From the NCBI GenBank assembly GCA_041736875.1, contig JBGSSV010000131.1, positions 6,820-70,819 of the forward strand: 64,000 bases of DNA, written 5' to 3'. Each line of letters opens with the position of its first letter. Positions within the stretch are counted from its first letter, which is position 1. The notes under the pieces are model-generated. The model made no database searches, had not been told where the DNA came from, and was given only the letters and a program-made list of their open reading frames with translations. Positions 1-64,000 of this stretch are shown piece by piece. The DNA comes from Chthoniobacterales bacterium (GTDB lineage: Bacteria > Verrucomicrobiota > Verrucomicrobiia > Chthoniobacterales > JACTMZ01). A program made the position numbers and the translations under genes.

Positions 1-1
1 G

Positions 2-1246
2 GCGGGAATTCTGGATGCGGCCGAGTGCGAGTCCATCTGCGCCGGTCTGGATCGTCTCACGGGGAAGATCAACCGAGGGGAGTTCACCTGGCGGGAGGAT
101 CTCGAGGATGTTCATATGAACATCGAGGCGGCGCTGACCGAGGACATCGGGGCGGCCGGGGCAAAACTCCACACGGCCCGTTCCCGCAACGACCAGGTCG
201 CACTCGATCTGCGGCTCTGGCTGCGCGACGAGACCGCGTCGCTGCTGGCCTCTCTGCGCCGGCTGCAATCGTCCTTGCTCGCCCTCGCCGTCAAGGCCGG
301 CGAAGCCATCATGCCGGGCTACACCCACCTGCAGCGCGCCCAACCCGTCCCGGTGGCGCACCACCTCTTGGCGTATTGCGAAATGCTGGAGCGGGACGCC
401 GCCCGACTGGCCGACGCCGCCCGACGGGCCAACATCCTGCCTCTCGGCGCCGGAGCGCTGGCTGGTTCGACGATCAACCTCGACCGCGCGGCCGTCGCTG
501 CGGAGCTCGGCTTCGATGGCGTCTCGCAGAACAGCATGGATGCCGTGGCCGACCGCGATTTCGCCTGCGAGTTTCTTGCCGCCTGCGCCATCGCCGGTAT
601 GCACCTCTCGCGCTTGTGCGAGGACACGGTCCTCTGGGCCTCGGCCGAGTTCGGCTTCATTCGTCTGAGCGACGCGCACACCACGGGATCGAGCCTGATG
701 CCGCAGAAGAAAAATCCGGACATCGCCGAGTTGGCCCGGGGAAAAACCGGACGGCTTTACGGCAACCTCCTGTCCGTCCTGACTACGCTCAAGGGCCTGC
801 CGCTCGCCTACAATCGGGATATGCAGGAGGACAAGGAGCCGGTCTTCGATTCGGCCGACACGCTCGGGGCTTCGCTGGAAATTTTATCCGAGATGTTTGC
901 CGCAGCCGAGTGGGATGAAGTGCGGCTTGCGGCGGCCTCCGAAGATGCCCTCCTCGTGGCGACCGACCTGGCCGATTTTCTCGTCCGGGCCGGACTGCCC
1001 TTCCGTCAGGCCCACGAAGCGGTCGGAAAACTCGTCGCGCTTAGTCTCCAGCGCGCGGTCAGTCTGCGCGACTTACCGCCCGCGGATTTCCAATCGGTCA
1101 GCGCCTTGTTCGGGGCCGACTCGGCCGGTTTGTTGGACGCTCGCCGTTCGCTCGCCGCTCGCACGGCTGAAGGCGCGCCGTCGCCCGCGAGAGTGGCCGA
1201 GAGACTGGCCTGGTGGCGCCAACATCTGGGCGTCGCCGCGTCATGA
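2..1246 (+). CDS. argH: argininosuccinate lyase (5' end outside window)
   Basis: Frame is open from base 2 (…EDLEDVHMNIE); LHTARSRNDQVA, PGYTHLQRAQP and TGSSLMPQKKNPD signatures. Confidence 0.97.
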   Translation, partial: AGILDAAECESICAGLDRLTGKINRGEFTWREDLEDVHMNIEAALTEDIGAAGAKLHTARSRNDQVALDLRLWLRDETASLLASLRRLQSSLLALAVKAGEAIMPGYTHLQRAQPVPVAHHLLAYCEMLERDAARLADAARRANILPLGAGALAGSTINLDRAAVAAELGFDGVSQNSMDAVADRDFACEFLAACAIAGMHLSRLCEDTVLWASAEFGFIRLSDAHTTGSSLMPQKKNPDIAELARGKTGRLYGNLLSVLTTLKGLPLAYNRDMQEDKEPVFDSADTLGASLEILSEMFAAAEWDEVRLAAASEDALLVATDLADFLVRAGLPFRQAHEAVGKLVALSLQRAVSLRDLPPADFQSVSALFGADSAGLLDARRSLAARTAEGAPSPARVAERLAWWRQHLGVAAS

Positions 1247-1806
1247 GCGACGACAGTTGGGCGGTCCTGCGCGAGGAGGTTCTCCTCGACAATCCCCACA
1301 TCCGCGTGGTTCGCGAGACCCTGCGCACCCCGACCCGGCCGGACGGCCGGGAGTGGCTTCGGGTCAGTCGCAAAACCGGCGTGGCCGTGGCCCCGCGGTT
1401 GCCCGACGGATCCTTTGTCCTCATCCGCGAGGAGCGCGTGCCGGTGCGACGGGAGTTTTGGCAGTTTCCCGCGGGACAGGTCGAGGGAAGCGGAGGCGAG
1501 GATGCGGTGGCCGAGGCGGCGCGGCGGGAACTCAAGGAAGAAGCGGGCTGCACGGCGACCGGCCGGCTTGAGTATCTCGGAAAATTCTACACCTCACCGG
1601 GCTTTACCGACGAGGTGACCCACCAATTTTTGGCGGAGGAAGTGGAGTGGGATCCGGCCGCGGTTTGTCACGACCACGACGAACAGATCCTCGAGGTCCG
1701 CGCCTTCTCGGCGGACGAACTACGGGGCATGATCACGCAGGGTGTCATCGAGGACGCCAACACTTTGGCGCTTTACGCGCGCCTCGCGGCGGGGAGGTGG
1801 TTGTGA
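1243..1806 (+). CDS. NUDIX hydrolase (ADP-ribose pyrophosphatase-like)
   Basis: FPAG…AARRELKEEAG Nudix box and FYTSPGFTDE; ATGA overlap with the argH stop. Confidence 0.9.
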   Translation: MSDDSWAVLREEVLLDNPHIRVVRETLRTPTRPDGREWLRVSRKTGVAVAPRLPDGSFVLIREERVPVRREFWQFPAGQVEGSGGEDAVAEAARRELKEEAGCTATGRLEYLGKFYTSPGFTDEVTHQFLAEEVEWDPAAVCHDHDEQILEVRAFSADELRGMITQGVIEDANTLALYARLAAGRWL

Positions 1807-2621
1807 GTCTCGACAAGTTTCTCAAATTCCGCGATGCGCGGGATACGCCCAAGCCCTTCCTCGACCACCTCGACGACCTGCGGACCATGGTGGTGCGCAT
1901 GGCCATCGCGCTGAGCGTCTGCATGCTGGGAGCTTTCGTCTTCCGCACCGAGCTGGCCTCGATCGTGCAGGCGCCGCTGCTGGCCATCGATCCCACGCGG
2001 GTCGACAACCTGCAGTCGCTCGGCGTGGCCGACTCCATGACGATTTCGCTCAAGCTCTCGTTTTACGCTGGGCTGATCATTTCCTTTCCCGTCCTGCTTT
2101 ATTTTCTCGCCGGCTTCGTGCTGCCCGCCCTGACCCGGCGTGAGCAGAAGGTGGTTTTCCTTGCCTCGGTGGTGGGCTTCGGACTTTTCCTCACTGGCGT
2201 GGCGTTCGCGTTTTTCGGCGTGCTGCCCCAGACGTTGCAGTTCTTTTTTCAGGACGCCCAGAGCATGAACTGGCGTCCGACCTGGACGGTTGGCGAGTAT
2301 TACAGCTTCACCACCCAGTTCATCCTCGCCTTCGGGCTGGCCTTTGAACTGCCGGTTGTGGTCCTCGCGCTGGTCAAAGTCGGCCTGCTCGGGCACGAGC
2401 AGATGCGCAGCACCCGGCCCTACGCCATCGTGGTCATCTTCCTGCTCGCCGCCGTCATCACCCCGACCTCGGATATCTTCACCCTGCTCCTCATGGGGGC
2501 GCCCATGGTGCTGCTCTACGAGGCCTGCATCTGGATTGCATGGTGGATGGAGCGCCGCGAGGCGTCAGCCCTCACCAAACGCGACGCAGACCGTAGCGGT
2601 CAAACACCCGATCCCGACTGA
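1803..2621 (+). CDS. tatC: twin-arginine translocase subunit TatC
   Basis: PFLDHLDDLR, FGLAFELP and ITPTSD motifs, multiple TM helices; GTGA overlap with the upstream stop. Confidence 0.93.
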   Translation: MSLDKFLKFRDARDTPKPFLDHLDDLRTMVVRMAIALSVCMLGAFVFRTELASIVQAPLLAIDPTRVDNLQSLGVADSMTISLKLSFYAGLIISFPVLLYFLAGFVLPALTRREQKVVFLASVVGFGLFLTGVAFAFFGVLPQTLQFFFQDAQSMNWRPTWTVGEYYSFTTQFILAFGLAFELPVVVLALVKVGLLGHEQMRSTRPYAIVVIFLLAAVITPTSDIFTLLLMGAPMVLLYEACIWIAWWMERREASALTKRDADRSGQTPDPD

Positions 2622-2870
2622 TCACCTCGAGCCCGTGGAGGCGGGCCTGGACCACCTCAATGCGATCAAAGGGGTCGCCCTGCACTGGATCAAGGCGCTG
2701 CACCGCGGTCACGGCGCGCCAGTCCGGGACGAGCACCTCGAAGCCGTTTTCTTCCAGGATGCGCGGCAGATCGCGGTCGAGCGAGTAGGGGAGCTTGAGT
2801 TTGCCCAGCCCGACCTTGATCGACGCTTCCCAAACGCTGGCGAGGCTGACGCAGCACTCCCATGATTCAT
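2572..2870 (-). pseudogene. PIN-domain (VapC-like) toxin remnant, N-terminus missing
   Basis: SLASVWEASIKVGLGKL…DPFDR…QA…SRDRVFDRYGLRRVW matches the VapC C-terminal part; no N-terminal LLDTH-type motif; overlaps the tatC 3' end convergently. Confidence 0.75.
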
Positions 2871-2879
2871 TCTCCACTG

Positions 2880-3030
2880 TGTCCTTGGCGCACCCGAACT
2901 TCGCCCGCTTGCGTGGGGGGGGAATCCGCAGGCCGCAACTCCGCCACCCGCTTCCCATGCTTGGTGTTGTAAATCATCTCCCCCGCCGCCACCTCGTCGA
3001 GCAACCGCGAACGATGCATCTCTGCCTCAC
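2880..3030 (-). pseudogene. Phd/YefM antitoxin remnant
   Basis: Manual translation EAEMHRSRLLDEVAAGEMIYNTKHGKRVAELRP, continuing as RKRAKFGCAKD only after a frameshift at the G8 run 2915-2922; no intact start. Confidence 0.7.
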
Positions 3031-3239
3031 ATGATCGTCGGGACTACGCCGACGAGGACAACGAAGCCAAGAAGCGCTCGTTCGAGAATTCCAACCGGCA
3101 CGGACGAGGAGCGCTTCATCCTGCAAGCCCGTATAAGTTGGCTGGCATCCGTGGCTGGGAGAGGTAATCCGACTTTATCCCGCGGCGTGCGATGAAGACA
3201 GGCTGGTTGGTCGGGCTGGTAAATGGTTGGATCAGTTTG

Positions 3240-3821
3240 ATGAAACTCCACCGCACCATCTCCCTTGACCGTCCGCTGCTTGTTGTCGCCTTGGAGGAGG
3301 AGGCGCAGCATTTGCATGTATCCGAGTTTCCTGTGCTGGTCACGGGGGTGGGCAAAATCTGTGCGGCATCCGCGTTGTCGGCTTTGCTCGCGCGTCAGCG
3401 CCCGTCTAGCCTGATCAACCTCGGCACGGCAGGCGCTTTGCAGGAAGGGCTTCGGGGCACGCAGGTCATCAGCCGGGTCATCCAGCATGATTTCGATGAC
3501 GACGGCGTTTTCGCCCTGACGGGTGAGCATTTCGGCGAGCCGATCGAACTTGGCGGCACTGGGCCGGTCTTAGCGTCGGGTGACGCGTTCATCAGCGGCG
3601 GCCCGTTGCGGGACCGGTTGATGGCGCGCGGAGCGCAGGTGGTGGACATGGAGGGTTATGCGGTCGCGCGGGTCGCTCGCGACTTCGGGCTGTCAGTGAC
3701 CTTGGTCAAGGAGATCAGCGATTCCGCCTGCGAGGGCGCGGCGAAAAGCTGGACGGAGACGCTCGACGAGTGCGCGGAGCGCTTGGGGGCTTGGGTGCGG
3801 CGGGAACTTCTGGGCGCTTGA
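3240..3821 (+). CDS. nucleoside phosphorylase family nucleosidase (MTA/SAH nucleosidase-like)
   Basis: VALEEEA, TGVGK, NLGTAG, SGDAFI, VDMEGYAVA and ISDSA motifs of the PNP/UDP fold. Confidence 0.85.
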   Translation: MKLHRTISLDRPLLVVALEEEAQHLHVSEFPVLVTGVGKICAASALSALLARQRPSSLINLGTAGALQEGLRGTQVISRVIQHDFDDDGVFALTGEHFGEPIELGGTGPVLASGDAFISGGPLRDRLMARGAQVVDMEGYAVARVARDFGLSVTLVKEISDSACEGAAKSWTETLDECAERLGAWVRRELLGA

Positions 3822-3855
3822 CCTCGCCGCGGGGGCGGGGGACTTTCGAGGCCCT

Positions 3856-4074
3856 ATGCAAATCGACGCTTACACCAAGATCATGCTCACGCTCGTGGCC
3901 GGCTGCCTGCTTTACATGGTGGCCAAGGACCTGACCCTCGTGCCCGCCGCCCACGCGCAGAACGCCTCCTCTTCCGTCACCGACGTCAACATCGTGCAGG
4001 TGGCCGGATCCCCCGTTGTTCCTCCGGCCGACAGCCGTTTCGAAACCGCATTGCCCGTGCGGGTGCTTCAGTAG
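3856..4074 (+). CDS. small hypothetical membrane/exported protein
   Basis: 72 aa; D.YTK..LT.+A.CL N-terminal helix and AHA-Q; coding-like codon usage. Confidence 0.65.
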   Translation: MQIDAYTKIMLTLVAGCLLYMVAKDLTLVPAAHAQNASSSVTDVNIVQVAGSPVVPPADSRFETALPVRVLQ

Positions 4075-4077
4075 GAC

Positions 4078-4117
4078 AAAAAAACACGCCGCCGGGCCCG
4101 GGGCCGCGGCGGCGTGT
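4078..4117 (-). terminator. intrinsic terminator of rpoA-rplQ
   Basis: 11-bp stem ACACGCCGCCG (4084-4094) / CGGCGGCGTGT (4107-4117) followed by a U-run on the minus strand. Confidence 0.85.
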
Positions 4118-4140
4118 GGTGATTGGTTCCGGTGCGAGGG

Positions 4141-4617
4141 TTACTCGGCGGCGCCTTCGTCCTTCTTGGGCGCGGCCTTTTTCTTGGCGGCCGGCTTTTT
4201 CTCCGCTTTGGCGGCCTTGGGCTTGGCCTCAACGGTGGGCTCGACGGCTGCTTCCACGGCGGCGGCATCAACCCACTCGAGGATGGCCATGGGAGCACTG
4301 TCGCTCTTGCGGGGCCCGAGTTTGATGATGCGGGTGTAGCCACCGGCGCGGCTGGCCGAGCGCGGGGCGATTTCCTCGAAGAGTTTCTTCACCGCGCCGG
4401 GCTGATGGAGCACGGCTACGGCGGTGCGACGCGCGTGGATCGTGCCCTTCTTGCCGAGGGTGACCATTTTTTCCGCCAGCGGCCGGACCGCCTTGGCCTT
4501 GGCCAGGGTCGTGCGGATGCGCTGGTGGTCGATCAGGCTGCAGACCTGGTTGGCCAGCAGCGCGTCGCGGTGGGCCTGAGAACGGCCGAGTTTGACAGTT
4601 TTATTTTGGTGCCTCAT
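4141..4617 (-). CDS. rplQ: 50S ribosomal protein L17 with Ala/Lys-rich tail
   Basis: MRH…KLGR…HR, TTLAKAK and GGYTRIIKLG.R..DSA motifs. Confidence 0.98.
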   Translation of the reverse strand: MRHQNKTVKLGRSQAHRDALLANQVCSLIDHQRIRTTLAKAKAVRPLAEKMVTLGKKGTIHARRTAVAVLHQPGAVKKLFEEIAPRSASRAGGYTRIIKLGPRKSDSAPMAILEWVDAAAVEAAVEPTVEAKPKAAKAEKKPAAKKKAAPKKDEGAAE

Positions 4618-4626
4618 GGCGTTGGA

Positions 4627-5676
4627 TTACTTTTTCTTTGTTTCTTCGGCGGCCGGAGCTTCGGCTTCAGCTGCGTCCGGGCCCGGGGCGGGCTCGATCA
4701 GGCCGGGCTCGAATTTGACGCCCAAGCCGAGGCCGAGTTCCTCGAGTTTGTCCTTGATCTCGTTGAGCGACTTCTTGCCGAAGTTCCGGTATTTGAGCAT
4801 CTCGGCTTCCGACTTCATCGCGAGCTGGCCCACGGTGGTGATGTTGGCGTTGTTGAGGCAGTTGGCCGCGCGGACGCTCAGTTCGATTTCGTTGACGCTC
4901 ATGTTGAGCAGCTTCCGCATCTTGGCGTTCTCCTGACTGACCGCTTCCGGTGTCTGGTCGAACTCGACCTTGCTGTCATCCGAGTCGACGAAAACATCGA
5001 GGTGGTGACGCAGGATGGCCGCGGACTGGAGCAGGGCGTCGTCCGGGGTGATGCGGCCGTCGGTCCAAACTTCGAGGATCAGTTTGTCGTAGTCGGTGCG
5101 CTGGCCCACGCGGGTGGCCTCGACGGCGTATTTAACGCGGGTCACGGGCGAGAAGATCGAGTCGATGGCGATGACACCGATGGCCTGGTCCGTGGTCTTG
5201 TTCTGATCGCCCGTGGCGAAGCCGCGGCCCTTGCGGACGTTCATCTCGAGGGAGAATTTCCGCTTCTTGTCGAGCGTGGCGATATGGTGCTTGGGATTGA
5301 GGACCTCGCATTTGTTGGTCGACTCGATATCGCCGGCGGTGACGGCACCTTCCTTGTTGACGTTAAGCACCACGCGGTGGGTCTCGTGGTCGTGGGTGTT
5401 GAATTTGACCTTCTTGAGGTTGAGGATGATTTCCACGACGTCCTCGACGACGCCGTCGATGGTCTGGAATTCATGGTCCACGCCCTCGATCTGGATCGAG
5501 GTGATGGCGGCGCCTTCCAGCGAGGAGAGGAGCACGCGGCGCATGGAGTTGCCGACGGTGTGTCCGTAGCCGGCCTCGAAGGGTTCGGCGATGAACTTGG
5601 CGTAGGTTTCAGTGGCAGACTTCTCGTCTTTGACGAGAGTCTTGGGCATTTCGAAGCGTCCGAGACGAACGGGCAT
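4627..5676 (-). CDS. rpoA: DNA-directed RNA polymerase subunit alpha
   Basis: EPFEAGYGHTVGNSMRRVLLSSLEG, RVGQRTDYDKL and LSVRAANCL…NFGKKSL. Confidence 0.98.
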   Translation of the reverse strand: MPVRLGRFEMPKTLVKDEKSATETYAKFIAEPFEAGYGHTVGNSMRRVLLSSLEGAAITSIQIEGVDHEFQTIDGVVEDVVEIILNLKKVKFNTHDHETHRVVLNVNKEGAVTAGDIESTNKCEVLNPKHHIATLDKKRKFSLEMNVRKGRGFATGDQNKTTDQAIGVIAIDSIFSPVTRVKYAVEATRVGQRTDYDKLILEVWTDGRITPDDALLQSAAILRHHLDVFVDSDDSKVEFDQTPEAVSQENAKMRKLLNMSVNEIELSVRAANCLNNANITTVGQLAMKSEAEMLKYRNFGKKSLNEIKDKLEELGLGLGVKFEPGLIEPAPGPDAAEAEAPAAEETKKK

Positions 5677-5783
5677 GGTATTTATTTGATGATTCGCCGG
5701 GTTACCCTTGGCGCGTTTGACTCCGCCGACGAGGCGGCGGAACCCAAGGACCTACGGCGCGATTGGTGACGCGCAAGTCCGAC

Positions 5784-5811
5784 AACGTAGCCACCGACGC
5801 GCTTTAAGCAA
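5784..5811 (-). promoter_or_regulatory. putative sigma70 promoter of rpoA
   Basis: TTGCTT-N16-TACGTT on the minus strand, about 100 nt upstream of the rpoA ATG. Confidence 0.45.
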
Positions 5812-5825
5812 GGACATTCTGCCCG

Positions 5826-6434
5826 TCACTCCTCAAGGATGCCGTCCGCGACCAAGCCCTCCCGGTTGGCGCGGAAGACCTCCAGGCTGACCGGGTAGGT
5901 GGCGAGGCGGTTGATTTCGATCAAGGCAGCCGCCTCCTCCGGGGGGATGCGTCCGGCCAGGCGAGGATACATCGCGATGGTGTTGCGGTCTGGAATGATC
6001 ACATGGAAACCGTCGCCGAGCAGCGGTTCGAAACGGGTGTAAAAGGCCGGGGTCAAGGCGAGCGCCGGCAGCAGCGGGTCCTCACCGGTGATGAGAATGC
6101 GGTCGATCACCCGGCGGGTGTCCCGGCGGGTTTCGACATTCGCTTCGACGAGCCAGCGTCCGCCCTCGGTTTCGCCAACTTTGTGCGCCACGCGCCAGGC
6201 ACCGCGAGTGGTGGCGTATTCCAGGCCGCCGTAACCGGCATCGCGCGCGGCAGCTAGGAAGGTGGTCTGCGATCCCGGGATGGACTCATGGACGGGCGGG
6301 CGCGACTCAAACGAGGGCACGACCGTGACCCGCCACCCCGGGTCGGCAGCTCCGGCGAGGTGGGACAATGCGCCCGCCACGAGGACGAGAAAAAAAGCGC
6401 GCTTGCCGTTGCGGCGGGGTCTGGTAGCGGTCAT
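5826..6434 (-). CDS. hypothetical exported protein
   Basis: 202-aa ORF with a signal-peptide-like N-terminus filling the gap between rpoA and ruvA. Confidence 0.65.
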   Translation of the reverse strand: MTATRPRRNGKRAFFLVLVAGALSHLAGAADPGWRVTVVPSFESRPPVHESIPGSQTTFLAAARDAGYGGLEYATTRGAWRVAHKVGETEGGRWLVEANVETRRDTRRVIDRILITGEDPLLPALALTPAFYTRFEPLLGDGFHVIIPDRNTIAMYPRLAGRIPPEEAAALIEINRLATYPVSLEVFRANREGLVADGILEE

Positions 6435-6439
6435 GGGCG

Positions 6440-7042
6440 ATGATTACATCCTTGGAGGGCATGCTGCGCGAGGTCTTGCCCACGCAGGTTGTGGTGGAAG
6501 TTCACGGGGTAGGCTACGAGGTTTTCATCCCGCTCTCCAGCTACGATCGTCTGCCGGCTCCGGGACAGCCGGTCCGCTTGCTCACGCATCTGCAGGTGCG
6601 GGAGGATGCACATCTGCTTTTCGGCTTTGCCTCGATCGAGGAGCGGGATTTGTTCCGCTTGTTGGTTACGCGGGTCAGTGGAGTGGGACCTAAGCTGGCC
6701 CTCGCGGTCCTCAGCGGCATGGAGGTTTCGCGGTTCAAGGCCGCCGTCGTTGATGCGGATATTGCCTCGATCGCGCAAATCAGCGGGTTGGGCAAGAAGA
6801 CGGCCGAGCGGATTGTGCTCGAGTTGAAGGACAAGCTCGGCGTGGCCGCAGCGTGGGAGGCAGCCAGTGCCGAGCACGCGCCGAGTCCCGGCGCACGCGC
6901 GGCCAATGATGCGGTGCTGGCCCTGATCGCGCTGGGCTACAAGCAGGTCGATGCGGCCAAAGCAGTGCGGGCGGCCGGGATGCGCGATCAAAATGCCGGC
7001 ACGGAAGAGTTGGTCAGGCTGGCTCTCAAGTCTTTGGTCTGA
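6440..7042 (+). CDS. ruvA: Holliday junction branch migration protein RuvA
   Basis: GVGYEV, VREDAHLLFGF, SGVGPKLAL, GLGKKTAERIVLELKDK and ALIALGY. Confidence 0.97.
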   Translation: MITSLEGMLREVLPTQVVVEVHGVGYEVFIPLSSYDRLPAPGQPVRLLTHLQVREDAHLLFGFASIEERDLFRLLVTRVSGVGPKLALAVLSGMEVSRFKAAVVDADIASIAQISGLGKKTAERIVLELKDKLGVAAAWEAASAEHAPSPGARAANDAVLALIALGYKQVDAAKAVRAAGMRDQNAGTEELVRLALKSLV

Positions 7043-8364
7043 TGAGCGGGCAAGCAAGCGCCGGCGGGACGCGTGAAGCCGTGGGGAGCGAGGCCGAGCG
7101 GGTCGCTCGCGCCGCGCGGATCCGGGCGGCGATGCCGGAGGGCGGCCTCTTCGCCGGGAAGGAATGGCGGGTGGCGGCCGAGCCCTTCGTGCTGCCGCCG
7201 GGGTTGGCTGAGGATTTGGAGAAGCTGGGATTTCGCCTGCGGAAATTTGTCGAGGCCTGCAATTTGCTCTACCGACTGAGCGTCTCCGGCAAGCAGCCGG
7301 GATGGATCGCGGAGTTCCTCGATCGGGGCAAGCCGCCGGAGTTGCTCGAGTTGGCCCGGGCCAAAGTCTTGAACGGAGAGGTGCCGAAAGTCATCCGGCC
7401 AGATGTCATCCTGACCGAGGCGGGGTTCATCGTGGCCGAGTTGGACAGCGTGCCAGGGGGCATCGGGCTGACAGCCTGGCTGAACGAGGCCTACGCGGCC
7501 GAGGGGTTCGACGTGGTGGGTGGGGCGGGAATGGTCGATGGGTTCGCGGCCCTGGCCGGCGGCGGGGACATCCTCATCTCGCGCGAGGCGGGAGATTACC
7601 GTCCGGAAATGGAGTGGCTCGCCGCCCGCGTGGGCGCGCGGGTGGTCGCGGCCGAGAATCCGCCGGAGGATCTGGCGGCGAAGGTCTATCGCTTTTTCGA
7701 GCTGTTCGACCTTCCGAACATTCCCGGCTCGATGGACCTGCTGCGTGGGGTGGCGGAGGGGCGACGGACGATGAGCCCGCCGCCCAAGCCGTGGCTGGAG
7801 GAGAAATCTTGGTTTGCGCTTTTCTGGTTGCGCCCGCTGGCGGACTTCTGGCGGAGGGAGCTGAGCGACCGCCATTTTATCGAACTGCAGAAGGTCATTC
7901 CCCGGACTTGGCCGATGGACCCGGAGCCGTTGCCTGTCACCGCGGTCGTGCCTGCGTTGGAGATCCAGAGCTGGGAGGAGTTGAAGAAATTCAGCCAAAG
8001 GGAGCGCGAGCTGGTGCTGAAGATCAGTGGGTTCTCCGAACTAGCCTGGGGATCGCGGAGCGTGAAGGTCGGTCAGGATTTGTCCCACGAGGACTGGGCC
8101 CGTGCGATCGACCAAGCCTTGGGTGATTGGTCCACCCAGCCGTGGATCCTGCAGAAATTCCATCAGTCCCGCGTTGTCGAGATGGACTATGCCGACGGCG
8201 ACCGGATGACGCGGATGAAGGGACGCGTCCGGCTGTGTCCGTATTATTTTTGCGGAACGCGTGAGACCACGCTCGGCGGGGTGCTTGCCACGGTGTGTCC
8301 GGCGGACAAGAAACTCCTCCACGGCATGCGCGATGCGATCCTCGCTCCGGTCACCGCGGAGTGA
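7042..8364 (+). CDS. ATP-grasp-like ligase (glutathionylspermidine synthase / circularly permuted ATP-grasp-like), function unknown
   Basis: IRPDVILTEAGFIVAELDSVPGG, LVLKISG…WGSRSV, WILQKF and RLCPYY; TGATG coupling to ruvA. Confidence 0.65.
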   Translation: MSGQASAGGTREAVGSEAERVARAARIRAAMPEGGLFAGKEWRVAAEPFVLPPGLAEDLEKLGFRLRKFVEACNLLYRLSVSGKQPGWIAEFLDRGKPPELLELARAKVLNGEVPKVIRPDVILTEAGFIVAELDSVPGGIGLTAWLNEAYAAEGFDVVGGAGMVDGFAALAGGGDILISREAGDYRPEMEWLAARVGARVVAAENPPEDLAAKVYRFFELFDLPNIPGSMDLLRGVAEGRRTMSPPPKPWLEEKSWFALFWLRPLADFWRRELSDRHFIELQKVIPRTWPMDPEPLPVTAVVPALEIQSWEELKKFSQRERELVLKISGFSELAWGSRSVKVGQDLSHEDWARAIDQALGDWSTQPWILQKFHQSRVVEMDYADGDRMTRMKGRVRLCPYYFCGTRETTLGGVLATVCPADKKLLHGMRDAILAPVTAE

Positions 8365-9487
8365 GGATGCGGACGAGCAACTGTTGGAGGATGAGGGCCG
8401 GGTCCGAGCCGGTGGACATGATCGCCGTGGTGGCCTCGGCGCAGGCAATCGTGGCCTCGGTCAACTCGGAGACCTTGAACCGCCTGGCTTCCTGGGCGGA
8501 GAGGTAAAGGGGATAGGCGTTGATCGTGCCATCCTTCTTGCGCGGAATGATTTCTCGGGCGTCCTCCGGCAGTTGGTCGAGGGCGGATTGAAACGCCGGA
8601 TAGCTCGGAGGCACGCGCAGTCCGTGCTCGTGGACGAGGAGGGCGGCGGCGAGGAGTTTCTGCACCGTCGGCATGATGGCGGCGTAAAGCAGGCCGACTG
8701 GATCCTCGCCTTGACGCAGCAGTTTCTGCAGGCAGTTGCTCGAATCGCGGAGATTGCGGCGGACGATGCAATTGCCCAACTCGAAGATGATTCCATGGCG
8801 GGTTTCCGGCACGAGCTGGCGGATGTCCTTCAGGCTGATCAGGCGGCGTTCGGCGCCGAGATAGACGTCGATTTTCTCAAGCTCGTTGGCGACTTGGCGG
8901 GTGTCCGACCCGACAAACGCGGTGAAGCGTTCGAGGGCCTCGGCGCCGAACTTCAACTTGCGCTGGCGCGCTCCGTCCGTGGCGGCCTGGCGCGCCGCCT
9001 CGTCTTCGTCAAAGCGGGGACCCGAGGGCTTGTCGCAAAGCGTGACCTGACCGAGCTTGGTCAGGGATTTGTAAAACACACGGCGCTTGTCCGGGCTGAT
9101 GGCGCTGACGAGGAGACGGGTGCCGGGCGGGAGGCCTCCGGCGAGAAAGCTCTGGAATTCTTCGAGGGCAGCGAGGACCGATTTGCTCCCGCCAAGCTGC
9201 GTGTCGGCGAGGAAGTTGACGTTCTTGAGCCAGACGAGTTTTTCGGACGAGAGGAAGCCCGGCATGCTGAGTGAAAGGATGGCCTCTTTGACGATCGACG
9301 CAGTGTGCTCGGCGTTGTCCGCCTGCGCGTCGATCGTCTCCAGGCCGAAATCTCCGCCGTCGGCCGGAGTCAACTCGGCGGCCAGTTCGCGGGCGCGGGC
9401 CTTGACGGCATGATCGTCATTGCCGGCCACGAGATGGAAGGCGGCGAAGGGCGAAGCGGTGGGCTTACTGGTTTTCGGGGCGGGCAT
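8351..9487 (-). CDS. holA: DNA polymerase III subunit delta
   Basis: LVAGND, PGFLSSEKLV, DKRRVFYK, NELEKIDVY and IFELGN pattern. Confidence 0.85.
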   Translation of the reverse strand: MPAPKTSKPTASPFAAFHLVAGNDDHAVKARARELAAELTPADGGDFGLETIDAQADNAEHTASIVKEAILSLSMPGFLSSEKLVWLKNVNFLADTQLGGSKSVLAALEEFQSFLAGGLPPGTRLLVSAISPDKRRVFYKSLTKLGQVTLCDKPSGPRFDEDEAARQAATDGARQRKLKFGAEALERFTAFVGSDTRQVANELEKIDVYLGAERRLISLKDIRQLVPETRHGIIFELGNCIVRRNLRDSSNCLQKLLRQGEDPVGLLYAAIMPTVQKLLAAALLVHEHGLRVPPSYPAFQSALDQLPEDAREIIPRKKDGTINAYPLYLSAQEARRFKVSELTEATIACAEATTAIMSTGSDPALILQQLLVRILTPR

Positions 9488-9547
9488 GGAAGGCAGTGGA
9501 ATTGTAGTGCTCGGTTTTCATGGGGGAGTTGAGAGCATCAGGCTGGG

Positions 9548-11695
9548 TTAGTGGCGGCGTTTTTTGGCACCGTAAGTCGTCGGGCGGCGGGACGGGGAGA
9601 TTTTTTCCAGTCCGGCTCCGGCTTTCAACTCCATGATCTGGTCCCGCAGGAGGGCGGCGCGCTCGAACTCGAGGGCGGCCGACGCTTCATCCATTTCTTG
9701 GGAGAGTTCAGCCAGCAGGTCAGTGAGGGAAAGGTCGGCTCCGCCTTCCCGGACCACCGAAGTTTCGTCCGCTTTGCCGCGCAGGATGACATGGAGGCTC
9801 TCCTGGACGGCCCGCTGCACGCTGCGCGGGGTGATGCCGTGAAGCTCGTTGTATTCCATCTGGCGCTGACGCCGGTAGTCGCTGATGGCGACAAGAGCCC
9901 GGATGCTTCCCGTCATGGTGTCAGCGAAAAGCACGACTTCGCCATCGACATGGCGGGCGGCCCGGCCGGCGGTCTGAATGAGCGAAGTTTGACTCCGCAG
10001 GTAGCCCTCCTTGTCCGCGTCGAGAATACAGACCAACCCTACCTCGGGCAGGTCGAGACCTTCGCGGAGGAGATTGATGCCGACGAGGATGTCGAATTCC
10101 CCGGCGCGCAGGGCGCGCAGGATCTCGACGCGCTCGATCGTGTCGACATCGCTGTGCAGGTAGCGGACCTTGAGTCCGACCTCGCGAAGGTAGTCGGTCA
10201 GATCCTCCGCCGTGCGCTTGGTCAGGGTGGTGACCAGAACGCGCTGCTGTTTCTCGATGCGCTGACGGCAAAGCTCGATGGTTTCGTCGATCTGGCCGGC
10301 GAGCGGACGAATGGTGATGCGCGGGTCGAGCAGGCCGGTTGGACGAATGATCTGTTCGGCCACGAGCGGGGCGCCGGGGGTGTGCGGGTCGAAATTGGTC
10401 CGCGCACGATCCAACAGTGCGGCGCTCTCCTCGAGGGAGAGGCGGTTGTCCGCGCTGACCGCCGGCAGATACTCCGCGTTGCCCACGTGGCTGTTCCGCA
10501 CCTCGAAGTCGCCCGGGGTGGCGCTCATGTAAAGCAACTGGTGGGTCATACCCATGAACTCGGGGAAGTTGAGCGGACGGTTGTCCATCGCGCTGGGCAG
10601 GCGGAAGCCGTAATCGACGAGGACCTTCTTGCGCGAGCGGTCCCCGGCATACATGCCGCCGATCTGCGGGATGGAGGCATGGGATTCGTCGATCACGCAG
10701 AGAAAATCACGGGGAAAGAAGTCGAGGAGGGTGTAGGGCCGGGAGCCGGGCGGTCGTCCGCTCAAGTGGCGCGAGTAGTTTTCGATCCCGCTGCAAAAAC
10801 CCATCTCCTCCATCATCTCCAGGTCGAACTCGGTGCGCATCTTCAACCGTTGCGATTCGAGCAACTGCCCGCGCCCCTCCAACTCGGCCAGGCGCTCGTC
10901 GAGTTCCGTGCGGATGGTTCCGAGGGCGCGGCGGAGTTTGTCCTGCGGGGTGACGAATTGCTTGGCCGGAAAAATGGTCAGCCCGGGCAGGCTTTCCTGC
11001 GGTGTGCCGGTCAGTGGATCGAACATGCTGATGCGCTCGATCTCGTCGCCGAAGAATTCCACCCGGACGGCCTGCTCGTCGAAGTTGGCCGGGTGAACCT
11101 CGACCACGTCGCCCCGGACGCGGAATTTTCCGCGGGCGAAAGCGATGTCGTTGCGCTCGTAAAGCAGATCAACCAGCCGTCCCAGCAGGGCCTCGCGCGA
11201 AAGCTCGGCTCCGACCTGCAGGGGGAGGAGCATGTTGCGGTAATCCTCGGGTGAACCGAGGCCGTAAATGCAGGAGACACTCGCGACCACCAGCACATCG
11301 CGGCGGCTCAGGAGCGAACTGGTGGCGGAAAGACGCAGGCGCTCGATCTCCTCGTTGATCGACGAGTCCTTCTCGATGTAGGTGTCGGTCCGCGGGATGT
11401 AGGCTTCAGGTTGGTAGTAGTCGAAGTAGCTGACGAAATATTCGACGGCATTGTCGGGGAAGAATTGCTTGAACTCGGAGTAGAGCTGCGCGGCGAGGGT
11501 TTTGTTGTGCGAGATGACGAGGGTGGGCCGGTCGAGGTTGCGGATGATGTTCGCGGCCGTGAAAGTTTTGCCCGAGCCGGTCACGCCGAGGAGCGTCTGG
11601 TGGCGGTTGCCCGCCTCGAGCGAGCGGGTCAGCTTGTCGATGGCCGGGCCCTGGTCGCCGCAGGGTTGGTGGGGCGAGGTGAGACGGAAAGACAT
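9548..11695 (-). CDS. uvrB: excinuclease ABC subunit UvrB
   Basis: GVTGSGKT, HNKTLAAQLYSEF, YYQPEAY, DESH, GINLLREGLD and C-terminal UVR coil; start taken at MSFRL. Confidence 0.98.
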   Translation of the reverse strand: MSFRLTSPHQPCGDQGPAIDKLTRSLEAGNRHQTLLGVTGSGKTFTAANIIRNLDRPTLVISHNKTLAAQLYSEFKQFFPDNAVEYFVSYFDYYQPEAYIPRTDTYIEKDSSINEEIERLRLSATSSLLSRRDVLVVASVSCIYGLGSPEDYRNMLLPLQVGAELSREALLGRLVDLLYERNDIAFARGKFRVRGDVVEVHPANFDEQAVRVEFFGDEIERISMFDPLTGTPQESLPGLTIFPAKQFVTPQDKLRRALGTIRTELDERLAELEGRGQLLESQRLKMRTEFDLEMMEEMGFCSGIENYSRHLSGRPPGSRPYTLLDFFPRDFLCVIDESHASIPQIGGMYAGDRSRKKVLVDYGFRLPSAMDNRPLNFPEFMGMTHQLLYMSATPGDFEVRNSHVGNAEYLPAVSADNRLSLEESAALLDRARTNFDPHTPGAPLVAEQIIRPTGLLDPRITIRPLAGQIDETIELCRQRIEKQQRVLVTTLTKRTAEDLTDYLREVGLKVRYLHSDVDTIERVEILRALRAGEFDILVGINLLREGLDLPEVGLVCILDADKEGYLRSQTSLIQTAGRAARHVDGEVVLFADTMTGSIRALVAISDYRRQRQMEYNELHGITPRSVQRAVQESLHVILRGKADETSVVREGGADLSLTDLLAELSQEMDEASAALEFERAALLRDQIMELKAGAGLEKISPSRRPTTYGAKKRRH

Positions 11696-11828
11696 GGCGG
11701 GCCAGAGGGACTCTAGCCGCGCCCAGGCGGTCAGGCGAGCGAGAGGATGGAGATTGTGCGGCCGCACGGCCTGAACTAGCTTGCGATCGGCAGAGCCGTT
11801 CCGCGGTCGCCAATTTTTTTCAAGCACT

Positions 11829-12233
11829 ATGGTCAAAATCGTCACCCAACTCGCCGTCTTCATCGCCAACAAACCCGGAACCCTCGCTGCCGTCTGCGAC
11901 GCGCTGGCCAAGGAGCAGATCAACATCTATGGCCTGGCCACCTCGGACACGACCGATCACAACGTGGTCCGCTTGGTCCTCAGCGAGCCGAAGCGAGCTT
12001 TGGCCATGTTCGAGGAGCGGGGAACCCTGGTCGTCGAGTCCGAGGTGCTCATGGTCGAGAACCGCAATCAGCCGGGTGCACTCTCGAAGATCGCCAAGGC
12101 TCTCGCGCGGAAAAAAATCAACATCGAGTATGCCTACCTCGCCAGCCATCCGTCCGACCTGCACGGCCTGCTCATCCTGCGGGTGGCCGAGAGCAAGAAG
12201 GCTTTGGCGGCCTTGAAGGCCCTCAAAATCTAG
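11829..12233 (+). CDS. ACT domain-containing amino acid-binding protein
   Basis: Two ACT repeats (QLAVFIANKPGTL…INI; NQPGAL…INIEYAY). Confidence 0.88.
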   Translation: MVKIVTQLAVFIANKPGTLAAVCDALAKEQINIYGLATSDTTDHNVVRLVLSEPKRALAMFEERGTLVVESEVLMVENRNQPGALSKIAKALARKKINIEYAYLASHPSDLHGLLILRVAESKKALAALKALKI

Positions 12234-12248
12234 CCTGCCGGGTTCCGG

Positions 12249-13028
12249 TTACGCCCGCGGTCGGACCGCCGAGTGAACCTCCGAAACGTAGGCCTGGACG
12301 GCGGCGGAGAAGGGCGCGGCCAACTCGGCCCGCGGCTGGACGAACTTCGGCCGGAACCACGGGAAAAGGCCGACGAGGTCGTGCAGGACGAGGATCTGGC
12401 CATCGCAGCCTTGGCCGCTGCCGATGCCGATGGTTGGAATTTCGAGTGAGGTGGAGACGTCCGCCGCCAGCTCGGGCAAGACGATTTCGAGGACGACGGC
12501 AAAGGCTCCCGCTTCCTGGACCGCGATCGCATCGCGGCGGATGGATTCCGCCTCAAGAACCGAGCGACCTTTGACCTTATAGCCGCCCTCCTCCAGCACC
12601 CGCTGGGGCAGCATGCCGAGGTGGGCCAGCACGGGAATGCCGGCCGCGGTCAGGGCGCGAATTTGCGGCAGGACGCTTTCGCCGCCCTCCAATTTCACGC
12701 CGTCGGCACCAGCGCGCATGACCCGCCGGGCGCTGCGCAGAGCTTGCTCGGGTGAATCATAGGTGTGGATGGGCAGGTCGGTGATGACCGGGGCGCGTTG
12801 GGCCCCGCGGGCCACGGCTCCGGTGTGCCGCACCATATCGGCCAACGTGACATTGGTTGTGTCGGGAAAACCAAGCACGACCATGCCGAGGGAATCGCCG
12901 ACGAGAATGAGGTCCACGCCGGCTTCGTCGATTAGTCGCCCGGTCGGATAGTCGTAAGCCGTCAGCGCGGCAACCGGGCGCCCGGAGACCTTGTGTTCCC
13001 GGAAGCGGATGGCGAGAGAGTCATTCAC
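12249..13028 (-). CDS. panB: 3-methyl-2-oxobutanoate hydroxymethyltransferase
   Basis: LTAYD, LVGDSLGM, VKLEGG and IGIGSG..CDGQILV.HD. Confidence 0.97.
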   Translation of the reverse strand: MNDSLAIRFREHKVSGRPVAALTAYDYPTGRLIDEAGVDLILVGDSLGMVVLGFPDTTNVTLADMVRHTGAVARGAQRAPVITDLPIHTYDSPEQALRSARRVMRAGADGVKLEGGESVLPQIRALTAAGIPVLAHLGMLPQRVLEEGGYKVKGRSVLEAESIRRDAIAVQEAGAFAVVLEIVLPELAADVSTSLEIPTIGIGSGQGCDGQILVLHDLVGLFPWFRPKFVQPRAELAAPFSAAVQAYVSEVHSAVRPRA

Positions 13029-13079
13029 GGAGCGGGGATAATTCTGCGCGGTTTCATCCGGCCGGCAAGCCCGCTTCTT

Positions 13080-13580
13080 TCACCATCCTTCGGCCGCGGG
13101 TTGCATCTGCGGCCCGGAGGGCAGCGCCGCCAGCAGGTCGCGCACGGTTTGGTTTTGTCCGGGCAAGATCAAATCGGGTCGGATCTCCGCCAGCGGCTGG
13201 AGGACAAAGCGCCGTTGCAGCATGCGCGGGTGGGGGAGGGTGAGGGGCGGGCCGCCAACCACGAGGTCCCCGCAGTAAAGCAGGTCAAGGTCGAGGTGAC
13301 GCGGGCTGTTGCGGGCTCGCGCCGTGGGCCGCCCGGCTTCGCGCTCGGCCGCCTGCAAGTTCGCGAGCAGGTCTGCGGGGGTGAGACTAGACTCGATTTC
13401 CGCTGCGGCATTGAGAAAGACCGGCGACCCCGGCGGGCAATCGAGCGGTTCCGTTTCGTAAAGGGCGGAAAAGAGCGCGGCTCCCGGGGCCTCGTGGAGC
13501 GACAGCAGGAAAAGGCGCGCGGCGGAAAGGGCGGCCGCCCGGTCCCCGAGGTTTGAGCCAAGAGCGACTCCGACGCGCAT
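13080..13580 (-). CDS. folK: 2-amino-4-hydroxy-6-hydroxymethyldihydropteridine diphosphokinase
   Basis: ALGSNLGDR, FLNAA, PR.LDLDLL and LTLPHPRM..R.FVLQPL; start taken at MRVGV. Confidence 0.95.
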   Translation of the reverse strand: MRVGVALGSNLGDRAAALSAARLFLLSLHEAPGAALFSALYETEPLDCPPGSPVFLNAAAEIESSLTPADLLANLQAAEREAGRPTARARNSPRHLDLDLLYCGDLVVGGPPLTLPHPRMLQRRFVLQPLAEIRPDLILPGQNQTVRDLLAALPSGPQMQPAAEGW

Positions 13581-13667
13581 GGGGGAAACATCGCAGACCC
13601 GGCGGCGCGGACCAAGCGGCTTTGTCGCAAGTTTGCCGCCCTGACCGACCCGTGGTAGGAGAGAGCC

Positions 13668-14936
13668 ATGCGTGTCCGCCCGTTTTGCCTCGTTCTTCTC
13701 CTGCTCCTGCCGCCTGCGGGTCTGCGGGCGCAGGAGGAAGATGATGTGACGCCCTACCGCGAGATGAAGACCTTCGCGCAGGCCATGGAGTTGGTGCGGA
13801 TGGAGTATGTCGACGAGGACAAGACGGATTACGAGAAGCTGACCTACAACGCCCTGCGCGGCATGCTGACTGAGCTCGATCCGCACAGCGATTTCATGGA
13901 CCCGAAGGATTTCGAGGAGATGCGGGAGGACACGAAGAGTGAATTCGGCGGCCTGGGTGTGGTCGTCGGGGTGAAGAATGATCGCCTGACCATTGTCGCT
14001 CCGATGGAGGGCACGCCGGGGTTCCGCGCCGGGTTGCTCCCCGGGGACGTGCTGCTCGAGATTGATGGCGAGTCGGCGGAAAAACTTTCTCTCCGCGATG
14101 CTGTGGAAAAATTGCGGGGCGAGCCCGGCACCACCATCAGCCTGGCCGTCGGCCGTCAGGGCGAGGCCGAGCCGTTGAAGTTCTCCCTCGAGCGCGAAGT
14201 CATCAGGGTCCCGAGTGTGCGCGGGACCAGAATCCTCGAGGGGGGCGGTCCGCGGATCGGCTACGTCCGGGTCACCCAATTCAGCGAGCCGACCGGCAAG
14301 GAGTTTGCGCGGGCGTTGGACGATTTGGAGAAAGACGGGCTCGACGCCCTCGTGCTGGATTTGCGCTTCAATCCGGGAGGATTGCTCGGCAGCGCGGTCG
14401 AGGTGGCCGGCGAGTTTCTGCCCGGCGGAGCCCTCGTGGCTTATACGGAGGGGCGGTCGCCCAGCGCGGGGCGGCGTTATCTTGCCCCCGGGAAGGGGAG
14501 GAAACCGCGCGAGTATCCGGTGGCTGTGCTGGTCAATGGCTCCAGCGCCAGCGGCGCGGAGATTGTGGCCGGGGCCCTCAAAGACACCGGGCGCGCCTTG
14601 CTTGTCGGGGAAACAACCTTCGGCAAAGGCTCTGTCCAAAGTGTGGTTTCGCTGCCCGACGGGGCGGCCGTGCGGCTGACAACGGCCAAGTATTTCACAC
14701 CGGGTCGGCAACTCATCCACGAGAAAGGGGTGGCGCCGCATCTCGTCGCTGCGATGACCTCGCGTGACGAGGCGCGGCTGCTGGCGCTCCGGCGGCGGGA
14801 GGATTTGCCCGCCGGAAGCGAGGCGGAGAAAGCCGCGGCGGTTGAAGACGTGCCGCTCCAGAGGGCCGCCGACGCCCTGCGGGGAATTCTCCTCCACACG
14901 CGGAAAGGGGCGGCCGCACCGTCGAAGGAAGGTTGA
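13668..14936 (+). CDS. carboxyl-terminal processing protease (S41 family)
   Basis: Signal peptide, LDPHS, PDZ domain, DLRFNPGG, SASGAEIVAGAL and TFGKGSVQ. Confidence 0.95.
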   Translation: MRVRPFCLVLLLLLPPAGLRAQEEDDVTPYREMKTFAQAMELVRMEYVDEDKTDYEKLTYNALRGMLTELDPHSDFMDPKDFEEMREDTKSEFGGLGVVVGVKNDRLTIVAPMEGTPGFRAGLLPGDVLLEIDGESAEKLSLRDAVEKLRGEPGTTISLAVGRQGEAEPLKFSLEREVIRVPSVRGTRILEGGGPRIGYVRVTQFSEPTGKEFARALDDLEKDGLDALVLDLRFNPGGLLGSAVEVAGEFLPGGALVAYTEGRSPSAGRRYLAPGKGRKPREYPVAVLVNGSSASGAEIVAGALKDTGRALLVGETTFGKGSVQSVVSLPDGAAVRLTTAKYFTPGRQLIHEKGVAPHLVAAMTSRDEARLLALRRREDLPAGSEAEKAAAVEDVPLQRAADALRGILLHTRKGAAAPSKEG

Positions 14937-15946
14937 AGGACGTTTTGCTCCTCGCGCTGGAGACCTCCTGCGACGAAACGGCCGCGGCCGTCTTGGAGGG
15001 CACCGGCCAGTTGCGCGGCAGCAAGGTTGCCTCGCAGGCTGCCGTTCATGCCGCCTACGGCGGGGTGGTGCCCGAAGTGGCTTCGCGCAACCATGCTGCT
15101 GATTGGCGCGGTCTGGTTTCCCTTCTCCTGGCCGAGGCGGACACATCGCTCAGTGACATCGAGGTTTTCGCCGCCACGACCGGCCCCGGCTTGCCCAGTG
15201 CCCTGCTGGTCGGGGCGGCTGCGGCCAAGGGCCTGGCCCTGTCCTGTGATCGTCCGTTTGTCGCCGTCAATCACCTGGAAGGCCACCTGCTCTCGCCGTT
15301 CTTCGGTCGCGCCGAGGTGCCTCCCAGCATCGGTCTGGTCGTCAGCGGCGGGCACACTTTGCTGGTCGATGTCGAGACGGCCGGACGTTACCGTCTGCTC
15401 GGGCGCACGCTCGACGACGCGGCTGGCGAGGCATTCGACAAGGTGGGCAAACTGCTGGGCCTGGGCTATCCGGGTGGTCCGGAGGTCGAGCGCGAAGCGG
15501 CCCGCGGCAATCCGCGGAGATTCGATCTCCCCCGCGCCATGTTGTGCTCGGGGGATTTGAACTTCAGCTTCAGCGGCCTCAAGACGGCGGTCCGCTATCT
15601 CCTGCCCAAGACCGCTGCGGCTGATCGCCCCGATCTTTGCGCCGGCTTCCAGGACGCGGTCGTCGAGGTGCTGGTGGACAAGACGGTGCGGGCCGCGCGA
15701 CAAGAGCGGCGGGCGCTCATCGCCGTCAGCGGCGGTGTCGGTCTCAATGGCCGCCTGCGCGAAATGCTCACCGCCGCCGCCGATGCGGCGGGGCTGGAGG
15801 TCTTGTTCGCCGAGCCCTGGCTGTGCAGCGACAATGCCGCCATGATTGCCTACGCCGCCGCCCACAGGTGGCGCCGGGGTCCGGGGCACGACCTCTCGGG
15901 GGACATCACGCCCAGCTTGTCCATGGATTTTTTCACGGCTGCCTGA
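14933..15946 (+). CDS. tsaD: tRNA N6-adenosine threonylcarbamoyltransferase TsaD
   Basis: ETSCDET, GGVVPEVASR.H, NHLEGH, VSGGHT, DDAAGEAFDK and SDNAAMIA. Confidence 0.97.
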   Translation: MKDVLLLALETSCDETAAAVLEGTGQLRGSKVASQAAVHAAYGGVVPEVASRNHAADWRGLVSLLLAEADTSLSDIEVFAATTGPGLPSALLVGAAAAKGLALSCDRPFVAVNHLEGHLLSPFFGRAEVPPSIGLVVSGGHTLLVDVETAGRYRLLGRTLDDAAGEAFDKVGKLLGLGYPGGPEVEREAARGNPRRFDLPRAMLCSGDLNFSFSGLKTAVRYLLPKTAAADRPDLCAGFQDAVVEVLVDKTVRAARQERRALIAVSGGVGLNGRLREMLTAAADAAGLEVLFAEPWLCSDNAAMIAYAAAHRWRRGPGHDLSGDITPSLSMDFFTAA

Positions 15947-15950
15947 ACAT

Positions 15951-15966
15951 TGGCGCGGAAAATGCT
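15951..15966 (+). promoter_or_regulatory. sigma54 -24/-12 site upstream of rpoN
   Basis: TGGCGC-GGAAA-ATGCT with exact GG-N10-GC spacing. Confidence 0.5.
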
Positions 15967-16000
15967 TGCACTTAGGTAAGCCGCCGGGCGTGCTAGTCGC

Positions 16001-17410
16001 ATGCCGGGAATGCAGCAGTCCATCCAGACGGGGCAACAGCAGTTGCTGTCCCCCCAGATGCGCCAGAGTTTGGAGATTCTGCAGGCGACGGCGCTGGAGC
16101 TGAACCAGATGGTGCGTCAGGAGTTGGAGGCGAACCCCGTGCTGGAGGAGGAGCCGCCGGAGGACGATCTACAGGACGAGCCTGCGGAGGAGGAGCCCGG
16201 GGAGGACGAGAAAGAGGAAACTGACGAGGAAATCGAAGAACTGCGGGACTTGGAGGAAGATTGGCGCACATTCTCCACGGAGGGTGCCCAGGACCCGGAG
16301 GCGGAGGCACGGCGCCAGCATTTCCTCGAGGGGGTGGCTCCTCCGGAAACCCTTGAGCGGCATTTGGAACAGCAGTTGGCGCGGCTGGCCTTGGATCCCG
16401 TCGAGCGCCGGATCGCCTCGTTGCTGGTCGGGAATCTCAACGAGGATGGCTACCTCGCGGCCACGCTGGAGGAGGTGGCGGACGAGGCCCGCGTCGAGAC
16501 GGCCGAGGTCCTGCCGGTGCTGCAACTTCTGCAAACGCTCGATCCACCGGGCGTGGCCGCACGCGATCTGTCGGAGTGTCTGCACCTGCAACTCGATCGG
16601 CTCGGCCAGGGCGAGGGCACGGCCCCCCGCCTCGTGCAGGGGCATCTCGACCTGCTCGGGCGGAAAAAATTCGCCGAGATCGCCTCGGCCATGGGAGTCA
16701 GTCAGGAAGCAGTGCGCGAGGCGGGGGCGCTGATTGCGCGGCTCAATCCGAAGCCCGGGGGAGCGTTTTCCGGCGACGCCGCGCAGACTCTTTCCCCCGA
16801 TGTCGTGATCGAGCGGGTCGGGGACGACTTTGTTGTTTCGCTCGTCCGCGACAACGTTCCGCATCTGCGGATCAGCCGTTCCTACCGCGACCTGCTGGGG
16901 GACGCGGGCAATTCCACCGAGGTTCGCACCTACCTGCGGGACAAGATTCGCGGCGGCAAGTTCCTCATTAAAAGCATCCAACAGCGCCAGCAGACCATCC
17001 TGGCCATCGCCCGCGAGATCGTCACCCGCCAGCGGCCGTTTCTGGAGGAAGGAGTGTCTGCGCTGGTGCCGCTAACCATGGCCCAGGTGGCTGATGCCGT
17101 CGGGGTGCATGAAACCACGGTTAGTCGTGCCATCGCCGGGAAAACCGTCGCCACCCCGCAGGGGGTCTTCGAGATGAAGTTCTTTTTCACCACAGGCTAC
17201 CGCACGGCGGACGGCGGGCAGGTCAGCAACACCAGCGTCAAAGATGAGATCGCCTCGCTCATCCGGGCTGAGGATGCGCGGCGGCCCTTGAGCGATCAGC
17301 AATTGATGGAGCGGCTCAAGGCGGACGGCTGGCCGGTGGCCCGGCGGACCGTGGCCAAGTATCGTGAAGCCCTCGGGGTTCTCCCGAGCCACCTGCGAAA
17401 ATCCTTTTGA
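16001..17410 (+). CDS. rpoN: RNA polymerase sigma-54 factor
   Basis: Gln-rich region I, HETTVSRA and RpoN box ARRTVAKYRE. Confidence 0.98.
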   Translation: MPGMQQSIQTGQQQLLSPQMRQSLEILQATALELNQMVRQELEANPVLEEEPPEDDLQDEPAEEEPGEDEKEETDEEIEELRDLEEDWRTFSTEGAQDPEAEARRQHFLEGVAPPETLERHLEQQLARLALDPVERRIASLLVGNLNEDGYLAATLEEVADEARVETAEVLPVLQLLQTLDPPGVAARDLSECLHLQLDRLGQGEGTAPRLVQGHLDLLGRKKFAEIASAMGVSQEAVREAGALIARLNPKPGGAFSGDAAQTLSPDVVIERVGDDFVVSLVRDNVPHLRISRSYRDLLGDAGNSTEVRTYLRDKIRGGKFLIKSIQQRQQTILAIAREIVTRQRPFLEEGVSALVPLTMAQVADAVGVHETTVSRAIAGKTVATPQGVFEMKFFFTTGYRTADGGQVSNTSVKDEIASLIRAEDARRPLSDQQLMERLKADGWPVARRTVAKYREALGVLPSHLRKSF

Positions 17411-17443
17411 TTCACCGTGCGGCAGCCAACCATTACCCCCTTT

Positions 17444-18505
17444 ATGCCAGAACCGACCGTTGAGAATGTGCGCGAGGCCCTGCGGGCCGTGAAGTATCCC
17501 GGCTTCAGCCGTGACATCGTTTCCTTCGGCTTGGTCTCCTCCGTCGAGGTGCGAGGCAGCGAAGTGCTGGTCAAACTTTCGATCGCCGCGGCCGACCCGG
17601 CCATCGCCCAGCAGATTCATCGCGCCTGCATGGAAACCCTCAGCGCCCTCCCGGGCGTGCGTTCACCGCAGGTGCTGATCGACTTGCAGAAGGCTCCCGC
17701 CGCGGCCACGCCCGGAGCCACGCGCATCGAGGGGGTCAGGCACGTCATAGCCGTGGCCAGCGGCAAAGGCGGCGTGGGGAAAAGCACGGTGGCCTCCAAT
17801 CTCGCGCAGGCGCTGAGCTTGGGCGGAGCCCGCACCGGCTTGTGCGATTGCGATCTTTACGGACCGAGCATCTCCCTCATGTTCGGCACGACCGAGCAGC
17901 CGGCGGCGACGGATGACAACCTCATCCTGCCGATCGAACGTTACGGCTTGAAGCTGATGTCGATGGGATTTCTCACCGATGCCGATACGCCCGCCGTGCT
18001 GCGGGGGCCGATGGTCACCCGTTACACGCAGCAGTTTTTGCGGCAGGTGGCGTGGGGCGCGCTCGATTATCTCGTGCTGGATTTGCCGCCGGGCACCGGG
18101 GACATCCAGTTGACCGTCGTGCAAACGGTGGCCCTGGCCGGCGCCGTGGTGGTGACCACGCCGCAGGAGGTGGCCCTGATCGATGCCCGCAAGGCCGTCT
18201 CCATGTTCCAGAAGACCAATGTGCGTGTGCTCGGGATCGTGGAGAACATGAGCTACTTCCTTTGTCCCAGCGACGGCGTGCGCTACGACATCTTCGGGCG
18301 GGGCGGCGGACAGCTGGAGGCTGACCGGTTGGGGGTTCCGTTGCTCGGCTCCGTCCCGATCGATATCCCGACCCGCGAGGCGGGCGATACCGGGATGCCG
18401 GTGGTGGCGCGCGCGCAAGAGAGTGCCGTTGGGCAAGAGTTCATGCGGATTGCGGCTGCCGTGAGGGCGGCGGTCGAAGGCGGCGCCACCGGGCTGTCCG
18501 CTTGA
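17444..18505 (+). CDS. mrp: Mrp/ApbC (NBP35 family) Fe-S cluster carrier ATPase
   Basis: N-terminal DUF59-like domain, SGKGGVGKST, DLPPGTGD, TTPQ and ENMSYF.C. Confidence 0.93.
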   Translation: MPEPTVENVREALRAVKYPGFSRDIVSFGLVSSVEVRGSEVLVKLSIAAADPAIAQQIHRACMETLSALPGVRSPQVLIDLQKAPAAATPGATRIEGVRHVIAVASGKGGVGKSTVASNLAQALSLGGARTGLCDCDLYGPSISLMFGTTEQPAATDDNLILPIERYGLKLMSMGFLTDADTPAVLRGPMVTRYTQQFLRQVAWGALDYLVLDLPPGTGDIQLTVVQTVALAGAVVVTTPQEVALIDARKAVSMFQKTNVRVLGIVENMSYFLCPSDGVRYDIFGRGGGQLEADRLGVPLLGSVPIDIPTREAGDTGMPVVARAQESAVGQEFMRIAAAVRAAVEGGATGLSA

Positions 18506-18538
18506 CTTTTGTCCGCCTCCCTGCGACACTGTTGCATC

Positions 18539-18772
18539 ATGCAAGGTCCCCTCGGCGAGGATGCTCACCTCGTGCGCAATTCTACTCTCTACCGCGAATT
18601 TCTGGCCGAGCGGGAGGAAATTCTCCGCCACAAGTGGATCGAAAGCGAAAAGCTGGGCCACGACATTGGTTTCGAGAAGGCCCTGCTGGATTGGGTCATG
18701 CGGCACCGCGGTGGTTGGCGTGAGACCCGGGCCCGCGCGGGGCGCGAAAATCGTTCGGTCAGCGCTGGCTGA
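18539..18772 (+). CDS. small conserved protein (DUF4032-like)
   Basis: LYREFLAEREEILRHKWIESEKLGHDIGFEKALLDW motif. Confidence 0.8.
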   Translation: MQGPLGEDAHLVRNSTLYREFLAEREEILRHKWIESEKLGHDIGFEKALLDWVMRHRGGWRETRARAGRENRSVSAG

Positions 18773-18823
18773 GTTGATTGCAGTGCTGACGTCCGGCGTC
18801 CTTCTGTGGCAAGCTCGCCGTCC

Positions 18824-19363
18824 ATGACCCGCGACGATGTCGGCCGACCATTGCATGATGCCCATGCTATCTCCGGCGCTCTCGGCGGAATGGCCGATGG
18901 TTTGGCAGCGGAGCTGAAGGGCGAGGCGGCGGTTTTCCTCGCCGGTATACCCACGCGTGGAGTGACGCTGGCCTTGCGCTTGCGGGAGGAATTGGCGGCC
19001 CGCGGGTTGGCCTGTTCGTCCGGTTCGGTGGACATCTCCATGCACCGCGACGATCTCGGCCTGCGGGAGGGGATTCACCCGCTGCGCGGCACCGATCTGC
19101 CGCTCGACCCGGAGCGCTGGAATGTGGTGCTCGTTGATGATGTCCAGCACACGGGACGGACCGCCCGCGCCGCCCTGGAGGCGGTGCTGGCCTTCGGCCG
19201 ACCGCGGCGCATTCTTTATGCCGTTCTGGCCGACCGCGGCGGACGTGAGTTGCCCGTGCGTCCGGATTTCACCGGGATGGAACTCTCCGTGCCTGCGGAG
19301 GCGCGTGTGCGGGTGCGACTCGCCGGAACGGATGATGGTGCCGAGGGAATTTACGTTTCATGA
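18824..19363 (+). CDS. pyrR: PyrR bifunctional regulator / uracil phosphoribosyltransferase
   Basis: GIPTRG, HRDD, VLVDDV..TGRT and DRGGRELP.RPDF.G; directly upstream of pyrB. Confidence 0.9.
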   Translation: MTRDDVGRPLHDAHAISGALGGMADGLAAELKGEAAVFLAGIPTRGVTLALRLREELAARGLACSSGSVDISMHRDDLGLREGIHPLRGTDLPLDPERWNVVLVDDVQHTGRTARAALEAVLAFGRPRRILYAVLADRGGRELPVRPDFTGMELSVPAEARVRVRLAGTDDGAEGIYVS

Positions 19364-20295
19364 ACTGGACGCGCAAAGATCTGCATGCCCTCTCGGTCCT
19401 CTCGGCCGAGGAAATCAACCTCGTCCTCGACACGGCGGCCGAGTTCAAGGGCGTGGGGCAGCGCCGGTTGAAAAAGTTTCCCAGCCTGCGCGGCAAAACG
19501 CTCGTCAATCTGTTCGTTGAGGCCAGCACGCGGACGCGGACCTCGTTCGAGTTGGCTGCGGTGCGGTTGAGTGCGGATGTGGTCAACATCAGCGCCAGCG
19601 CCTCCAGCCTGTCGAAAGGCGAGAGCCTCAAGGACACGGCGAAAACGCTTGAGGCGCTGGCGGCCGATCTGATTGTCCTGCGTCATTCGGCCGCGGGTTC
19701 CGCGCAGTTCCTGGCCGAGCGCCTGCGTGCCGGGGTGATCAACGCCGGCGACGGTTCCCATGAGCACCCGACCCAGGGGTTGCTCGACGTTTTTACCATC
19801 CGCGAACGCCTCGGGCGCGTCGCCGGGGTCAAGGTTGGCATTGTCGGCGACATCCGCTTCAGCCGCGTGGCCCGCTCGAATCTCGAGGCCCTTACCAAGT
19901 TGGGCGCTGAGGTGATTCTCATCGGACCCTCGACCCTCGTGCCACGCGAGTTCGCCCGCTCGGGCGCACGGATCACGCATCGCTTGGATGACGTGCTGGG
20001 CGAATTGGACGTGATCAATCTCCTGCGCATCCAGCATGAGCGTCAGCGTGCGGGCTACTTTCCCGGCACCGGCGAGTATGCCTCGTTTTTCGGTCTCAAC
20101 GCAGCCCGGGCCCGGCGGCTCAAGCCCGGGGCCCTGGTCATGCATCCCGGACCGATCAACCGCGGAGTGGAATTGGACGGCTCGGTGGCGGACGGGCCGC
20201 AGAGCGTGATTCTCGATCAGGTGACCAACGGTCTGGCCGTGCGGATGGCCGTGCTCTATCTCTGCGGATCCGTGCCGCCGCCGGAAGATTCATGA
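19360..20295 (+). CDS. pyrB: aspartate carbamoyltransferase catalytic subunit
   Basis: EASTRT, HEHPTQGLLD, RIQHER and MHPGPINRG. Confidence 0.98.
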   Translation: MNWTRKDLHALSVLSAEEINLVLDTAAEFKGVGQRRLKKFPSLRGKTLVNLFVEASTRTRTSFELAAVRLSADVVNISASASSLSKGESLKDTAKTLEALAADLIVLRHSAAGSAQFLAERLRAGVINAGDGSHEHPTQGLLDVFTIRERLGRVAGVKVGIVGDIRFSRVARSNLEALTKLGAEVILIGPSTLVPREFARSGARITHRLDDVLGELDVINLLRIQHERQRAGYFPGTGEYASFFGLNAARARRLKPGALVMHPGPINRGVELDGSVADGPQSVILDQVTNGLAVRMAVLYLCGSVPPPEDS

Positions 20296-21572
20296 AAAAA
20301 TCCATCAACATTCGTGGCGGGCGCGTGATTGATCCGGCTTCGGCGCGGGATGAGGTCAGCGACGTTTATGTGGCCGATGGACTGTTCACATCCAGCCCGG
20401 TTGAGGGTGCGGTGGAGGTAGATGCCCGTGGGTTGGTTGTCTGCCCGGGATTGATCGACCTGCACGTTCACCTGCGCGAGCCGGGGCAGGGGGCGAAGGA
20501 GACGATCGAAACGGGAACAAAGGCCGCCGCGGCCGGAGGATTCACCAGCGTCGTCGCCATGCCCAACACGCAACCGGTCGCCGACCACCCGGGCATCATC
20601 GCGTGGATGCAGGAACGCGCGGCCGCCGTGGGCGTGGTCAATGTTTTCACCACCGGAGCAATCACCGTCGGATCACAAGGCGAGCAGCTGGCCCCGATTG
20701 GCGCCATGGCGGCGGCGGGAATCGTGGCCGTGACCGATGACGGGCGCTGCGTCCAGAACCACGAGCTGATGCGGCGGGCGGCCGAATACTGCGGGATGTT
20801 CGGGCTGCCGGTCATGGACCATTGCCAGGATGCGTCGCTGGCCGGGGCGGATGCCCTCATGCACGAAGGCTACTGGAGCACGATGCTCGGGCTTCCGGGC
20901 TGGCCGCGCATGGCGGAGGAAATCATCGTGGCCCGCGATGCCCTGCTGGCCGAGGCGACCGGCACGCGTTTTCACTGCCAGCACCTCTCCGCCGCCGGCA
21001 GTGTGCGCATTCTGCGCGAGGCCCGCGCGCGGGGGATTCCGCTCAGCGGCGAGGTCTGTCCGCATCATCTGGCGCTGACCGACGAGGCGCTGCGCGATTA
21101 CGACACGAACTTCAAAATGAATCCGCCGCTGCGCGAGCAAACGGACATCGAGGCGCTGCTCGGGGGCATTGCCGATGGCACGATCGACATCCTGGCCACC
21201 GACCATGCGCCCCACGCGCCTTACGAGAAGGAGGTGGAGTTTTCAGCCGCGCCCTTTGGTATTCTTGGTTTGGAGACTGCGGTGGGTTTGTTTTGCGAGC
21301 TCCTGCTGCACCATTATCGCGCGATCGAGTTGCCAGCGCTCATCGCCATGCTCACGGCCAACCCGGCGCGCCTGCTTGGCTTGGACCGCGGCACCCTGGC
21401 CATCGGCCGTCCCGGCGATGTCACCCTCCTCGACCCGGCTCGGGAGTGGCAGGTGGATAAGAATGCCTTCGCCTCGAAGTCCCGCAACACGCCCTTCCAC
21501 GGGCGCGTTCTGCGCGGCCAAGCCGTGCGCACGGTGGTGGGCGGCGACACGGTGTGGGCGGTCGACTCGTGA
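20292..21572 (+). CDS. pyrC: dihydroorotase
   Basis: DLHVHLREPG, MPNT, KMNPPLR and ATDHAPH. Confidence 0.96.
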   Translation: MKKSINIRGGRVIDPASARDEVSDVYVADGLFTSSPVEGAVEVDARGLVVCPGLIDLHVHLREPGQGAKETIETGTKAAAAGGFTSVVAMPNTQPVADHPGIIAWMQERAAAVGVVNVFTTGAITVGSQGEQLAPIGAMAAAGIVAVTDDGRCVQNHELMRRAAEYCGMFGLPVMDHCQDASLAGADALMHEGYWSTMLGLPGWPRMAEEIIVARDALLAEATGTRFHCQHLSAAGSVRILREARARGIPLSGEVCPHHLALTDEALRDYDTNFKMNPPLREQTDIEALLGGIADGTIDILATDHAPHAPYEKEVEFSAAPFGILGLETAVGLFCELLLHHYRAIELPALIAMLTANPARLLGLDRGTLAIGRPGDVTLLDPAREWQVDKNAFASKSRNTPFHGRVLRGQAVRTVVGGDTVWAVDS

Positions 21573-22705
21573 GTGCCGCCTTCGAGGTCCTGTCGGCCGA
21601 TCCCACGTCCCGCGCCCGGCGCGGTCGTCTCCGCACGCGGCGAGGCATCATCCAGACACCCATGTTCATGCCGGTGGGGACCCAGGGAACAGTCAAGGCG
21701 GTCAGCCCACGCGAGCTCCGCGAATTGCCCGCCCAGGTTATCCTCGGCAACACCTACCATCTTTTTGTCCGACCCGGGCTGGACGTGATCCGCAAACTCG
21801 GCGGCTTGCATCGCTTCATGGGTTGGGATGGCCCGATCCTGACCGACAGCGGCGGCTTTCAAGTTTTCTCCCTGGCCAAGCTGCGCCGCATCACCGAGGA
21901 GGGGGTCCATTTCCAGAATCACCTTGATGGTGGTGCCTGCTTCATCGGCCCGGAGACATCGATGGAAATCCAGCACACGCTTGGATCGGATATCGTCATG
22001 GCTTTCGACGAATGCCCTCCGCACCCGTGCACGCACGAGGCGGCGGCGAAAAGCCTCGAGCTCACGTTGGGTTGGGAGAGGCGGAGCATCGCGTGGTGGA
22101 ATGCGCGCGAGCACGTGAAGGAGCGGCCCCTGCTCTTCGGGATCGTGCAGGGGTCAAGCTACGCCGATCTGCGCGAGCGCTCGGCCCGCGAATTGGTTGC
22201 CATGGACTGGGATGGCTACGCCGTCGGCGGGGTCAGCGTGGGGGAACCGGAGAAAGAAATGATGGAAGCGGTGGATTTCGCCGTGCCGCATTTACCTCTG
22301 GATCGCCCGCGTTATGCCATGGGACTCGGCACGCCGCCGCAAATGGTCGAGATGGTCGCGCGGGGGATCGACATGTTCGACTGCGTGCTCCCCACGCGGG
22401 TGGCCCGGAACGGAACCGCGTTCGCCGAACAGGGCACGATGAATTTGAAGAATGCCTGCTTCACCCTAGACGACCGGCCGATCGAGGAAGGCTGCGGTTG
22501 CTATGCCTGCAGGAACTTTTCCCGCGCTTACCTGCGTCATCTGGTCAAGGCCGAGGAGATCCTCGGGCTCCGGTTGATCACGCTGCACAACCTGCATTTT
22601 TATCTGCGGTTGATGGAGCGCGTGCGCGAGGCGATCGAGCAGGGCCGGTTCGCCGATTTCCGGCGGGACTTTGTCGGCGGCTACAAGCCGCATCGCGACG
22701 AATGA
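21569..22705 (+). CDS. tgt: tRNA-guanine transglycosylase
   Basis: FMPVGT, LGNTYHL, TDSGGFQ, DMFDCVLPTR and CxCxxC zinc site; GTGA overlap with pyrC. Confidence 0.98.
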   Translation: MSAAFEVLSADPTSRARRGRLRTRRGIIQTPMFMPVGTQGTVKAVSPRELRELPAQVILGNTYHLFVRPGLDVIRKLGGLHRFMGWDGPILTDSGGFQVFSLAKLRRITEEGVHFQNHLDGGACFIGPETSMEIQHTLGSDIVMAFDECPPHPCTHEAAAKSLELTLGWERRSIAWWNAREHVKERPLLFGIVQGSSYADLRERSARELVAMDWDGYAVGGVSVGEPEKEMMEAVDFAVPHLPLDRPRYAMGLGTPPQMVEMVARGIDMFDCVLPTRVARNGTAFAEQGTMNLKNACFTLDDRPIEEGCGCYACRNFSRAYLRHLVKAEEILGLRLITLHNLHFYLRLMERVREAIEQGRFADFRRDFVGGYKPHRDE

Positions 22706-22718
22706 CGGCCCGGCGGGA

Positions 22719-23135
22719 TCAGGGATCCTGCTGGTCGTTGCGCACGTAGGGGTAGCGCGATTCGAAACCGATCTCGGGCGGGAATTCGCTGAAGCCGCTG
22801 TGGATCCAGTGGACGTTGCTGCGGTAGGGCGGGGCGTAGGTGCCTTTGTAGCTCGGGACGGGGAAGAGGAACACGTCGTAGAGCCCGTAGCCCACGCGGG
22901 CAAAGCTGCGGGCCAGACCGCGGACGATGCCGTAGCTGAACGCGGCATTGTTGCCTTCCATGTAGTTGACCGAAAGCATCGAGTCGGGCAGTTCGGTGAA
23001 ACCGAAGCAGATGTTGCCGAGCCCTCGTCCCAGCTTGCGGGTCGGGCCGTTGTCGGAGGAGGGCGGCTGCTGGATGTCGGCGCACGCGACGGCGGCGGTG
23101 ACGAGAAGGGCGATAAGGGTCAGGGGGCGCTTCAT
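22719..23135 (-). CDS. exosortase-system-associated exported protein (TIGR04073-like)
   Basis: Signal peptide; PTRKLGRGLGN…ELP and G+YDV.LFP pattern. Confidence 0.75.
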   Translation of the reverse strand: MKRPLTLIALLVTAAVACADIQQPPSSDNGPTRKLGRGLGNICFGFTELPDSMLSVNYMEGNNAAFSYGIVRGLARSFARVGYGLYDVFLFPVPSYKGTYAPPYRSNVHWIHSGFSEFPPEIGFESRYPYVRNDQQDP

Positions 23136-23191
23136 GATTCAAAGTCAATAGCACCGCCCGACCCGCGTTGGCAAGCGCAGGATTGAGGTGT

Positions 23192-23803
23192 TCAGTCGCC
23201 CAGCTCGACGTTCCAGCACCCGACATCGACAAAGTGGCGCCAGCTGTCGTGGATGCCGGCCGAATAGGTCAGGTGAATGAAGGGGCGCCAGCGCGGGCGG
23301 GCGGGCACCTTGAGCAGGCGCATGTTGGCCTCATGCGGCAGGCGGTTGCCCTTGCGGGTGTTGCACGGGATGCACGAGCAGACCACGTTGTCCCAGGTGG
23401 TCTGGCCACCCCGCTGTCTCGGCAGCACGTGGTCGAGATTGAGTTCCTGCCGGTCAAGGGTTCGTGCGCAATACTGACACGTGTGTTTGTCTCGCTCGTA
23501 AATATTCTGACGGGTGAGTTTCACCTCCTTGCTCGGCAGGCGGTCGAAAATCAACAGCACGATGACCGTGGGCACACGGATGCGGAAGCGCACCGCGTGG
23601 ACCATGTCGTTAGTCGGTTCGGTTTGGGAGAAATCGTGCCAACTGGCGAAATCGTGGGACAGGTAGTTGTTTTGCTGGTCCCGGCGGACGACCTGCGCAT
23701 GGCCTTGGTAGAGGAGGGTGAAGGCGCGACGGGCGCTGCAGACGTTGACGGCCTGCCACAACCGGTTGAGCACCAGAACGTGCCTGTCGAGTAGCGACTC
23801 CAT
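23192..23803 (-). CDS. HNH endonuclease
   Basis: VLVLN, RD..TCQYC, DHVLPR..GG.TTWDNVVC.C..CN..K. Confidence 0.93.
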   Translation of the reverse strand: MESLLDRHVLVLNRLWQAVNVCSARRAFTLLYQGHAQVVRRDQQNNYLSHDFASWHDFSQTEPTNDMVHAVRFRIRVPTVIVLLIFDRLPSKEVKLTRQNIYERDKHTCQYCARTLDRQELNLDHVLPRQRGGQTTWDNVVCSCIPCNTRKGNRLPHEANMRLLKVPARPRWRPFIHLTYSAGIHDSWRHFVDVGCWNVELGD

Positions 23804-23853
23804 GCAGCTTGGGTGCAACGGGCCTTGCCCATGGCTCGTTGCAATTGCTGGCG

Positions 23854-23881
23854 AAACTAACAACTCGACGGAGTTTGTCAA
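23854..23881 (-). promoter_or_regulatory. putative sigma70 promoter of the HNH gene
   Basis: Perfect TTGACA, N16, extended TGn-TAGTTT on the minus strand. Confidence 0.55.
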
Positions 23882-23910
23882 ACGACGCTGCCGTGGCCCA
23901 TGCAGCGCGA

Positions 23911-23938
23911 TTGCCTTTCATCGGCCGCTCCGTATACT
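23911..23938 (+). promoter_or_regulatory. putative sigma70 promoter of the TPR gene
   Basis: TTGCCT-N16-TATACT ending 10 nt before the ATG at 23949. Confidence 0.55.
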
Positions 23939-23948
23939 GGTGGGTCAG

Positions 23949-26276
23949 ATGCAAACGCTCCGCGCCCTCGCACTCTTCGTGGTCGTGGCCTTGGCCGCTG
24001 GACCGAGCGTCCAAGCCCAGGACGATTCCGCGCGGGTCTTTTTCTCCGCTTACCAGGAATACCAGCGGGCCGAGCGCTTCGAACGCGAGGGCCAGACGGC
24101 TGAAGCCATCGCCAAATTTCGTTTTGTCGTCAGCCAGCTGAGCCAGATGAAGGAGCAACATCCGGACTGGCAACCGCTGGTCGTTGAGTTCCGCCTGCGC
24201 AAGGCCCAAGAAGCGATCGTCCGCCTCGAGGGGACGCTTGATTCGGGCACTCTCGGGCCGCCGCCCGATCTGGCCGTCGCCGATGGTCTCGAGGATGTGC
24301 TGCCACCCGTGCGACCTCCCCGCGTGGACTCCGGTAGCGCGCCGCCGACGATTTCCATTGCACCTCCGCAAGAGGATGGCGTGGCGGAGCCCCTGCCGCC
24401 TTCGCCCCGGCCGGAGCCAGTTGTCGACACCGCGGAGATCGAGGCGGCGCGCAGCCAGTTGGCCTCCGAGAAGGCGCGGGCGCAGGACTTGGAGTCCAAG
24501 CTGACCCAGAGCGATGCCGAGTTGAGCAGCGTGAGTATGGAGTTGGAGAAGACCAAAGTCGCCTTGGTCGACCTCAATACCCAGCTGCGCCAGCTCAAGG
24601 AATCGGGCGCGGAAAGCAAGCCGTCGACGGATGCCGCCCAGGCGGAGATCGAGCGCCTCACGGCTTTGTCCAAAGAACTTGAGGAAAGTCTGGCTGCCGC
24701 CCAGCAGGACAAAGCGGATCTGACCGAGCGCGCGACCGAGAACACCAGGCAGCTCGAGGCCATCACCGCGGAGTTGCAGACGGCGAAAAGCGAGACCGAG
24801 TCGGCCAAGGTCCGGGTCGGTGAACTCGAGCAGGAGCGCGAGGGATTGGTCGCGGCGCGGGACGAGGCGCTGGGAAAACTGACCGCCGCGCAGTCCGAGG
24901 CGGAGACCGCTAAAGCCCGGGTCACAGAACTCGAGCAGGAGCGCGAGGGACTGGTGGCCGCGCGCGACGAGGCCCAGAAGCAGGCGGCGGAGGCCAAAAC
25001 CGCGCTGGAGAAATCCGCCGAGCTGATCGAGGCCAACCGCCAACTCGAATCCAAGCTGGCCGAGGCGGCGACGAAAATTTCCGGAATGGAAAGCGATGTC
25101 ACCGCCAAGGAGGAAGTCATCAGCGGCTTGCAGACGGACCTCGACAAGGTTCGAACCGAGCTGGCCGGAGCCCAGACCAAACTCAAGGATGACCGGGCCC
25201 GCTTCGACCAATTGCAGGCGGTCAACGACCAGTTGCTCAAGGAGTATGACGACGTCAACGGCGCCCTCGCGGCGGTCAAACTCGGCGACGTCACCGCGGC
25301 CGAGGCCAAGCTCATCCAGCAGGAGAACGAGGTGCTGCGCGGCATCATCATGCGTCAAATCAAGGAGCAAGCGCGCCGGGAGCAGGCTTACCGGTTGGCC
25401 CAGGAAGAGATGGACCGCCTCGAAATCCGCTCGGACACGCTCAACGACAAAATCAACGAACTGGCCAAGCCGACGCTCGAACTGACCGAAGCCGAGCAGG
25501 AAATGCTCAAGCGTCCGGTCGTGACCCTGCTCGACGCGGATGCGGCCAAGATGAGTGCCCAGGTCGAGGTGCTGAGGCCGAAGGTCCCCGGCATGGAGTC
25601 GACGCCCACGGAGGCTGCCACTGCCGAAGGCGGCGCCGAGGCCCCACCGCAGGGCGAGCCCGACGCGGCGGCGACGGCCGCGGCCCAATCCCTCAGCACC
25701 GAACCCTCGCCCGAAGCCATGGCCCTGATCGCCGAGGCGCGGGATGAGTTCGTCAAAGGCAACTTCGCCAAGGCCGAGCAACTCTACCAGAAGTTCCTCG
25801 AGAAACAGCCCGACAACGTTGTCGCCCTGGCCAATCTCGGCGTGGCCCAATTCCGCCAAGGCAAGCTGACCGCGGCGCAGTTGGCGTTGGAAAAGGCCGT
25901 CAAGGTCGATCCCACGGACGCCTTCACCCTCACGACCCTCGGGGCTGTCATGATCGAGCAGGGCCGCATCGAGGACGCCATCACCTACCTCAAACGCGCC
26001 AACGACTCCGTGGCCGATGATCCCATCACCCTGAATTACCTCGGCGTCGCCTCGAGCCAGATCGGTCAATTCGGCGAGGCGGAAAAAGCCCTGCGCCGCG
26101 CCATCACGGTCAAGCCCGACTACGCCGAGGCCCATTTCAATCTCGCGGTGATTTACGCCACGGCCAAACCGCCCTCCATCGCTCTGGCCAAACGCCATTA
26201 CGAAAAAGCCCTCGAGCTCGGCGCCGGCCCCGACAAACGGCTGGCCTCGCTGCTGCAAAGCAGTCCCGGCAGCTGA
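23949..26276 (+). CDS. exported long coiled-coil protein with C-terminal TPR repeats
   Basis: Signal peptide (VQA-Q), Pro-rich linker, about 380 aa of heptad coil and TPRs (ALANLG…, AEAHFNLA). Confidence 0.88.
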   Translation: MQTLRALALFVVVALAAGPSVQAQDDSARVFFSAYQEYQRAERFEREGQTAEAIAKFRFVVSQLSQMKEQHPDWQPLVVEFRLRKAQEAIVRLEGTLDSGTLGPPPDLAVADGLEDVLPPVRPPRVDSGSAPPTISIAPPQEDGVAEPLPPSPRPEPVVDTAEIEAARSQLASEKARAQDLESKLTQSDAELSSVSMELEKTKVALVDLNTQLRQLKESGAESKPSTDAAQAEIERLTALSKELEESLAAAQQDKADLTERATENTRQLEAITAELQTAKSETESAKVRVGELEQEREGLVAARDEALGKLTAAQSEAETAKARVTELEQEREGLVAARDEAQKQAAEAKTALEKSAELIEANRQLESKLAEAATKISGMESDVTAKEEVISGLQTDLDKVRTELAGAQTKLKDDRARFDQLQAVNDQLLKEYDDVNGALAAVKLGDVTAAEAKLIQQENEVLRGIIMRQIKEQARREQAYRLAQEEMDRLEIRSDTLNDKINELAKPTLELTEAEQEMLKRPVVTLLDADAAKMSAQVEVLRPKVPGMESTPTEAATAEGGAEAPPQGEPDAAATAAAQSLSTEPSPEAMALIAEARDEFVKGNFAKAEQLYQKFLEKQPDNVVALANLGVAQFRQGKLTAAQLALEKAVKVDPTDAFTLTTLGAVMIEQGRIEDAITYLKRANDSVADDPITLNYLGVASSQIGQFGEAEKALRRAITVKPDYAEAHFNLAVIYATAKPPSIALAKRHYEKALELGAGPDKRLASLLQSSPGS
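24774..24983 (+). repeat. 105-bp in-frame tandem duplication (2 x 35 aa)
   Basis: LQTAKSETESAKVRVGELEQEREGLVAARDEALGK / LTAAQSEAETAKARVTELEQEREGLVAARDEAQKQ. Confidence 0.85.
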
Positions 26277-26318
26277 TCGCCGGTGCCCAGGTTATTCCCG
26301 TCCCGCGACAGCCAAAGA

Positions 26319-26334
26319 TGGCATCGATCTTGCT
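26319..26334 (+). promoter_or_regulatory. sigma54 -24/-12 site upstream of pfkA
   Basis: TGGCAT-CGATC-TTGCT, close to the consensus TGGCAC-N5-TTGCW. Confidence 0.6.
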
Positions 26335-26347
26335 CCGTTGATGCGGG

Positions 26348-27448
26348 GTGAAGCGAAAAAAGATCCAGAAAATCGGGGTGTTGACCAGCGGCGGGGATTG
26401 TCCGGGGCTCAATGCCGTCATCCGCGGCGTGGTTCGCGCCGCCCACGAACAGGAATGGGAGGTAGTGGGCTTTGCCGATGGCTACGAGGGGCTGCTCTCG
26501 CCCGTGCGCTACCGCAAGCTCGATCCCAACGGGGTTGATAGCATCATGCCCATGGGCGGAACCATCCTCGGCACGGTAAACCGGGGACGCTTCGCCGCCA
26601 AGGTCGGTGAGGGCAAGAAGGCGCTCATTCCCAAAGCAATTCTGAGCGAGGCGCGCGAGGCCTTTGAAGGGTTGGGGCTCGATGCGCTCGTCTGCATCGG
26701 CGGCGACGGATCTCTCAGCACCGCTCTGCAACTCCAAGCCGCCGGTGTGCCCGTCGTCGGCGTCCCCAAGACGATCGACAATGACCTTTCGGCCACGGCC
26801 ATGACCTTCGGATTCGACTCGGCCGTCGAGGTTGTGGTCGACGCCCTCGACCGCCTGCACACCACGGCCCGCAGCCACAAGCGCATCATGGTGGTGGAAG
26901 TCATGGGACGCCATGCCGGCTGGATCGCCTTGCACGGTGGTCTCGGCGGCGGGGCCGATGTGATCCTCATTCCGGAGATCCCTTATCACATGGACCATCT
27001 CCTCCGGTTGCTGCGTCAGCGTAGGGCTGATGGCTTCGGCAGCGCCATGATCGTGGTTGCCGAGGGGGCAAAAGAAGCCGGCCGGAGCCTGGTGACCAAG
27101 GCGGCGAAGTTGCGCGGGGCCGGCGAAGTCAGGCTCGGTGGCGTGGGCGAGCAGTTGGCCGAAAGCCTCGAGGCGGCGACCGATCAGGAAGCCAGGTTTG
27201 TCACCCTCGGCCACTTGCAGCGCGGCGGCACGCCGAGTGCGCTCGATCGCATCCTGGCGACGCGCTTCGGCGTCGGGGCGGTGCGACTCATCGCCGCAGG
27301 GAAATTCGGTCACATGGTTAGCTACTTGAACTACCAGATCGGCGGTGTGCCCATTGCCAAGGCCGTGCGCAAGCTGCGGACCGTCGAGCCCGGCTGTGAG
27401 ACCGTGGCGGCTTGCCGTTCGGTCGGGATTTCTTTCGGCGACCGCTGA
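26348..27448 (+). CDS. pfkA: 6-phosphofructokinase (group III type; GGDG/PKTIDND, probably ATP-dependent)
   Basis: TSGGDCPGLN, GGTILGT, IGGDGS, PKTIDND, EVMGR and LGHLQRGG. Confidence 0.95.
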   Translation: MKRKKIQKIGVLTSGGDCPGLNAVIRGVVRAAHEQEWEVVGFADGYEGLLSPVRYRKLDPNGVDSIMPMGGTILGTVNRGRFAAKVGEGKKALIPKAILSEAREAFEGLGLDALVCIGGDGSLSTALQLQAAGVPVVGVPKTIDNDLSATAMTFGFDSAVEVVVDALDRLHTTARSHKRIMVVEVMGRHAGWIALHGGLGGGADVILIPEIPYHMDHLLRLLRQRRADGFGSAMIVVAEGAKEAGRSLVTKAAKLRGAGEVRLGGVGEQLAESLEAATDQEARFVTLGHLQRGGTPSALDRILATRFGVGAVRLIAAGKFGHMVSYLNYQIGGVPIAKAVRKLRTVEPGCETVAACRSVGISFGDR

Positions 27449-27495
27449 CTACGCCCGCACTATCGGGGCGCCCCGCTGGCCCGGCCGCCGGTCAA

Positions 27496-27750
27496 CTAAC
27501 AATCCGCGCTTTCGCAATCCGCATCAACCCGGTCGGCGGCGGCTTCCAATTGAAGCATGAGATCATGCAGGGCGGACCAGCAGCCGGCGATGTCAGGACC
27601 CCACTCGCCTTCCAAGCCGTCGAGTTTGGCGTTGGGCGACGGGTGACAGGCCAGATTTTCCTCGATCAGACACACCGCCGTGCGCAGCGCCGGACCATGA
27701 TAGGGAAGGTGAAGCTTGAGTTCGTGGGCGATCTCGGTGGTCTTCGACAT
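27496..27750 (-). CDS. small hypothetical protein
   Basis: 84-aa ORF filling the intergenic gap, with a weak TTGCCT-N17-AAGATT upstream. Confidence 0.45.
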   Translation of the reverse strand: MSKTTEIAHELKLHLPYHGPALRTAVCLIEENLACHPSPNAKLDGLEGEWGPDIAGCWSALHDLMLQLEAAADRVDADCESADC

Positions 27751-27795
27751 ACGACGACAATCTTTCACTGATTGCCCCGACAGGCAAGTGACGGG

Positions 27796-28461
27796 TCAAG
27801 ATTTTTGCGGCCCGATCAAGGCCCGGATTCGGTCCGGGGTCATGCCGACCAAGTCAATAACCGCCAGATCGGCCTCTTGGAGCAGATCGAGCGGGTTGGT
27901 CGTCGCCACGGCCAGCACTTTCATGCCGGCTCGCCGCGCCGCCTCGAGCCCGACCAAGGCGTCCTCGATAACCAGGCATTCAGCCGGGCTGACCCCCAAA
28001 CGTTCGGCTGCGAGCAGGAAAATCGCCGGGTCGGGTTTTCCGTGTTCGACCTCCTCACCTGAGACGATGACGTCGAAAAGCGGACGAAGATTCATCAGGT
28101 CGAGCAGCAGGTCGAGATTGGCGCGCTCGGTCGAGGAGCCAATGGCCCGGGGCAGACCCGCCGCCTGCAGGGCCTCGAGCAACGCATGAACGCCCGGCAG
28201 AGGCTCGATACCATGCTCGCGCACCAGTGAGCGGTAGATGGTCTCCTTTTCGTGGGCCAGAGCACCAACCTCGTCCGGTGCCGTGGCCCAGCCGAGGTCG
28301 GGAATGATCACGTTGTTCTTCTTGCCGAAACCGCGTTTGAAGTGGTCCGCCGGCAGAGGCAACCCGTGGCGCGAAGCCAGAACTTCCCAACTCCGCTCAT
28401 GATGTGCCGACGAGTCCACCACCACCCCGTCCCAGTCGAAGACAACGGCGGCGCTGGTCAC
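27796..28461 (-). CDS. HAD family phosphatase (beta-phosphoglucomutase-like)
   Basis: [20 protein letters not shown] and IEDA..G; GTGA overlap with the ilvD stop. Confidence 0.9.
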
Positions 28462-30176
28462 AAGGCGGCGTCGGTCACCGCGCCCTGCGACGCGGTGCTC
28501 ACTTGGGCGGCGTATTTGGCCAGCACTCCGCGTCGGTAGCGCGGGGCCGGCTTTTTCCAAGCGGCACGACGCTTCTTCAACTCGGCTGCCGGCACGTCGA
28601 GCGTCAGAGCCTGCTTGACCGCGTCGATTTCAATCGGGTCGCCGTTGCGCACCAAGGCCAGCGGGCCGCCTTCGAACGCCTCGGGGGTGATGTGCCCGAC
28701 GACAAAACCATGGGTCCCGCCGGAGAAGCGGCCGTCCGTGATGAGGGCCACGTCTTGGCCGAGTCCCTTGCCCATGACGGCGGAGGTGGGCGCGAGCATC
28801 TCCCGCATGCCGGGACCGCCCTTCGGTCCTTCGTAGCGGATGACCACAACGTCACCCTTTTTCACTTTGCCATTGAGGATCGCGGCCAGGGCGGTTTCTT
28901 CGGACTCGAACACGCGGGCCAGTCCGCGGAATTTTTCGCCTTCCTTACCCGAGATTTTCGCCACCGCGCCGCCGGGGGCGAGGTTGCCGTAGAGAATGAC
29001 GAGGTGGCTGGACTTTTTCACCGGGTCTTTCAGCGGGCGGATGATCTGCTGGCCTTTCGGGTAGGGCTTGAACGCGGCCAGGTTTTGCTTGAGCGTTTTT
29101 CCCGTCACCGTCAGGCAATCCCCGTGGAGCAGGCCGACCCGGAGGAGTTCTTTCATCATGGGGACAATGCCACCGATGGCCACGAGGTCGGACATGAGAA
29201 ACTTGCCGCTGGGTTTGAGGTCGGCCAGCACGGGCACGCGGCGGCCGATCTTGGTGAAGTCATCGATCGAGAGCTTCACGTTGCAGGCATGCGCCATGGC
29301 CAGCAGATGAAGGACGGCATTGGTCGAGCCGCCGAGCGCGATGATCACGGTGATGGCGTTCTCGAATGCCTCGCGGGTCATGATGTCCAACGGAAGAATG
29401 CCGCGCTTGAGCAGCCCGAGCACGGCCGCGCCGGCCGCCCGGGCGTCCTCCTTCTTGTGGGCCGAAACCGCCGCTTGGGCCGAACTGTTCGGCAAACTCA
29501 TGCCCATCGCCTCGATGGCCGAGGCCATGGTGTTGGCCGTATACATGCCGCCGCATGAGCCGGCACCAGGAATGGCGCAGGCTTCGATTTTCTGCAGCTC
29601 GCGGTCGTTGATCTTGTTTGCCGCGCGCTGGCCCACGGCCTCGAAGACCGAGACGATGTCGAGGTTTCGGCCGCTCAGGCAACCCGGAAGGATCGTTCCG
29701 CCGTAGACGAAAACGGCCGGCCGGTGGAGCCGGGCGATCGCCAGCATGCATCCGGGCATGTTTTTGTCGCAGCCCCCGAGGGCGACGAACCCGTCGAATC
29801 CTTCGCAGCCCACCACGGTTTCGATCGAATCGGCAATGACTTCCCGCGAGACGAGGGAATACTTCATGCCCTCGGTGCCCATGGAGATGCCATCGGAAAT
29901 CGTGATGGTGTTGAAGATCGTCGCCTTGCCGCCGGCTTGGTTGACCCCGCCGGCTGCATCCCGGGCCAGCGCGTCGAGGTGCATGTTGCAGGGCGTGACC
30001 ATGCTCCAGGTCGAGGCGATACCGATCTGCGCCTTGGCAAAATCTTTTTCCTGATAGCCGACCGCATACAGCATGGCCCGGCTGGGCGCGCGCTCGGGGC
30101 CGTCGAGCACACTGGAGGAATAGCGTCGGATGATTGGCGTCCTGGGGCGGGTGGATTTTTTGCTCACGCTCCTCAC
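28458..30176 (-). CDS. ilvD: dihydroxy-acid dehydratase
   Basis: [38 protein letters not shown] and TDGRFSG. Confidence 0.97.
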
Positions 30177-30230
30177 CGTAGCGGCCCGTTGGCCTTGCGT
30201 TAAGCCGAAAGCACTTGCTTGGCCACAACA

Positions 30231-32189
30231 CTAACGGGCGTTCGGCGACGACTGGATGCGGGCGATTTCTTCCTGCAGTTCAACCCGCTGCTCCGCCGTC
30301 AGCCCCGGACCAGCCGCTGCTTGCTCCAGCGCGCGCAAGGCCGGCCTCGTCAGTCCCTGCTTGGCGTAGGATTGCCCGAGGTAAAGTTGATAGAACGACG
30401 CATCCCCGCCCCGCCCGTGCGTCAGAGCAACGAGGCGCTCGAGAATCTCGGCTTCACTTTGGAAGGCGCGGGCTGCGTTGGCCGTGCGGGCGGCCAGCCA
30501 AAGCGTTCCCGCGTCGCCCGGGGACAACTCAGCCGCCCGCTGCCCCGCCGCGTAGGCTTCATCGACCAAGCCGGCATGGAGCAAGGTCTCGGCCCGCACT
30601 TCCCAAGCATAGGGCAGCCCCGGGTCCAGACGAACCGCGGTTTCGCTGGCCTTGGTCGCCTCCCGAACATCGCCTACGGAGACCAGAACCCGCGCGCGCG
30701 TGGCTGCGACGGGGGCGGAGCGGTCGGAGTTCCGCACCGCGGATTGCGCCAGTTCGTCCGCCTCGGGCAGGGCGCTGGCCGCCAACGTGCTCAGGGCGCA
30801 GCCGGCGAGAAAACTTGAGCGGTTGGCCGCACCCCACATGCCGCGGGCCATCTGCTGGGCCGGTTCGGTGGCAAATTCTGTTTCCTGTTTTCCCCGGACA
30901 AAAAGGGCTCCCGTCGCATCGACCGCTGCCAGTCGCCAATCGGCCGACTCACCCAGATGCCGAGCCAGCGGGGCGTAGTCGGATTTGTCCCCCAGCAGCC
31001 AGACGCCCCGGTAGCGGACCTCGCGGTCCCGCGCCCGCCAGAGCGCCGGCTCGCGGGCCAGGCGGGGCGAACCTCCGTGATCCACTTGCGCCGGCAACAC
31101 CCCTGCGAAGCGCGCAAGGGCCAGGCCGCCGGGATTGATGTAGACCGGCCCATCCAACTCCAACGCCTGACGCGTCAGTGTCGGCTGCGTCACGGCCTCG
31201 GTCATGGCTAGGGAATACCAACGAGGCAGCGCGACCGAGCCGGCCCAGAGGACTAGAGCAATGGTTGAAAGCAGCAGGGCGGTTTGCATCCACCACCGCA
31301 TGTTGAATCCGCTGAGCCGCAGTTGCTCCTTGGCCGCGTCCCAGCATGGGATCATCCACAATGCCGCTGCCCAGAGGTAGGCTGCCTGGCCGCGGGTGGC
31401 GCAGAGGAACAAAAACGCCGGGGCCAAGGCCAGCCCTGTCGAACCGGTCTTCCACGTGGCCCGCAGCGCAATACACAGCACGATCAAGCTCGCCAGAAGC
31501 CCGAGGAGCGAAGCTGGCTCGAGCAAGGGCTGGGGGGACCAGCCAAGAAAAACCCAAGCCTCGGGCCAGACCGCGAGCCCACGCGGAGTCAGGTTGCACA
31601 CCACCGCGCAGAGCGCCACCGTGGCCAACAAGTCCCGGCGTAGCATCCGGGTCGACTCCACAGTCAGAACGGCCACCACCAACGGCAGGACCCCGGGCGA
31701 AAGCCACACCGCCACCCAAGTTGCCATGACAAGGCGGAGAATTTGCCGGCGCGCATCCGCCGCAGCCGGCCACCGACTGGACAACGACAGGACCAGCACG
31801 CCGAGACCGAAACCGGTCAGGCCGGACGACGGATGGGAGAGCAGCACCGCAATCAGGGCCGGGACCAGCGCAGCCAGCCCCCGCCAGGATCGCGGGGGTA
31901 GCGGAACCAACCAGCAAAGCAGAGTCAACCACGCCACGACCACGTGGGCATTCTGCGCCCCGCGCAAACCAGCCAGCCAGAACGGCACCTGAGCCCCGGC
32001 GGCCGCGAGGGTGAGGGGACTCCACGCATCGGGGCCCGTCAGCTTCCAACCACCGACCAGTGTCGCCGTTTCCAAACCGATTTGATCCGGCCCGCGCAGC
32101 GCGACCAGACCGGCCAAAACCGCCGTGGCCGCGACGAGCACCGCCACCACCCGCCGCCATCCTCCTCGATCTTCTGCCGTCCTCAACAT
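30231..32189 (-). CDS. polytopic membrane protein with C-terminal TPR domain (possibly GT-C-like)
   Basis: About 10 hydrophobic segments, a soluble domain with WRLAAVD…LFVR, then TPR-like helices. Confidence 0.75.
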   Translation of the reverse strand: MLRTAEDRGGWRRVVAVLVAATAVLAGLVALRGPDQIGLETATLVGGWKLTGPDAWSPLTLAAAGAQVPFWLAGLRGAQNAHVVVAWLTLLCWLVPLPPRSWRGLAALVPALIAVLLSHPSSGLTGFGLGVLVLSLSSRWPAAADARRQILRLVMATWVAVWLSPGVLPLVVAVLTVESTRMLRRDLLATVALCAVVCNLTPRGLAVWPEAWVFLGWSPQPLLEPASLLGLLASLIVLCIALRATWKTGSTGLALAPAFLFLCATRGQAAYLWAAALWMIPCWDAAKEQLRLSGFNMRWWMQTALLLSTIALVLWAGSVALPRWYSLAMTEAVTQPTLTRQALELDGPVYINPGGLALARFAGVLPAQVDHGGSPRLAREPALWRARDREVRYRGVWLLGDKSDYAPLARHLGESADWRLAAVDATGALFVRGKQETEFATEPAQQMARGMWGAANRSSFLAGCALSTLAASALPEADELAQSAVRNSDRSAPVAATRARVLVSVGDVREATKASETAVRLDPGLPYAWEVRAETLLHAGLVDEAYAAGQRAAELSPGDAGTLWLAARTANAARAFQSEAEILERLVALTHGRGGDASFYQLYLGQSYAKQGLTRPALRALEQAAAGPGLTAEQRVELQEEIARIQSSPNAR

Positions 32190-32268
32190 GTCCCCGCATG
32201 ATTCTGGCGGCGGAGGCGGATGGCAAGTGCCGCTTGTGCGGAGCGTCGGACGTGCTTAAGTCTGGTCC

Positions 32269-32787
32269 ATGAAGTTTTTTGCCGTCACTCTCCTCGCCAT
32301 GCTTTCCTTCCTCGGTCTGACCCGCTCCGCCGCCGCGCTCGCTGTGGGCGACGAGGCGCCCAAGGTCTCGGTATCCGACCAGAATGGTGCGGACTTCGCC
32401 CTCGCTGCCGCCTACGCCAAAGGCCCGACCCTGGTTTACTTCTATCCCAAGGCCGACACACCCGGCTGCACCGCGCAGGCCTGCTCGCTGCGCGATGCCT
32501 TCCCCGAATTCACCGGCGAAGGCGTGCAGGTCATCGGGGTGAGCGGGGACACGGTCGCGGCGCAGAAACAATTCGCCGACAAATACAAACTTCCCTTCAC
32601 CCTCCTGGCCGATCCGGATTCCGTCGTGGCCAAGGCCTTCGGCGTGCCGACCATGATGGGTTTCGCCAAGCGCCAGTCCTTCATCATCAAGGACGGAAAA
32701 ATCGCGTGGATCGTGGAAAGCGCGAAGACCGGCGATCATGCCGCCGAGGTTCAGGCCGCCTTGCGTGAGTTGGGACTGGTGAAATAA
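32269..32787 (+). CDS. bcp: peroxiredoxin Bcp/PrxQ family, with signal peptide
   Basis: YFYPKADTPGCTAQAC motif. Confidence 0.92.
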   Translation: MKFFAVTLLAMLSFLGLTRSAAALAVGDEAPKVSVSDQNGADFALAAAYAKGPTLVYFYPKADTPGCTAQACSLRDAFPEFTGEGVQVIGVSGDTVAAQKQFADKYKLPFTLLADPDSVVAKAFGVPTMMGFAKRQSFIIKDGKIAWIVESAKTGDHAAEVQAALRELGLVK

Positions 32788-32789
32788 TC

Positions 32790-32817
32790 TTGAGCAGGCA
32801 ACCGCCGCGTTTAGATT
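32790..32817 (+). promoter_or_regulatory. putative tRNA promoter
   Basis: TTGAGC-N16-TAGATT directly upstream of the tRNA. Confidence 0.5.
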
Positions 32818-32833
32818 GAGCGTTCATTTCCCG

Positions 32834-32905
32834 GGGTTGGTAGCTCAATGGTAGAGCAGCGCCCTTTTAAGGCGTTGGTTGCGGGTTCGAGTCCCGCCCG
32901 ACCCA
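32834..32905 (+). tRNA. tRNA-Lys(UUU), CCA not encoded
   Basis: Acceptor GGGTTGG/CCGACCC; D arm GCTC…GAGC; anticodon arm GCGCC-CTTTTAA-GGCGT; T arm GCGGG-TTCGAGT-CCCGC. Confidence 0.97.
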
Positions 32906-33099
32906 CTCTCAGTCCACCGCGCAATGGAGGGACGCGGCCACCTATACAAAGTCAGGGGCGGGTTGGAAAAGTCCCCCGCAGGTTAGCACCATCTTCCATC
33001 GAAACTCGGCGACTGACTCGTTGGGCTGCGGAGTCTTGGCCTGCGCAAGCAAGGCTGAAAGCTCGGGTTGGAGCTGTCCGGCCACGGTTTCGTCCGGCG

Positions 33100-35067
33100 T
33101 CACGGCGGCGGTTGTCTGGAGACTCTCGTGCGGATGGTGCCGACAAGCCCGCGCAGGAAAGGCGGGGGGGCGTTGCAGGAGTTGGCGTCGAGCCGAATGT
33201 TCCTACTTTCGACGAGCAGGATGGGGAAACGCACGTCGGAGAGGATATCTTTGTCCGCGGGACCAAGAGAAAGCCGGGGGTCGGGGAGGGCGGAAAAATC
33301 ATAGTAGGCCGCGTGCTCGCCGCCGGCGAATGGGGCGGTGATGGAGTTCCCAGAAATGATGACGTCCTCAGTGTTTGTCACCAGAATGGCGAACCCGAAC
33401 GGGTGGTTGATCACATTGCGGAGAATCTTGATATCCCGATTGTGTGTCCCTCCGGTGAGCGTGCGGGGGAAGAGGCGCTTGCCGAAATGAGTGCCGACCT
33501 GGATCGCGGCATTGGAGGCCGACATTCCTTCGGGGTCGAAGGACGCCATGCCGGTTTCGGACAGCTGGTTGTCCACGATACGGATGCCGTGCGCGAACGA
33601 CCCCTCGAGCCAATATCCCTCGGGCTGGATCACGATGCCACCGTGTCCCGTCCGGGCGATCCGGTTGCCTTCGACAAGGGCGTTCTCGGTCTTGAGGAGC
33701 AGTCCGCGAATGTGGCCATCGTGGAAGTGTGAGTTGCGGATCACTGTCCCGGCTCCCGTATGGCTCGCACTGGAAACAAGATCGAGTTCCTCCGCGATGT
33801 CGGGGCGGTCGAGACGCACGCGGAAGACGGCGGGCGCGGGGAAACTGCGAGTCTGGATGCCAAGGCGCTCCATCAGTAACTCCGGCACAGCTTGCGCTCT
33901 GGCCACTGCGTCGGCTTCTGTGACTTCGTTCATTTCGAGGAGGGTGGCCTCCCGGGGCTCGCCATGTCCGTCGGCGGGCAGGAATTTCAACTTGGAGCCC
34001 TTGTCAAAGCTTCGTCTGAAGGGTGTCGCGATTAGAATCTCGTTCTGCGGGAGGACCTTGAGGACGACGGAGAAAAAGCTGTGGATGTTGAGCAGGTCGT
34101 CGCCGGTGTGGGAGAACTCACACCTCTCAATCAGCGGCCCCTTGCGCATGAGATACGAGTGGAATCCGTCCGCGCGGGCGGCCATGAGGCGGTCGGTGGC
34201 CGGGCGTCGGACGATGCGGCAGCCGAGGTATTTGTTGCCCCCGTTGCCACGGGTTTCCTGAAAGGCAAATCCCGAGGCGGCATGGATCGTAATGTTTTCG
34301 AGTGTGATGTCCTCGCAGGCCTCCAAGTGGACATTGCTGCCGTTGCCGTAGGTGGTGAAAAGGACGGCCAGATCGCCGACGCGCACCGGGCGCCCGGCGA
34401 CAGGATCACGGAAAACCCTGCCGGAACTCAGGCGGGAGACTTTGATCCGACGATCGCCCAGAGCTTCCATCTCGAGAGCCCAGTCGTCGGATACCTGGAG
34501 TTCCCTGCGAGTTTCGGGGTCGAAAAAAAGAAGGCGCCGTTTTTCCTGCAGGCCGGCACCCTCGAAGACTTCGTAGCCCGGCGAGACCCGAAATATGAGG
34601 GTGCGGGCCACCGGATCGAGATGCTCGATCACTCCCTGAGTCCAAGGCAGCTGTGACGAATCAATGGTCAATCCCTCAAGCCGGACCTCAGAGCAATCCT
34701 CAAACACCACGCCCCCATTTTGGCCAAACCAGAATGTTGCTCCTTCTGCTTCGATCGTGAACCCGTGTCGGCCCCGGAGATGAAAGCCGGGTTCCGCCGT
34801 GCCATCAAAGCGGTAGTCCCCGGGCGGGATTCGGAAAACTGTGGCTCCATCTGCCAGAGCAAGGTCCAGCGAGGCCCGCATCTCCTGGGCCGCCACGCGC
34901 TGACTGCGCATTTCTTCGTCGGTGAAGTCCGGCCCGCTCGACGCCTTCGCGACCGTCCTGTCTTGGCCAAAGTTTCGGGTGCTTCCTGGGTCCTCTCCGC
35001 CGAGGGCAGGCAGAACGAAGGCCAGCACGAGGAGCAGGGTGCGGCTGGACTGCAGGTGTCGAGGCAT
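33100..35067 (-). CDS. secreted right-handed beta-helix protein, GH110 alpha-galactosidase-like
   Basis: Signal peptide; IPPGDYR, GLTID…PWTQG and RADGFH…GP.IE.C.F…GDD..NIH. Confidence 0.85.
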   Translation of the reverse strand: MPRHLQSSRTLLLVLAFVLPALGGEDPGSTRNFGQDRTVAKASSGPDFTDEEMRSQRVAAQEMRASLDLALADGATVFRIPPGDYRFDGTAEPGFHLRGRHGFTIEAEGATFWFGQNGGVVFEDCSEVRLEGLTIDSSQLPWTQGVIEHLDPVARTLIFRVSPGYEVFEGAGLQEKRRLLFFDPETRRELQVSDDWALEMEALGDRRIKVSRLSSGRVFRDPVAGRPVRVGDLAVLFTTYGNGSNVHLEACEDITLENITIHAASGFAFQETRGNGGNKYLGCRIVRRPATDRLMAARADGFHSYLMRKGPLIERCEFSHTGDDLLNIHSFFSVVLKVLPQNEILIATPFRRSFDKGSKLKFLPADGHGEPREATLLEMNEVTEADAVARAQAVPELLMERLGIQTRSFPAPAVFRVRLDRPDIAEELDLVSSASHTGAGTVIRNSHFHDGHIRGLLLKTENALVEGNRIARTGHGGIVIQPEGYWLEGSFAHGIRIVDNQLSETGMASFDPEGMSASNAAIQVGTHFGKRLFPRTLTGGTHNRDIKILRNVINHPFGFAILVTNTEDVIISGNSITAPFAGGEHAAYYDFSALPDPRLSLGPADKDILSDVRFPILLVESRNIRLDANSCNAPPPFLRGLVGTIRTRVSRQPPP

Positions 35068-35123
35068 CGGTCCGGGGCAGTGTGGAGACGGCACGGCTCG
35101 GTGGAGAGGTGCTCGGTCCAAGG

Positions 35124-37196
35124 TCAGATCACTCGCAAGTGCACGTCCAAAGTTGAAGGGCTCAAGGGGTAGTCGAGCAGCCAGAGACCGGATCCGAGCG
35201 GAACCGCGGCGGGCGAGGCCGCCGAGAAGGGCTTGCCGCGTTCGGTCCAGACCAAAATGGGCCCCTGCTCCTGCGCGGTGAACTGACACCCGCGGGGTGT
35301 GGTCTCGAGCGCGGTGATGGCCGCCGGCCCCAGGAATTTGTCAGCGCGACCCAACACGGCCCAACCATGATGCAGCGTGGCAAGCCAGAACATCTCGTCA
35401 CCGAAATGAGGAATTTCGAAAGCCCATGTCTCCTCCGCCTCCAGTCGCCGCACCTCGCGAGTGTGCCAACGGAATGCGACGATCGGTCCGGATGATTCAA
35501 GCGGGTCAGGCAGCAATCGGAGGGCGTCTGCGAAGTCCGCGTGGCTGATTTCGCCCCGCACGGAGATTTCCGGCGAGGTCAGGTTGTAGGCTACGACGAC
35601 AGCGCTGTCTCGGTTCACGGGTGCGAGGACGCGGAAAGCTCGGTCGCTCTGGTAGGAGTCGATGAAGATGCTCTCGGGGGTGGGGACGGCGGGTTCGGCG
35701 GTGCGGAGGATGCGGCCGTCCGCGAGACAGAGGTGGCTGACGAGTTCGCGGTTGATATCGCCGGGGGCGTCGGAGAGGTAGATCGGCCCCCCCGAGACCG
35801 CTTTGCTGCGGGCCATGATCTCGGCGGCTGCCGGGTCGCTCGAGTGGAACATATCATGGTCGCCCCAGATCGTGCCGCGCATCCACAGCATGTTGGCGAA
35901 GGAGTTGTTGAGATGGTGCTTTGCCCTCCAGAGGTCACCCTTTTTGTAGTCCTCGCTGCAACGGGTCACGGCGCTGCGCCGCGTGTGGAAGTGGCAGAGA
36001 TTGTTGTGGGCCATGCAGTTGATCATGGCGTCCAGGCGGCCGGCGGCGGACTCCTCGAGCGCGGCGTGGTTGCTTGAACTGGCCAGCACCGCGTTGGGCA
36101 CCCGGCCGCGGTAGAACGTGAGGTTTTTCGCCTGGTTGTCCACCTTGAGGAAATCGAATCCCGCCGCCTCTTGAGCGGCAACGAGCGCATCGTAGAACCG
36201 ACGGGCATACTCCGATCCGGGTTTGGGTTGCAGCGTGCCCGGGGCGACCTCGAGCAGTGCTTCGTTGAGCGTTCCGAGTTCGTTGGGTGTGGCAATGCCG
36301 CCCCAATAGCCGTTGAAGTTGAGCCACACACCGAGCCAGCGGAAGCCGCACTCGCGGGCTCCGCGCATGACGGGGTCCCAGCCGTTGGGGAAGTGGGGAT
36401 GGTAAACCCCGAGGCTGTTGAGTCGGCGCTGGTCCTCACCGGTTGGGATCTCGCCTTCCGCGGTTGAGGGTGGTGACGCGCCCGGGGGAAAGCCGCCCCT
36501 CTCGTCGAGATGACCGTCGTCCGCCAGCACCCACCGCACCGGCACGCCCGTGGCAGCGAGGTCGCGGAAGGCCCTCACGAGAACGTCTTCGCTGATGTGC
36601 CAGTGGAATTCCTCCCAGGAGCACCAGCCGAGGTATTCGAAAATTTCGGGGAAGGTCTTGTCTCGGCGCAGGCCGAGGTTTCCGGCCACTTCGGGCTGTT
36701 TCGCTGCCTCTTCCCAGGCCCGGTCCACCGCTTCGTAAGGGTGGTGGGCCACAGCCCACACCAGCAAGGGGGCTGCGGGGGAGTGCAATCCGTCTGTTCC
36801 CCAGTGGTCCACCTCGAGGAGAAGTCCTTCGTCGTCTCCCCGCATCCATGCCATGTATTCGCCGGTAACAAGCGGCAGGAGTGCCAGAAACCGCCCGTCA
36901 TCCAGACGGGCCATGGTGAACATTCCGCCCCACTTCAATCCGGCCAATCGGCCCACCACAAGTGGTTGAGATTGGTTGTAGGCTTCCGGCCAGAGGTCGA
37001 GGTTGGGATCGATCGCGTGTTTCTGGATCGGCGCGAAGTAGCACGCCTCCGCGATGGGGGGAAGTTCCAGCCGGAAGATCGCAAGGGGGCCATCGCCCCG
37101 CGCCGCATCGAGGTCGGCGCGAAGATGCCCCGCGTCGCGTGCCTGGCTGCACTGGATTCGGAGTGAAGAATAGTTGGGGCGTTTTGGCATATTCAT
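35124..37196 (-). CDS. Sip1/raffinose-synthase-type GH36 alpha-galactosidase
   Basis: LGWCSWEEF, DDG, GYWGG, GFDFLKVDNQ, INCMA, RCSEDY, DHDMFHS and SGGPIYLSD. Confidence 0.9.
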   Translation of the reverse strand: MNMPKRPNYSSLRIQCSQARDAGHLRADLDAARGDGPLAIFRLELPPIAEACYFAPIQKHAIDPNLDLWPEAYNQSQPLVVGRLAGLKWGGMFTMARLDDGRFLALLPLVTGEYMAWMRGDDEGLLLEVDHWGTDGLHSPAAPLLVWAVAHHPYEAVDRAWEEAAKQPEVAGNLGLRRDKTFPEIFEYLGWCSWEEFHWHISEDVLVRAFRDLAATGVPVRWVLADDGHLDERGGFPPGASPPSTAEGEIPTGEDQRRLNSLGVYHPHFPNGWDPVMRGARECGFRWLGVWLNFNGYWGGIATPNELGTLNEALLEVAPGTLQPKPGSEYARRFYDALVAAQEAAGFDFLKVDNQAKNLTFYRGRVPNAVLASSSNHAALEESAAGRLDAMINCMAHNNLCHFHTRRSAVTRCSEDYKKGDLWRAKHHLNNSFANMLWMRGTIWGDHDMFHSSDPAAAEIMARSKAVSGGPIYLSDAPGDINRELVSHLCLADGRILRTAEPAVPTPESIFIDSYQSDRAFRVLAPVNRDSAVVVAYNLTSPEISVRGEISHADFADALRLLPDPLESSGPIVAFRWHTREVRRLEAEETWAFEIPHFGDEMFWLATLHHGWAVLGRADKFLGPAAITALETTPRGCQFTAQEQGPILVWTERGKPFSAASPAAVPLGSGLWLLDYPLSPSTLDVHLRVI

Positions 37197-37218
37197 AATC
37201 TGGATGGTGGCCTACACC

Positions 37219-38766
37219 TCACGCCAGCGGTTCGGGCTCAAAGTCCGTGGGGCTGACCCAGCCGGAATCAGGCACCTCGCCCCGCATGAACCGCTCGTAA
37301 AAGTTCCGCGCGTTCCCAGCGTAGGGATAGTTGTCAAAGTCCTCGCCGCGGCCAAACAGGCGCGGGTCGCCCTGCTTCTTGAGTTCGTCCATCATCAGGG
37401 CCTGCAGGGCGGCACGGCGGGGCTGATGCTTTGGAACCGCGGCCAGGTTGTTCATGCAATCCGGATCGGCATCCAGATCGAACAATTCTTCGGCCGGGCG
37501 CTTGCCGAAGCACAGCAACCAATGCGGATCACCGGGCTTGGCCCGATTTGCATTCAGAATTTCGGTCTTGGTCGGGCTTCCATCGGTATTGAGGTAACCT
37601 GTCTCGGGATTGCACGCGGGCCAGCGGTCCGGCTCGAAATTCCGCGAGTAGAGCCAACCATCCTTGATGATGCTGCGGATCGGATAGCCTTGGTCATGCG
37701 GACGTCCCACGTCGTGCCGTTCCTGCCCGAGCAGCAGGTGGTCGCGCGCCGGATTAGGTTGATCGGAGCGAAAAATATCAGTGAGACTGCGGCCGGTGAT
37801 TGGCGACATCCCGGACTGATCCCATGGCACACCGGCAACCTCGAGGAACGTCGGTGCGAGATCAATAAAGCTCACGTAATCCCGGACCACTCGCCCGGGT
37901 TGGCGGATTCCGTTTTTCCACATGACCGCGAAGGGCAGGTGATTGGCCGCCTCGTAGAGATTCCCCTTCACGCGTGGGAATGGCATCCCGTTGTCCGAGG
38001 TGACAACAACGAGCGTATTGTCCAACTGGCCGCGCTGCTCCAACTCGGCCAGCATTCTGCCGAGATGACGGTCGAAGTGCTCCACCGCCAGCGCGTAGTC
38101 GAGCAGGTCGTTGCGAACGGTCGCCGTGTCTGGCCAGTAGGGAGGAACCCGGTCGATGTCCGCGATCGCTTTCCCGCCCTTCGCCGCGCCGCTCCCATAT
38201 TCGTAAGGCCTGTGAGGCTCGCGGCATCCGAACCAGAAACACCAGGGCTCATTCCCCGGCGCAGCATCGAGGAAATCCTGAAAGTTTGCCGAGTAGTCAT
38301 TGGGGCTGATTCCAGTGGTCGGCGGGGGGGCGGTGCGTTGGTCAAAGGCCCGCCCTGTCAAAGGCCGGTCTTTTCCCTCGGCATCCAGCGCTACACCCGG
38401 AGCCCACCCTTTGCCAGTCATGCCGACGAAATAGCCGTGCTGGCCAAGGGCCTCGGCGTAGGTCGAATACTCCAAAGGAAAAAAACCTCCGTGATTTGCC
38501 GCTTCCTTGAGTTGCCAGGGGTTTCGTCCCGTGAGTAGGCCTGCCCGCGAAGGCGCGCACTTGGCGTTCGGCGTGTAGGCATTCTCAAAACGCAGCCCAT
38601 CCTGTGCCACACGGTCAAACGCAGGGGTTTGAATCCAGCTCCGTCCGTAGGCCCCGGCATCGCCGCAGCCCCAGTCATCGGCCAGCACGAAGAGGATGTT
38701 GGGACGATTCGCCAAGGAAGAGGATGGAGGCGGCGAGGCGGTGGAGGAAGAAAGGATAGGATTCAC
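37219..38766 (-). CDS. sulfatase (Cys-type S1, N-sulfamidase-like)
   Basis: [34 protein letters not shown] and [10 protein letters not shown]. Confidence 0.92.
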
Positions 38767-38784
38767 AGAGCTCTATACGTCCTC

Positions 38785-40425
38785 CTATTTGATACTTGGG
38801 GTTGAATCCGATGGCCCGGAAAATGCGAATGCAGAGGGGTTGGCGGCCACATCGTCGTTATCCAAAAAAAACCCAGCTTTCTTATCATCAAGACCCATGA
38901 TTAGTTCGCCGGCAATCGTATAGTTTTCGAAGGAAATGTTATAATACTGGACCGTCTCCCCGTTGACAACAGCCCCAAGGTTATCCCCTTCAAAAACGCT
39001 TCCTCGCGGTGCGGGCTCTCGAGCTGCCACGTTGATGAATGAGACGTTTCTTATGGAACCTCCGGGAGCGTCGATTCGAAAGTTGATGTGATTTTGCTTA
39101 ACGTCTTTATACGTCTTCTCGATCCGGACATTTTTGAACAGGATGTCTTCAATCAGCATGCCCTCGTCCGACCAAATGCAGAATGCTCTGTCGGCCATGA
39201 CGATGTCGGAATCCTCAAAAGTCACATCGCTCATCTTGTAGCCCTGTTTTCGCGTTTCACTTCCAATCTTAAATGCACATTTGCGAGTGTAGATAAGTAT
39301 GTTGCGAAACGTAAGATCGTAAAGATCCCGGTAAGGAAAAGCCGGAAGGTGCTTGTCCTGTTTTGGTGTGATCGCGTCATCACAACACCACACGAAGCTA
39401 TCCTCAATCAAAACGTGCCGACACTTGTTGATATCAAAGCCGTCCGTATTGAGTTTGGCAGAGCCGTAGTAGCGGAGGTCACTGAGTATTTTGATGTTCT
39501 TCATGGTGACGTGATCACAATAAATCGGTTCGATGCTCCAAGAGCCGGCATCCAAGGAGATGATGTCCCTTAATTCAATGTGGTTCGTTCCCATAAACTG
39601 GATGTTGTGGGTTTTAAACTCTGAGCCCGTCGGATCTTGGAGTCGGAGGGCAGAGCCATTGCCGTTGATTATGCCCCGGCCATACACCTTGATGTTTTGG
39701 GAATTCCATGAACCCAAGAGATACTTCTCGTTGGAGAATCCTTCGCCGGGAATCTGATCGTAATCGCCAAAGTTGGAAGAACCCAAGAGCGTCGCCCCCG
39801 GTGCCAGATACAGAGACTGGTTGCTGCGCATGTGGAGCATGCCGGTTTTGTAAATGCCGGGAGGAAAATAGATGATCTTCCCCCGGTCGGCATGGTCGTC
39901 GAATGCTTTCTGAATTTCCGTGCGGTTCAAGGTTTGGCCGGTGTTGTCGACCCCATAGCTCATGATGTTCACAACCGAGGGGTCGCTAAGTGAAGGAACG
40001 TCGGTTTCTGGTGCCTCGGCAAAGATCATGAGCCCGTCCAAGCCGGTGTTATGATTGCCCGCTCCCTCATTGATGAGAACGATAAGTTTTTGCGGTCCGG
40101 AGACTCTGAAAGTCAGCTTTGAGCCGTCAACCTGAGATGGGATGGAGGCGCTCAGCGGGCTGATCTGATGTGATGTGATCGGCCGGTCAGCGGTAACCTC
40201 CACCTCGACCGCACCTGTCGTCTCGAAGTGGATAAAGCAGGAGTCAACGATATCCTGCACCGGAACGGGAACCCATCCGCCTCCATCGTTGATTCGGACC
40301 GTGAAGTCCGGATTGAGGGCAATGCCGTCGGGAACCGGATACACGGTCGCGGCAGCAAATCCCGAAGTGCTCATGGCGATGAGGGTCAGCAATACTAAGA
40401 GACATGTATTGATATGATTATGCAT
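38785..40425 (-). CDS. secreted GH28-like / pectin-lyase-fold glycoside hydrolase
   Basis: Signal peptide; YFPPGIY, LYLAPGA, GRGIING and NTDGFD…DDAITPK; visibly lower GC than its neighbours. Confidence 0.85.
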   Translation of the reverse strand: MHNHINTCLLVLLTLIAMSTSGFAAATVYPVPDGIALNPDFTVRINDGGGWVPVPVQDIVDSCFIHFETTGAVEVEVTADRPITSHQISPLSASIPSQVDGSKLTFRVSGPQKLIVLINEGAGNHNTGLDGLMIFAEAPETDVPSLSDPSVVNIMSYGVDNTGQTLNRTEIQKAFDDHADRGKIIYFPPGIYKTGMLHMRSNQSLYLAPGATLLGSSNFGDYDQIPGEGFSNEKYLLGSWNSQNIKVYGRGIINGNGSALRLQDPTGSEFKTHNIQFMGTNHIELRDIISLDAGSWSIEPIYCDHVTMKNIKILSDLRYYGSAKLNTDGFDINKCRHVLIEDSFVWCCDDAITPKQDKHLPAFPYRDLYDLTFRNILIYTRKCAFKIGSETRKQGYKMSDVTFEDSDIVMADRAFCIWSDEGMLIEDILFKNVRIEKTYKDVKQNHINFRIDAPGGSIRNVSFINVAAREPAPRGSVFEGDNLGAVVNGETVQYYNISFENYTIAGELIMGLDDKKAGFFLDNDDVAANPSAFAFSGPSDSTPSIK

Positions 40426-40651
40426 AGGTGGAATTGTGTTGGGTTCGATTGTGCGAGTGATGTCGCTGGGGAGAATTGGGCTGCCGTGCATTCACTGGGG
40501 TGCATCGTTGAACGATAAGCTTCGCCGCCCCGCGATGGGCAAGGGCGTTGCGACCAAGCAGTCAGGCCGGCTGAGCAACGAATATGAATCGACTAACAAA
40601 GTGGGCTGGAGGATAGGGTGATCGGGGGTGGTCATAACTCTTGTCCGTTGC

Positions 40652-43216
40652 TCATCGGGATTGCTTGTCGCCCCAAAGCGGCTCGACATTGGCCTTGTTC
40701 CAATCATCCCAGAGCTTTTGCAGTTCCTGAACCTTTTCCGGATGCGCAGCCGCAAGGTCGTTCTGCTCGCCCGCGTCCTCGACGACCTTATACAAGCCGG
40801 TCTTCAGCGCCGGGGGGCGCTCTTTCCGGTCGACCGCTTGTGTGAGTTTCCAATCGCTGGTCCGCACGGCCATTTGCGGCCCGTAGCGCCAAGACAAGGC
40901 CTCGCGCGGTGGCTGTTGGGCCTGACCGGTCAGAACGCGGAGGGGCTTGACTCCGTCGAGCGGACTGTCGTCCGGCACCTCGGCCCCGGAACCCGCCAGC
41001 GCGGTGCGCGGCAGGCCAAGCGAGATGACCGGCGCATCCACGACCTGACCGGCAGGGATCCTACCTTTCCACTGCATGACGAATGGCTCCCGAATGCCTC
41101 CCTCCCAAGTGCTTCCTTTTCCGCCGCGCAGTGGAGCATTGCGTGAACCGTTCTTCGGGGGGGCGCCATTGTCGCTGAGGAAGCCGACCACTGTGCGGTC
41201 CTCCTGACCCGAGTCGCGAAGGATCTCCTTCTGGGTGCCGGGGAGCAGCCCCTCGAAGACGTTCCCGGTGACCGCGCCGCCGGCCACATTCCGAAGCAGG
41301 ATGGCGCAGGGGGCCGGCGCATCCGGAGAGGAGGGCCGCTGGCCGTAGATACGGTTGCCTTCAACGACCGCACCTTCGATGTTGCCGAGGAAAATGGCGC
41401 AATCGCGCCACCCGGCGATTTCGTTTCCGACGACGACCAGGTCACGGTGCCCGCGCCAAGACGTGGCCTTATCCCCCCAGCGCTGGTTGACATCAGCGAT
41501 GGCGCGCAGGACGACGTGGATGGCGCCGCGGCTGCGGGCATGACGGCTGAAGTTGCAGTTGCGGATGCGGTTGCCTTTGATGCTCACTGTTTCGCTGTGC
41601 AGGCCGTTGCGCCAGACGTTGGGTTCGTTCTGCAAGGTGATGGCCGAGTCGGACACGCCCTCGAAGAAATTGTCCTCGATCGCGCCGGATTCTGCACGGG
41701 CGATGACCCCGTAGCGGCGGATGTCGCGAAAGGCGTTGCGCCGGACGACGAACCCACCGTGGCGGGCGGACATGTTGAACGCCTGGTCGTTGTTCCAAGG
41801 GTCGGCGAAGGAACTGACGAGGTCTGCGGCGAGCGGCGGTTCGAATTCGACGAGGAAACCCTCTGCATGCTTTTGGATGCTTCTGACTTGGACAGGGTCC
41901 GCAATAGGCGTTCCTTCGCGGGGGTTGAAGAAGAGGAAACTTTGCCCCTCGCGAAGATTGAAGAAGGTCTTGTCCAGAAGGACACGGTCGGGTGCGGGGT
42001 GTCCCTTGACCTCGATGCCCTTGGCAAAAAGCGCCACCCCGTCATCGCCGACGGCCTCGAATGAGCAGCCTTCGATCCACGGGCCGACGATTGAACTGCG
42101 GACATGCGCGCCGTCGGCGTTGCCCCCGTAAGTGCGCCCGGGCGCGGGCAGCGAGTGGCAGTTGAGGATGCGGGCGGCGTCACACTCGAGCAGCAGGTAA
42201 TGTCCGCCGGAGATCGAGTGGTTGATGATGCGGAGAAAGGCGAGGTCGGAGCTGCGCTCCGCGTGGAAGAGCGACTGGGCGTTGTTCTTGCGGGCGAACT
42301 GCACGACGCGGTCCCCGGGTTGGACGACCTCCACGGTTGCCGGGGACGCGGCGCGAATGGCGAAGCCGGCCGCCGTGCGGCGCAGTGTGTCTTTGTTGAG
42401 CGACGGCACCAGCGGCGAGTCGTCGAGAATCCGCCCGCGTCCCTCCTGTTCGAGAAACATGCAGAAACCCCAGTCCTCCAAGATGTGCGGGGCGTCGAGG
42501 TCCGGGTGTCCCGGTTCGACGGCAATTTCCAAGTCACCCGTGGCGTGGTCGACGGAGGTGATGCGGCCGACGGTGAACGGGGGTGGGTCGTGGTTGATGA
42601 CCAAGTCCCTGAACGTGATCTCGCGGCAATCTTTCATCTTCGCCAGGCCGCTCATCGGCGAAGTGAAGGTGATCGTGCTGCCGCGTCCATCGACCACCAA
42701 TCCTTGCACCCCTTCGAAGGTCAGAAGGACGGCAGGGGCATCCACGCGAAACTGGCCACGCTCGGGGAACCTGAGGATGGCCGGTGCCTGCCGCGCCGCC
42801 TCGTCGGCCAAGGCGCGGATCGTCCCGGCATCGGCTCCCTCAGGCACCTCCACGACGGAGGCGGGTTCGCGCACGGTGAGCGAGGCAGTGCTTGTCCAAT
42901 CGGCTTTTCCGGTCACGCGAGTTCGCCAAAAGTAGGTGCCGGGGGCGAGGCCGTTGGACGGGACGTAGCGTGGGACCGGCGTGGTGTCACGAAGGACCAT
43001 ACCGGAAAATTCCGGGTCCAGCGCCATCTCGACATCGTAGCGCCTTGCACCGTCCTGCGCCATCCATGCGAACGTGGGCGCAGCGGACCAGGTCACCTGC
43101 GTCGCGGAGGTCGGTGCCATCACCTCTTCATCGGCAGTGGGAGGGCCGGAGGCGGCAGGAGGTCGGCAGGCGGCGATCATGAGGGCGGCGACGAGGGCTG
43201 GACGCAGGAGGCTCAC
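40652..43216 (-). CDS. lipoprotein: Ig-like domain + GH110-like beta-helix, fused in frame to a C-terminal sulfatase fragment
   Basis: IAAC lipobox; PTFAW…YFWR; NADGAH…GPWIEGC.F…GDD; tail FLSDNG…PLRGGKG..WEGGIR.PF…WKL…GEQNDLA. Confidence 0.82.
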   Translation of the reverse strand: MSLLRPALVAALMIAACRPPAASGPPTADEEVMAPTSATQVTWSAAPTFAWMAQDGARRYDVEMALDPEFSGMVLRDTTPVPRYVPSNGLAPGTYFWRTRVTGKADWTSTASLTVREPASVVEVPEGADAGTIRALADEAARQAPAILRFPERGQFRVDAPAVLLTFEGVQGLVVDGRGSTITFTSPMSGLAKMKDCREITFRDLVINHDPPPFTVGRITSVDHATGDLEIAVEPGHPDLDAPHILEDWGFCMFLEQEGRGRILDDSPLVPSLNKDTLRRTAAGFAIRAASPATVEVVQPGDRVVQFARKNNAQSLFHAERSSDLAFLRIINHSISGGHYLLLECDAARILNCHSLPAPGRTYGGNADGAHVRSSIVGPWIEGCSFEAVGDDGVALFAKGIEVKGHPAPDRVLLDKTFFNLREGQSFLFFNPREGTPIADPVQVRSIQKHAEGFLVEFEPPLAADLVSSFADPWNNDQAFNMSARHGGFVVRRNAFRDIRRYGVIARAESGAIEDNFFEGVSDSAITLQNEPNVWRNGLHSETVSIKGNRIRNCNFSRHARSRGAIHVVLRAIADVNQRWGDKATSWRGHRDLVVVGNEIAGWRDCAIFLGNIEGAVVEGNRIYGQRPSSPDAPAPCAILLRNVAGGAVTGNVFEGLLPGTQKEILRDSGQEDRTVVGFLSDNGAPPKNGSRNAPLRGGKGSTWEGGIREPFVMQWKGRIPAGQVVDAPVISLGLPRTALAGSGAEVPDDSPLDGVKPLRVLTGQAQQPPREALSWRYGPQMAVRTSDWKLTQAVDRKERPPALKTGLYKVVEDAGEQNDLAAAHPEKVQELQKLWDDWNKANVEPLWGDKQSR

Positions 43217-44241
43217 GGGATAATGAAGTCCGGACCGATCAACGCTGCGATGTTCCGGTGGTGGGCGCGCATCTCCGCCTCCAGATTGTCGTGTGACCAG
43301 TCGAAATGGCCGGTGAGGAAGACCGAGATTTCCTTTGGCCCGGGGTGCGCGTTGGCCACGGCGAACTGGCCGGGCGGCGTCACCGCGGGGTCGAAGCGGG
43401 CGCAGGCGAAGACAACCGGGATGCGCAGGCGCTGCGCCGCGGTGGCGGCGTCGAAGAAGGCCAGAGTGCGAGTGACCGAGGGGTCCCGTCGGACGCGTTC
43501 TCGCACGGCGTTGGCACTGCCGCTGCATGGCTGTTGCAGGCGCAGCGGGTGGTGGCCGAAGGTCGGCTGCCCGAGTTCCGCGCTCTGCACGCGAGGCTCC
43601 CACGGCAGGGCGAGAGCGCCGATGCCACCGCCGAAACTCCAGCCAAAATAGTGCCATCGCTCGAGGCGCCTGCCGAGGATGGTCTCCGCCGCGTCTGGAG
43701 CCCGCCAGATGGCAGCGGCACAAAGCCCGAGCACGTAGGTCTCGGGTGATTCAATGCCATGAACGACGTGGCGTCCGGCGTCATTGAGCGGCAGGCGTGG
43801 GTCGGCCGAGATGTGGAAGCCGGGCGCAACGGGCAGGATGACGGCGAGGCCTGGGCGGAAAAAGCGCGGCTCGACAGCGGGCCGTCCGTCGTAACCGTGG
43901 GTGGCGATGATGCCGGCGCGGACTGTGCTTGTGTCGCAAGGCAGAGTCAGCCACGCCGCAGCGCGGAAGCCATCTCCGAGGTTGTAGGTAAGTTGGAAAA
44001 GGCGGAATCCGTCCATGGGTGAACGCGGTTCTGTGAATTGGATGGAAAGCGTTTCCGCGATGCTGCGGGCCCGGCGGCGCTGCCAGAAGCGGTCAAAATC
44101 CGCCGGTTCGGTCTCGGGCACCCCGACCGCACGGAGCATGTCCAGCGTGTGACCATGCGTCGGATCGAAGCTGAACGGGTGGGGGATACGAGACGCATCC
44201 TCGTCCGCTGCGCTTAACTGCGTGCAGACCTCCATCTTCAA
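43213..44241 (-). CDS. acetylxylan esterase (CE7/AXE1-like)
   Basis: EPADFDRFW, HGYDG, GWSFGGG nucleophile motif and D…PPGQFAVAN…GH. Confidence 0.85.
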   Translation of the reverse strand: MKMEVCTQLSAADEDASRIPHPFSFDPTHGHTLDMLRAVGVPETEPADFDRFWQRRRARSIAETLSIQFTEPRSPMDGFRLFQLTYNLGDGFRAAAWLTLPCDTSTVRAGIIATHGYDGRPAVEPRFFRPGLAVILPVAPGFHISADPRLPLNDAGRHVVHGIESPETYVLGLCAAAIWRAPDAAETILGRRLERWHYFGWSFGGGIGALALPWEPRVQSAELGQPTFGHHPLRLQQPCSGSANAVRERVRRDPSVTRTLAFFDAATAAQRLRIPVVFACARFDPAVTPPGQFAVANAHPGPKEISVFLTGHFDWSHDNLEAEMRAHHRNIAALIGPDFIIP

Positions 44242-46278
44242 TCAGGGGTAGTTCCTGCCCGCGGTGGTGAGAGGCGCGTCGTCCGTGCGGAAAGGGACGG
44301 CGGGCAGGCCGCTGCGCCCCTGCAGATTGACCGTGGGATTGTCCGCCCAAGCGTAGCGCACCGCGACCGGCTCCGGCACCTGCGGGTTCCAGACCACGAC
44401 GGTGTCGCCTTCAACCACGGCGTCCGCCCAACGCCATGAACCGGCGGGGTCGCGCACGGCGAAGCCCTCCAGCGGCGAGTGTGGACGGTTGCGGCGGAGA
44501 GGGGCGGTTTGCGGCGGGATCGATGTCACGGTCTGGACCTCCGGCAACGGCGCCGCCACCAGGCCGCCCGCTGTGTCTCGGAACCGCACTACGGCTTTCC
44601 CTCCGCCGAATTCAACCCCGTCGAACGTCGGACCGCTCGCAGGTCGTTCGCGCCCGTAAACGCCGGCCAAGGCGAGGTCGGCGAGGCGTTGACCGGGCAC
44701 GGCTTTGTTGCGCGGATGGATGTCGCCGGTCTCGCCGACATCAATCGTCACAACTTGCCCCGTCGCCGGCAGGGCGAGCGTCTTGGTCTGCGCTTCGCGC
44801 AACTCGGCCCAGGAACTCTCGCCCGGTGCCTCGGGCTTTTCGCGGTAGTTGGCCAACTGGCACCAGAAAAATGGCAAATCATCGCGCTCCCAAGCCTTCC
44901 GCCAATCGCGGATCAGAGCCGGGAAGACCGCATGATACTGGCTGGCACGGCCCGAGTTGTTCTCGCCCTGATACCAGATCACGCCGGCGATTCCATAGGG
45001 GAGCAACGGGGAGATCATTCCGTTGAAGGCGCGGGAGGCGACATTTTGGATCCATGGAAGTTCGATGGGCGCGGCGGGTGGCGGGGTGGCCGGTGCCGCC
45101 AGCGAATACTCGCGCAGGGTGAGCCAAGCTCCGGACAGCGGCACCCGGCCGGCGCGAAAGTATTCCGGCGAGATCATGAAATGCGGCGTCCTGGCCGGTG
45201 ACCAGAGGCGGACGAGCAACTCGTTCGGTCCCGCGAGCACCAACTTTCCCGGCACATCATGCTGGCGCCCGTAGCGTCCGGCTTCAAAAGTTTCCACCGT
45301 GGTCTCACCGACCTTCTCCCCGTTCCACCAGGCCTCTTCGAGCATTTGCATGGTGCCGAGCATGAACCGCAGAGGTTTGCCCGCCGCCGCCTCCGGCATT
45401 TCCACCGTGCGGCGAAACCAGATCGCCCCCGGTGCTGCCGGGCCCTGATCGGGCCGCGGCAGCGTGTCGTGCGTCCATTGATCCTCCGGCACGCCGCGCA
45501 CTTGCTCGACGGTCATCGTGCGGCGGTCCTGACGGTCATTGGCCTCGACCCACGCGTGGAAGCTCTGGGCGAAAGCCTTGCGTCGCTCCGGGTAGGTTTT
45601 GATTTCCTCCTCCAGCTTCCGTGCCCCCTCCGCGATCTCGGATAAGTCCCCGACCGAATCCGGGCTCATCCATGTTTCACAGGCCGAGCCTCCCCAAGTG
45701 ACGTTGACCAAGCCGATGGGGACTCCCAGTTCGCGGTGCAGGTTCTTGGCAAAATGGTAGCCGATGGCGGTGAAGCGCCCCGTATCGGACGGTCCAGCCT
45801 CCATCCATGTGCCGCGGAGGTCAGCGACCGGAGCCTGCTCGGCCCGCTTCGGCACATGGAACTGCCGGATCTGCGAATTCGGCGGCCCCTCGATCTCCTC
45901 CTTGGCCCCGAGCGTGTCGGCGAGCACGAACTCCATGTTCGACTGACCGCCGCAGAGCCAGACCTCGCCGATGAGCACGTCATTGATCGTGCGGTCGTCG
46001 ATCCGCAGGACGTGCGGGCCCGCAGGCAATTCGCTCGTGTCGAGGCTGACCCTCCACCGGCCGTCCGCGTCCGGGGTGGATTCGGCCACCACATCATCGC
46101 CAAGGCGCACCGTCACCTGCTGCCCCGGCGTGCTCCGCCCCCAGACGGGCGTGCTGGCCGATCGCTGCAAGACCATGTGGTCGGCAAAAATGGACGGCAG
46201 CACCAAATCCGCCGAGACGGCCGCGCAGGGCAGGGCGAGGAAGCAGGCCGCCGCGGTGGCCAGAAGGAGTCTACGCAC
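44242..46278 (-). CDS. sialate O-acetylesterase family protein
   Basis: LPSIFADHMVLQR, GEVWLCGGQSNME, IWYQGENN, DIHPRNK and AVRYAW; GTG start chosen because it gives a signal peptide (alternative ATG at 46308). Confidence 0.92.
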   Translation of the reverse strand: MRRLLLATAAACFLALPCAAVSADLVLPSIFADHMVLQRSASTPVWGRSTPGQQVTVRLGDDVVAESTPDADGRWRVSLDTSELPAGPHVLRIDDRTINDVLIGEVWLCGGQSNMEFVLADTLGAKEEIEGPPNSQIRQFHVPKRAEQAPVADLRGTWMEAGPSDTGRFTAIGYHFAKNLHRELGVPIGLVNVTWGGSACETWMSPDSVGDLSEIAEGARKLEEEIKTYPERRKAFAQSFHAWVEANDRQDRRTMTVEQVRGVPEDQWTHDTLPRPDQGPAAPGAIWFRRTVEMPEAAAGKPLRFMLGTMQMLEEAWWNGEKVGETTVETFEAGRYGRQHDVPGKLVLAGPNELLVRLWSPARTPHFMISPEYFRAGRVPLSGAWLTLREYSLAAPATPPPAAPIELPWIQNVASRAFNGMISPLLPYGIAGVIWYQGENNSGRASQYHAVFPALIRDWRKAWERDDLPFFWCQLANYREKPEAPGESSWAELREAQTKTLALPATGQVVTIDVGETGDIHPRNKAVPGQRLADLALAGVYGRERPASGPTFDGVEFGGGKAVVRFRDTAGGLVAAPLPEVQTVTSIPPQTAPLRRNRPHSPLEGFAVRDPAGSWRWADAVVEGDTVVVWNPQVPEPVAVRYAWADNPTVNLQGRSGLPAVPFRTDDAPLTTAGRNYP

Positions 46279-47785
46279 CGGCAATTCTCGGCATTCGCAT
46301 GGGCTCATCGCGGAGGGTTGCTTGAAGAAACGTTTGCATCAGCCGTGCCTTGAGTTCCGCCGAAGCGGGGTCATGCCAGAGGTTGTTGATCTCGCCGGGA
46401 TCTTGGACCAGGTCAAAGAGTTCCCCGTCGTCCCCGTCACGGTAAACCGTCAGTTTGTGGGTCGGGGTCACGAAAGTCCGCATGTGGAATGCCTCCGTGC
46501 CGTGATGGTTTTCCACCACGGTGTCCTGGCGCACGGGCCGCGTCCCTTCCCATGACGGAAGTTGGTTGCGCCCCGTCATGGCACCATCCGCCGCGACACC
46601 GGCGGCAGCGAGGAAGGTCGGGGCCAGGTCCACCAGGTTCTGCAGATCGTTCGACGCGCGCTCCGGCGGAACATGCCCCGGCCAGCGGACGATGAACGGG
46701 ACGCGGATCAGGTCCTCATACATGTGGATCGCCTTGGCGATGAGTCCATGCTGGCCGAGGAAATGACCATGGTCCGAGGTGAAGACGACCAAGGTGTTGT
46801 CCGCCTGCCCGGAGCGATCGAGAGCGTCGAGGATGCGCCCGATCTCGTGGTCCATGAAGCTCGTCATGCCGTAGTAGCAGGCCATGTCCTCACGAATGGA
46901 CTGCTCATCACGGGCTTGAAAACCCGCGCCGTGGATGACCTCGCCCCGCGTCGCCGCTTTCCAGTAGGCAGGGTCGCGTTCGACGGCGGCTTTGCGAAAG
47001 TGCAGCGGGTTTCGGTCATGTTCCCCCGGGGTCAAGCATCCCGGGTCCATGTCGGCCGGGTCATACATGGAAGCCCATGGCTCGGGCACAAGGTAAGGCG
47101 GGTGCGGATCGTGGAAGCTCGACCAGACGAAAAAGGGACGGTCTCCGGCGGTTTCCACGGCCGCAATCGTCCGGTCGGCGGTCCAGACGGAATAGTGATA
47201 CTCCGCCGGGAGGTCCCAACTTCGCTTCGAATAAATTCTCCTCTTTTTTTCCTCATTCGGCGGCCAGTCCTCGAAGTAGTCGCGCCAGTTGGCCAAGCCC
47301 TGTTCTTCCATCCACAAAGCGTAGTGGCCGCCTGCATGAGCCTCGGCGGTATGCATTCGGGCGGTCTCGATCTGCTCGAAGCCATACCACGGGCCGCGAA
47401 ACCCGCGCCAGAAATCTAGATCGCGCAGCCGCGGTTGGCATTCGATCGACTCCATGCCGGGTCGAGACTCCAGCGGCTGGAAATGCGCCTTGCCCACGAG
47501 TGCCGTAAAATACCCCGCGGCGGAGAGATCACCGCTGACCGTCGGGACATCCTCGAACAATCTGGTCCCGAGCGACCACGCTCCGTGCTGGGAGGGCATC
47601 ATGCCGGTGAGGATGCTGGCCCGGCTCGGCGTGCAGGTCGGGTTTGGGCAGTAGGCCCGGTCGAAGCGCGTGCCGCCGGCCGCCAACCGGTCGAGAGCGG
47701 GAGTGCGGACGGCAGGATTGACGCAGCCCAGGGCCGACCAGTGTTGCTGATCGGAAGTGATGAGGAGGATGTTGGGGCGGGTCAT
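46271..47785 (-). CDS. sulfatase (Cys-type S1), no signal peptide
   Basis: RPNILLITSDQ, CTPSRASILTG, GKAH, DPHPPY and TSDHG. Confidence 0.93.
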   Translation of the reverse strand: MTRPNILLITSDQQHWSALGCVNPAVRTPALDRLAAGGTRFDRAYCPNPTCTPSRASILTGMMPSQHGAWSLGTRLFEDVPTVSGDLSAAGYFTALVGKAHFQPLESRPGMESIECQPRLRDLDFWRGFRGPWYGFEQIETARMHTAEAHAGGHYALWMEEQGLANWRDYFEDWPPNEEKKRRIYSKRSWDLPAEYHYSVWTADRTIAAVETAGDRPFFVWSSFHDPHPPYLVPEPWASMYDPADMDPGCLTPGEHDRNPLHFRKAAVERDPAYWKAATRGEVIHGAGFQARDEQSIREDMACYYGMTSFMDHEIGRILDALDRSGQADNTLVVFTSDHGHFLGQHGLIAKAIHMYEDLIRVPFIVRWPGHVPPERASNDLQNLVDLAPTFLAAAGVAADGAMTGRNQLPSWEGTRPVRQDTVVENHHGTEAFHMRTFVTPTHKLTVYRDGDDGELFDLVQDPGEINNLWHDPASAELKARLMQTFLQATLRDEPMRMPRIAGA

Positions 47786-47799
47786 GCGATCAGAATTGG

Positions 47800-47840
47800 C
47801 TTGAGCTCCGGAACCCCCTGTGAGCGGGGCCGGAGCCAAG
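47800..47840. other. strong intergenic stem-loop
   Basis: CTTG-A-GCTCCGG…CCGGAGC-CAAG with an inner CCCC/GGGG pair; no U-tract. Confidence 0.55.
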
Positions 47841-47874
47841 TCGGTCATTTACCCCAGCAGAATCTCCAAGCGCT

Positions 47875-50800
47875 TCACGGAGCGATGGTGGCCTCGACCC
47901 GGTAGAAGTCCTTGCCTGCAGCCGGCACGACAAATTCCTTGCGCTCGTAGTCGGCGGGGATGTTGATGCCGTTGGTATTGGCCGAGTTCGAGACCGTGAC
48001 CGAGGCGTTGGTCCAAGCGATGGTCAAGTTGGGTGTTTTCTGCACGGCGTAGGTCACGCCGCCGGGCGGGTCTTTGCGTTGCACCCACTGGAACACCGCA
48101 TTGGTGCCCACCTTCGTTGCGGTGAGCAGGGCCGGTGAGCCGATGGTGGGATTGCCATCGAAGGCGAACTCCTCATTGTTGTCGAACGGATCTCCATCGG
48201 GATTGGCCGTGCCCGCGGTGTTGGTGAATCCGGGACTCACGCCCTGCCAGTAGCTGACCCAGGATGCGTAGTTGTTGGTGGCACCGGATTGGACGGTCAG
48301 CACGCTGTTCGACTGGGTGAAGACGTAGGTCGCGCCGTTGGTCGTGTTGGTCCAGCTCCCGCCAGCGCCGCTGAAGCCGCTGACGATGAAGTTGGTGCCG
48401 TAGGAGTCGGTGACGGTCGGCGCGACGATGGTCCAAGTGGCGCCCGTGGTGGTCGAAGCGCCGGTGAGGTCGAAGTCAAAGATGCCCTCGGCGTTGAACG
48501 TGCCGGTGCCGTTGACGGCATTGTTCGTGCCATTGCCGCCGATAACGAAGGCGAGGCGGGCACCATCTACCAGCGTGACCGAACCACCTGCGATCGTGGT
48601 ATTGCCGGTGTGGGTGTTGGTGCCGCGGAGTTCGAGCGTTCCGCCGCTGGTCTTGTTGATTCCGCCCGGGCCGGTGAAGCCGCCGTTGATCTGCAGGGTG
48701 CTGGTGCCGCTGACCTCGACCCGCACCGTGGCCGTGCCGCCGGACAGCGTGATCGGACCGCCGAGAACGTTGCGGCTGGTGGCCGTGTTACCGCCGAGTT
48801 CCGCGCCCTCGGCCAACGTGATGGGTTCGTTGTTGGTCAGGGCGTTGGTCGAGCTGTTGAAGAACGCCAGGCTGGCGTTGGACGAGACCACCGTGCCGAA
48901 GGCGGCGTCGCCGAGCGAGGTGGCCGTGTTGACGGAGACGACATTGCCCTGGGTGATGTTGAATGTGCCCATGGAGACCGCGCCCACATTGATGGTGAAT
49001 TGGTTCGTTCCAACTTTGGTCAAGGTATTCGTCCCGCCGTTGATGTTCGGGGTCGCGCCGACGAAGGATGTGTCGATCCGCGTCGTGCCGCCGATTGATA
49101 CGGCACTGGTGAAGGCCAGACGCAAGCCTGTGGCCGAGTTGGTGCCGTTGTTGACCACGGCCCCGAGGCTGCCGGAGCCTGAGCCTGCAATGGTGACGAC
49201 GCGATTCGCGTTGTTCTGCCCGTTGAGGTCGAGGGTCGCCCCGTCCGCGACGCTGACGGCATTGGTCGTGACCCCGAGCGAGTTGGAGGTCGCGAGCCGC
49301 AGGGCGCCGGCGGAAATAGCGGTATTGCCGGAGTAGCTGTTGCTCGCCGAAAGAGTGAGTGTGCCGGCCCCCGCCTTCCCGAAGGAGCCCGCGCCGCTGA
49401 TGATTCCGGTGAAGTCCGAATTTGTCGCCTCATCCAAGGCGAAGGTGCTGTTGTTGGTCATGATGACGTTGCCGGCGAAGTTGTTCAGCGAGGTGCGAAG
49501 CGTGCCGCCGGTGATCGTGGTGTCGGCGGTGAAAGCGTTGGTGCCTCCGAGAACCAACGTGCCGGCGCCTGCCTTGGTCAGCGCGCCGTTCGTCAACCCG
49601 CCGTTGACGATCGCGGTGGCGGCGTTGACCGTGATTGTGCGGTTGCTGCCTGCGAGGTTGATGCTGTTGACGAAGGTGAGGGTGTTGTTGGCTGTGGCGC
49701 CGTTGAGCACAAGGATGGAGGGGACTTGGAGGAAGTTCGTTTGTCCCCAAGTGAGGGCGGTCGGGCTGGAGGTGCCACCGAGAGCCACGGTGATCGGTGC
49801 GCCGAAGGCGCTGAACCCGATGTTGGCGATGTTGGTGTTGGTGGTGCTTCCGGGCCCGACGCTGATCTCTCCTGCATTGGTGCCGATCAAGCGCGTCATG
49901 TTGGCCGACGATTCGAAGATGCCGCCCGAGTTTCCGGTCGGGTTGCCGATCCGCAGGGTCGAGTTGGTCGCGATGTTGACCCCGTCCTGGGCACGGAGTG
50001 TGCCGGTTTGCACGGTGATGGCGCCGTTGCTATTGGAATGGGTGACACTCCCGTTGAACACAACCAGAGCGCCGCTAAGACCAGTGAACAGGCTTACGCC
50101 TGACCCAGAAAAGACGATCTTGCCGTTAACGATCACCGTGCCCGCTTCGCCAACTGCGGCACTCCCAATACGGCCGAAGTTTCGCACCCAAACATCGCCG
50201 TTGACCGTGGCGGCGTTCGAGGTGTTGCCGTTGTAAAGATAGGTGTCGCCCGCGATGCCAATGTTGTTGGCCACGGTGTTACCGTTGAGGTCAAGAAACG
50301 CAGTCAAGGGGGCCAGCAAAGCGGGGTTGGTGATGACAAGGATATTGCCCGTTCCTGCCGCGGTGCTGGAACCAAGGACCAAGCGCCCCTGCTCCACCAC
50401 CGTGGCGAATAGGGGTGTGCCGAAGGCGGCAAAGGACATGAAGGAGTTGCTGATGGACCCCGTATAGTTGTTGGAGGAGTTGTTGAGCACAAAACGTCCT
50501 GTGCCCGACTTGATCAGTCCGTTGGTCCCCGCCACCTGAGCACCGAACGTGACACTCTTGCCACCACCCAAGGCGTTGACCGTGACGATCGGGTTGGTCC
50601 CAGCCAAGGTCAGAGGACCGCTGCTGAGAGTCCAGCCGGCCGCGGAGTTCGTGTCGGTGTCGCCGAAAATCAAACTCCCAATCGTCACCGGCGTATCCAG
50701 CGTGACGGTCGTATCGGCCGTGATGTTGATCGTGTTGAAGTCCGCGCTGGCGTTGGTTCCGCCGGCCACGTTACCGCCGGACCAGTTGGTGGCGGCGGAC

Positions 50801-50901
50801 CAGTTGCCGGCAGCGGTGTTGGTCCAGACCCCATTGGTCTGGGCGTGGGTGAATGAGGAGAGCGCCAAGGATAGCGCCACGAGGGGGAGGATGGATTTCA
50901 T
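47875..50901 (-). CDS. secreted autotransporter-associated beta-strand repeat protein without a beta-barrel, with a verrucomicrobial-type C-terminal domain
   Basis: Signal peptide; repeats LTKAGAGTLVLGGTN.FT…GGTL; C-terminal YASW…NPDGD…N.EEFAF..NP…Y.VQ.T.NL..W…FYRV. Confidence 0.9.
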   Translation of the reverse strand: MKSILPLVALSLALSSFTHAQTNGVWTNTAAGNWSAATNWSGGNVAGGTNASADFNTINITADTTVTLDTPVTIGSLIFGDTDTNSAAGWTLSSGPLTLAGTNPIVTVNALGGGKSVTFGAQVAGTNGLIKSGTGRFVLNNSSNNYTGSISNSFMSFAAFGTPLFATVVEQGRLVLGSSTAAGTGNILVITNPALLAPLTAFLDLNGNTVANNIGIAGDTYLYNGNTSNAATVNGDVWVRNFGRIGSAAVGEAGTVIVNGKIVFSGSGVSLFTGLSGALVVFNGSVTHSNSNGAITVQTGTLRAQDGVNIATNSTLRIGNPTGNSGGIFESSANMTRLIGTNAGEISVGPGSTTNTNIANIGFSAFGAPITVALGGTSSPTALTWGQTNFLQVPSILVLNGATANNTLTFVNSINLAGSNRTITVNAATAIVNGGLTNGALTKAGAGTLVLGGTNAFTADTTITGGTLRTSLNNFAGNVIMTNNSTFALDEATNSDFTGIISGAGSFGKAGAGTLTLSASNSYSGNTAISAGALRLATSNSLGVTTNAVSVADGATLDLNGQNNANRVVTIAGSGSGSLGAVVNNGTNSATGLRLAFTSAVSIGGTTRIDTSFVGATPNINGGTNTLTKVGTNQFTINVGAVSMGTFNITQGNVVSVNTATSLGDAAFGTVVSSNASLAFFNSSTNALTNNEPITLAEGAELGGNTATSRNVLGGPITLSGGTATVRVEVSGTSTLQINGGFTGPGGINKTSGGTLELRGTNTHTGNTTIAGGSVTLVDGARLAFVIGGNGTNNAVNGTGTFNAEGIFDFDLTGASTTTGATWTIVAPTVTDSYGTNFIVSGFSGAGGSWTNTTNGATYVFTQSNSVLTVQSGATNNYASWVSYWQGVSPGFTNTAGTANPDGDPFDNNEEFAFDGNPTIGSPALLTATKVGTNAVFQWVQRKDPPGGVTYAVQKTPNLTIAWTNASVTVSNSANTNGINIPADYERKEFVVPAAGKDFYRVEATIAP

Positions 50902-50932
50902 GGTCGGAGGGGAGGTTGGAGGTTTTTGAGTT

Positions 50933-50991
50933 ATGTCAACATGTGTCAGAATACTTGTTGATATTATTTATCGAGGATAGGGAGTCTGCAA
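50933..50991 (-). promoter_or_regulatory. AT-rich promoter with inverted-repeat operator
   Basis: TTGCAG-N17-AATAAT on the minus strand; inverted repeat ATGTCAACA-N14-TGTTGATAT at 50933-50964. Confidence 0.55.
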
Positions 50992-50999
50992 CAGTTTTT

Positions 51000-52113
<1,114 letters not shown>

Positions 52114-52136
<23 letters not shown>

Positions 52137-53790
52137 GGGCGGGGGGTTCGATGAGGTTGTTGTGCAAAGTGACATTGAGGCAGCCCTCGGTGTCGAAGGA
52201 CGGTGCTTCCGAATTCTGCGCGGGATAGTTCGAGGAGCCGAGGATTTGATTGCCGCGGACGATGAGGCCGTCCACCCCGCGGGCCCGCACGATGCGCGGG
52301 TCGAAGACGCGGAAGAGGTTGTCCTCGATGCGGACGTTGCGGTGGTAGGCGTTGTCCGCTTGGTGCCCCTCCTGGATCCCCGGGCTCAACTGGATGGCGG
52401 CCTTGCCCCAGATGCCGTAGTTGCAATCCTCGAAGGTGTTGCGGCGAATGAGGACATCGCGCACGCAGCCGCTCTCGAACCAAAAGTTGGCATCGCCTTC
52501 GATGAGAATGGCTGCGCCGGGCACGTGCATGGTGTTCTCCTCGATGAGGACGCGTCCCGGCGTGGAGATGAGAAATCCGCGGGCGCGGTTGCCGTGGCAG
52601 GAGCAACCGCGGATGGTCAGATCGGCCGACCAGGACACATTGCCCACGGCATCGCCCTCCCGCGGTGGGCGGGACGGCGGCGTGGCCAACCGGATGCGGA
52701 GAAATTCCTTGTTAACGCGTTCGATGTGCTCGACCGGGGCGGTGTGGAAAGTCGCCAACGATTCGTGGTCCACCAACTCGACGACTTCTCCCGGCGCCGC
52801 CAGATCGATGCCGCGCTGTTGGCGGTGAGCCAGGCGCAGCTCAAACTCGGCCGGACCGAGCACCCGCGTGATCGGGGCGTAGATGCCGTGGACGTTGGTC
52901 GCATCGTCCATCTGGTTCTCGAACCGGCACCCCTCGATTGTGATGTTTCCCCGGCAGTTGACGAAATGCGTGGCGTCGGCGGTCGTCGAGAGCATGCGGG
53001 ATCCGTCGGCGCGCGGCACGACGCGCACGCCGTGCAGGGCAAGGTCCTCGCACCGCTGGGCAATCAAACCCATGGCGCCGGCATGGTGGATGGTCACGTC
53101 GCGCAGCTCCACCCCGCGGCAACCGCGTGCCACGATGGCGGGGGAATCCCGACGGTCGCTCAAGATGGCGAGGACATTGCCCGGGTGGGGCAGGGGCTCG
53201 CGCAGGGCTGCGGTGAGGCGGACGGTGTCCGGGCCGATGACCTCCGCATGGTGGCGGCGCCCAACGCCGAAATTGTCGAAGACCTTGAACGCGGTCTCGC
53301 GGCGTTCGCTGTCGAATTCGAGGATGTTGCGGATCTCGAAGGTGTCGGGCCGGGGGCCGAACTCAAGGCGTCCGTCGCGCACGCGGAACGGGAACCCGGA
53401 GCGGATCTCCAGATCCACCGCATCCCCGGATGCGGCGATGACCACGGCTTCTCCGTGGAAGGGGACGTCCCAGTCGATCGAGAAGCCCGAAAGACGCACG
53501 CTCTGGCACTCGTCCAGCAGGAAGGGCACCAGCTCGCCGTGGAAGAAGAACTCCGCCTGCGGGCCCTCGACGGCGAAATCCTTCCGGCCGCAGAGGGGGA
53601 AGACGATGCGCTTGAGTCCTTCATCGTTGTTGGAGACGAAAAGGTATTGCTCGGTGGCGAGGTGCGAGTGGAAGTCGTAGCGGCCGGGCGCAAAATGCAG
53701 GCCTCCGCACTCGGGCTCCTGCAGGGCCCTCCGCACGAGTGGCGTGTAGTCCGTCCCGGTCTCCGGGGTGAAGCAGGTTTTGTTTTTCAT
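52114..53790 (-). CDS. GH110-type alpha-1,3-galactosidase-like protein, no signal peptide
   Basis: SNNDEGLKRIVF, ADATHFVNCRG.I.IE.CRFENQMDDATNVHG, NRARG.L.ST.G and WFESG.V. Confidence 0.88.
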
Positions 53791-54719
53791 GATTTTGATG
53801 GCAAAAATTCGCGATTGGCTTCCAGGACCTCGGCCGCGATTGCTTGCAGCGAATGGGCCTGCTCGGCGGTGAGCTCGGGAGGATGGAAGGGATTGCCCGT
53901 GGGTGACAGGGCGAAAAGAAACCCGAAGAGGACGCAACCGGCGAGGTAGGACCCGGCCGGGTTGGCATGGTGCGCGTCGAGAACCAGCCGCGGTGGCGGT
54001 TTCAGCGACCAGCGCCAGCCGATGTGCAACGACCCGTCTTGCACGGGCAGGCGGTCCGGCGTGGCTTGTGTGAGGTCGAAGCTCGGCTCAGCTCGGTAGG
54101 TCCAGAGGGGGCGCTGCGAGGCCAAATGAAACGCCTCGCCGACTGGAACGATAGGCAGACCGAGTTCGCGCGCGACGCCGCGGCAGGCTTGCCGGATGTC
54201 TTCGTGCATCTTGGCCGGGGTGGCTCCGTTGGCATACTTCGGATCGTCCCACCGGTAAGCCCACGTCTGGTGGAATGCGATGGCTGCGCCCGGAGACCGC
54301 TTCCGCAGGTGCGCAACCAACTGCGACGCGTAGGGCCGGTAAGATGTGGCGTCATCGCTCAGACGGCTGGCCTGCTGGATCGTGATGACATCCCATGGGC
54401 CGGAGGCGAGGGCGTCGTCGAGCGACCGCGTCGGTTTGCCTGGACCTGTCGAATAGATTTTTGCGCCCTCGGAGTTTCCGACCAAACCTGCCTCGACCGC
54501 CTCCCAATGGGTCTGCAGGCTGCAGCCGCTCAAGTTGGCCCGACCGATCACGACCGAACGGCCGGCGGCTTCGGCGAGGTCGGGGAGGAAGCGGACCATG
54601 TTGTCGGCGAAGCTGTTTCCCACGGTGAGCAACCGCAAGGCAGGCGGCGCCGCGGGCCGGGCGTGAAGGACACTGCAGGCGCAAAGGAGCAGGACGAAAA
54701 TGCGGAGGAAATGCTTCAA
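53787..54719 (-). CDS. SGNH-fold protein (DUF4886-like putative esterase), secreted
   Basis: LTVGNSF, GCSL..HW, WDVITIQQAS, HQTWAY and D.HHAN..GSYL. Confidence 0.85.
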   Translation of the reverse strand: MKHFLRIFVLLLCACSVLHARPAAPPALRLLTVGNSFADNMVRFLPDLAEAAGRSVVIGRANLSGCSLQTHWEAVEAGLVGNSEGAKIYSTGPGKPTRSLDDALASGPWDVITIQQASRLSDDATSYRPYASQLVAHLRKRSPGAAIAFHQTWAYRWDDPKYANGATPAKMHEDIRQACRGVARELGLPIVPVGEAFHLASQRPLWTYRAEPSFDLTQATPDRLPVQDGSLHIGWRWSLKPPPRLVLDAHHANPAGSYLAGCVLFGFLFALSPTGNPFHPPELTAEQAHSLQAIAAEVLEANREFLPSKS

Positions 54720-56083
54720 CGGTCCTCCTTCTCCGAAGAGGGGTTCTTGAGCGCTGCGGCCCGTTGCCGCAGGGCCGGCTCGCGCTCGACGTTGCGGGTG
54801 ATGACTTTGTTGATCTCAGCGGCAAGCTCTCGGGCCGCTTCCTCGGGGGTGAGCACGCGATTTTCGATTTTGCCGATGGTTTCCAGAATCCAGCGGGATA
54901 TCTGGGCCGAGTCGACGAACGGGCTCGTGTCCAGAGGGCGGGCTTCCCGGATGGCTTCGACGAAAACCTGATGGAATGCGGGATCGGGCACGGCCTCGTT
55001 GGCCAGAGCCTCGCCGGTTTGCGCCAGGAGGGGATTGGGCGGCAGGGAATCGCCATCGCGCACGATGCCCGCCCCGTATTCCGGGCTGGCGAGGTAAGCA
55101 AGGAATTTGACGGCTTCCTCGGGGTGCTGGCTCAGGGCGTTGATGGCCACGCCGCGCGCCCGGGTCGCGCCGCGGGAAGGTTGCCCTGGCAGGCGGGGAA
55201 GCGGGGCTGCCGCCAGATGGCCTTTGATCTCCGGGAAATTTCCGGCCTGCACAGTGAACCAGCGTCCGATGATGATCATGGCCGCTTCGCCCGAGGAGAA
55301 CCAATTGATGCCTCCCGCCCCCCATCCGCCCTGGCTGGACATGGCCGAGGCCTGCTCAGGCGTCGGCAGCACGCGGTGTTCGAACATCAAGTCGTGGTAT
55401 TGGCGGAAGGCGGCGACGGCCTCCGGCGAATCCAAGAGGCAGGTCCGCCCATCCGCGGAGAAAAGTTTTGCGCCGTGGGTGACGAAGAGGTCGGACATCA
55501 GTTCTTGCGGGGACCAGTTGGCCACCGGGATGTGCGTTCGGCCGCTCTTCGACGGTGTCGTGGCGATGGCTTGCGCCGCCGCCACGAAATCATCCCACGT
55601 CCAATCGGGTTGAGGATAAGGCACCCCATGGTCGTCGAAGATCGCGCGATTGTAGAGGACCGCCTGCACGTTGACGTTGCAGGGGAAGCGGTATTGCCGT
55701 CCGTCCACCGTGAGCGCCTCGCGCACGGCAGGGTAGGTTTTTTCGAGCCCGAACCCGTGTTCGCGCGCCAAGTCGTCGAGCGGCACGAGCAGCCCCGCCT
55801 GCACCATGCTGTGCATCGTTGCCTCCGGAAGATCCATGATGTCCGGCCCCACCCCGGTGGCGCATTGCACGATGAGTTTGGTCGCATCGCCCGACTCGGT
55901 GACGACGCGCAAGTGCGGGTGCTGTTCGGAAAAGCCCGCCGTCTGGCGGTCGCGCGCCGGATTCGGGTCCGTGGCCCAGCGCAGAACGGTCTCACCGGGT
56001 TTTCCCTCGGGCTCGAGAGTGGCGAGGGCCACCGCGTAGGCGGCGAGGAAGAGTCCGAGCGCGGCGAGGAAGATGTATTTCAT
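54716..56083 (-). CDS. sugar ABC transporter substrate-binding protein
   Basis: N-terminal anchor, GPDIMD, LYNRAIFD, WTWDDF and F.SGEAAM. Confidence 0.92.
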   Translation of the reverse strand: MKYIFLAALGLFLAAYAVALATLEPEGKPGETVLRWATDPNPARDRQTAGFSEQHPHLRVVTESGDATKLIVQCATGVGPDIMDLPEATMHSMVQAGLLVPLDDLAREHGFGLEKTYPAVREALTVDGRQYRFPCNVNVQAVLYNRAIFDDHGVPYPQPDWTWDDFVAAAQAIATTPSKSGRTHIPVANWSPQELMSDLFVTHGAKLFSADGRTCLLDSPEAVAAFRQYHDLMFEHRVLPTPEQASAMSSQGGWGAGGINWFSSGEAAMIIIGRWFTVQAGNFPEIKGHLAAAPLPRLPGQPSRGATRARGVAINALSQHPEEAVKFLAYLASPEYGAGIVRDGDSLPPNPLLAQTGEALANEAVPDPAFHQVFVEAIREARPLDTSPFVDSAQISRWILETIGKIENRVLTPEEAARELAAEINKVITRNVEREPALRQRAAALKNPSSEKEDR

Positions 56084-56925
56084 CCTTTGACTCCCCCGAG
56101 TTGCAGGCCCTTGACGAGGAACTTCTGGAAGATGATGAAGATGACGATGAGTGGGACGATGTTCATCACCGTGGCGGCCATGATGAGTTCCGTCTGCCGT
56201 CCGTAGGAACTGTCGAGGCGGAGCATGCCCACCGGCATGGTGAACAACTGCTCATCCTGCAGCATGACCAGCGGCCAGAAGAATGATTGGTAGGCCCCGA
56301 GGAAGGTCAGCACGCAAAGGGCGATGAGACCCGGTCGGGCGAGAGGCACGATGACGTCCCAGAACGTCACCCAATGGCCCGCGCCGTCGATCCGCGCCGC
56401 TTCGTCGAGCGAAGTCGGGATGGAGAGCATGAACTGCCGCAACAGGAAGGTGCCAAAGGCGCTGAAGGCCGCCGGAATGATGAGGCCGTGGTAGGTATTG
56501 ATGAAACCGAAGGCCACCATGAGCTGGAAGTTCGGGATCATGGTGACAACGCCCGGGATCATCATGGTGGCGAGGTAGAGAAGGAAAACCTGGTCACGTC
56601 CCGGCCAGACGATGCGGGAGAAGGCGTAGGCCGCCATGGCGCTGGTGAGGACCTGGAAGATCGTAATGCCCATGGCCACGAAGAGGCTGTTGAAATACCA
56701 CCGGCCGAAGCGGACCCCGAGAAACTCGCCGGTCACCGGATCGGGCAGCAGATCCAGCACGACCGGGTAGTTGATCGGGTTCGGCTCCCGCGGCACGATG
56801 TGGGCTTGTTCCACCTCGGCGCGGTTCTTGAACGAGGCGCACACCATCCAGAAAAACGGGGCGGAAAGAGCCACACCGATGATGCAGAGAAGGAGAAACC
56901 GGGGAATGGTGCGGACGGGGATCAT
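56080..56925 (-). CDS. carbohydrate ABC transporter permease (MalG-like)
   Basis: PFFWM…SFK, FNSL and FLLRQF…IP..LDEAARIDGA EAA loop. Confidence 0.95.
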   Translation of the reverse strand: MIPVRTIPRFLLLCIIGVALSAPFFWMVCASFKNRAEVEQAHIVPREPNPINYPVVLDLLPDPVTGEFLGVRFGRWYFNSLFVAMGITIFQVLTSAMAAYAFSRIVWPGRDQVFLLYLATMMIPGVVTMIPNFQLMVAFGFINTYHGLIIPAAFSAFGTFLLRQFMLSIPTSLDEAARIDGAGHWVTFWDVIVPLARPGLIALCVLTFLGAYQSFFWPLVMLQDEQLFTMPVGMLRLDSSYGRQTELIMAATVMNIVPLIVIFIIFQKFLVKGLQLGGVKG

Positions 56926-56928
56926 GGG

Positions 56929-58365
56929 TCAAACGTCGAGGCTCTTGCCGAAGCGCCAGTTGAAAGCCGTGATGCAGAACAGCATGGCGAACAGCACCCA
57001 AGAGATAGCTGCGGCGTAGCCGAAGTTGAGGTCCTGAAATCCCACGGTGTAAATGTAGTAGCTCAGCGTCGTGGTGGCACCGGCCGGCCCGCCTCCGGTC
57101 ATCACCCGGGCCTGCTCGAAGCCGCCCTGCAGACCGCCGATGACCGAGACGATGGAGATGAAAAAGGTCGTGGGCGCGAGTTGCGGCCAGGTCACATGCA
57201 CGAACCGCTGCCAGCGGTTGGCCCCGTCGATCTCGGCCGCTTCTCCCAGCTCGACCGGCACGTTGGAGAGCGCAGCCAGATAGAGGAGCATGTTCGTGCC
57301 TCCGACCGCCGTCCAGAACCCCATGATCATGAGCGAGGGCTTGGCCAGTTCGATGCTGGCCAGCCATTGCGGCAATTCCGACGCGGGCAGGCCGGTGAGC
57401 ATGCCCAGCAGGGAGTTGATGGGGCCGGTTTGCGGATTGTAGAGCGCTTTCCACAGAATCATGAGGGCGACGCCGGAAGTGAACGAGGGGAGGTAAAAAA
57501 TCGTGCGGAAAGCCACGAGATTGAACGCGAAGCCGAGCGCGGCGATGACCCAAAGGACGGCGACGACGAGGGCGAAGTCGCGCGAGCCTGCCGCCCACAG
57601 GGCGAAGGCCATGACGCCGCCGCTGACGAGGCAGAGCCCCGCCGCCGCAGCCCCGCGGCCCGCCTTGACCGGCAGGTTGTCGGTGAGAAGAATTGCCAGC
57701 GCGAGTGATCCGGCCACGGCAAACGGAATGCCGAGCATCATGTAGAGTGTGTTGTAGAGGTAATACCAGAAGCGGGCGTCGTGCGGCTCGTGGGCGGACC
57801 ACATTGGTCCGTGCAGGAGCCAAAGTCCGGCGGTGCCGAGCAAAGCCGCGAGGGCGGGTAAGCTTCCCACGGACGGCGCCGGTCCGTCCTCATCCTCATT
57901 GGGTCGCCACAAGGCCCAGCCGAGCAGAGTGAGGACGGCGGCGATGATGTAGAGGCTGTGATGGCCGCCTGAGATTAGCGTCCCCACGGCCACGGCCAAC
58001 CCCGCGGCGAGAAAACCTCCGGCGCCGGCGCGTCCGGCCCGACTGCCGGTCATGGCCATCCAGACCGCTCCGATGATGCCGCACAACAGCAGCAGGGCGG
58101 CCACGAGATAGCCCGTGGCCAGCCACGGCGCCGCCTCGGCCCGGGCCGAGAACCAGAGGACGTCGGTGAAGTTGCGCAACCCGACGAACTCGCGCGGAAC
58201 CGAGGGTTTGAGCGTCCAGTTCGTGAAGGCCATCACGAGCGAAAAGACGACCGGAAAGAGCGTGAAGAGAAAAAATCCGAGGAAGTTCGGCAGGAGAAAG
58301 CCGAACACCGCCTTCGGTGGCCACTTGCGCCGCCGGTTCATACGGGGTGCCGCAGTGCTGCTCAC
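56929..58365 (-). CDS. carbohydrate ABC transporter permease (MalF-like) with extra TM insertions
   Basis: FLLPN, FVGLRNF, FRTIFYLP, EAAEIDGA and GGPAG.T; GTGA overlap with the upstream stop. Confidence 0.93.
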   Translation of the reverse strand: MSSTAAPRMNRRRKWPPKAVFGFLLPNFLGFFLFTLFPVVFSLVMAFTNWTLKPSVPREFVGLRNFTDVLWFSARAEAAPWLATGYLVAALLLLCGIIGAVWMAMTGSRAGRAGAGGFLAAGLAVAVGTLISGGHHSLYIIAAVLTLLGWALWRPNEDEDGPAPSVGSLPALAALLGTAGLWLLHGPMWSAHEPHDARFWYYLYNTLYMMLGIPFAVAGSLALAILLTDNLPVKAGRGAAAAGLCLVSGGVMAFALWAAGSRDFALVVAVLWVIAALGFAFNLVAFRTIFYLPSFTSGVALMILWKALYNPQTGPINSLLGMLTGLPASELPQWLASIELAKPSLMIMGFWTAVGGTNMLLYLAALSNVPVELGEAAEIDGANRWQRFVHVTWPQLAPTTFFISIVSVIGGLQGGFEQARVMTGGGPAGATTTLSYYIYTVGFQDLNFGYAAAISWVLFAMLFCITAFNWRFGKSLDV

Positions 58366-61300
58366 GGTGCCGCCTCCACTTCGACGTTGTTGAGCATTTT
58401 GTCGGCCAGCCCGTCTTCGCCCCAAGCCCCGATCTCCCAGGGATAAAGTTCCTTGCCTGGATCGGGCTGGATCGAGTTGTTCTCCTCGACCAGCCCGCGG
58501 ATCGAAGTCAGCAGCAGGCCCGGTTGGGCTCCGCCCGCCACGAGATTGTCCCGCAAGGTGATGTTCTTGAAGGCGCCGGCGGGTGCAATCGAACCATCAC
58601 CGCCGGTCGCGACGACCGCGATGCCCATGCCGCCGCCGTCGGTGATGCGGTTGCCCGCGATGATCAAATCCTCGGCCAGTCCGGCTTCCATCCACCAGTA
58701 TTCCGGAGTCACGCTGATGCCGGTCATGCGTGATCCCTCGATGTGATTGTTGGTGATCTCGCCGCGGCCGGCCTTGACAATGATGCCGCGCGAACGGTTC
58801 TGCCCGATGTGGCAGTTGCGGATAGCCAGGCCGTTCCCGATGGCGGCGGCGCTGCAGATCAGCGTGCCCGGCTCGACGTCCGACGCTGCGTCAAGAGTGA
58901 CAAGGAAGGCGGAATCCATGGCGTCCTTGCGCAAGTCCTCGTTCAGATTTTTCCCCAGCAGCATTGCGCGTTCCTCTGCGGTGATGGGGCCGTCGGCAGC
59001 GATCGAAGTCACGCGACGGTCGTCCGGTCTCCGCCCGTCCTCGGTGAAGAGTTGGACTTTGTCGTTCACTTGCAGGGTCATGGTCGATTTGGCGAGCACG
59101 CGCAGCGTGGAGCCCTCGACCCGGGTGATGTAGTGGAAGTCGCCGTTGACCGCAATGGCGTCATCGCCCATGAAGAAGGCGGAGCATTTGTCGTAGGTTG
59201 GTCCGCTCCGCGCGTTCTTTGAGTGGAACGCATCCGCATTCATCGAGCGCAGGCGCCGATGGCTGCGCAGGCGTGAATCCTCTCCGGGGGCGCGGCGGTC
59301 GATGCGGCAATTCCGATAACGCGAGCCCTCGCAACCGTTCTCGAGGAAGCCGAAGCTGTTGCTGGCATAGAGGGTGATATCCTCCAGAACCAGACCCTTG
59401 CTCCTGGTGGCGTAAACGGCATGGGGAATGCTGCCTCCGGGCGCGAAACTTGTCTTGATGACGGCGATATCGCCCACTTGCTCCGTGGCAAAATCTCCGC
59501 CTGTGCTCGATTTGATCAGCACCGCCCGCGCCGGGCCGTCGGGTTCACAGCGCGTGCTGTAGTAAGTGAGGCGGCCGCGCAGGCTGTCCGTGGCGGGATC
59601 GAAAATTTCCACCGATCCAATCGTGGCCACGGGCTCGGGGTAGCCCTCGAAAATTTCCACCTCCAGGCGGCTCTTGTCGGCCGAGATCGCGGTGATGCGC
59701 CCCTGGGTGTAGGGCAGCGGATCATAGTCGATGGTCAGTCCACGGATCGTGAGATTTTCGCAGTCGTCGATGGTGAGCGCGCGCGTCGTTTGCGTGCAGA
59801 GCATCTCCACGCCGTCGGCGATGATGACGGTGTCCTTGAGTCCGCGAAGACGCAGGTGCTGCTGTTGGACCGGGCCGACGCGGTAGCGCCCGGGCGGGAT
59901 GACGATCTGCTTGAGGCCCGCGGCCACCGCCTCCGCGATCAGGTTAGGGAGCGCGTCCAGATTGCCCTCGGTTCTGGGCGCGGGCCCCGGCGCCATGACC
60001 GCCTGAACGCGGAAGAACTCTCGGTTGGTCGCGGCGACGGCAAACTCCTTCCTCTCGTAGTCCGCAGGAGCGGGAAGGCCGGCCTGGTTGTCCGCGTTGG
60101 TGATCGTCACCGCCGCGTTGGTCCAGGGCCCGTTGACCAGGTTCGTGGTCGCCTGCACCACGTAATCCACGCCACCCGGCGGGCTTTTGCGCGCGACGTA
60201 GCTGAAAACCGTTTCGGCGCCGGTGCTCCTCGCGGTGAGCAAGGTGCCGTCTCCGCCCACCGGATTGCCGGCAAACGCCAGCTCCACGGTGTTGTTGAAG
60301 GTGTCCGCATCCGGGTCAGCCGATCCCGCCGTGTCGGTGAAGCTTGGGTCCACCTCCTGCCAATCGCCGACCCACTCCGCATAGTGGTCCGTGACGGCAG
60401 ACTGCACGGTGAGAACGCCGTTGGACTGGGCGAAAACGTAGGTGGCGTTGTTGGTCGTGTTGGTCCACAGGCCCCCGCTGCCGCTGAAACCGCTGACCAG
60501 GAAATTTGGGCCGTAGGAGTTGGTGAGGCCCGGGGCCACGATGGTCCAGGTGTCGCCCGTGCGGTTGGACGCACCGCTCAGGTCGAACTCGAACCGCCCG
60601 TCATTGTGCACGGTCCCTGTGCCACGGAGGAAGTTGTCGAGCCCCGGGGCGCCGATGGCGAATCGCATGACGGCGTTCTCAGCGAGTGTGAGCGAACCCT
60701 CGCCAACGATCAGCTGGCCTGTCTGGGTGTTTGTTCCGCGCAGCACGAGTGTGCCCGCGCCGGTCTTGTTCAGGCTGCCAATGCCCGCGACTTGACCGGC
60801 AAAGAACAGAGTCCCGGCGCCCCGGGGGTCCACCCGCACTGTGGCCGTGCCTCCGCCCAAAATGAGGTTGCCCCGCAGGGTCTGAGGGTTGGTGGCGAAG
60901 GTGCTGGCGAGCTCGGCCCCGCCCGCGAGGACGATGTTCTCGCTGTTGGTCAAAGCCGAGGAGGTGTTGTTGAAAAATTGCAGGCTTGCGTTGGAGGCCA
61001 CCAACGTGGCCGCGTTGGCGTCGCCGAAAGGTGTGCTGCTGTTCACCGCCACCACGCTGCCCTCCTCGACTCTGAGCGTCCCCAGGGAGGTTGTGCCTAT
61101 GTTGATGATGAATTGGTTGGTGCCGACCTTGGTCAGAGTGTTGGTGCCGCCGCTGATGACCGTGCCTCCGAACGAGGTGTCGAAGCGCGCCGTGCCCCCG
61201 ACCGACGCGTCCGCGCTCAAGGCCAGCCGGAACCCCGAGGCGGAGTTGCTGCCGAGGTTGACCAGTGCGCCCTTGCCCCCCATGCCCGCACCGCTGACGG

Positions 61301-61772
61301 TGACCGTTTCGCCCCCGAGGCTGCGCGCGTTGAGGTCGAGGGTTGCGCCGTTCTCGACCGTGGTGCCGCCGGTGGTGAGGCCCAAGGCGTTGCTGTTGCC
61401 CACCCGCAGGAGGCCCTGCGAAATGATCGTAATGCCGTTGTAGCTGTTGGAGGCGGATAGGGCCAGGGTGCCTCCGCCGGATTTGGTCAGTCCGGCCGTG
61501 CCGCTGCTGTTGGAGAGCCTGCCGGTCATGGTCGCCGTGTTCGTCGGCACCGTGACGGTGAGATTGGTCCCGCCCAGATCGATGGCGTTGGTGAAGACAA
61601 GGTTGGTGCTGTTGTTCGGCGGGGTAAGTATCAGATTCGTGGAACCCTTGGCCAGCCCGCCAGCGGCGAAGAAACAGACCAAGGGAGCCAGCCAAAAGAG
61701 GGTAAGGGCGGGGAAATTCGGAGGAAGGAAATCGAGGACACCCCTCGGTGGAAATTTCCCGCCGTTCCTCAT
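58362..61772 (-). CDS. chimeric secreted protein: autotransporter-repeat stalk + internal 'C-terminal' domain + GH110-like beta-helix
   Basis: N-terminal part aligns by eye with the C-terminal ~600 aa of 47875-50901; C-terminal part aligns with 61769-63619 (RSMNADAFHSKNAR.GP…GDDA.A.NGDFH). Confidence 0.88.
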   Translation of the reverse strand: MRNGGKFPPRGVLDFLPPNFPALTLFWLAPLVCFFAAGGLAKGSTNLILTPPNNSTNLVFTNAIDLGGTNLTVTVPTNTATMTGRLSNSSGTAGLTKSGGGTLALSASNSYNGITIISQGLLRVGNSNALGLTTGGTTVENGATLDLNARSLGGETVTVSGAGMGGKGALVNLGSNSASGFRLALSADASVGGTARFDTSFGGTVISGGTNTLTKVGTNQFIINIGTTSLGTLRVEEGSVVAVNSSTPFGDANAATLVASNASLQFFNNTSSALTNSENIVLAGGAELASTFATNPQTLRGNLILGGGTATVRVDPRGAGTLFFAGQVAGIGSLNKTGAGTLVLRGTNTQTGQLIVGEGSLTLAENAVMRFAIGAPGLDNFLRGTGTVHNDGRFEFDLSGASNRTGDTWTIVAPGLTNSYGPNFLVSGFSGSGGLWTNTTNNATYVFAQSNGVLTVQSAVTDHYAEWVGDWQEVDPSFTDTAGSADPDADTFNNTVELAFAGNPVGGDGTLLTARSTGAETVFSYVARKSPPGGVDYVVQATTNLVNGPWTNAAVTITNADNQAGLPAPADYERKEFAVAATNREFFRVQAVMAPGPAPRTEGNLDALPNLIAEAVAAGLKQIVIPPGRYRVGPVQQQHLRLRGLKDTVIIADGVEMLCTQTTRALTIDDCENLTIRGLTIDYDPLPYTQGRITAISADKSRLEVEIFEGYPEPVATIGSVEIFDPATDSLRGRLTYYSTRCEPDGPARAVLIKSSTGGDFATEQVGDIAVIKTSFAPGGSIPHAVYATRSKGLVLEDITLYASNSFGFLENGCEGSRYRNCRIDRRAPGEDSRLRSHRRLRSMNADAFHSKNARSGPTYDKCSAFFMGDDAIAVNGDFHYITRVEGSTLRVLAKSTMTLQVNDKVQLFTEDGRRPDDRRVTSIAADGPITAEERAMLLGKNLNEDLRKDAMDSAFLVTLDAASDVEPGTLICSAAAIGNGLAIRNCHIGQNRSRGIIVKAGRGEITNNHIEGSRMTGISVTPEYWWMEAGLAEDLIIAGNRITDGGGMGIAVVATGGDGSIAPAGAFKNITLRDNLVAGGAQPGLLLTSIRGLVEENNSIQPDPGKELYPWEIGAWGEDGLADKMLNNVEVEAAP

Positions 61773-63619
61773 GGCTGGCCGGCCGGTTCGACGTTGACCC
61801 GCATTTCCGGTTCGAGGCCCCCGCGGCCCCAGACGCCGATTTCCCAAGGATTGAGTTCCTTGTCCGGGTCGGGCCGGATCGTGTTGTTTTCTTCGACCAG
61901 ACCGCGGATCGAGGTAAGCAGGAGTCCCGGTTGGGCGCCGCCCTCGATGGTGTTGTTGATCAGCTTGATGTTGTTGAAGGCTCCGGCCGGAGCCAACGTG
62001 CCATCGCCGCCCACCGCAACGATCGCGATGCCCATGCCGCGACCCTCGGTGATGACATTGTCCGCGATGATCAAGTCATCCGCCATGCCGGCCTCTAGCC
62101 ACCAGTATTCCGGTGAGATCAAGATGCCGCTCATCACGGAACCGGTGATTTTGTTGCCGGTGATTTCGCCGCGGCCGGCCTTGACGAGGATGCCACGCGA
62201 GCGGTTCCAGCCGAGTCGGCAATTGCGGATGGAGAAGCCGTTTCCGATGCCGTCGGCGTCGCAAATGGCGGTCGCTAATCCGACGCCTTCCGCCTCGGCA
62301 TCCAGCACCACGCGGTAGGCGTCGTTAAGTGATTCGCGCTTCATGTTCGGGTTGAGGTTGCGACTGATCAAATCCTCGCGCTCCTCCTTGGTGATTTGGC
62401 CGTCGGGCTCGATCGAAACAATGCGGCGGTTGGCGGGTCGCTTTCCCTCGACCGTGAGAAACTGCACGGTGTCGCCTGCGCGCATCCGCATGACTTCCTT
62501 GGCCAGCACGCGGAGGGAGGTTCCTTCGGCCTTGGTCACAAAGTGGAAATCGCCATTGATCGCGAAGGCGTCGTCGCCCTGGTGGAAGGCCACGCACTCC
62601 TCATACGACGGCCCCTGCCGTGCGTTCTTCGAATGGAAGGCGTCGGCGTTCATCGAGCGCAAGCGGGGCATGGCGCGGACCACCGGGTCGCTCTCGGGCG
62701 CAAGGCGTTCCACCCGGCAGCGGAGGTAGCGCGAGTTGTTGCAGCTGTTCTCGAAGAACCCGAAGGTCGGGCCGGAGTGCAGAGTGATGTCTTGAAAGAC
62801 CAGTCCCTCGCTGTCTGACGCCATGATGGCATGAGGCTGGAAGCCGCCGGGCGCATACTTCACGCTGATCACCGCGATATCGCCGACACGCTCGAAGGCA
62901 AACTCTTCGGTGTTGCGGGCCTTGGTGATGACGGCGCGCATCGGGCCATCCATCGTGCAGTTCGCGGCGTAGTGGGTGATCCGGGCGCGGAGCCGCCCGG
63001 TCTCCGGGTTGAAGATCTCGATCGAGCCGTTCACCTCGCCGGGTTCGGCGTAACCGTCGATGATTTCGGTCGTGAAGCGTTTGGTGTCCTCCGAGATCTC
63101 CACGATCCGTCCTTGGGTGAAGGGGAGGGGATCGTAGTCAATGGTGAGGCCTCGGAGGGTGAGGTTGCGGCAGTTCTTGATGGTGATTGCCCGGGTGGTC
63201 TCGGTGCAGACCATCTCGACTCCGTCCATCACCAGCGTCACATCCTCCAAGCCCTCCAGGAGCAAGTGAGCCATGTTTTGTGGAACGACGCGGTAACGTC
63301 CGGGAGGGACAGTGACCGTCTTCTCCCCCGCGGCAAGGGCGCTGGTGATGATCTCCCGCAGGTCGGCCAGAACCTCCCCCGCAGCAGGTGCCAGCGCGGG
63401 GGCTGGGGCGGGTTGTGGCGTTGCCGTTGGTTGGACCGGAGTAGTGGCTGGGGAGGTTGGCACGGAGTGGGCAGTTTCCGCGGGTGCCGACACCACGGAA
63501 TTGGCTGGTGGTTCTGGCTCGGCGGCCGGCGGCGGCGCTGCGGGAGGTTGGCGGCAGCCAGCGCAGGCCAGTGCGGCCAGGCACGTGAGGGTGAGGAGAT
63601 GGTGGGTCTTGGATTCCAT
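61769..63619 (-). CDS. lipoprotein with Pro/Ala linker and GH110-like beta-helix domain
   Basis: LACAGC lipobox, Pro-rich spacer, PPGRYR, GLTIDYDPLPFTQG and NADAFH…GDD. Confidence 0.88.
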   Translation of the reverse strand: MESKTHHLLTLTCLAALACAGCRQPPAAPPPAAEPEPPANSVVSAPAETAHSVPTSPATTPVQPTATPQPAPAPALAPAAGEVLADLREIITSALAAGEKTVTVPPGRYRVVPQNMAHLLLEGLEDVTLVMDGVEMVCTETTRAITIKNCRNLTLRGLTIDYDPLPFTQGRIVEISEDTKRFTTEIIDGYAEPGEVNGSIEIFNPETGRLRARITHYAANCTMDGPMRAVITKARNTEEFAFERVGDIAVISVKYAPGGFQPHAIMASDSEGLVFQDITLHSGPTFGFFENSCNNSRYLRCRVERLAPESDPVVRAMPRLRSMNADAFHSKNARQGPSYEECVAFHQGDDAFAINGDFHFVTKAEGTSLRVLAKEVMRMRAGDTVQFLTVEGKRPANRRIVSIEPDGQITKEEREDLISRNLNPNMKRESLNDAYRVVLDAEAEGVGLATAICDADGIGNGFSIRNCRLGWNRSRGILVKAGRGEITGNKITGSVMSGILISPEYWWLEAGMADDLIIADNVITEGRGMGIAIVAVGGDGTLAPAGAFNNIKLINNTIEGGAQPGLLLTSIRGLVEENNTIRPDPDKELNPWEIGVWGRGGLEPEMRVNVEPAGQP

Positions 63620-63624
63620 GAAGA

Positions 63625-63999
63625 TCAATAATTTCCGTTGCAGAACTTCCAACGTTTCTCAAAAACGTTGCCGATGGGCACATTTTCCTCCGGCATGCGC
63701 GCCCATTCCTCCGCTGTGTGGGCCGTCACGCGGCCGTCTGCCCAGAGCACGTGGCCCCGGCCATTGTGCCTCGTGGCAAAGGATGTGCCGTTGCTCTGCG
63801 ATGCATTCGGATCAAAGACGTTGGCGAGACCGCCGTAAAAGTTGTTCTGGAAAACGACGTCGATCAGCACCGGAAGTTTGGCCAGCCGCTGCACGGCGGA
63901 GACGCGGTCCACGTTGTGATTGTTGGCTTTGAAAGTATCCCGGTTGCTGTTCAATTGGGCATTGTAACCATAATGCATCGGATACCGTGGGTCGCTGGG
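63625..63999 (-). CDS. prepilin-like H-X9-DG (DUF1559-type) protein, 3' part only
   Basis: Frame is open to the window edge; HYGYN and RHNGRGHVLWADG (H-X9-DG) motifs. Confidence 0.85.
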   Translation of the reverse strand, partial: PSDPRYPMHYGYNAQLNSNRDTFKANNHNVDRVSAVQRLAKLPVLIDVVFQNNFYGGLANVFDPNASQSNGTSFATRHNGRGHVLWADGRVTAHTAEEWARMPEENVPIGNVFEKRWKFCNGNY

Positions 64000-64000
64000 C

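What the first reader, a model, noticed from the sequence alone, without database searches (positions are those of the whole stretch)
33100..64000. SusCD-free glycan-capture island: pilin-like H-X9-DG protein + stalked/lipoprotein beta-helix enzymes + ABC importer + cytoplasmic trimming enzymes
Seen in sequence: more than 30 kb of co-oriented genes, many joined by 4-nt start/stop overlaps. They encode five GH110-like beta-helices, GH36, a GH28-like enzyme, two sulfatases, three esterases, a full sugar ABC system, two autotransporter-repeat proteins and an H-X9-DG gene. No TonB receptor or SusD is present in the window. Established: GH110 and GH36 are alpha-galactosidase families, and Bacteroidota PULs depend on SusCD. 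Inference: this is a PVC-type utilisation machine for a sulfated, O-acetylated alpha-galactose-rich glycan, in which pilin-like and stalk proteins could take over the capture role of SusCD.
Basis: partly seen in the sequence, partly recalled or inferred. Interest (0 to 1): 0.75.

Follow-up and report, generated by a model that had tools for sequence, protein, structure and literature searches.

The report
Verrucomicrobial sulfated-galactan operon with pilin-like gene
This is a real 31-kb sugar-polymer degradation operon of a hot-spring Chthoniobacter-like bacterium that works without the usual outer-membrane receptor, uses a large uncharacterised sister group of the GH110 alpha-galactosidases, and begins with a pilus-subunit-like gene whose role is still unknown.

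Summary
Window 33100-64000 is one minus-strand run of 18 genes. It runs 437 bases past the window end, to a divergent sugar regulator with a conserved palindrome. The content is as listed, with these corrections:
- Only one beta-helix is a true GH110 (PDB 7jw4, E 2.6e-115).
- The other four belong to a large unnamed sister clade that keeps the GH110 fold and its three catalytic aspartates.
- A third sulfatase is a remnant fused to a beta-helix gene.
- The PATR proteins have no autotransporter barrel.

No TonB-dependent receptor was found in this genome, and it was found in 1 of 24 other genus genomes searched.

The H-X9-DG protein has a type IV pilin or pseudopilin fold. Similar genes sit beside 4 of the 7 LacI/GntR-type regulators of this genome and inside sugar operons of relatives.

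The full four-way combination (pilin-like gene, ABC importer, beta-helix, PATR) occurs only in this genome and one congener. A capture role for the pilin is untested. Export of the operon's surface enzymes is at least as likely, and has been suggested in print for a related bacterium.

Verdict: a new variant of the known SusCD-free verrucomicrobial glycan locus, of moderate interest.

The parts
63625..64000 (-). H-X9-DG / DUF1559 prepilin-like gene, the first gene of the operon. It is cut by the window end; the whole gene runs to window 64437 (270 aa).
   Evidence: Motif RHNGRGHVLWADG. Whole ORF. PF07596 scores 27.1 bits against a cut-off of 23.3. Close homologues are named H-X9-DG protein by JGI. 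Pilin-type model and fold matches.
61769..63619 (-). bh5: a lipoprotein with a Pro/Ala/Thr-rich linker and a GH110-like catalytic module.
   Evidence: Lipobox and hydrophobic N-terminus. Residues 1-68 of the model are disordered. The profile matches only GH110 chains in the PDB. All top Foldseek rows are GH110, E 5.8e-25 to 1.0e-22.
58362..61772 (-). bh4: a PATR beta-strand-repeat stalk, a conserved module of about 230 aa, and a GH110-like catalytic module.
   Evidence: PATR and Beta_helix hits. Residues 630-1161 are 58.5% identical to bh5, and residues 115-620 are 56% identical to the C-terminal half of patr1.
56929..58341 (-). ABC permease 1 (MalF/UgpA-like, with a long N-terminal extension).
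   Evidence: BPD_transp_1; UgpA and MalF hits.
56080..56925 (-). ABC permease 2 (MalG/UgpE-like).
54716..56083 (-). Extracytoplasmic sugar-binding protein.
   Evidence: SBP_bac_1, E 3.8e-36. Hydrophobic N-terminus.
53787..54719 (-). Exported DUF4886 (SGNH-like) esterase.
   Evidence: PF16227, E 6.4e-38. Hydrophobic N-terminus. No collinear orthologue in G001.
52114..53790 (-). bh3: canonical GH110 alpha-1,3-galactosidase with no signal peptide.
   Evidence: PDB 7jw4 (PdGH110B), E 2.6e-115 over residues 10-546. GLAA-B barrel domains I and II. No hydrophobic N-terminus.
51000..52175 (-). MalK/UgpC-type ABC ATPase.
   Evidence: ABC_tran, OB_MalK and TOBE_2. UgpC, 485 bits.
47875..50901 (-). patr1: a secreted PATR-repeat protein of 1008 aa with a conserved C-terminal module and no barrel domain.
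   Evidence: PATR in 4 stretches. The C-terminal 229 aa are 52-87% identical in the other 119 of the 120 listed proteins; one row is the query itself.
46271..47848 (-). sulf2: an S1 sulfatase with no signal peptide.
   Evidence: Sulfatase, E 1.8e-51. CTPSR motif. No close characterised relative in the PDB.
44242..46308 (-). Exported SASA-type carbohydrate esterase.
   Evidence: PF03629. Hydrophobic N-terminus. No collinear orthologue in G001.
43213..44241 (-). AXE1-type acetyl esterase with no signal peptide.
   Evidence: PF05448, E 7.9e-18..
40652..43216 (-). bh2: a lipoprotein-like GH110-like enzyme fused to a sulfatase C-terminal fragment.
   Evidence: Beta_helix together with Sulfatase profile positions 224-296 only. 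GTGA overlap start and lipobox. The three Asp are kept.
38785..40425 (-). Exported GH28-like enzyme in a low-GC segment.
   Evidence: PF00295, E 5.6e-16. GC is 0.539 in 38001-40000. No collinear orthologue in G001.
37219..38766 (-). sulf1: an S1 sulfatase with no signal peptide, nearest to S1_8.
   Evidence: Sulfatase, E 3.7e-41. CAPSR motif. PDB 9bb9 (S1_8A), E 1.2e-29 across nearly the whole length.
35124..37196 (-). GH36-type (raffinose-synthase-like) alpha-galactosidase candidate with no signal peptide.
   Evidence: PF05691, E 4.1e-42. PDB 7exf, E 1.1e-40.
33100..35067 (-). bh1: an exported GH110-like enzyme, the last gene of the run.
   Evidence: Beta_helix. 27-28% identical to bh4 and bh5. 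The three Asp are kept. Signal peptide.

Best explanation
This is a substrate-inducible glycan utilisation operon that works without a TonB-dependent receptor. It belongs to a Chthoniobacter-like verrucomicrobium.

Regulation. A divergent GntR-HTH/LacI-type sugar-sensing regulator, acting through a conserved TTGAC-N16-GTCAA palindrome, most likely controls a promoter in front of the pilin-like gene.

Outside the cell. Tethered enzymes attack a sulfated, O-acetylated polymer containing alpha-linked galactose. These are two or more GH110-like inverting glycosidases held on a lipid anchor with a Pro/Ala/Thr linker or on a PATR stalk, plus exported esterases and a GH28-like enzyme.

Import. Oligosaccharides cross the outer membrane by an unknown route. 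A sugar-binding protein and a MalFGK-type ABC importer then take them up.

Inside the cell. A canonical GH110 alpha-1,3-galactosidase, a GH36-type enzyme, two sulfatases and an AXE1 esterase finish the breakdown.

The pilin-like protein. The H-X9-DG protein is a type IV pilin or pseudopilin-like subunit made together with the operon. My preferred reading (about 0.4) is that it works with the cell's type II secretion or type IV pilus machinery to bring the operon's surface proteins to or through the outer membrane.

What is shown: the gene families, the fold, the catalytic residues, the predicted compartments and the recurrence. What is inferred: the substrate, co-transcription, and any role of the pilin-like protein.
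For: - Junctions are tight, with 5 of 17 being 4-nt overlaps.
- Compartments: hydrophobic N-termini on the pilin-like protein, bh1, bh2, bh4, bh5, SBP, DUF4886, SASA, GH28 and patr1. None on GH110, sulf1, sulf2, AXE1, GH36 or the ATPase.
- All five beta-helices keep the three aspartates that are catalytic in PdGH110B. The bh5 model (pLDDT 87.3) matches GH110 chains over about 600 columns, E 5.8e-25 to 1.0e-22; the next fold is at 1.8e-8.
- 13 of 18 genes, plus the regulator and a small CBM-like gene, are collinear in congener G001.
- A canonical GH110 lies in 14 of 78 loci that hold a bh5-like gene, and a sulfatase in 21 of 78.
- The palindrome is conserved in 7 of 7 orthologous intergenic regions.
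- No TonB receptor was found.
- Secretins, a prepilin peptidase, GspF/PilC and FGE-family genes are present in the genome.
- In print: PMC13274419 (passages) reports a pulG-like pseudopilin inside an alginate-induced cluster, with 67 paralogues, and its authors suggest type II export of the lyases.
Against: - There are no expression data: no RNA run is listed.
- The promoter and terminator scan was no better than shuffled sequence.
- No beta-galactosidase or known endo-galactanase is in the locus.
- The sulfatases have only distant characterised relatives.
- Five genes (DUF4886, SASA, bh2, GH28, bh1) are absent from the congener's locus, so the run is a mosaic and may serve more than one substrate.
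- The pilin-like protein has Ala, not Gly, before the FTLIE motif and lacks both nearly invariant cysteines of its family.
- Some paralogues sit in operons whose only enzymes are cytoplasmic (C115). That fits a secretion role less well.
Confidence: 0.6

Rival explanations
1. Capture or uptake fibre. The H-X9-DG pilin, perhaps with the small CBM-like protein and the PATR proteins, forms a surface fibre. The fibre binds the glycan and hands it, or drags it by retraction, to the periplasm. In a lineage without TonB receptors it would replace SusCD.
For: - The fold is pilin-like: 23 of the top 24 VIA rows are pilins or pseudopilins.
- The genus lacks TonB receptors.
- 4 of the 7 LacI/GntR-type regulators of G000 lie within 2 kb of a prepilin-like ORF; 1 of 20000 permutations reaches that.
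- In relatives such genes are flanked by small secreted CBM96- or LamG-like proteins and by MFS or SBP transport genes.
- One paralogue sits in a heme-uptake operon.
- Dextran binds pili-like fibres of Planctomycetes (PMC5394234, passages).
Against: - Nothing here shows binding, fibre formation or uptake.
- The VIA Z scores are low (at most 5.3), and Foldseek gave no match at E <= 0.001.
- The pilin-like gene is directly linked to bh5-like genes mainly in one clade, with 7 strong orthologues among 78 loci.
- Only 6 of 14 further H-X9-DG genes examined lie in glycan operons.
Confidence: 0.25
2. The substrate is not an alpha-galactan. The run is a patchwork serving several substrates, or a pectin-, rhamnogalacturonan- or EPS-type polymer. 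The GH110-like clade would then have a different specificity.
For: - A GH28-like gene with rhamnogalacturonidase or polygalacturonase-type hits lies in a low-GC insert.
- Five genes are missing from the congener.
- The GH110-like clade is only 14-16% identical to solved GH110 enzymes, so its -1 subsite specificity is unknown.
- The fold and catalytic machinery are shared with GH28, GH49 and GH87 (PMC7939477, passages).
Against: - The conserved core in the congener keeps GH110, the GH36-type enzyme and both sulfatases.
- bh5-like genes sit with a canonical GH110 in 14 of 78 loci across Verrucomicrobiota, Planctomycetota and Kiritimatiellales.
- bh3 matches GH110B of the lambda-carrageenan cascade closely, and sulf1 is nearest to the S1_8 sulfatases of that cascade.
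Confidence: 0.2
3. The pilin-like gene has no part in glycan use. It is one of many paralogues of a general envelope protein family that happens to sit behind regulated promoters.
For: - The family is large: 84 matches in five genomes.
- Contexts are mixed: GroEL, nos genes, Feo and unknown neighbours.
- The G000 copy has lost both conserved cysteines.
Against: - The orthologue keeps its place as first gene behind the conserved palindrome in 7 of 7 loci.
- The regulator adjacency is far above chance.
- A pseudopilin was among the 17 proteins over-expressed on alginate in Verruconatronum (PMC13274419).
Confidence: 0.15

Closest known systems
Lambda-carrageenan PUL of Pseudoalteromonas distincta U2A (GH110A/B, S1_8 and S1_15 sulfatases, GH2, GH150). 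Sources: PMC7939477 (passages) and PMC12549532 (abstract, outline and passages).
   Same: bh3 matches PdGH110B at E 2.6e-115 with D321/D344/D345 conserved. sulf1 is nearest to S1_8A. The logic is the same: desulfation must precede exo-alpha-galactosidase action.
   Different: There is no GH150 endo-enzyme, no GH2 beta-galactosidase and no S1_15 here. Four GH110-like enzymes of an uncharacterised clade are present instead. Import is by an ABC system, and the finishing enzymes lack signal peptides. The host is a hot-spring or freshwater-type verrucomicrobium.
SusCD-free 'PUL-like' and TonB-linked CUT loci of Verrucomicrobiota. Sources: PMC8857213 and PMC5615132, passages.
   Same: CAZymes, sulfatases, inner-membrane transporters and regulators are clustered without SusD.
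   Different: The freshwater CUT loci described there contain TonB-dependent receptors. Here none was found in the genome, and in 1 of 24 other genomes of the genus.
Alginate-induced cluster of Verruconatronum alginivorum with a pulG-like pseudopilin. Source: PMC13274419, passages.
   Same: A PulG-like pseudopilin gene from a large paralogous family lies inside a substrate-induced CAZyme cluster of a verrucomicrobium. Type II secretion is proposed for the enzymes.
   Different: The order, substrate and enzymes all differ, and that organism has TonB systems. The relation of its pseudopilin to this H-X9-DG protein was not tested here.
Bacteroidota SusC/SusD polysaccharide utilisation loci (recalled).
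   Same: One regulated locus combines surface enzymes, binding proteins, import and finishing enzymes.
   Different: There is no SusC or SusD. Import is by an ABC system, and part of the desulfation and hydrolysis is cytoplasmic.
Pullulanase PulA and the Pul type II secretion system of Klebsiella (recalled).
   Same: A lipoprotein glycosidase is put on the cell surface by a pseudopilus-based machine under sugar regulation.
   Different: Here only a single pseudopilin-like gene sits in the operon. The machinery genes lie elsewhere in the genome. Nothing was tested.

Membership tests
GH110 (for bh3, 52114-53790) | Sequence similarity to characterised GH110 over the whole catalytic chain | tested here: met
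   7jw4 at E 2.6e-115 over residues 10-546. Six further GH110 entries at E 1e-114 to 1e-64.
GH110 (for bh3) | Catalytic Asp-321, Asp-344 and Asp-345 of PdGH110B | tested here: met
   The TADATH and DDATN motifs align. The residue roles are from PMC7939477.
GH110 (for bh1, bh2, bh4, bh5) | Right-handed beta-helix with the GH110 chain architecture | tested here: met
   This applies to the bh5 model only. All listed Foldseek rows down to rank 14 are GH110, with TMq 0.57-0.67 and about 600 columns. bh1, bh2 and bh4 were not folded.
GH110 (for bh1, bh2, bh4, bh5) | The three catalytic aspartates | tested here: met
   Invariant in the five-way alignment and across 26 family members. Aligned to the GH110 motifs.
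GH110 (for bh1, bh2, bh4, bh5) | Recognisable by family-level sequence models (Pfam GLAA-B barrel domains; pairwise match to GH110) | tested here: not met
   GLAA-B domains were found only in bh3. bh5 alone matches a single GH110 chain at E 0.0053. I therefore file these as a sister clade, not as GH110 members. CAZy itself could not be consulted.
GH110 (all five) | Alpha-1,3-galactosidase activity with inversion | not testable with these tools
   Needs enzyme assays.
H-X9-DG / DUF1559 prepilin-type family | Prepilin-type N-terminal motif with Glu at position 5, and the C-terminal H-X9-DG motif | tested here: met
   AFTLIELL and H-NGRGHVLWA-DG. PF07596 scores 27.1 bits against a cut-off of 23.3. 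The residue before Phe is Ala, not Gly.
H-X9-DG / DUF1559 prepilin-type family | Match to the curated NCBIfam model of the H-X9-DG domain | tested here: inconclusive
   No such row at E <= 0.001. JGI gives that name to homologues 69-73% identical.
Type IV pilin / type II pseudopilin | Long N-terminal helix packed on a beta-sheet | tested here: inconclusive
   Model pLDDT 81.9, helix 29-79. 23 of the top 24 VIA rows are pilins or pseudopilins, but Z is at most 5.3. Foldseek E is at least 0.26.
Type IV pilin / type II pseudopilin | Cleavage by prepilin peptidase and assembly into a fibre | not testable with these tools
   The peptidase, secretins and platform genes exist in the genome.
Bacteroidota-type PUL | Adjacent SusC-like TonB-dependent transporter and SusD-like gene | tested here: not met
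   None among the window ORFs. PF00593 and PF07715 were not found in the genome.
Carbohydrate-uptake (MalFGK-type) ABC importer | Two BPD_transp_1 permeases, an SBP_bac_1 binding protein, and an ATPase with MalK OB/TOBE domains | tested here: met
Classical (type Va) autotransporter | C-terminal beta-barrel translocator domain | tested here: not met
   Only PATR repeats were found in patr1 and bh4 at E <= 0.01. The C-terminus of patr1 is a conserved soluble-looking module.
S1 formylglycine sulfatases (sulf1, sulf2) | Sulfatase domain with the C-x-P-x-R motif, and a maturase in the genome | tested here: met
   CAPSR and CTPSR motifs. PF00884. 10 FGE-family matches in the genome.

The most novel reading that the evidence does not exclude
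In a verrucomicrobial genus that has lost TonB-dependent receptors, substrate-specific H-X9-DG pilin-like proteins form sugar-induced fibres. These would be assembled by type II secretion or type IV pilus machinery, together with small secreted lectin-like or PEP-CTERM proteins. The fibres would catch polymers (and perhaps heme) and deliver them across the outer membrane. That would be a TonB-independent counterpart of SusCD, and would give DUF1559, one of the largest PVC families of unknown function, its first function.
Probability: 0.2. Interest if true: 0.85.

Novelty: new variant of a known kind. Interest (0 to 1): 0.5.

Why it matters
Three testable points come out of an otherwise ordinary sugar-degradation locus.

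1. A large sister clade of GH110 has no characterised member. It has 1053 cluster representatives at E <= 1e-30 and 386 confirmed stretches in species genomes. It keeps the GH110 fold and catalytic aspartates, is exported, and often sits beside a cytoplasmic GH110 and sulfatases. It is therefore a good candidate for the missing first-attack enzymes on sulfated galactans outside Bacteroidota.

2. A whole genus appears to feed on polymers without any TonB-dependent receptor. How oligosaccharides cross its outer membrane is open.

3. The H-X9-DG/DUF1559 pilin-like family has no known function in the papers I could search. Here it is tied statistically to sugar regulators and sugar operons. That gives a concrete locus for knock-out, proteomic and binding experiments.

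Tried and rejected
- Complex prediction (H-X9-DG globular part with the CBM-like protein) was not available.
- No RNA holder is listed for the stretch, so I did not lay reads.
- The promoter and terminator consensus scan over 32500-51200 gave counts no higher than shuffles.
- The whole-genome search for PF07596 returned nothing, although the protein itself passes the Pfam cut-off. That route is insensitive for this family, so I used regex, tblastn and a profile instead.
- My first strict regex for H-X9-DG genes missed the known orthologue in L006. phmmer replaced it.
- phmmer with the regulator alone found only 3 regulators. A four-sequence HMM replaced it and found 7.
- Foldseek found no match at E <= 0.001 for the pilin-like model.
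- The operator-like pattern has no second copy in the window and only one conserved copy in the genome.
- NCBIfam gave no equivalog-level name to any of the enzymes.
- Script one search returned no answer. I repeated it.
Full report
**Where the window lies.** The window is G000:C139:6820-70819 on a 73,288-bp contig. The draft genome has 218 contigs and 3.55 Mb, with completeness 89.98% and contamination 1.59%. The nearest record with a title is a MAG labelled uncultured Chthoniobacter sp. It is the same 78,947-bp contig as G001:C4. Other close loci are labelled Terrimicrobiaceae or Chthoniobacterales. The DNA stands in runs labelled hot springs or biofilm metagenome. These may be its source, and no RNA holder is listed. 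Window 1-33000 holds housekeeping genes: argH, tatC, rpoA, uvrB, rpoN, pyrB, tgt, pfk, ilvD and others.

**Check of the observation.** From 33100 to the window end there is one minus-strand run of genes.

With starts refined by eye and by start-codon search, the 17 junctions are as follows:
- five are 4-nt overlaps (bh5/bh4, perm2/SBP, SBP/DUF4886, DUF4886/GH110, AXE1/bh2);
- two are longer overlaps;
- the gaps run from 0 to about 226 nt.

The H-X9-DG gene is cut by the window end. Only its last 124 residues, with the motif H-NGRGHVLWA-DG, lie inside. On the contig it is a 270-aa ORF ending at window 64437.

Beyond it, on the other strand, lie two genes:
- A regulator with a GntR-type helix-turn-helix and a LacI-type Peripla_BP_3 sugar-binding domain. 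Its listed ORF is at window 64459-65628. Its true start must lie further in, because the palindrome described next overlaps the first codons of that ORF.
- A small secreted protein of about 206 aa counted from its likely start, with weak CBM_4_9 likeness (Pfam E 0.005). Its nearest Atlas clusters are called carbohydrate-binding protein (a lead only).

The contig ends about 200 bases later. In the congener G001 the next 18 kb hold a PhoD-like protein, a PATR protein, a sulfatase, a GH116-like protein and an integrase. They hold no receptor.

**The head of the operon.** I aligned the regulator/pilin intergenic region of G000 with six orthologous loci. All 7 share an inverted repeat, TTGAC-N16-GTCAA in G000 (spacer), embedded in ATGTTGACG...ATGTCAACAT. 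In G000 it lies at contig 71281-71306, which is window 64462-64487, a few tens of bases upstream of the pilin-like gene's start. The loose pattern has no copy in the window and five copies in the genome, of which only this one is conserved across loci. I read it as the regulator's operator, possibly overlapping a -35-like element. That is inference. It does place the pilin-like gene as the first regulated gene.

**The five beta-helix proteins.** They are paralogues. bh4 and bh5 are 58.5% identical over 533 residues, and the other pairs are 22-28% identical over 270-560 residues.

bh3 (52114-53790) is a canonical GH110:
- It matches PdGH110B (7jw4) at E 2.6e-115 over residues 10-546, and eight further GH110 sequences.
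- It carries the Pfam GLAA-B barrel domains.

The other four are remote relatives:
- bh5 alone finds a single GH110 chain at E 0.0053.
- A profile of 26 family members finds nine distinct PDB sequences, all GH110 or annotated alpha-1,3-galactosidases, at E 3.7e-13 to 1.7e-11. It aligns RSLNADAFH with STTADATH and GDDAIAINGD with KDDATNIHG.
- In PdGH110B, Asp-344 is the general acid, and Asp-321 and/or Asp-345 activate the water (PMC7939477, passages). The numbering fits the alignment.
- These three aspartates are invariant in the 26-member alignment (D326, D349, D350 of bh5) and in all five window paralogues.
- The AlphaFold model of bh5 has mean pLDDT 87.3 and pTM 0.84, with residues 1-68 disordered. 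All its listed Foldseek rows down to rank 14 are GH110 chains, at E 5.8e-25 to 1.0e-22, TMq 0.57-0.67, about 600 columns and 14-16% identity. The next fold, the AlgE4 epimerase, is at 1.8e-8, followed by BT_1002, GH28 and GH87.

So 'GH110-like' is right for all five. Four of them, however, belong to a sister clade that family-level models do not recognise.

That clade is large and unnamed:
- 836 of 8000 scored candidates reach E <= 1e-5, and the 120 listed carry no name beyond hypothetical or beta-helix repeat protein.
- 386 of 430 pattern-matched stretches in the species-genome collection encode a relative.
- 1053 cluster representatives reach E <= 1e-30, and 3337 reach E <= 1e-10.
- Titles of the 78 kept loci name Verrucomicrobiota, Planctomycetota, Kiritimatiellales, Lentisphaerae, Armatimonadota and a few others.

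I could not consult CAZy, so the clade may already have a family number.

**Anchors and compartments.** A simple hydrophobicity and lipobox screen was run on the refined N-termini.

Exported or membrane-bound:
- the pilin-like protein;
- bh5 (lipobox, then a Pro/Ala/Thr-rich stretch that the model leaves disordered);
- bh4, bh2 (lipobox), bh1 and patr1;
- the SBP, DUF4886, SASA and GH28;
- the two permeases.

Without any signal: bh3 (GH110), both sulfatases, AXE1, the GH36-type protein and the ATPase.

No dedicated predictor was available, so it rests on a heuristic.

The architecture of bh4 is a PATR-repeat stalk, then a module of about 230 aa, then the catalytic part. The module is 56% identical to the C-terminal half of patr1. 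In the other 119 of the 120 listed proteins (one row is patr1 itself) it is 52-87% identical, and most of these are annotated by JGI as autotransporter-associated beta strand proteins. Neither PATR protein has a barrel domain, so they are not classical autotransporters.

**Other enzymes and the substrate.**
- sulf1 is nearest to S1_8-type sulfatases: human SGSH at E 6.7e-30, and S1_8A of the lambda-carrageenan cascade at E 1.2e-29 over nearly the whole length.
- sulf2 has only distant characterised relatives.
- The GH36-type protein matches a plant raffinose-synthase-type structure at E 1.1e-40.
- Ten FGE-family matches in the genome could mature the sulfatases.

In Pseudoalteromonas distincta, GH110B needs prior 2-O-desulfation by an S1_8 enzyme (PMC12549532, passages). 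The pairing of a GH110B-like enzyme with an S1_8-like sulfatase recalls that logic. But the locus has no GH150, GH2 or S1_15, so it is not a lambda-carrageenan locus.

A sulfated, O-acetylated polymer with alpha-linked galactose is the best guess. In a hot-spring mat, microbial exopolysaccharide is a plausible source. Both points are inference.

**Recurrence of the locus.**
- In congener G001, 13 of the 18 genes are collinear at 65-89% identity, along with the regulator and the CBM-like gene. DUF4886, SASA, bh2, GH28 and bh1 have no collinear orthologue.
- GH28 lies in a segment of GC 0.539, against 0.61-0.67 around it.
- With the bh5 catalytic part as query, 2 of 24 other genomes of the genus matched at E <= 1e-10, one of them weakly. 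None of 16 genomes from other families of the order matched.

Among 78 loci holding a bh5-like gene (flanks up to 10 kb, many shorter):

| Feature in the locus | Loci |
|---|---|
| Canonical GH110 | 14 |
| Any sulfatase hit | 21 |
| DUF4886 | 5 |
| Strong orthologue of the pilin-like gene, directly upstream | 7 (all Chthoniobacterales-type titles) |
| Any weaker H-X9-DG-like ORF | 21 |
| Regulator of this type | 11 |
| CBM-like gene | 6 |
| ABC importer genes | 1 (the congener) |
| PATR relative of patr1 | 2 |

The core of GH110-like enzyme, GH110 and sulfatase does recur.

**No TonB-dependent receptor.**
- Neither the barrel family (PF00593) nor the plug family (PF07715) was found in G000. 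Both families ring in E. coli, Caulobacter and Bacteroides controls.
- PF00593 was found in 1 of 24 other genomes of the genus, against 9 of 16 genomes from other families of the order.
- These are draft genomes and a sample, so the right wording is 'not found in those searched'.

**The pilin-like protein.**
- It passes the Pfam DUF1559 cut-off, 27.1 against 23.3 bits.
- Its N-terminus resembles GspG, PilA and Verru_Chthon cassette protein D, but only over the helix.
- Homologues 69-73% identical are named H-X9-DG protein by JGI.
- It has Ala, not Gly, before FTLIE, and it lacks both nearly invariant cysteines of the family alignment.
- The model (pLDDT 81.9, pTM 0.77) has a helix at residues 29-79 followed by a mixed alpha/beta head.
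- The top Foldseek rows are type IV pilins, but at E >= 0.26 and over 60-100 columns.
- VIA-align against 48,161 chains gives 23 pilins or pseudopilins among the top 24 rows: PilA4 at Z 5.3, EpsG at 4.4, PulG at 3.6. These Z values would mean little on their own.
- No periplasmic binding-protein fold appears among the listed rows, despite the Pfam name SBP_bac_10.
- The genome has four secretin genes, one prepilin peptidase and three GspF/PilC genes.

**Is the pilin-like gene linked to sugar use?**

In G000:
- A regex found 26 prepilin-like ORFs, one of them evidently false.
- I annotated ten loci: the island plus nine fetched. The nine were tblastn hits of the island's protein or regex hits of 189 aa or more. 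I left out the hits in the multi-pilin clusters on C53, C59, C70 and C120, and other short ones.
- Five of the ten lie in sugar operons: C139 (the island); C115 with GH65, MFS_2 and PATR; C129 with a LamG-like protein, PATR and GH29; C150 with AXE1, a sulfatase, GH130 and GH5; C166 with GH42 and Glyco_hydro_cc.
- One (C47) lies between two secreted proteins and a heme oxygenase plus a heme-type binding protein.
- The other four are in unrelated or unknown contexts.
- An HMM of four regulators finds 7 LacI/GntR-type regulators in the genome. Four of them lie within 2 kb of a prepilin-like ORF, and 1 of 20000 random placements reaches that.

In five other genomes:
- A profile search gave 84 matches.
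- I kept the 15 that cover the model to its H-X9-DG end, dropped the 69 partial ones, and set aside the orthologue.
- Of the 14 remaining, 6 lie in glycan operons with rhamnosidases, a heparinase-like protein, fucosidase, sulfatases, MFS_2 transporters or LacI regulators (L093, L095, L097, L099, L101, L104).
- One lies beside an anion-type binding protein (L096), one beside a phytase-like gene (L106) and one beside FeoAB (L103). Five are in other or unknown contexts.

The genes just upstream are often small secreted proteins. Six of the 14 neighbour proteins I printed end in a PEP motif, a hydrophobic stretch and an Arg-rich tail. I call that PEP-CTERM-like by eye and from memory; no model was run. 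The island's own CBM-like protein has no such tail.

Kin are not independent. These counts show a tendency, not a rule.

**What is in print.**
- 'H-X9-DG' occurs in 1 paper of the library, which is unrelated.
- 'DUF1559' occurs in 4 papers. The three whose passages I read only list the family as large and of unknown function.
- The Verruconatronum alginivorum paper (PMC13274419, passages) reports a pulG-like pseudopilin gene inside an alginate-induced cluster, with 67 homologues in the genome. A pseudopilin was among the 17 proteins over-expressed on alginate. The authors suggest that type II secretion exports the lyases.
- Boedeker et al. (PMC5394234, passages) showed gold-labelled dextran on pili-like fibres of two planctomycetes and speculated on uptake through crateriform structures.
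- SusCD-free PUL-like clusters and TonB-linked CUT loci of Verrucomicrobiota are described (PMC8857213 and PMC5615132, passages).
- I did not see supplements for any of these papers.

**Earlier notes of this scan**. I read these after my own analysis. They describe the same regulator/lectin-like/pilin-like trio on another contig of this genome, similar cassettes in Planctomycetota and Armatimonadota, and the same GH110 sister clade in another verrucomicrobium. They are AI notes and not independent evidence. One of them led me to the Verruconatronum paper.

**Verdict.**
- The SusCD-free reading is supported and widened to a TonB-receptor-free genus.
- The substrate call is reasonable but unproven.
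- The capture role of the pilin-like and stalk proteins remains a hypothesis. It stands at about 0.25, against about 0.4 for a role in exporting or displaying the operon's surface proteins.
- The locus is a new variant of a known kind.
- Its most useful products are a large uncharacterised GH110-like clade ready for enzymology, and a well-defined regulated locus for testing what H-X9-DG proteins do.

Noticed in passing
window 40652-41220 (C-terminal part of bh2): The beta-helix gene bh2 continues in frame into a fragment of about 180 aa that matches only the C-terminal subdomain of an S1 sulfatase. The fragment is 47% identical to the end of a full sulfatase elsewhere on the congener's contig. 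It looks like a remnant left by a rearrangement, not a working sulfatase.
   Followed up: partly
window 38785-40491: The GH28-like gene lies in a segment of GC 0.539, against 0.61-0.67 around it, and it is missing from the congener's locus. It is probably a recent insertion.
   Followed up: partly
L084 (G000:C47:1-4993): An H-X9-DG prepilin-like gene sits between two secreted proteins (one with a PEP-CTERM-like tail) and a heme oxygenase plus a Peripla_BP_2 binding protein. This is a heme-uptake-type operon with no TonB receptor in a genome where none was found.
   Followed up: partly
L102 2455-3282 (-) and L106 5751-6788 (+): A secreted 275-345-aa protein with a PEP-CTERM-like tail is 63% identical between two different families of the order. 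In both it lies directly upstream of an H-X9-DG gene, although the other neighbours differ (nos genes in one, a phytase-like gene in the other).
   Followed up: partly
contig C139:71281-71306 (window 64462-64487, just outside the window): An inverted repeat, TTGAC-N16-GTCAA, lies between the regulator and the pilin-like gene and is conserved in 7 of 7 orthologous loci. It is a candidate operator.
   Followed up: yes
window 47875-48564 and 59990-60700 approx.: A module of about 230 aa forms the C-terminus of patr1 and lies in the middle of bh4. It is 52-87% identical in the other 119 of the 120 listed PATR proteins of very different lengths. It contains a DxDxD-like acidic stretch. Its function is unknown.
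   Followed up: partly
L001 2445-3257 (-): The island's H-X9-DG protein has lost both nearly invariant cysteines of its family. The corresponding alignment columns read Ser in this copy. It also has Ala instead of Gly before the FTLIE motif.
   Followed up: no
whole genus (G001-G024): TonB-dependent receptor barrels were found in only 1 of 24 other genomes of the genus, against 9 of 16 genomes from other families of the same order.
   Followed up: partly
window 52114-52175: The listed ATG of the ABC ATPase gene overlaps the end of the GH110 gene by 62 nt. An internal Met would still leave an overlap of about 23 nt by my reckoning (that start was not computed in a call). The true start is uncertain.
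   Followed up: no
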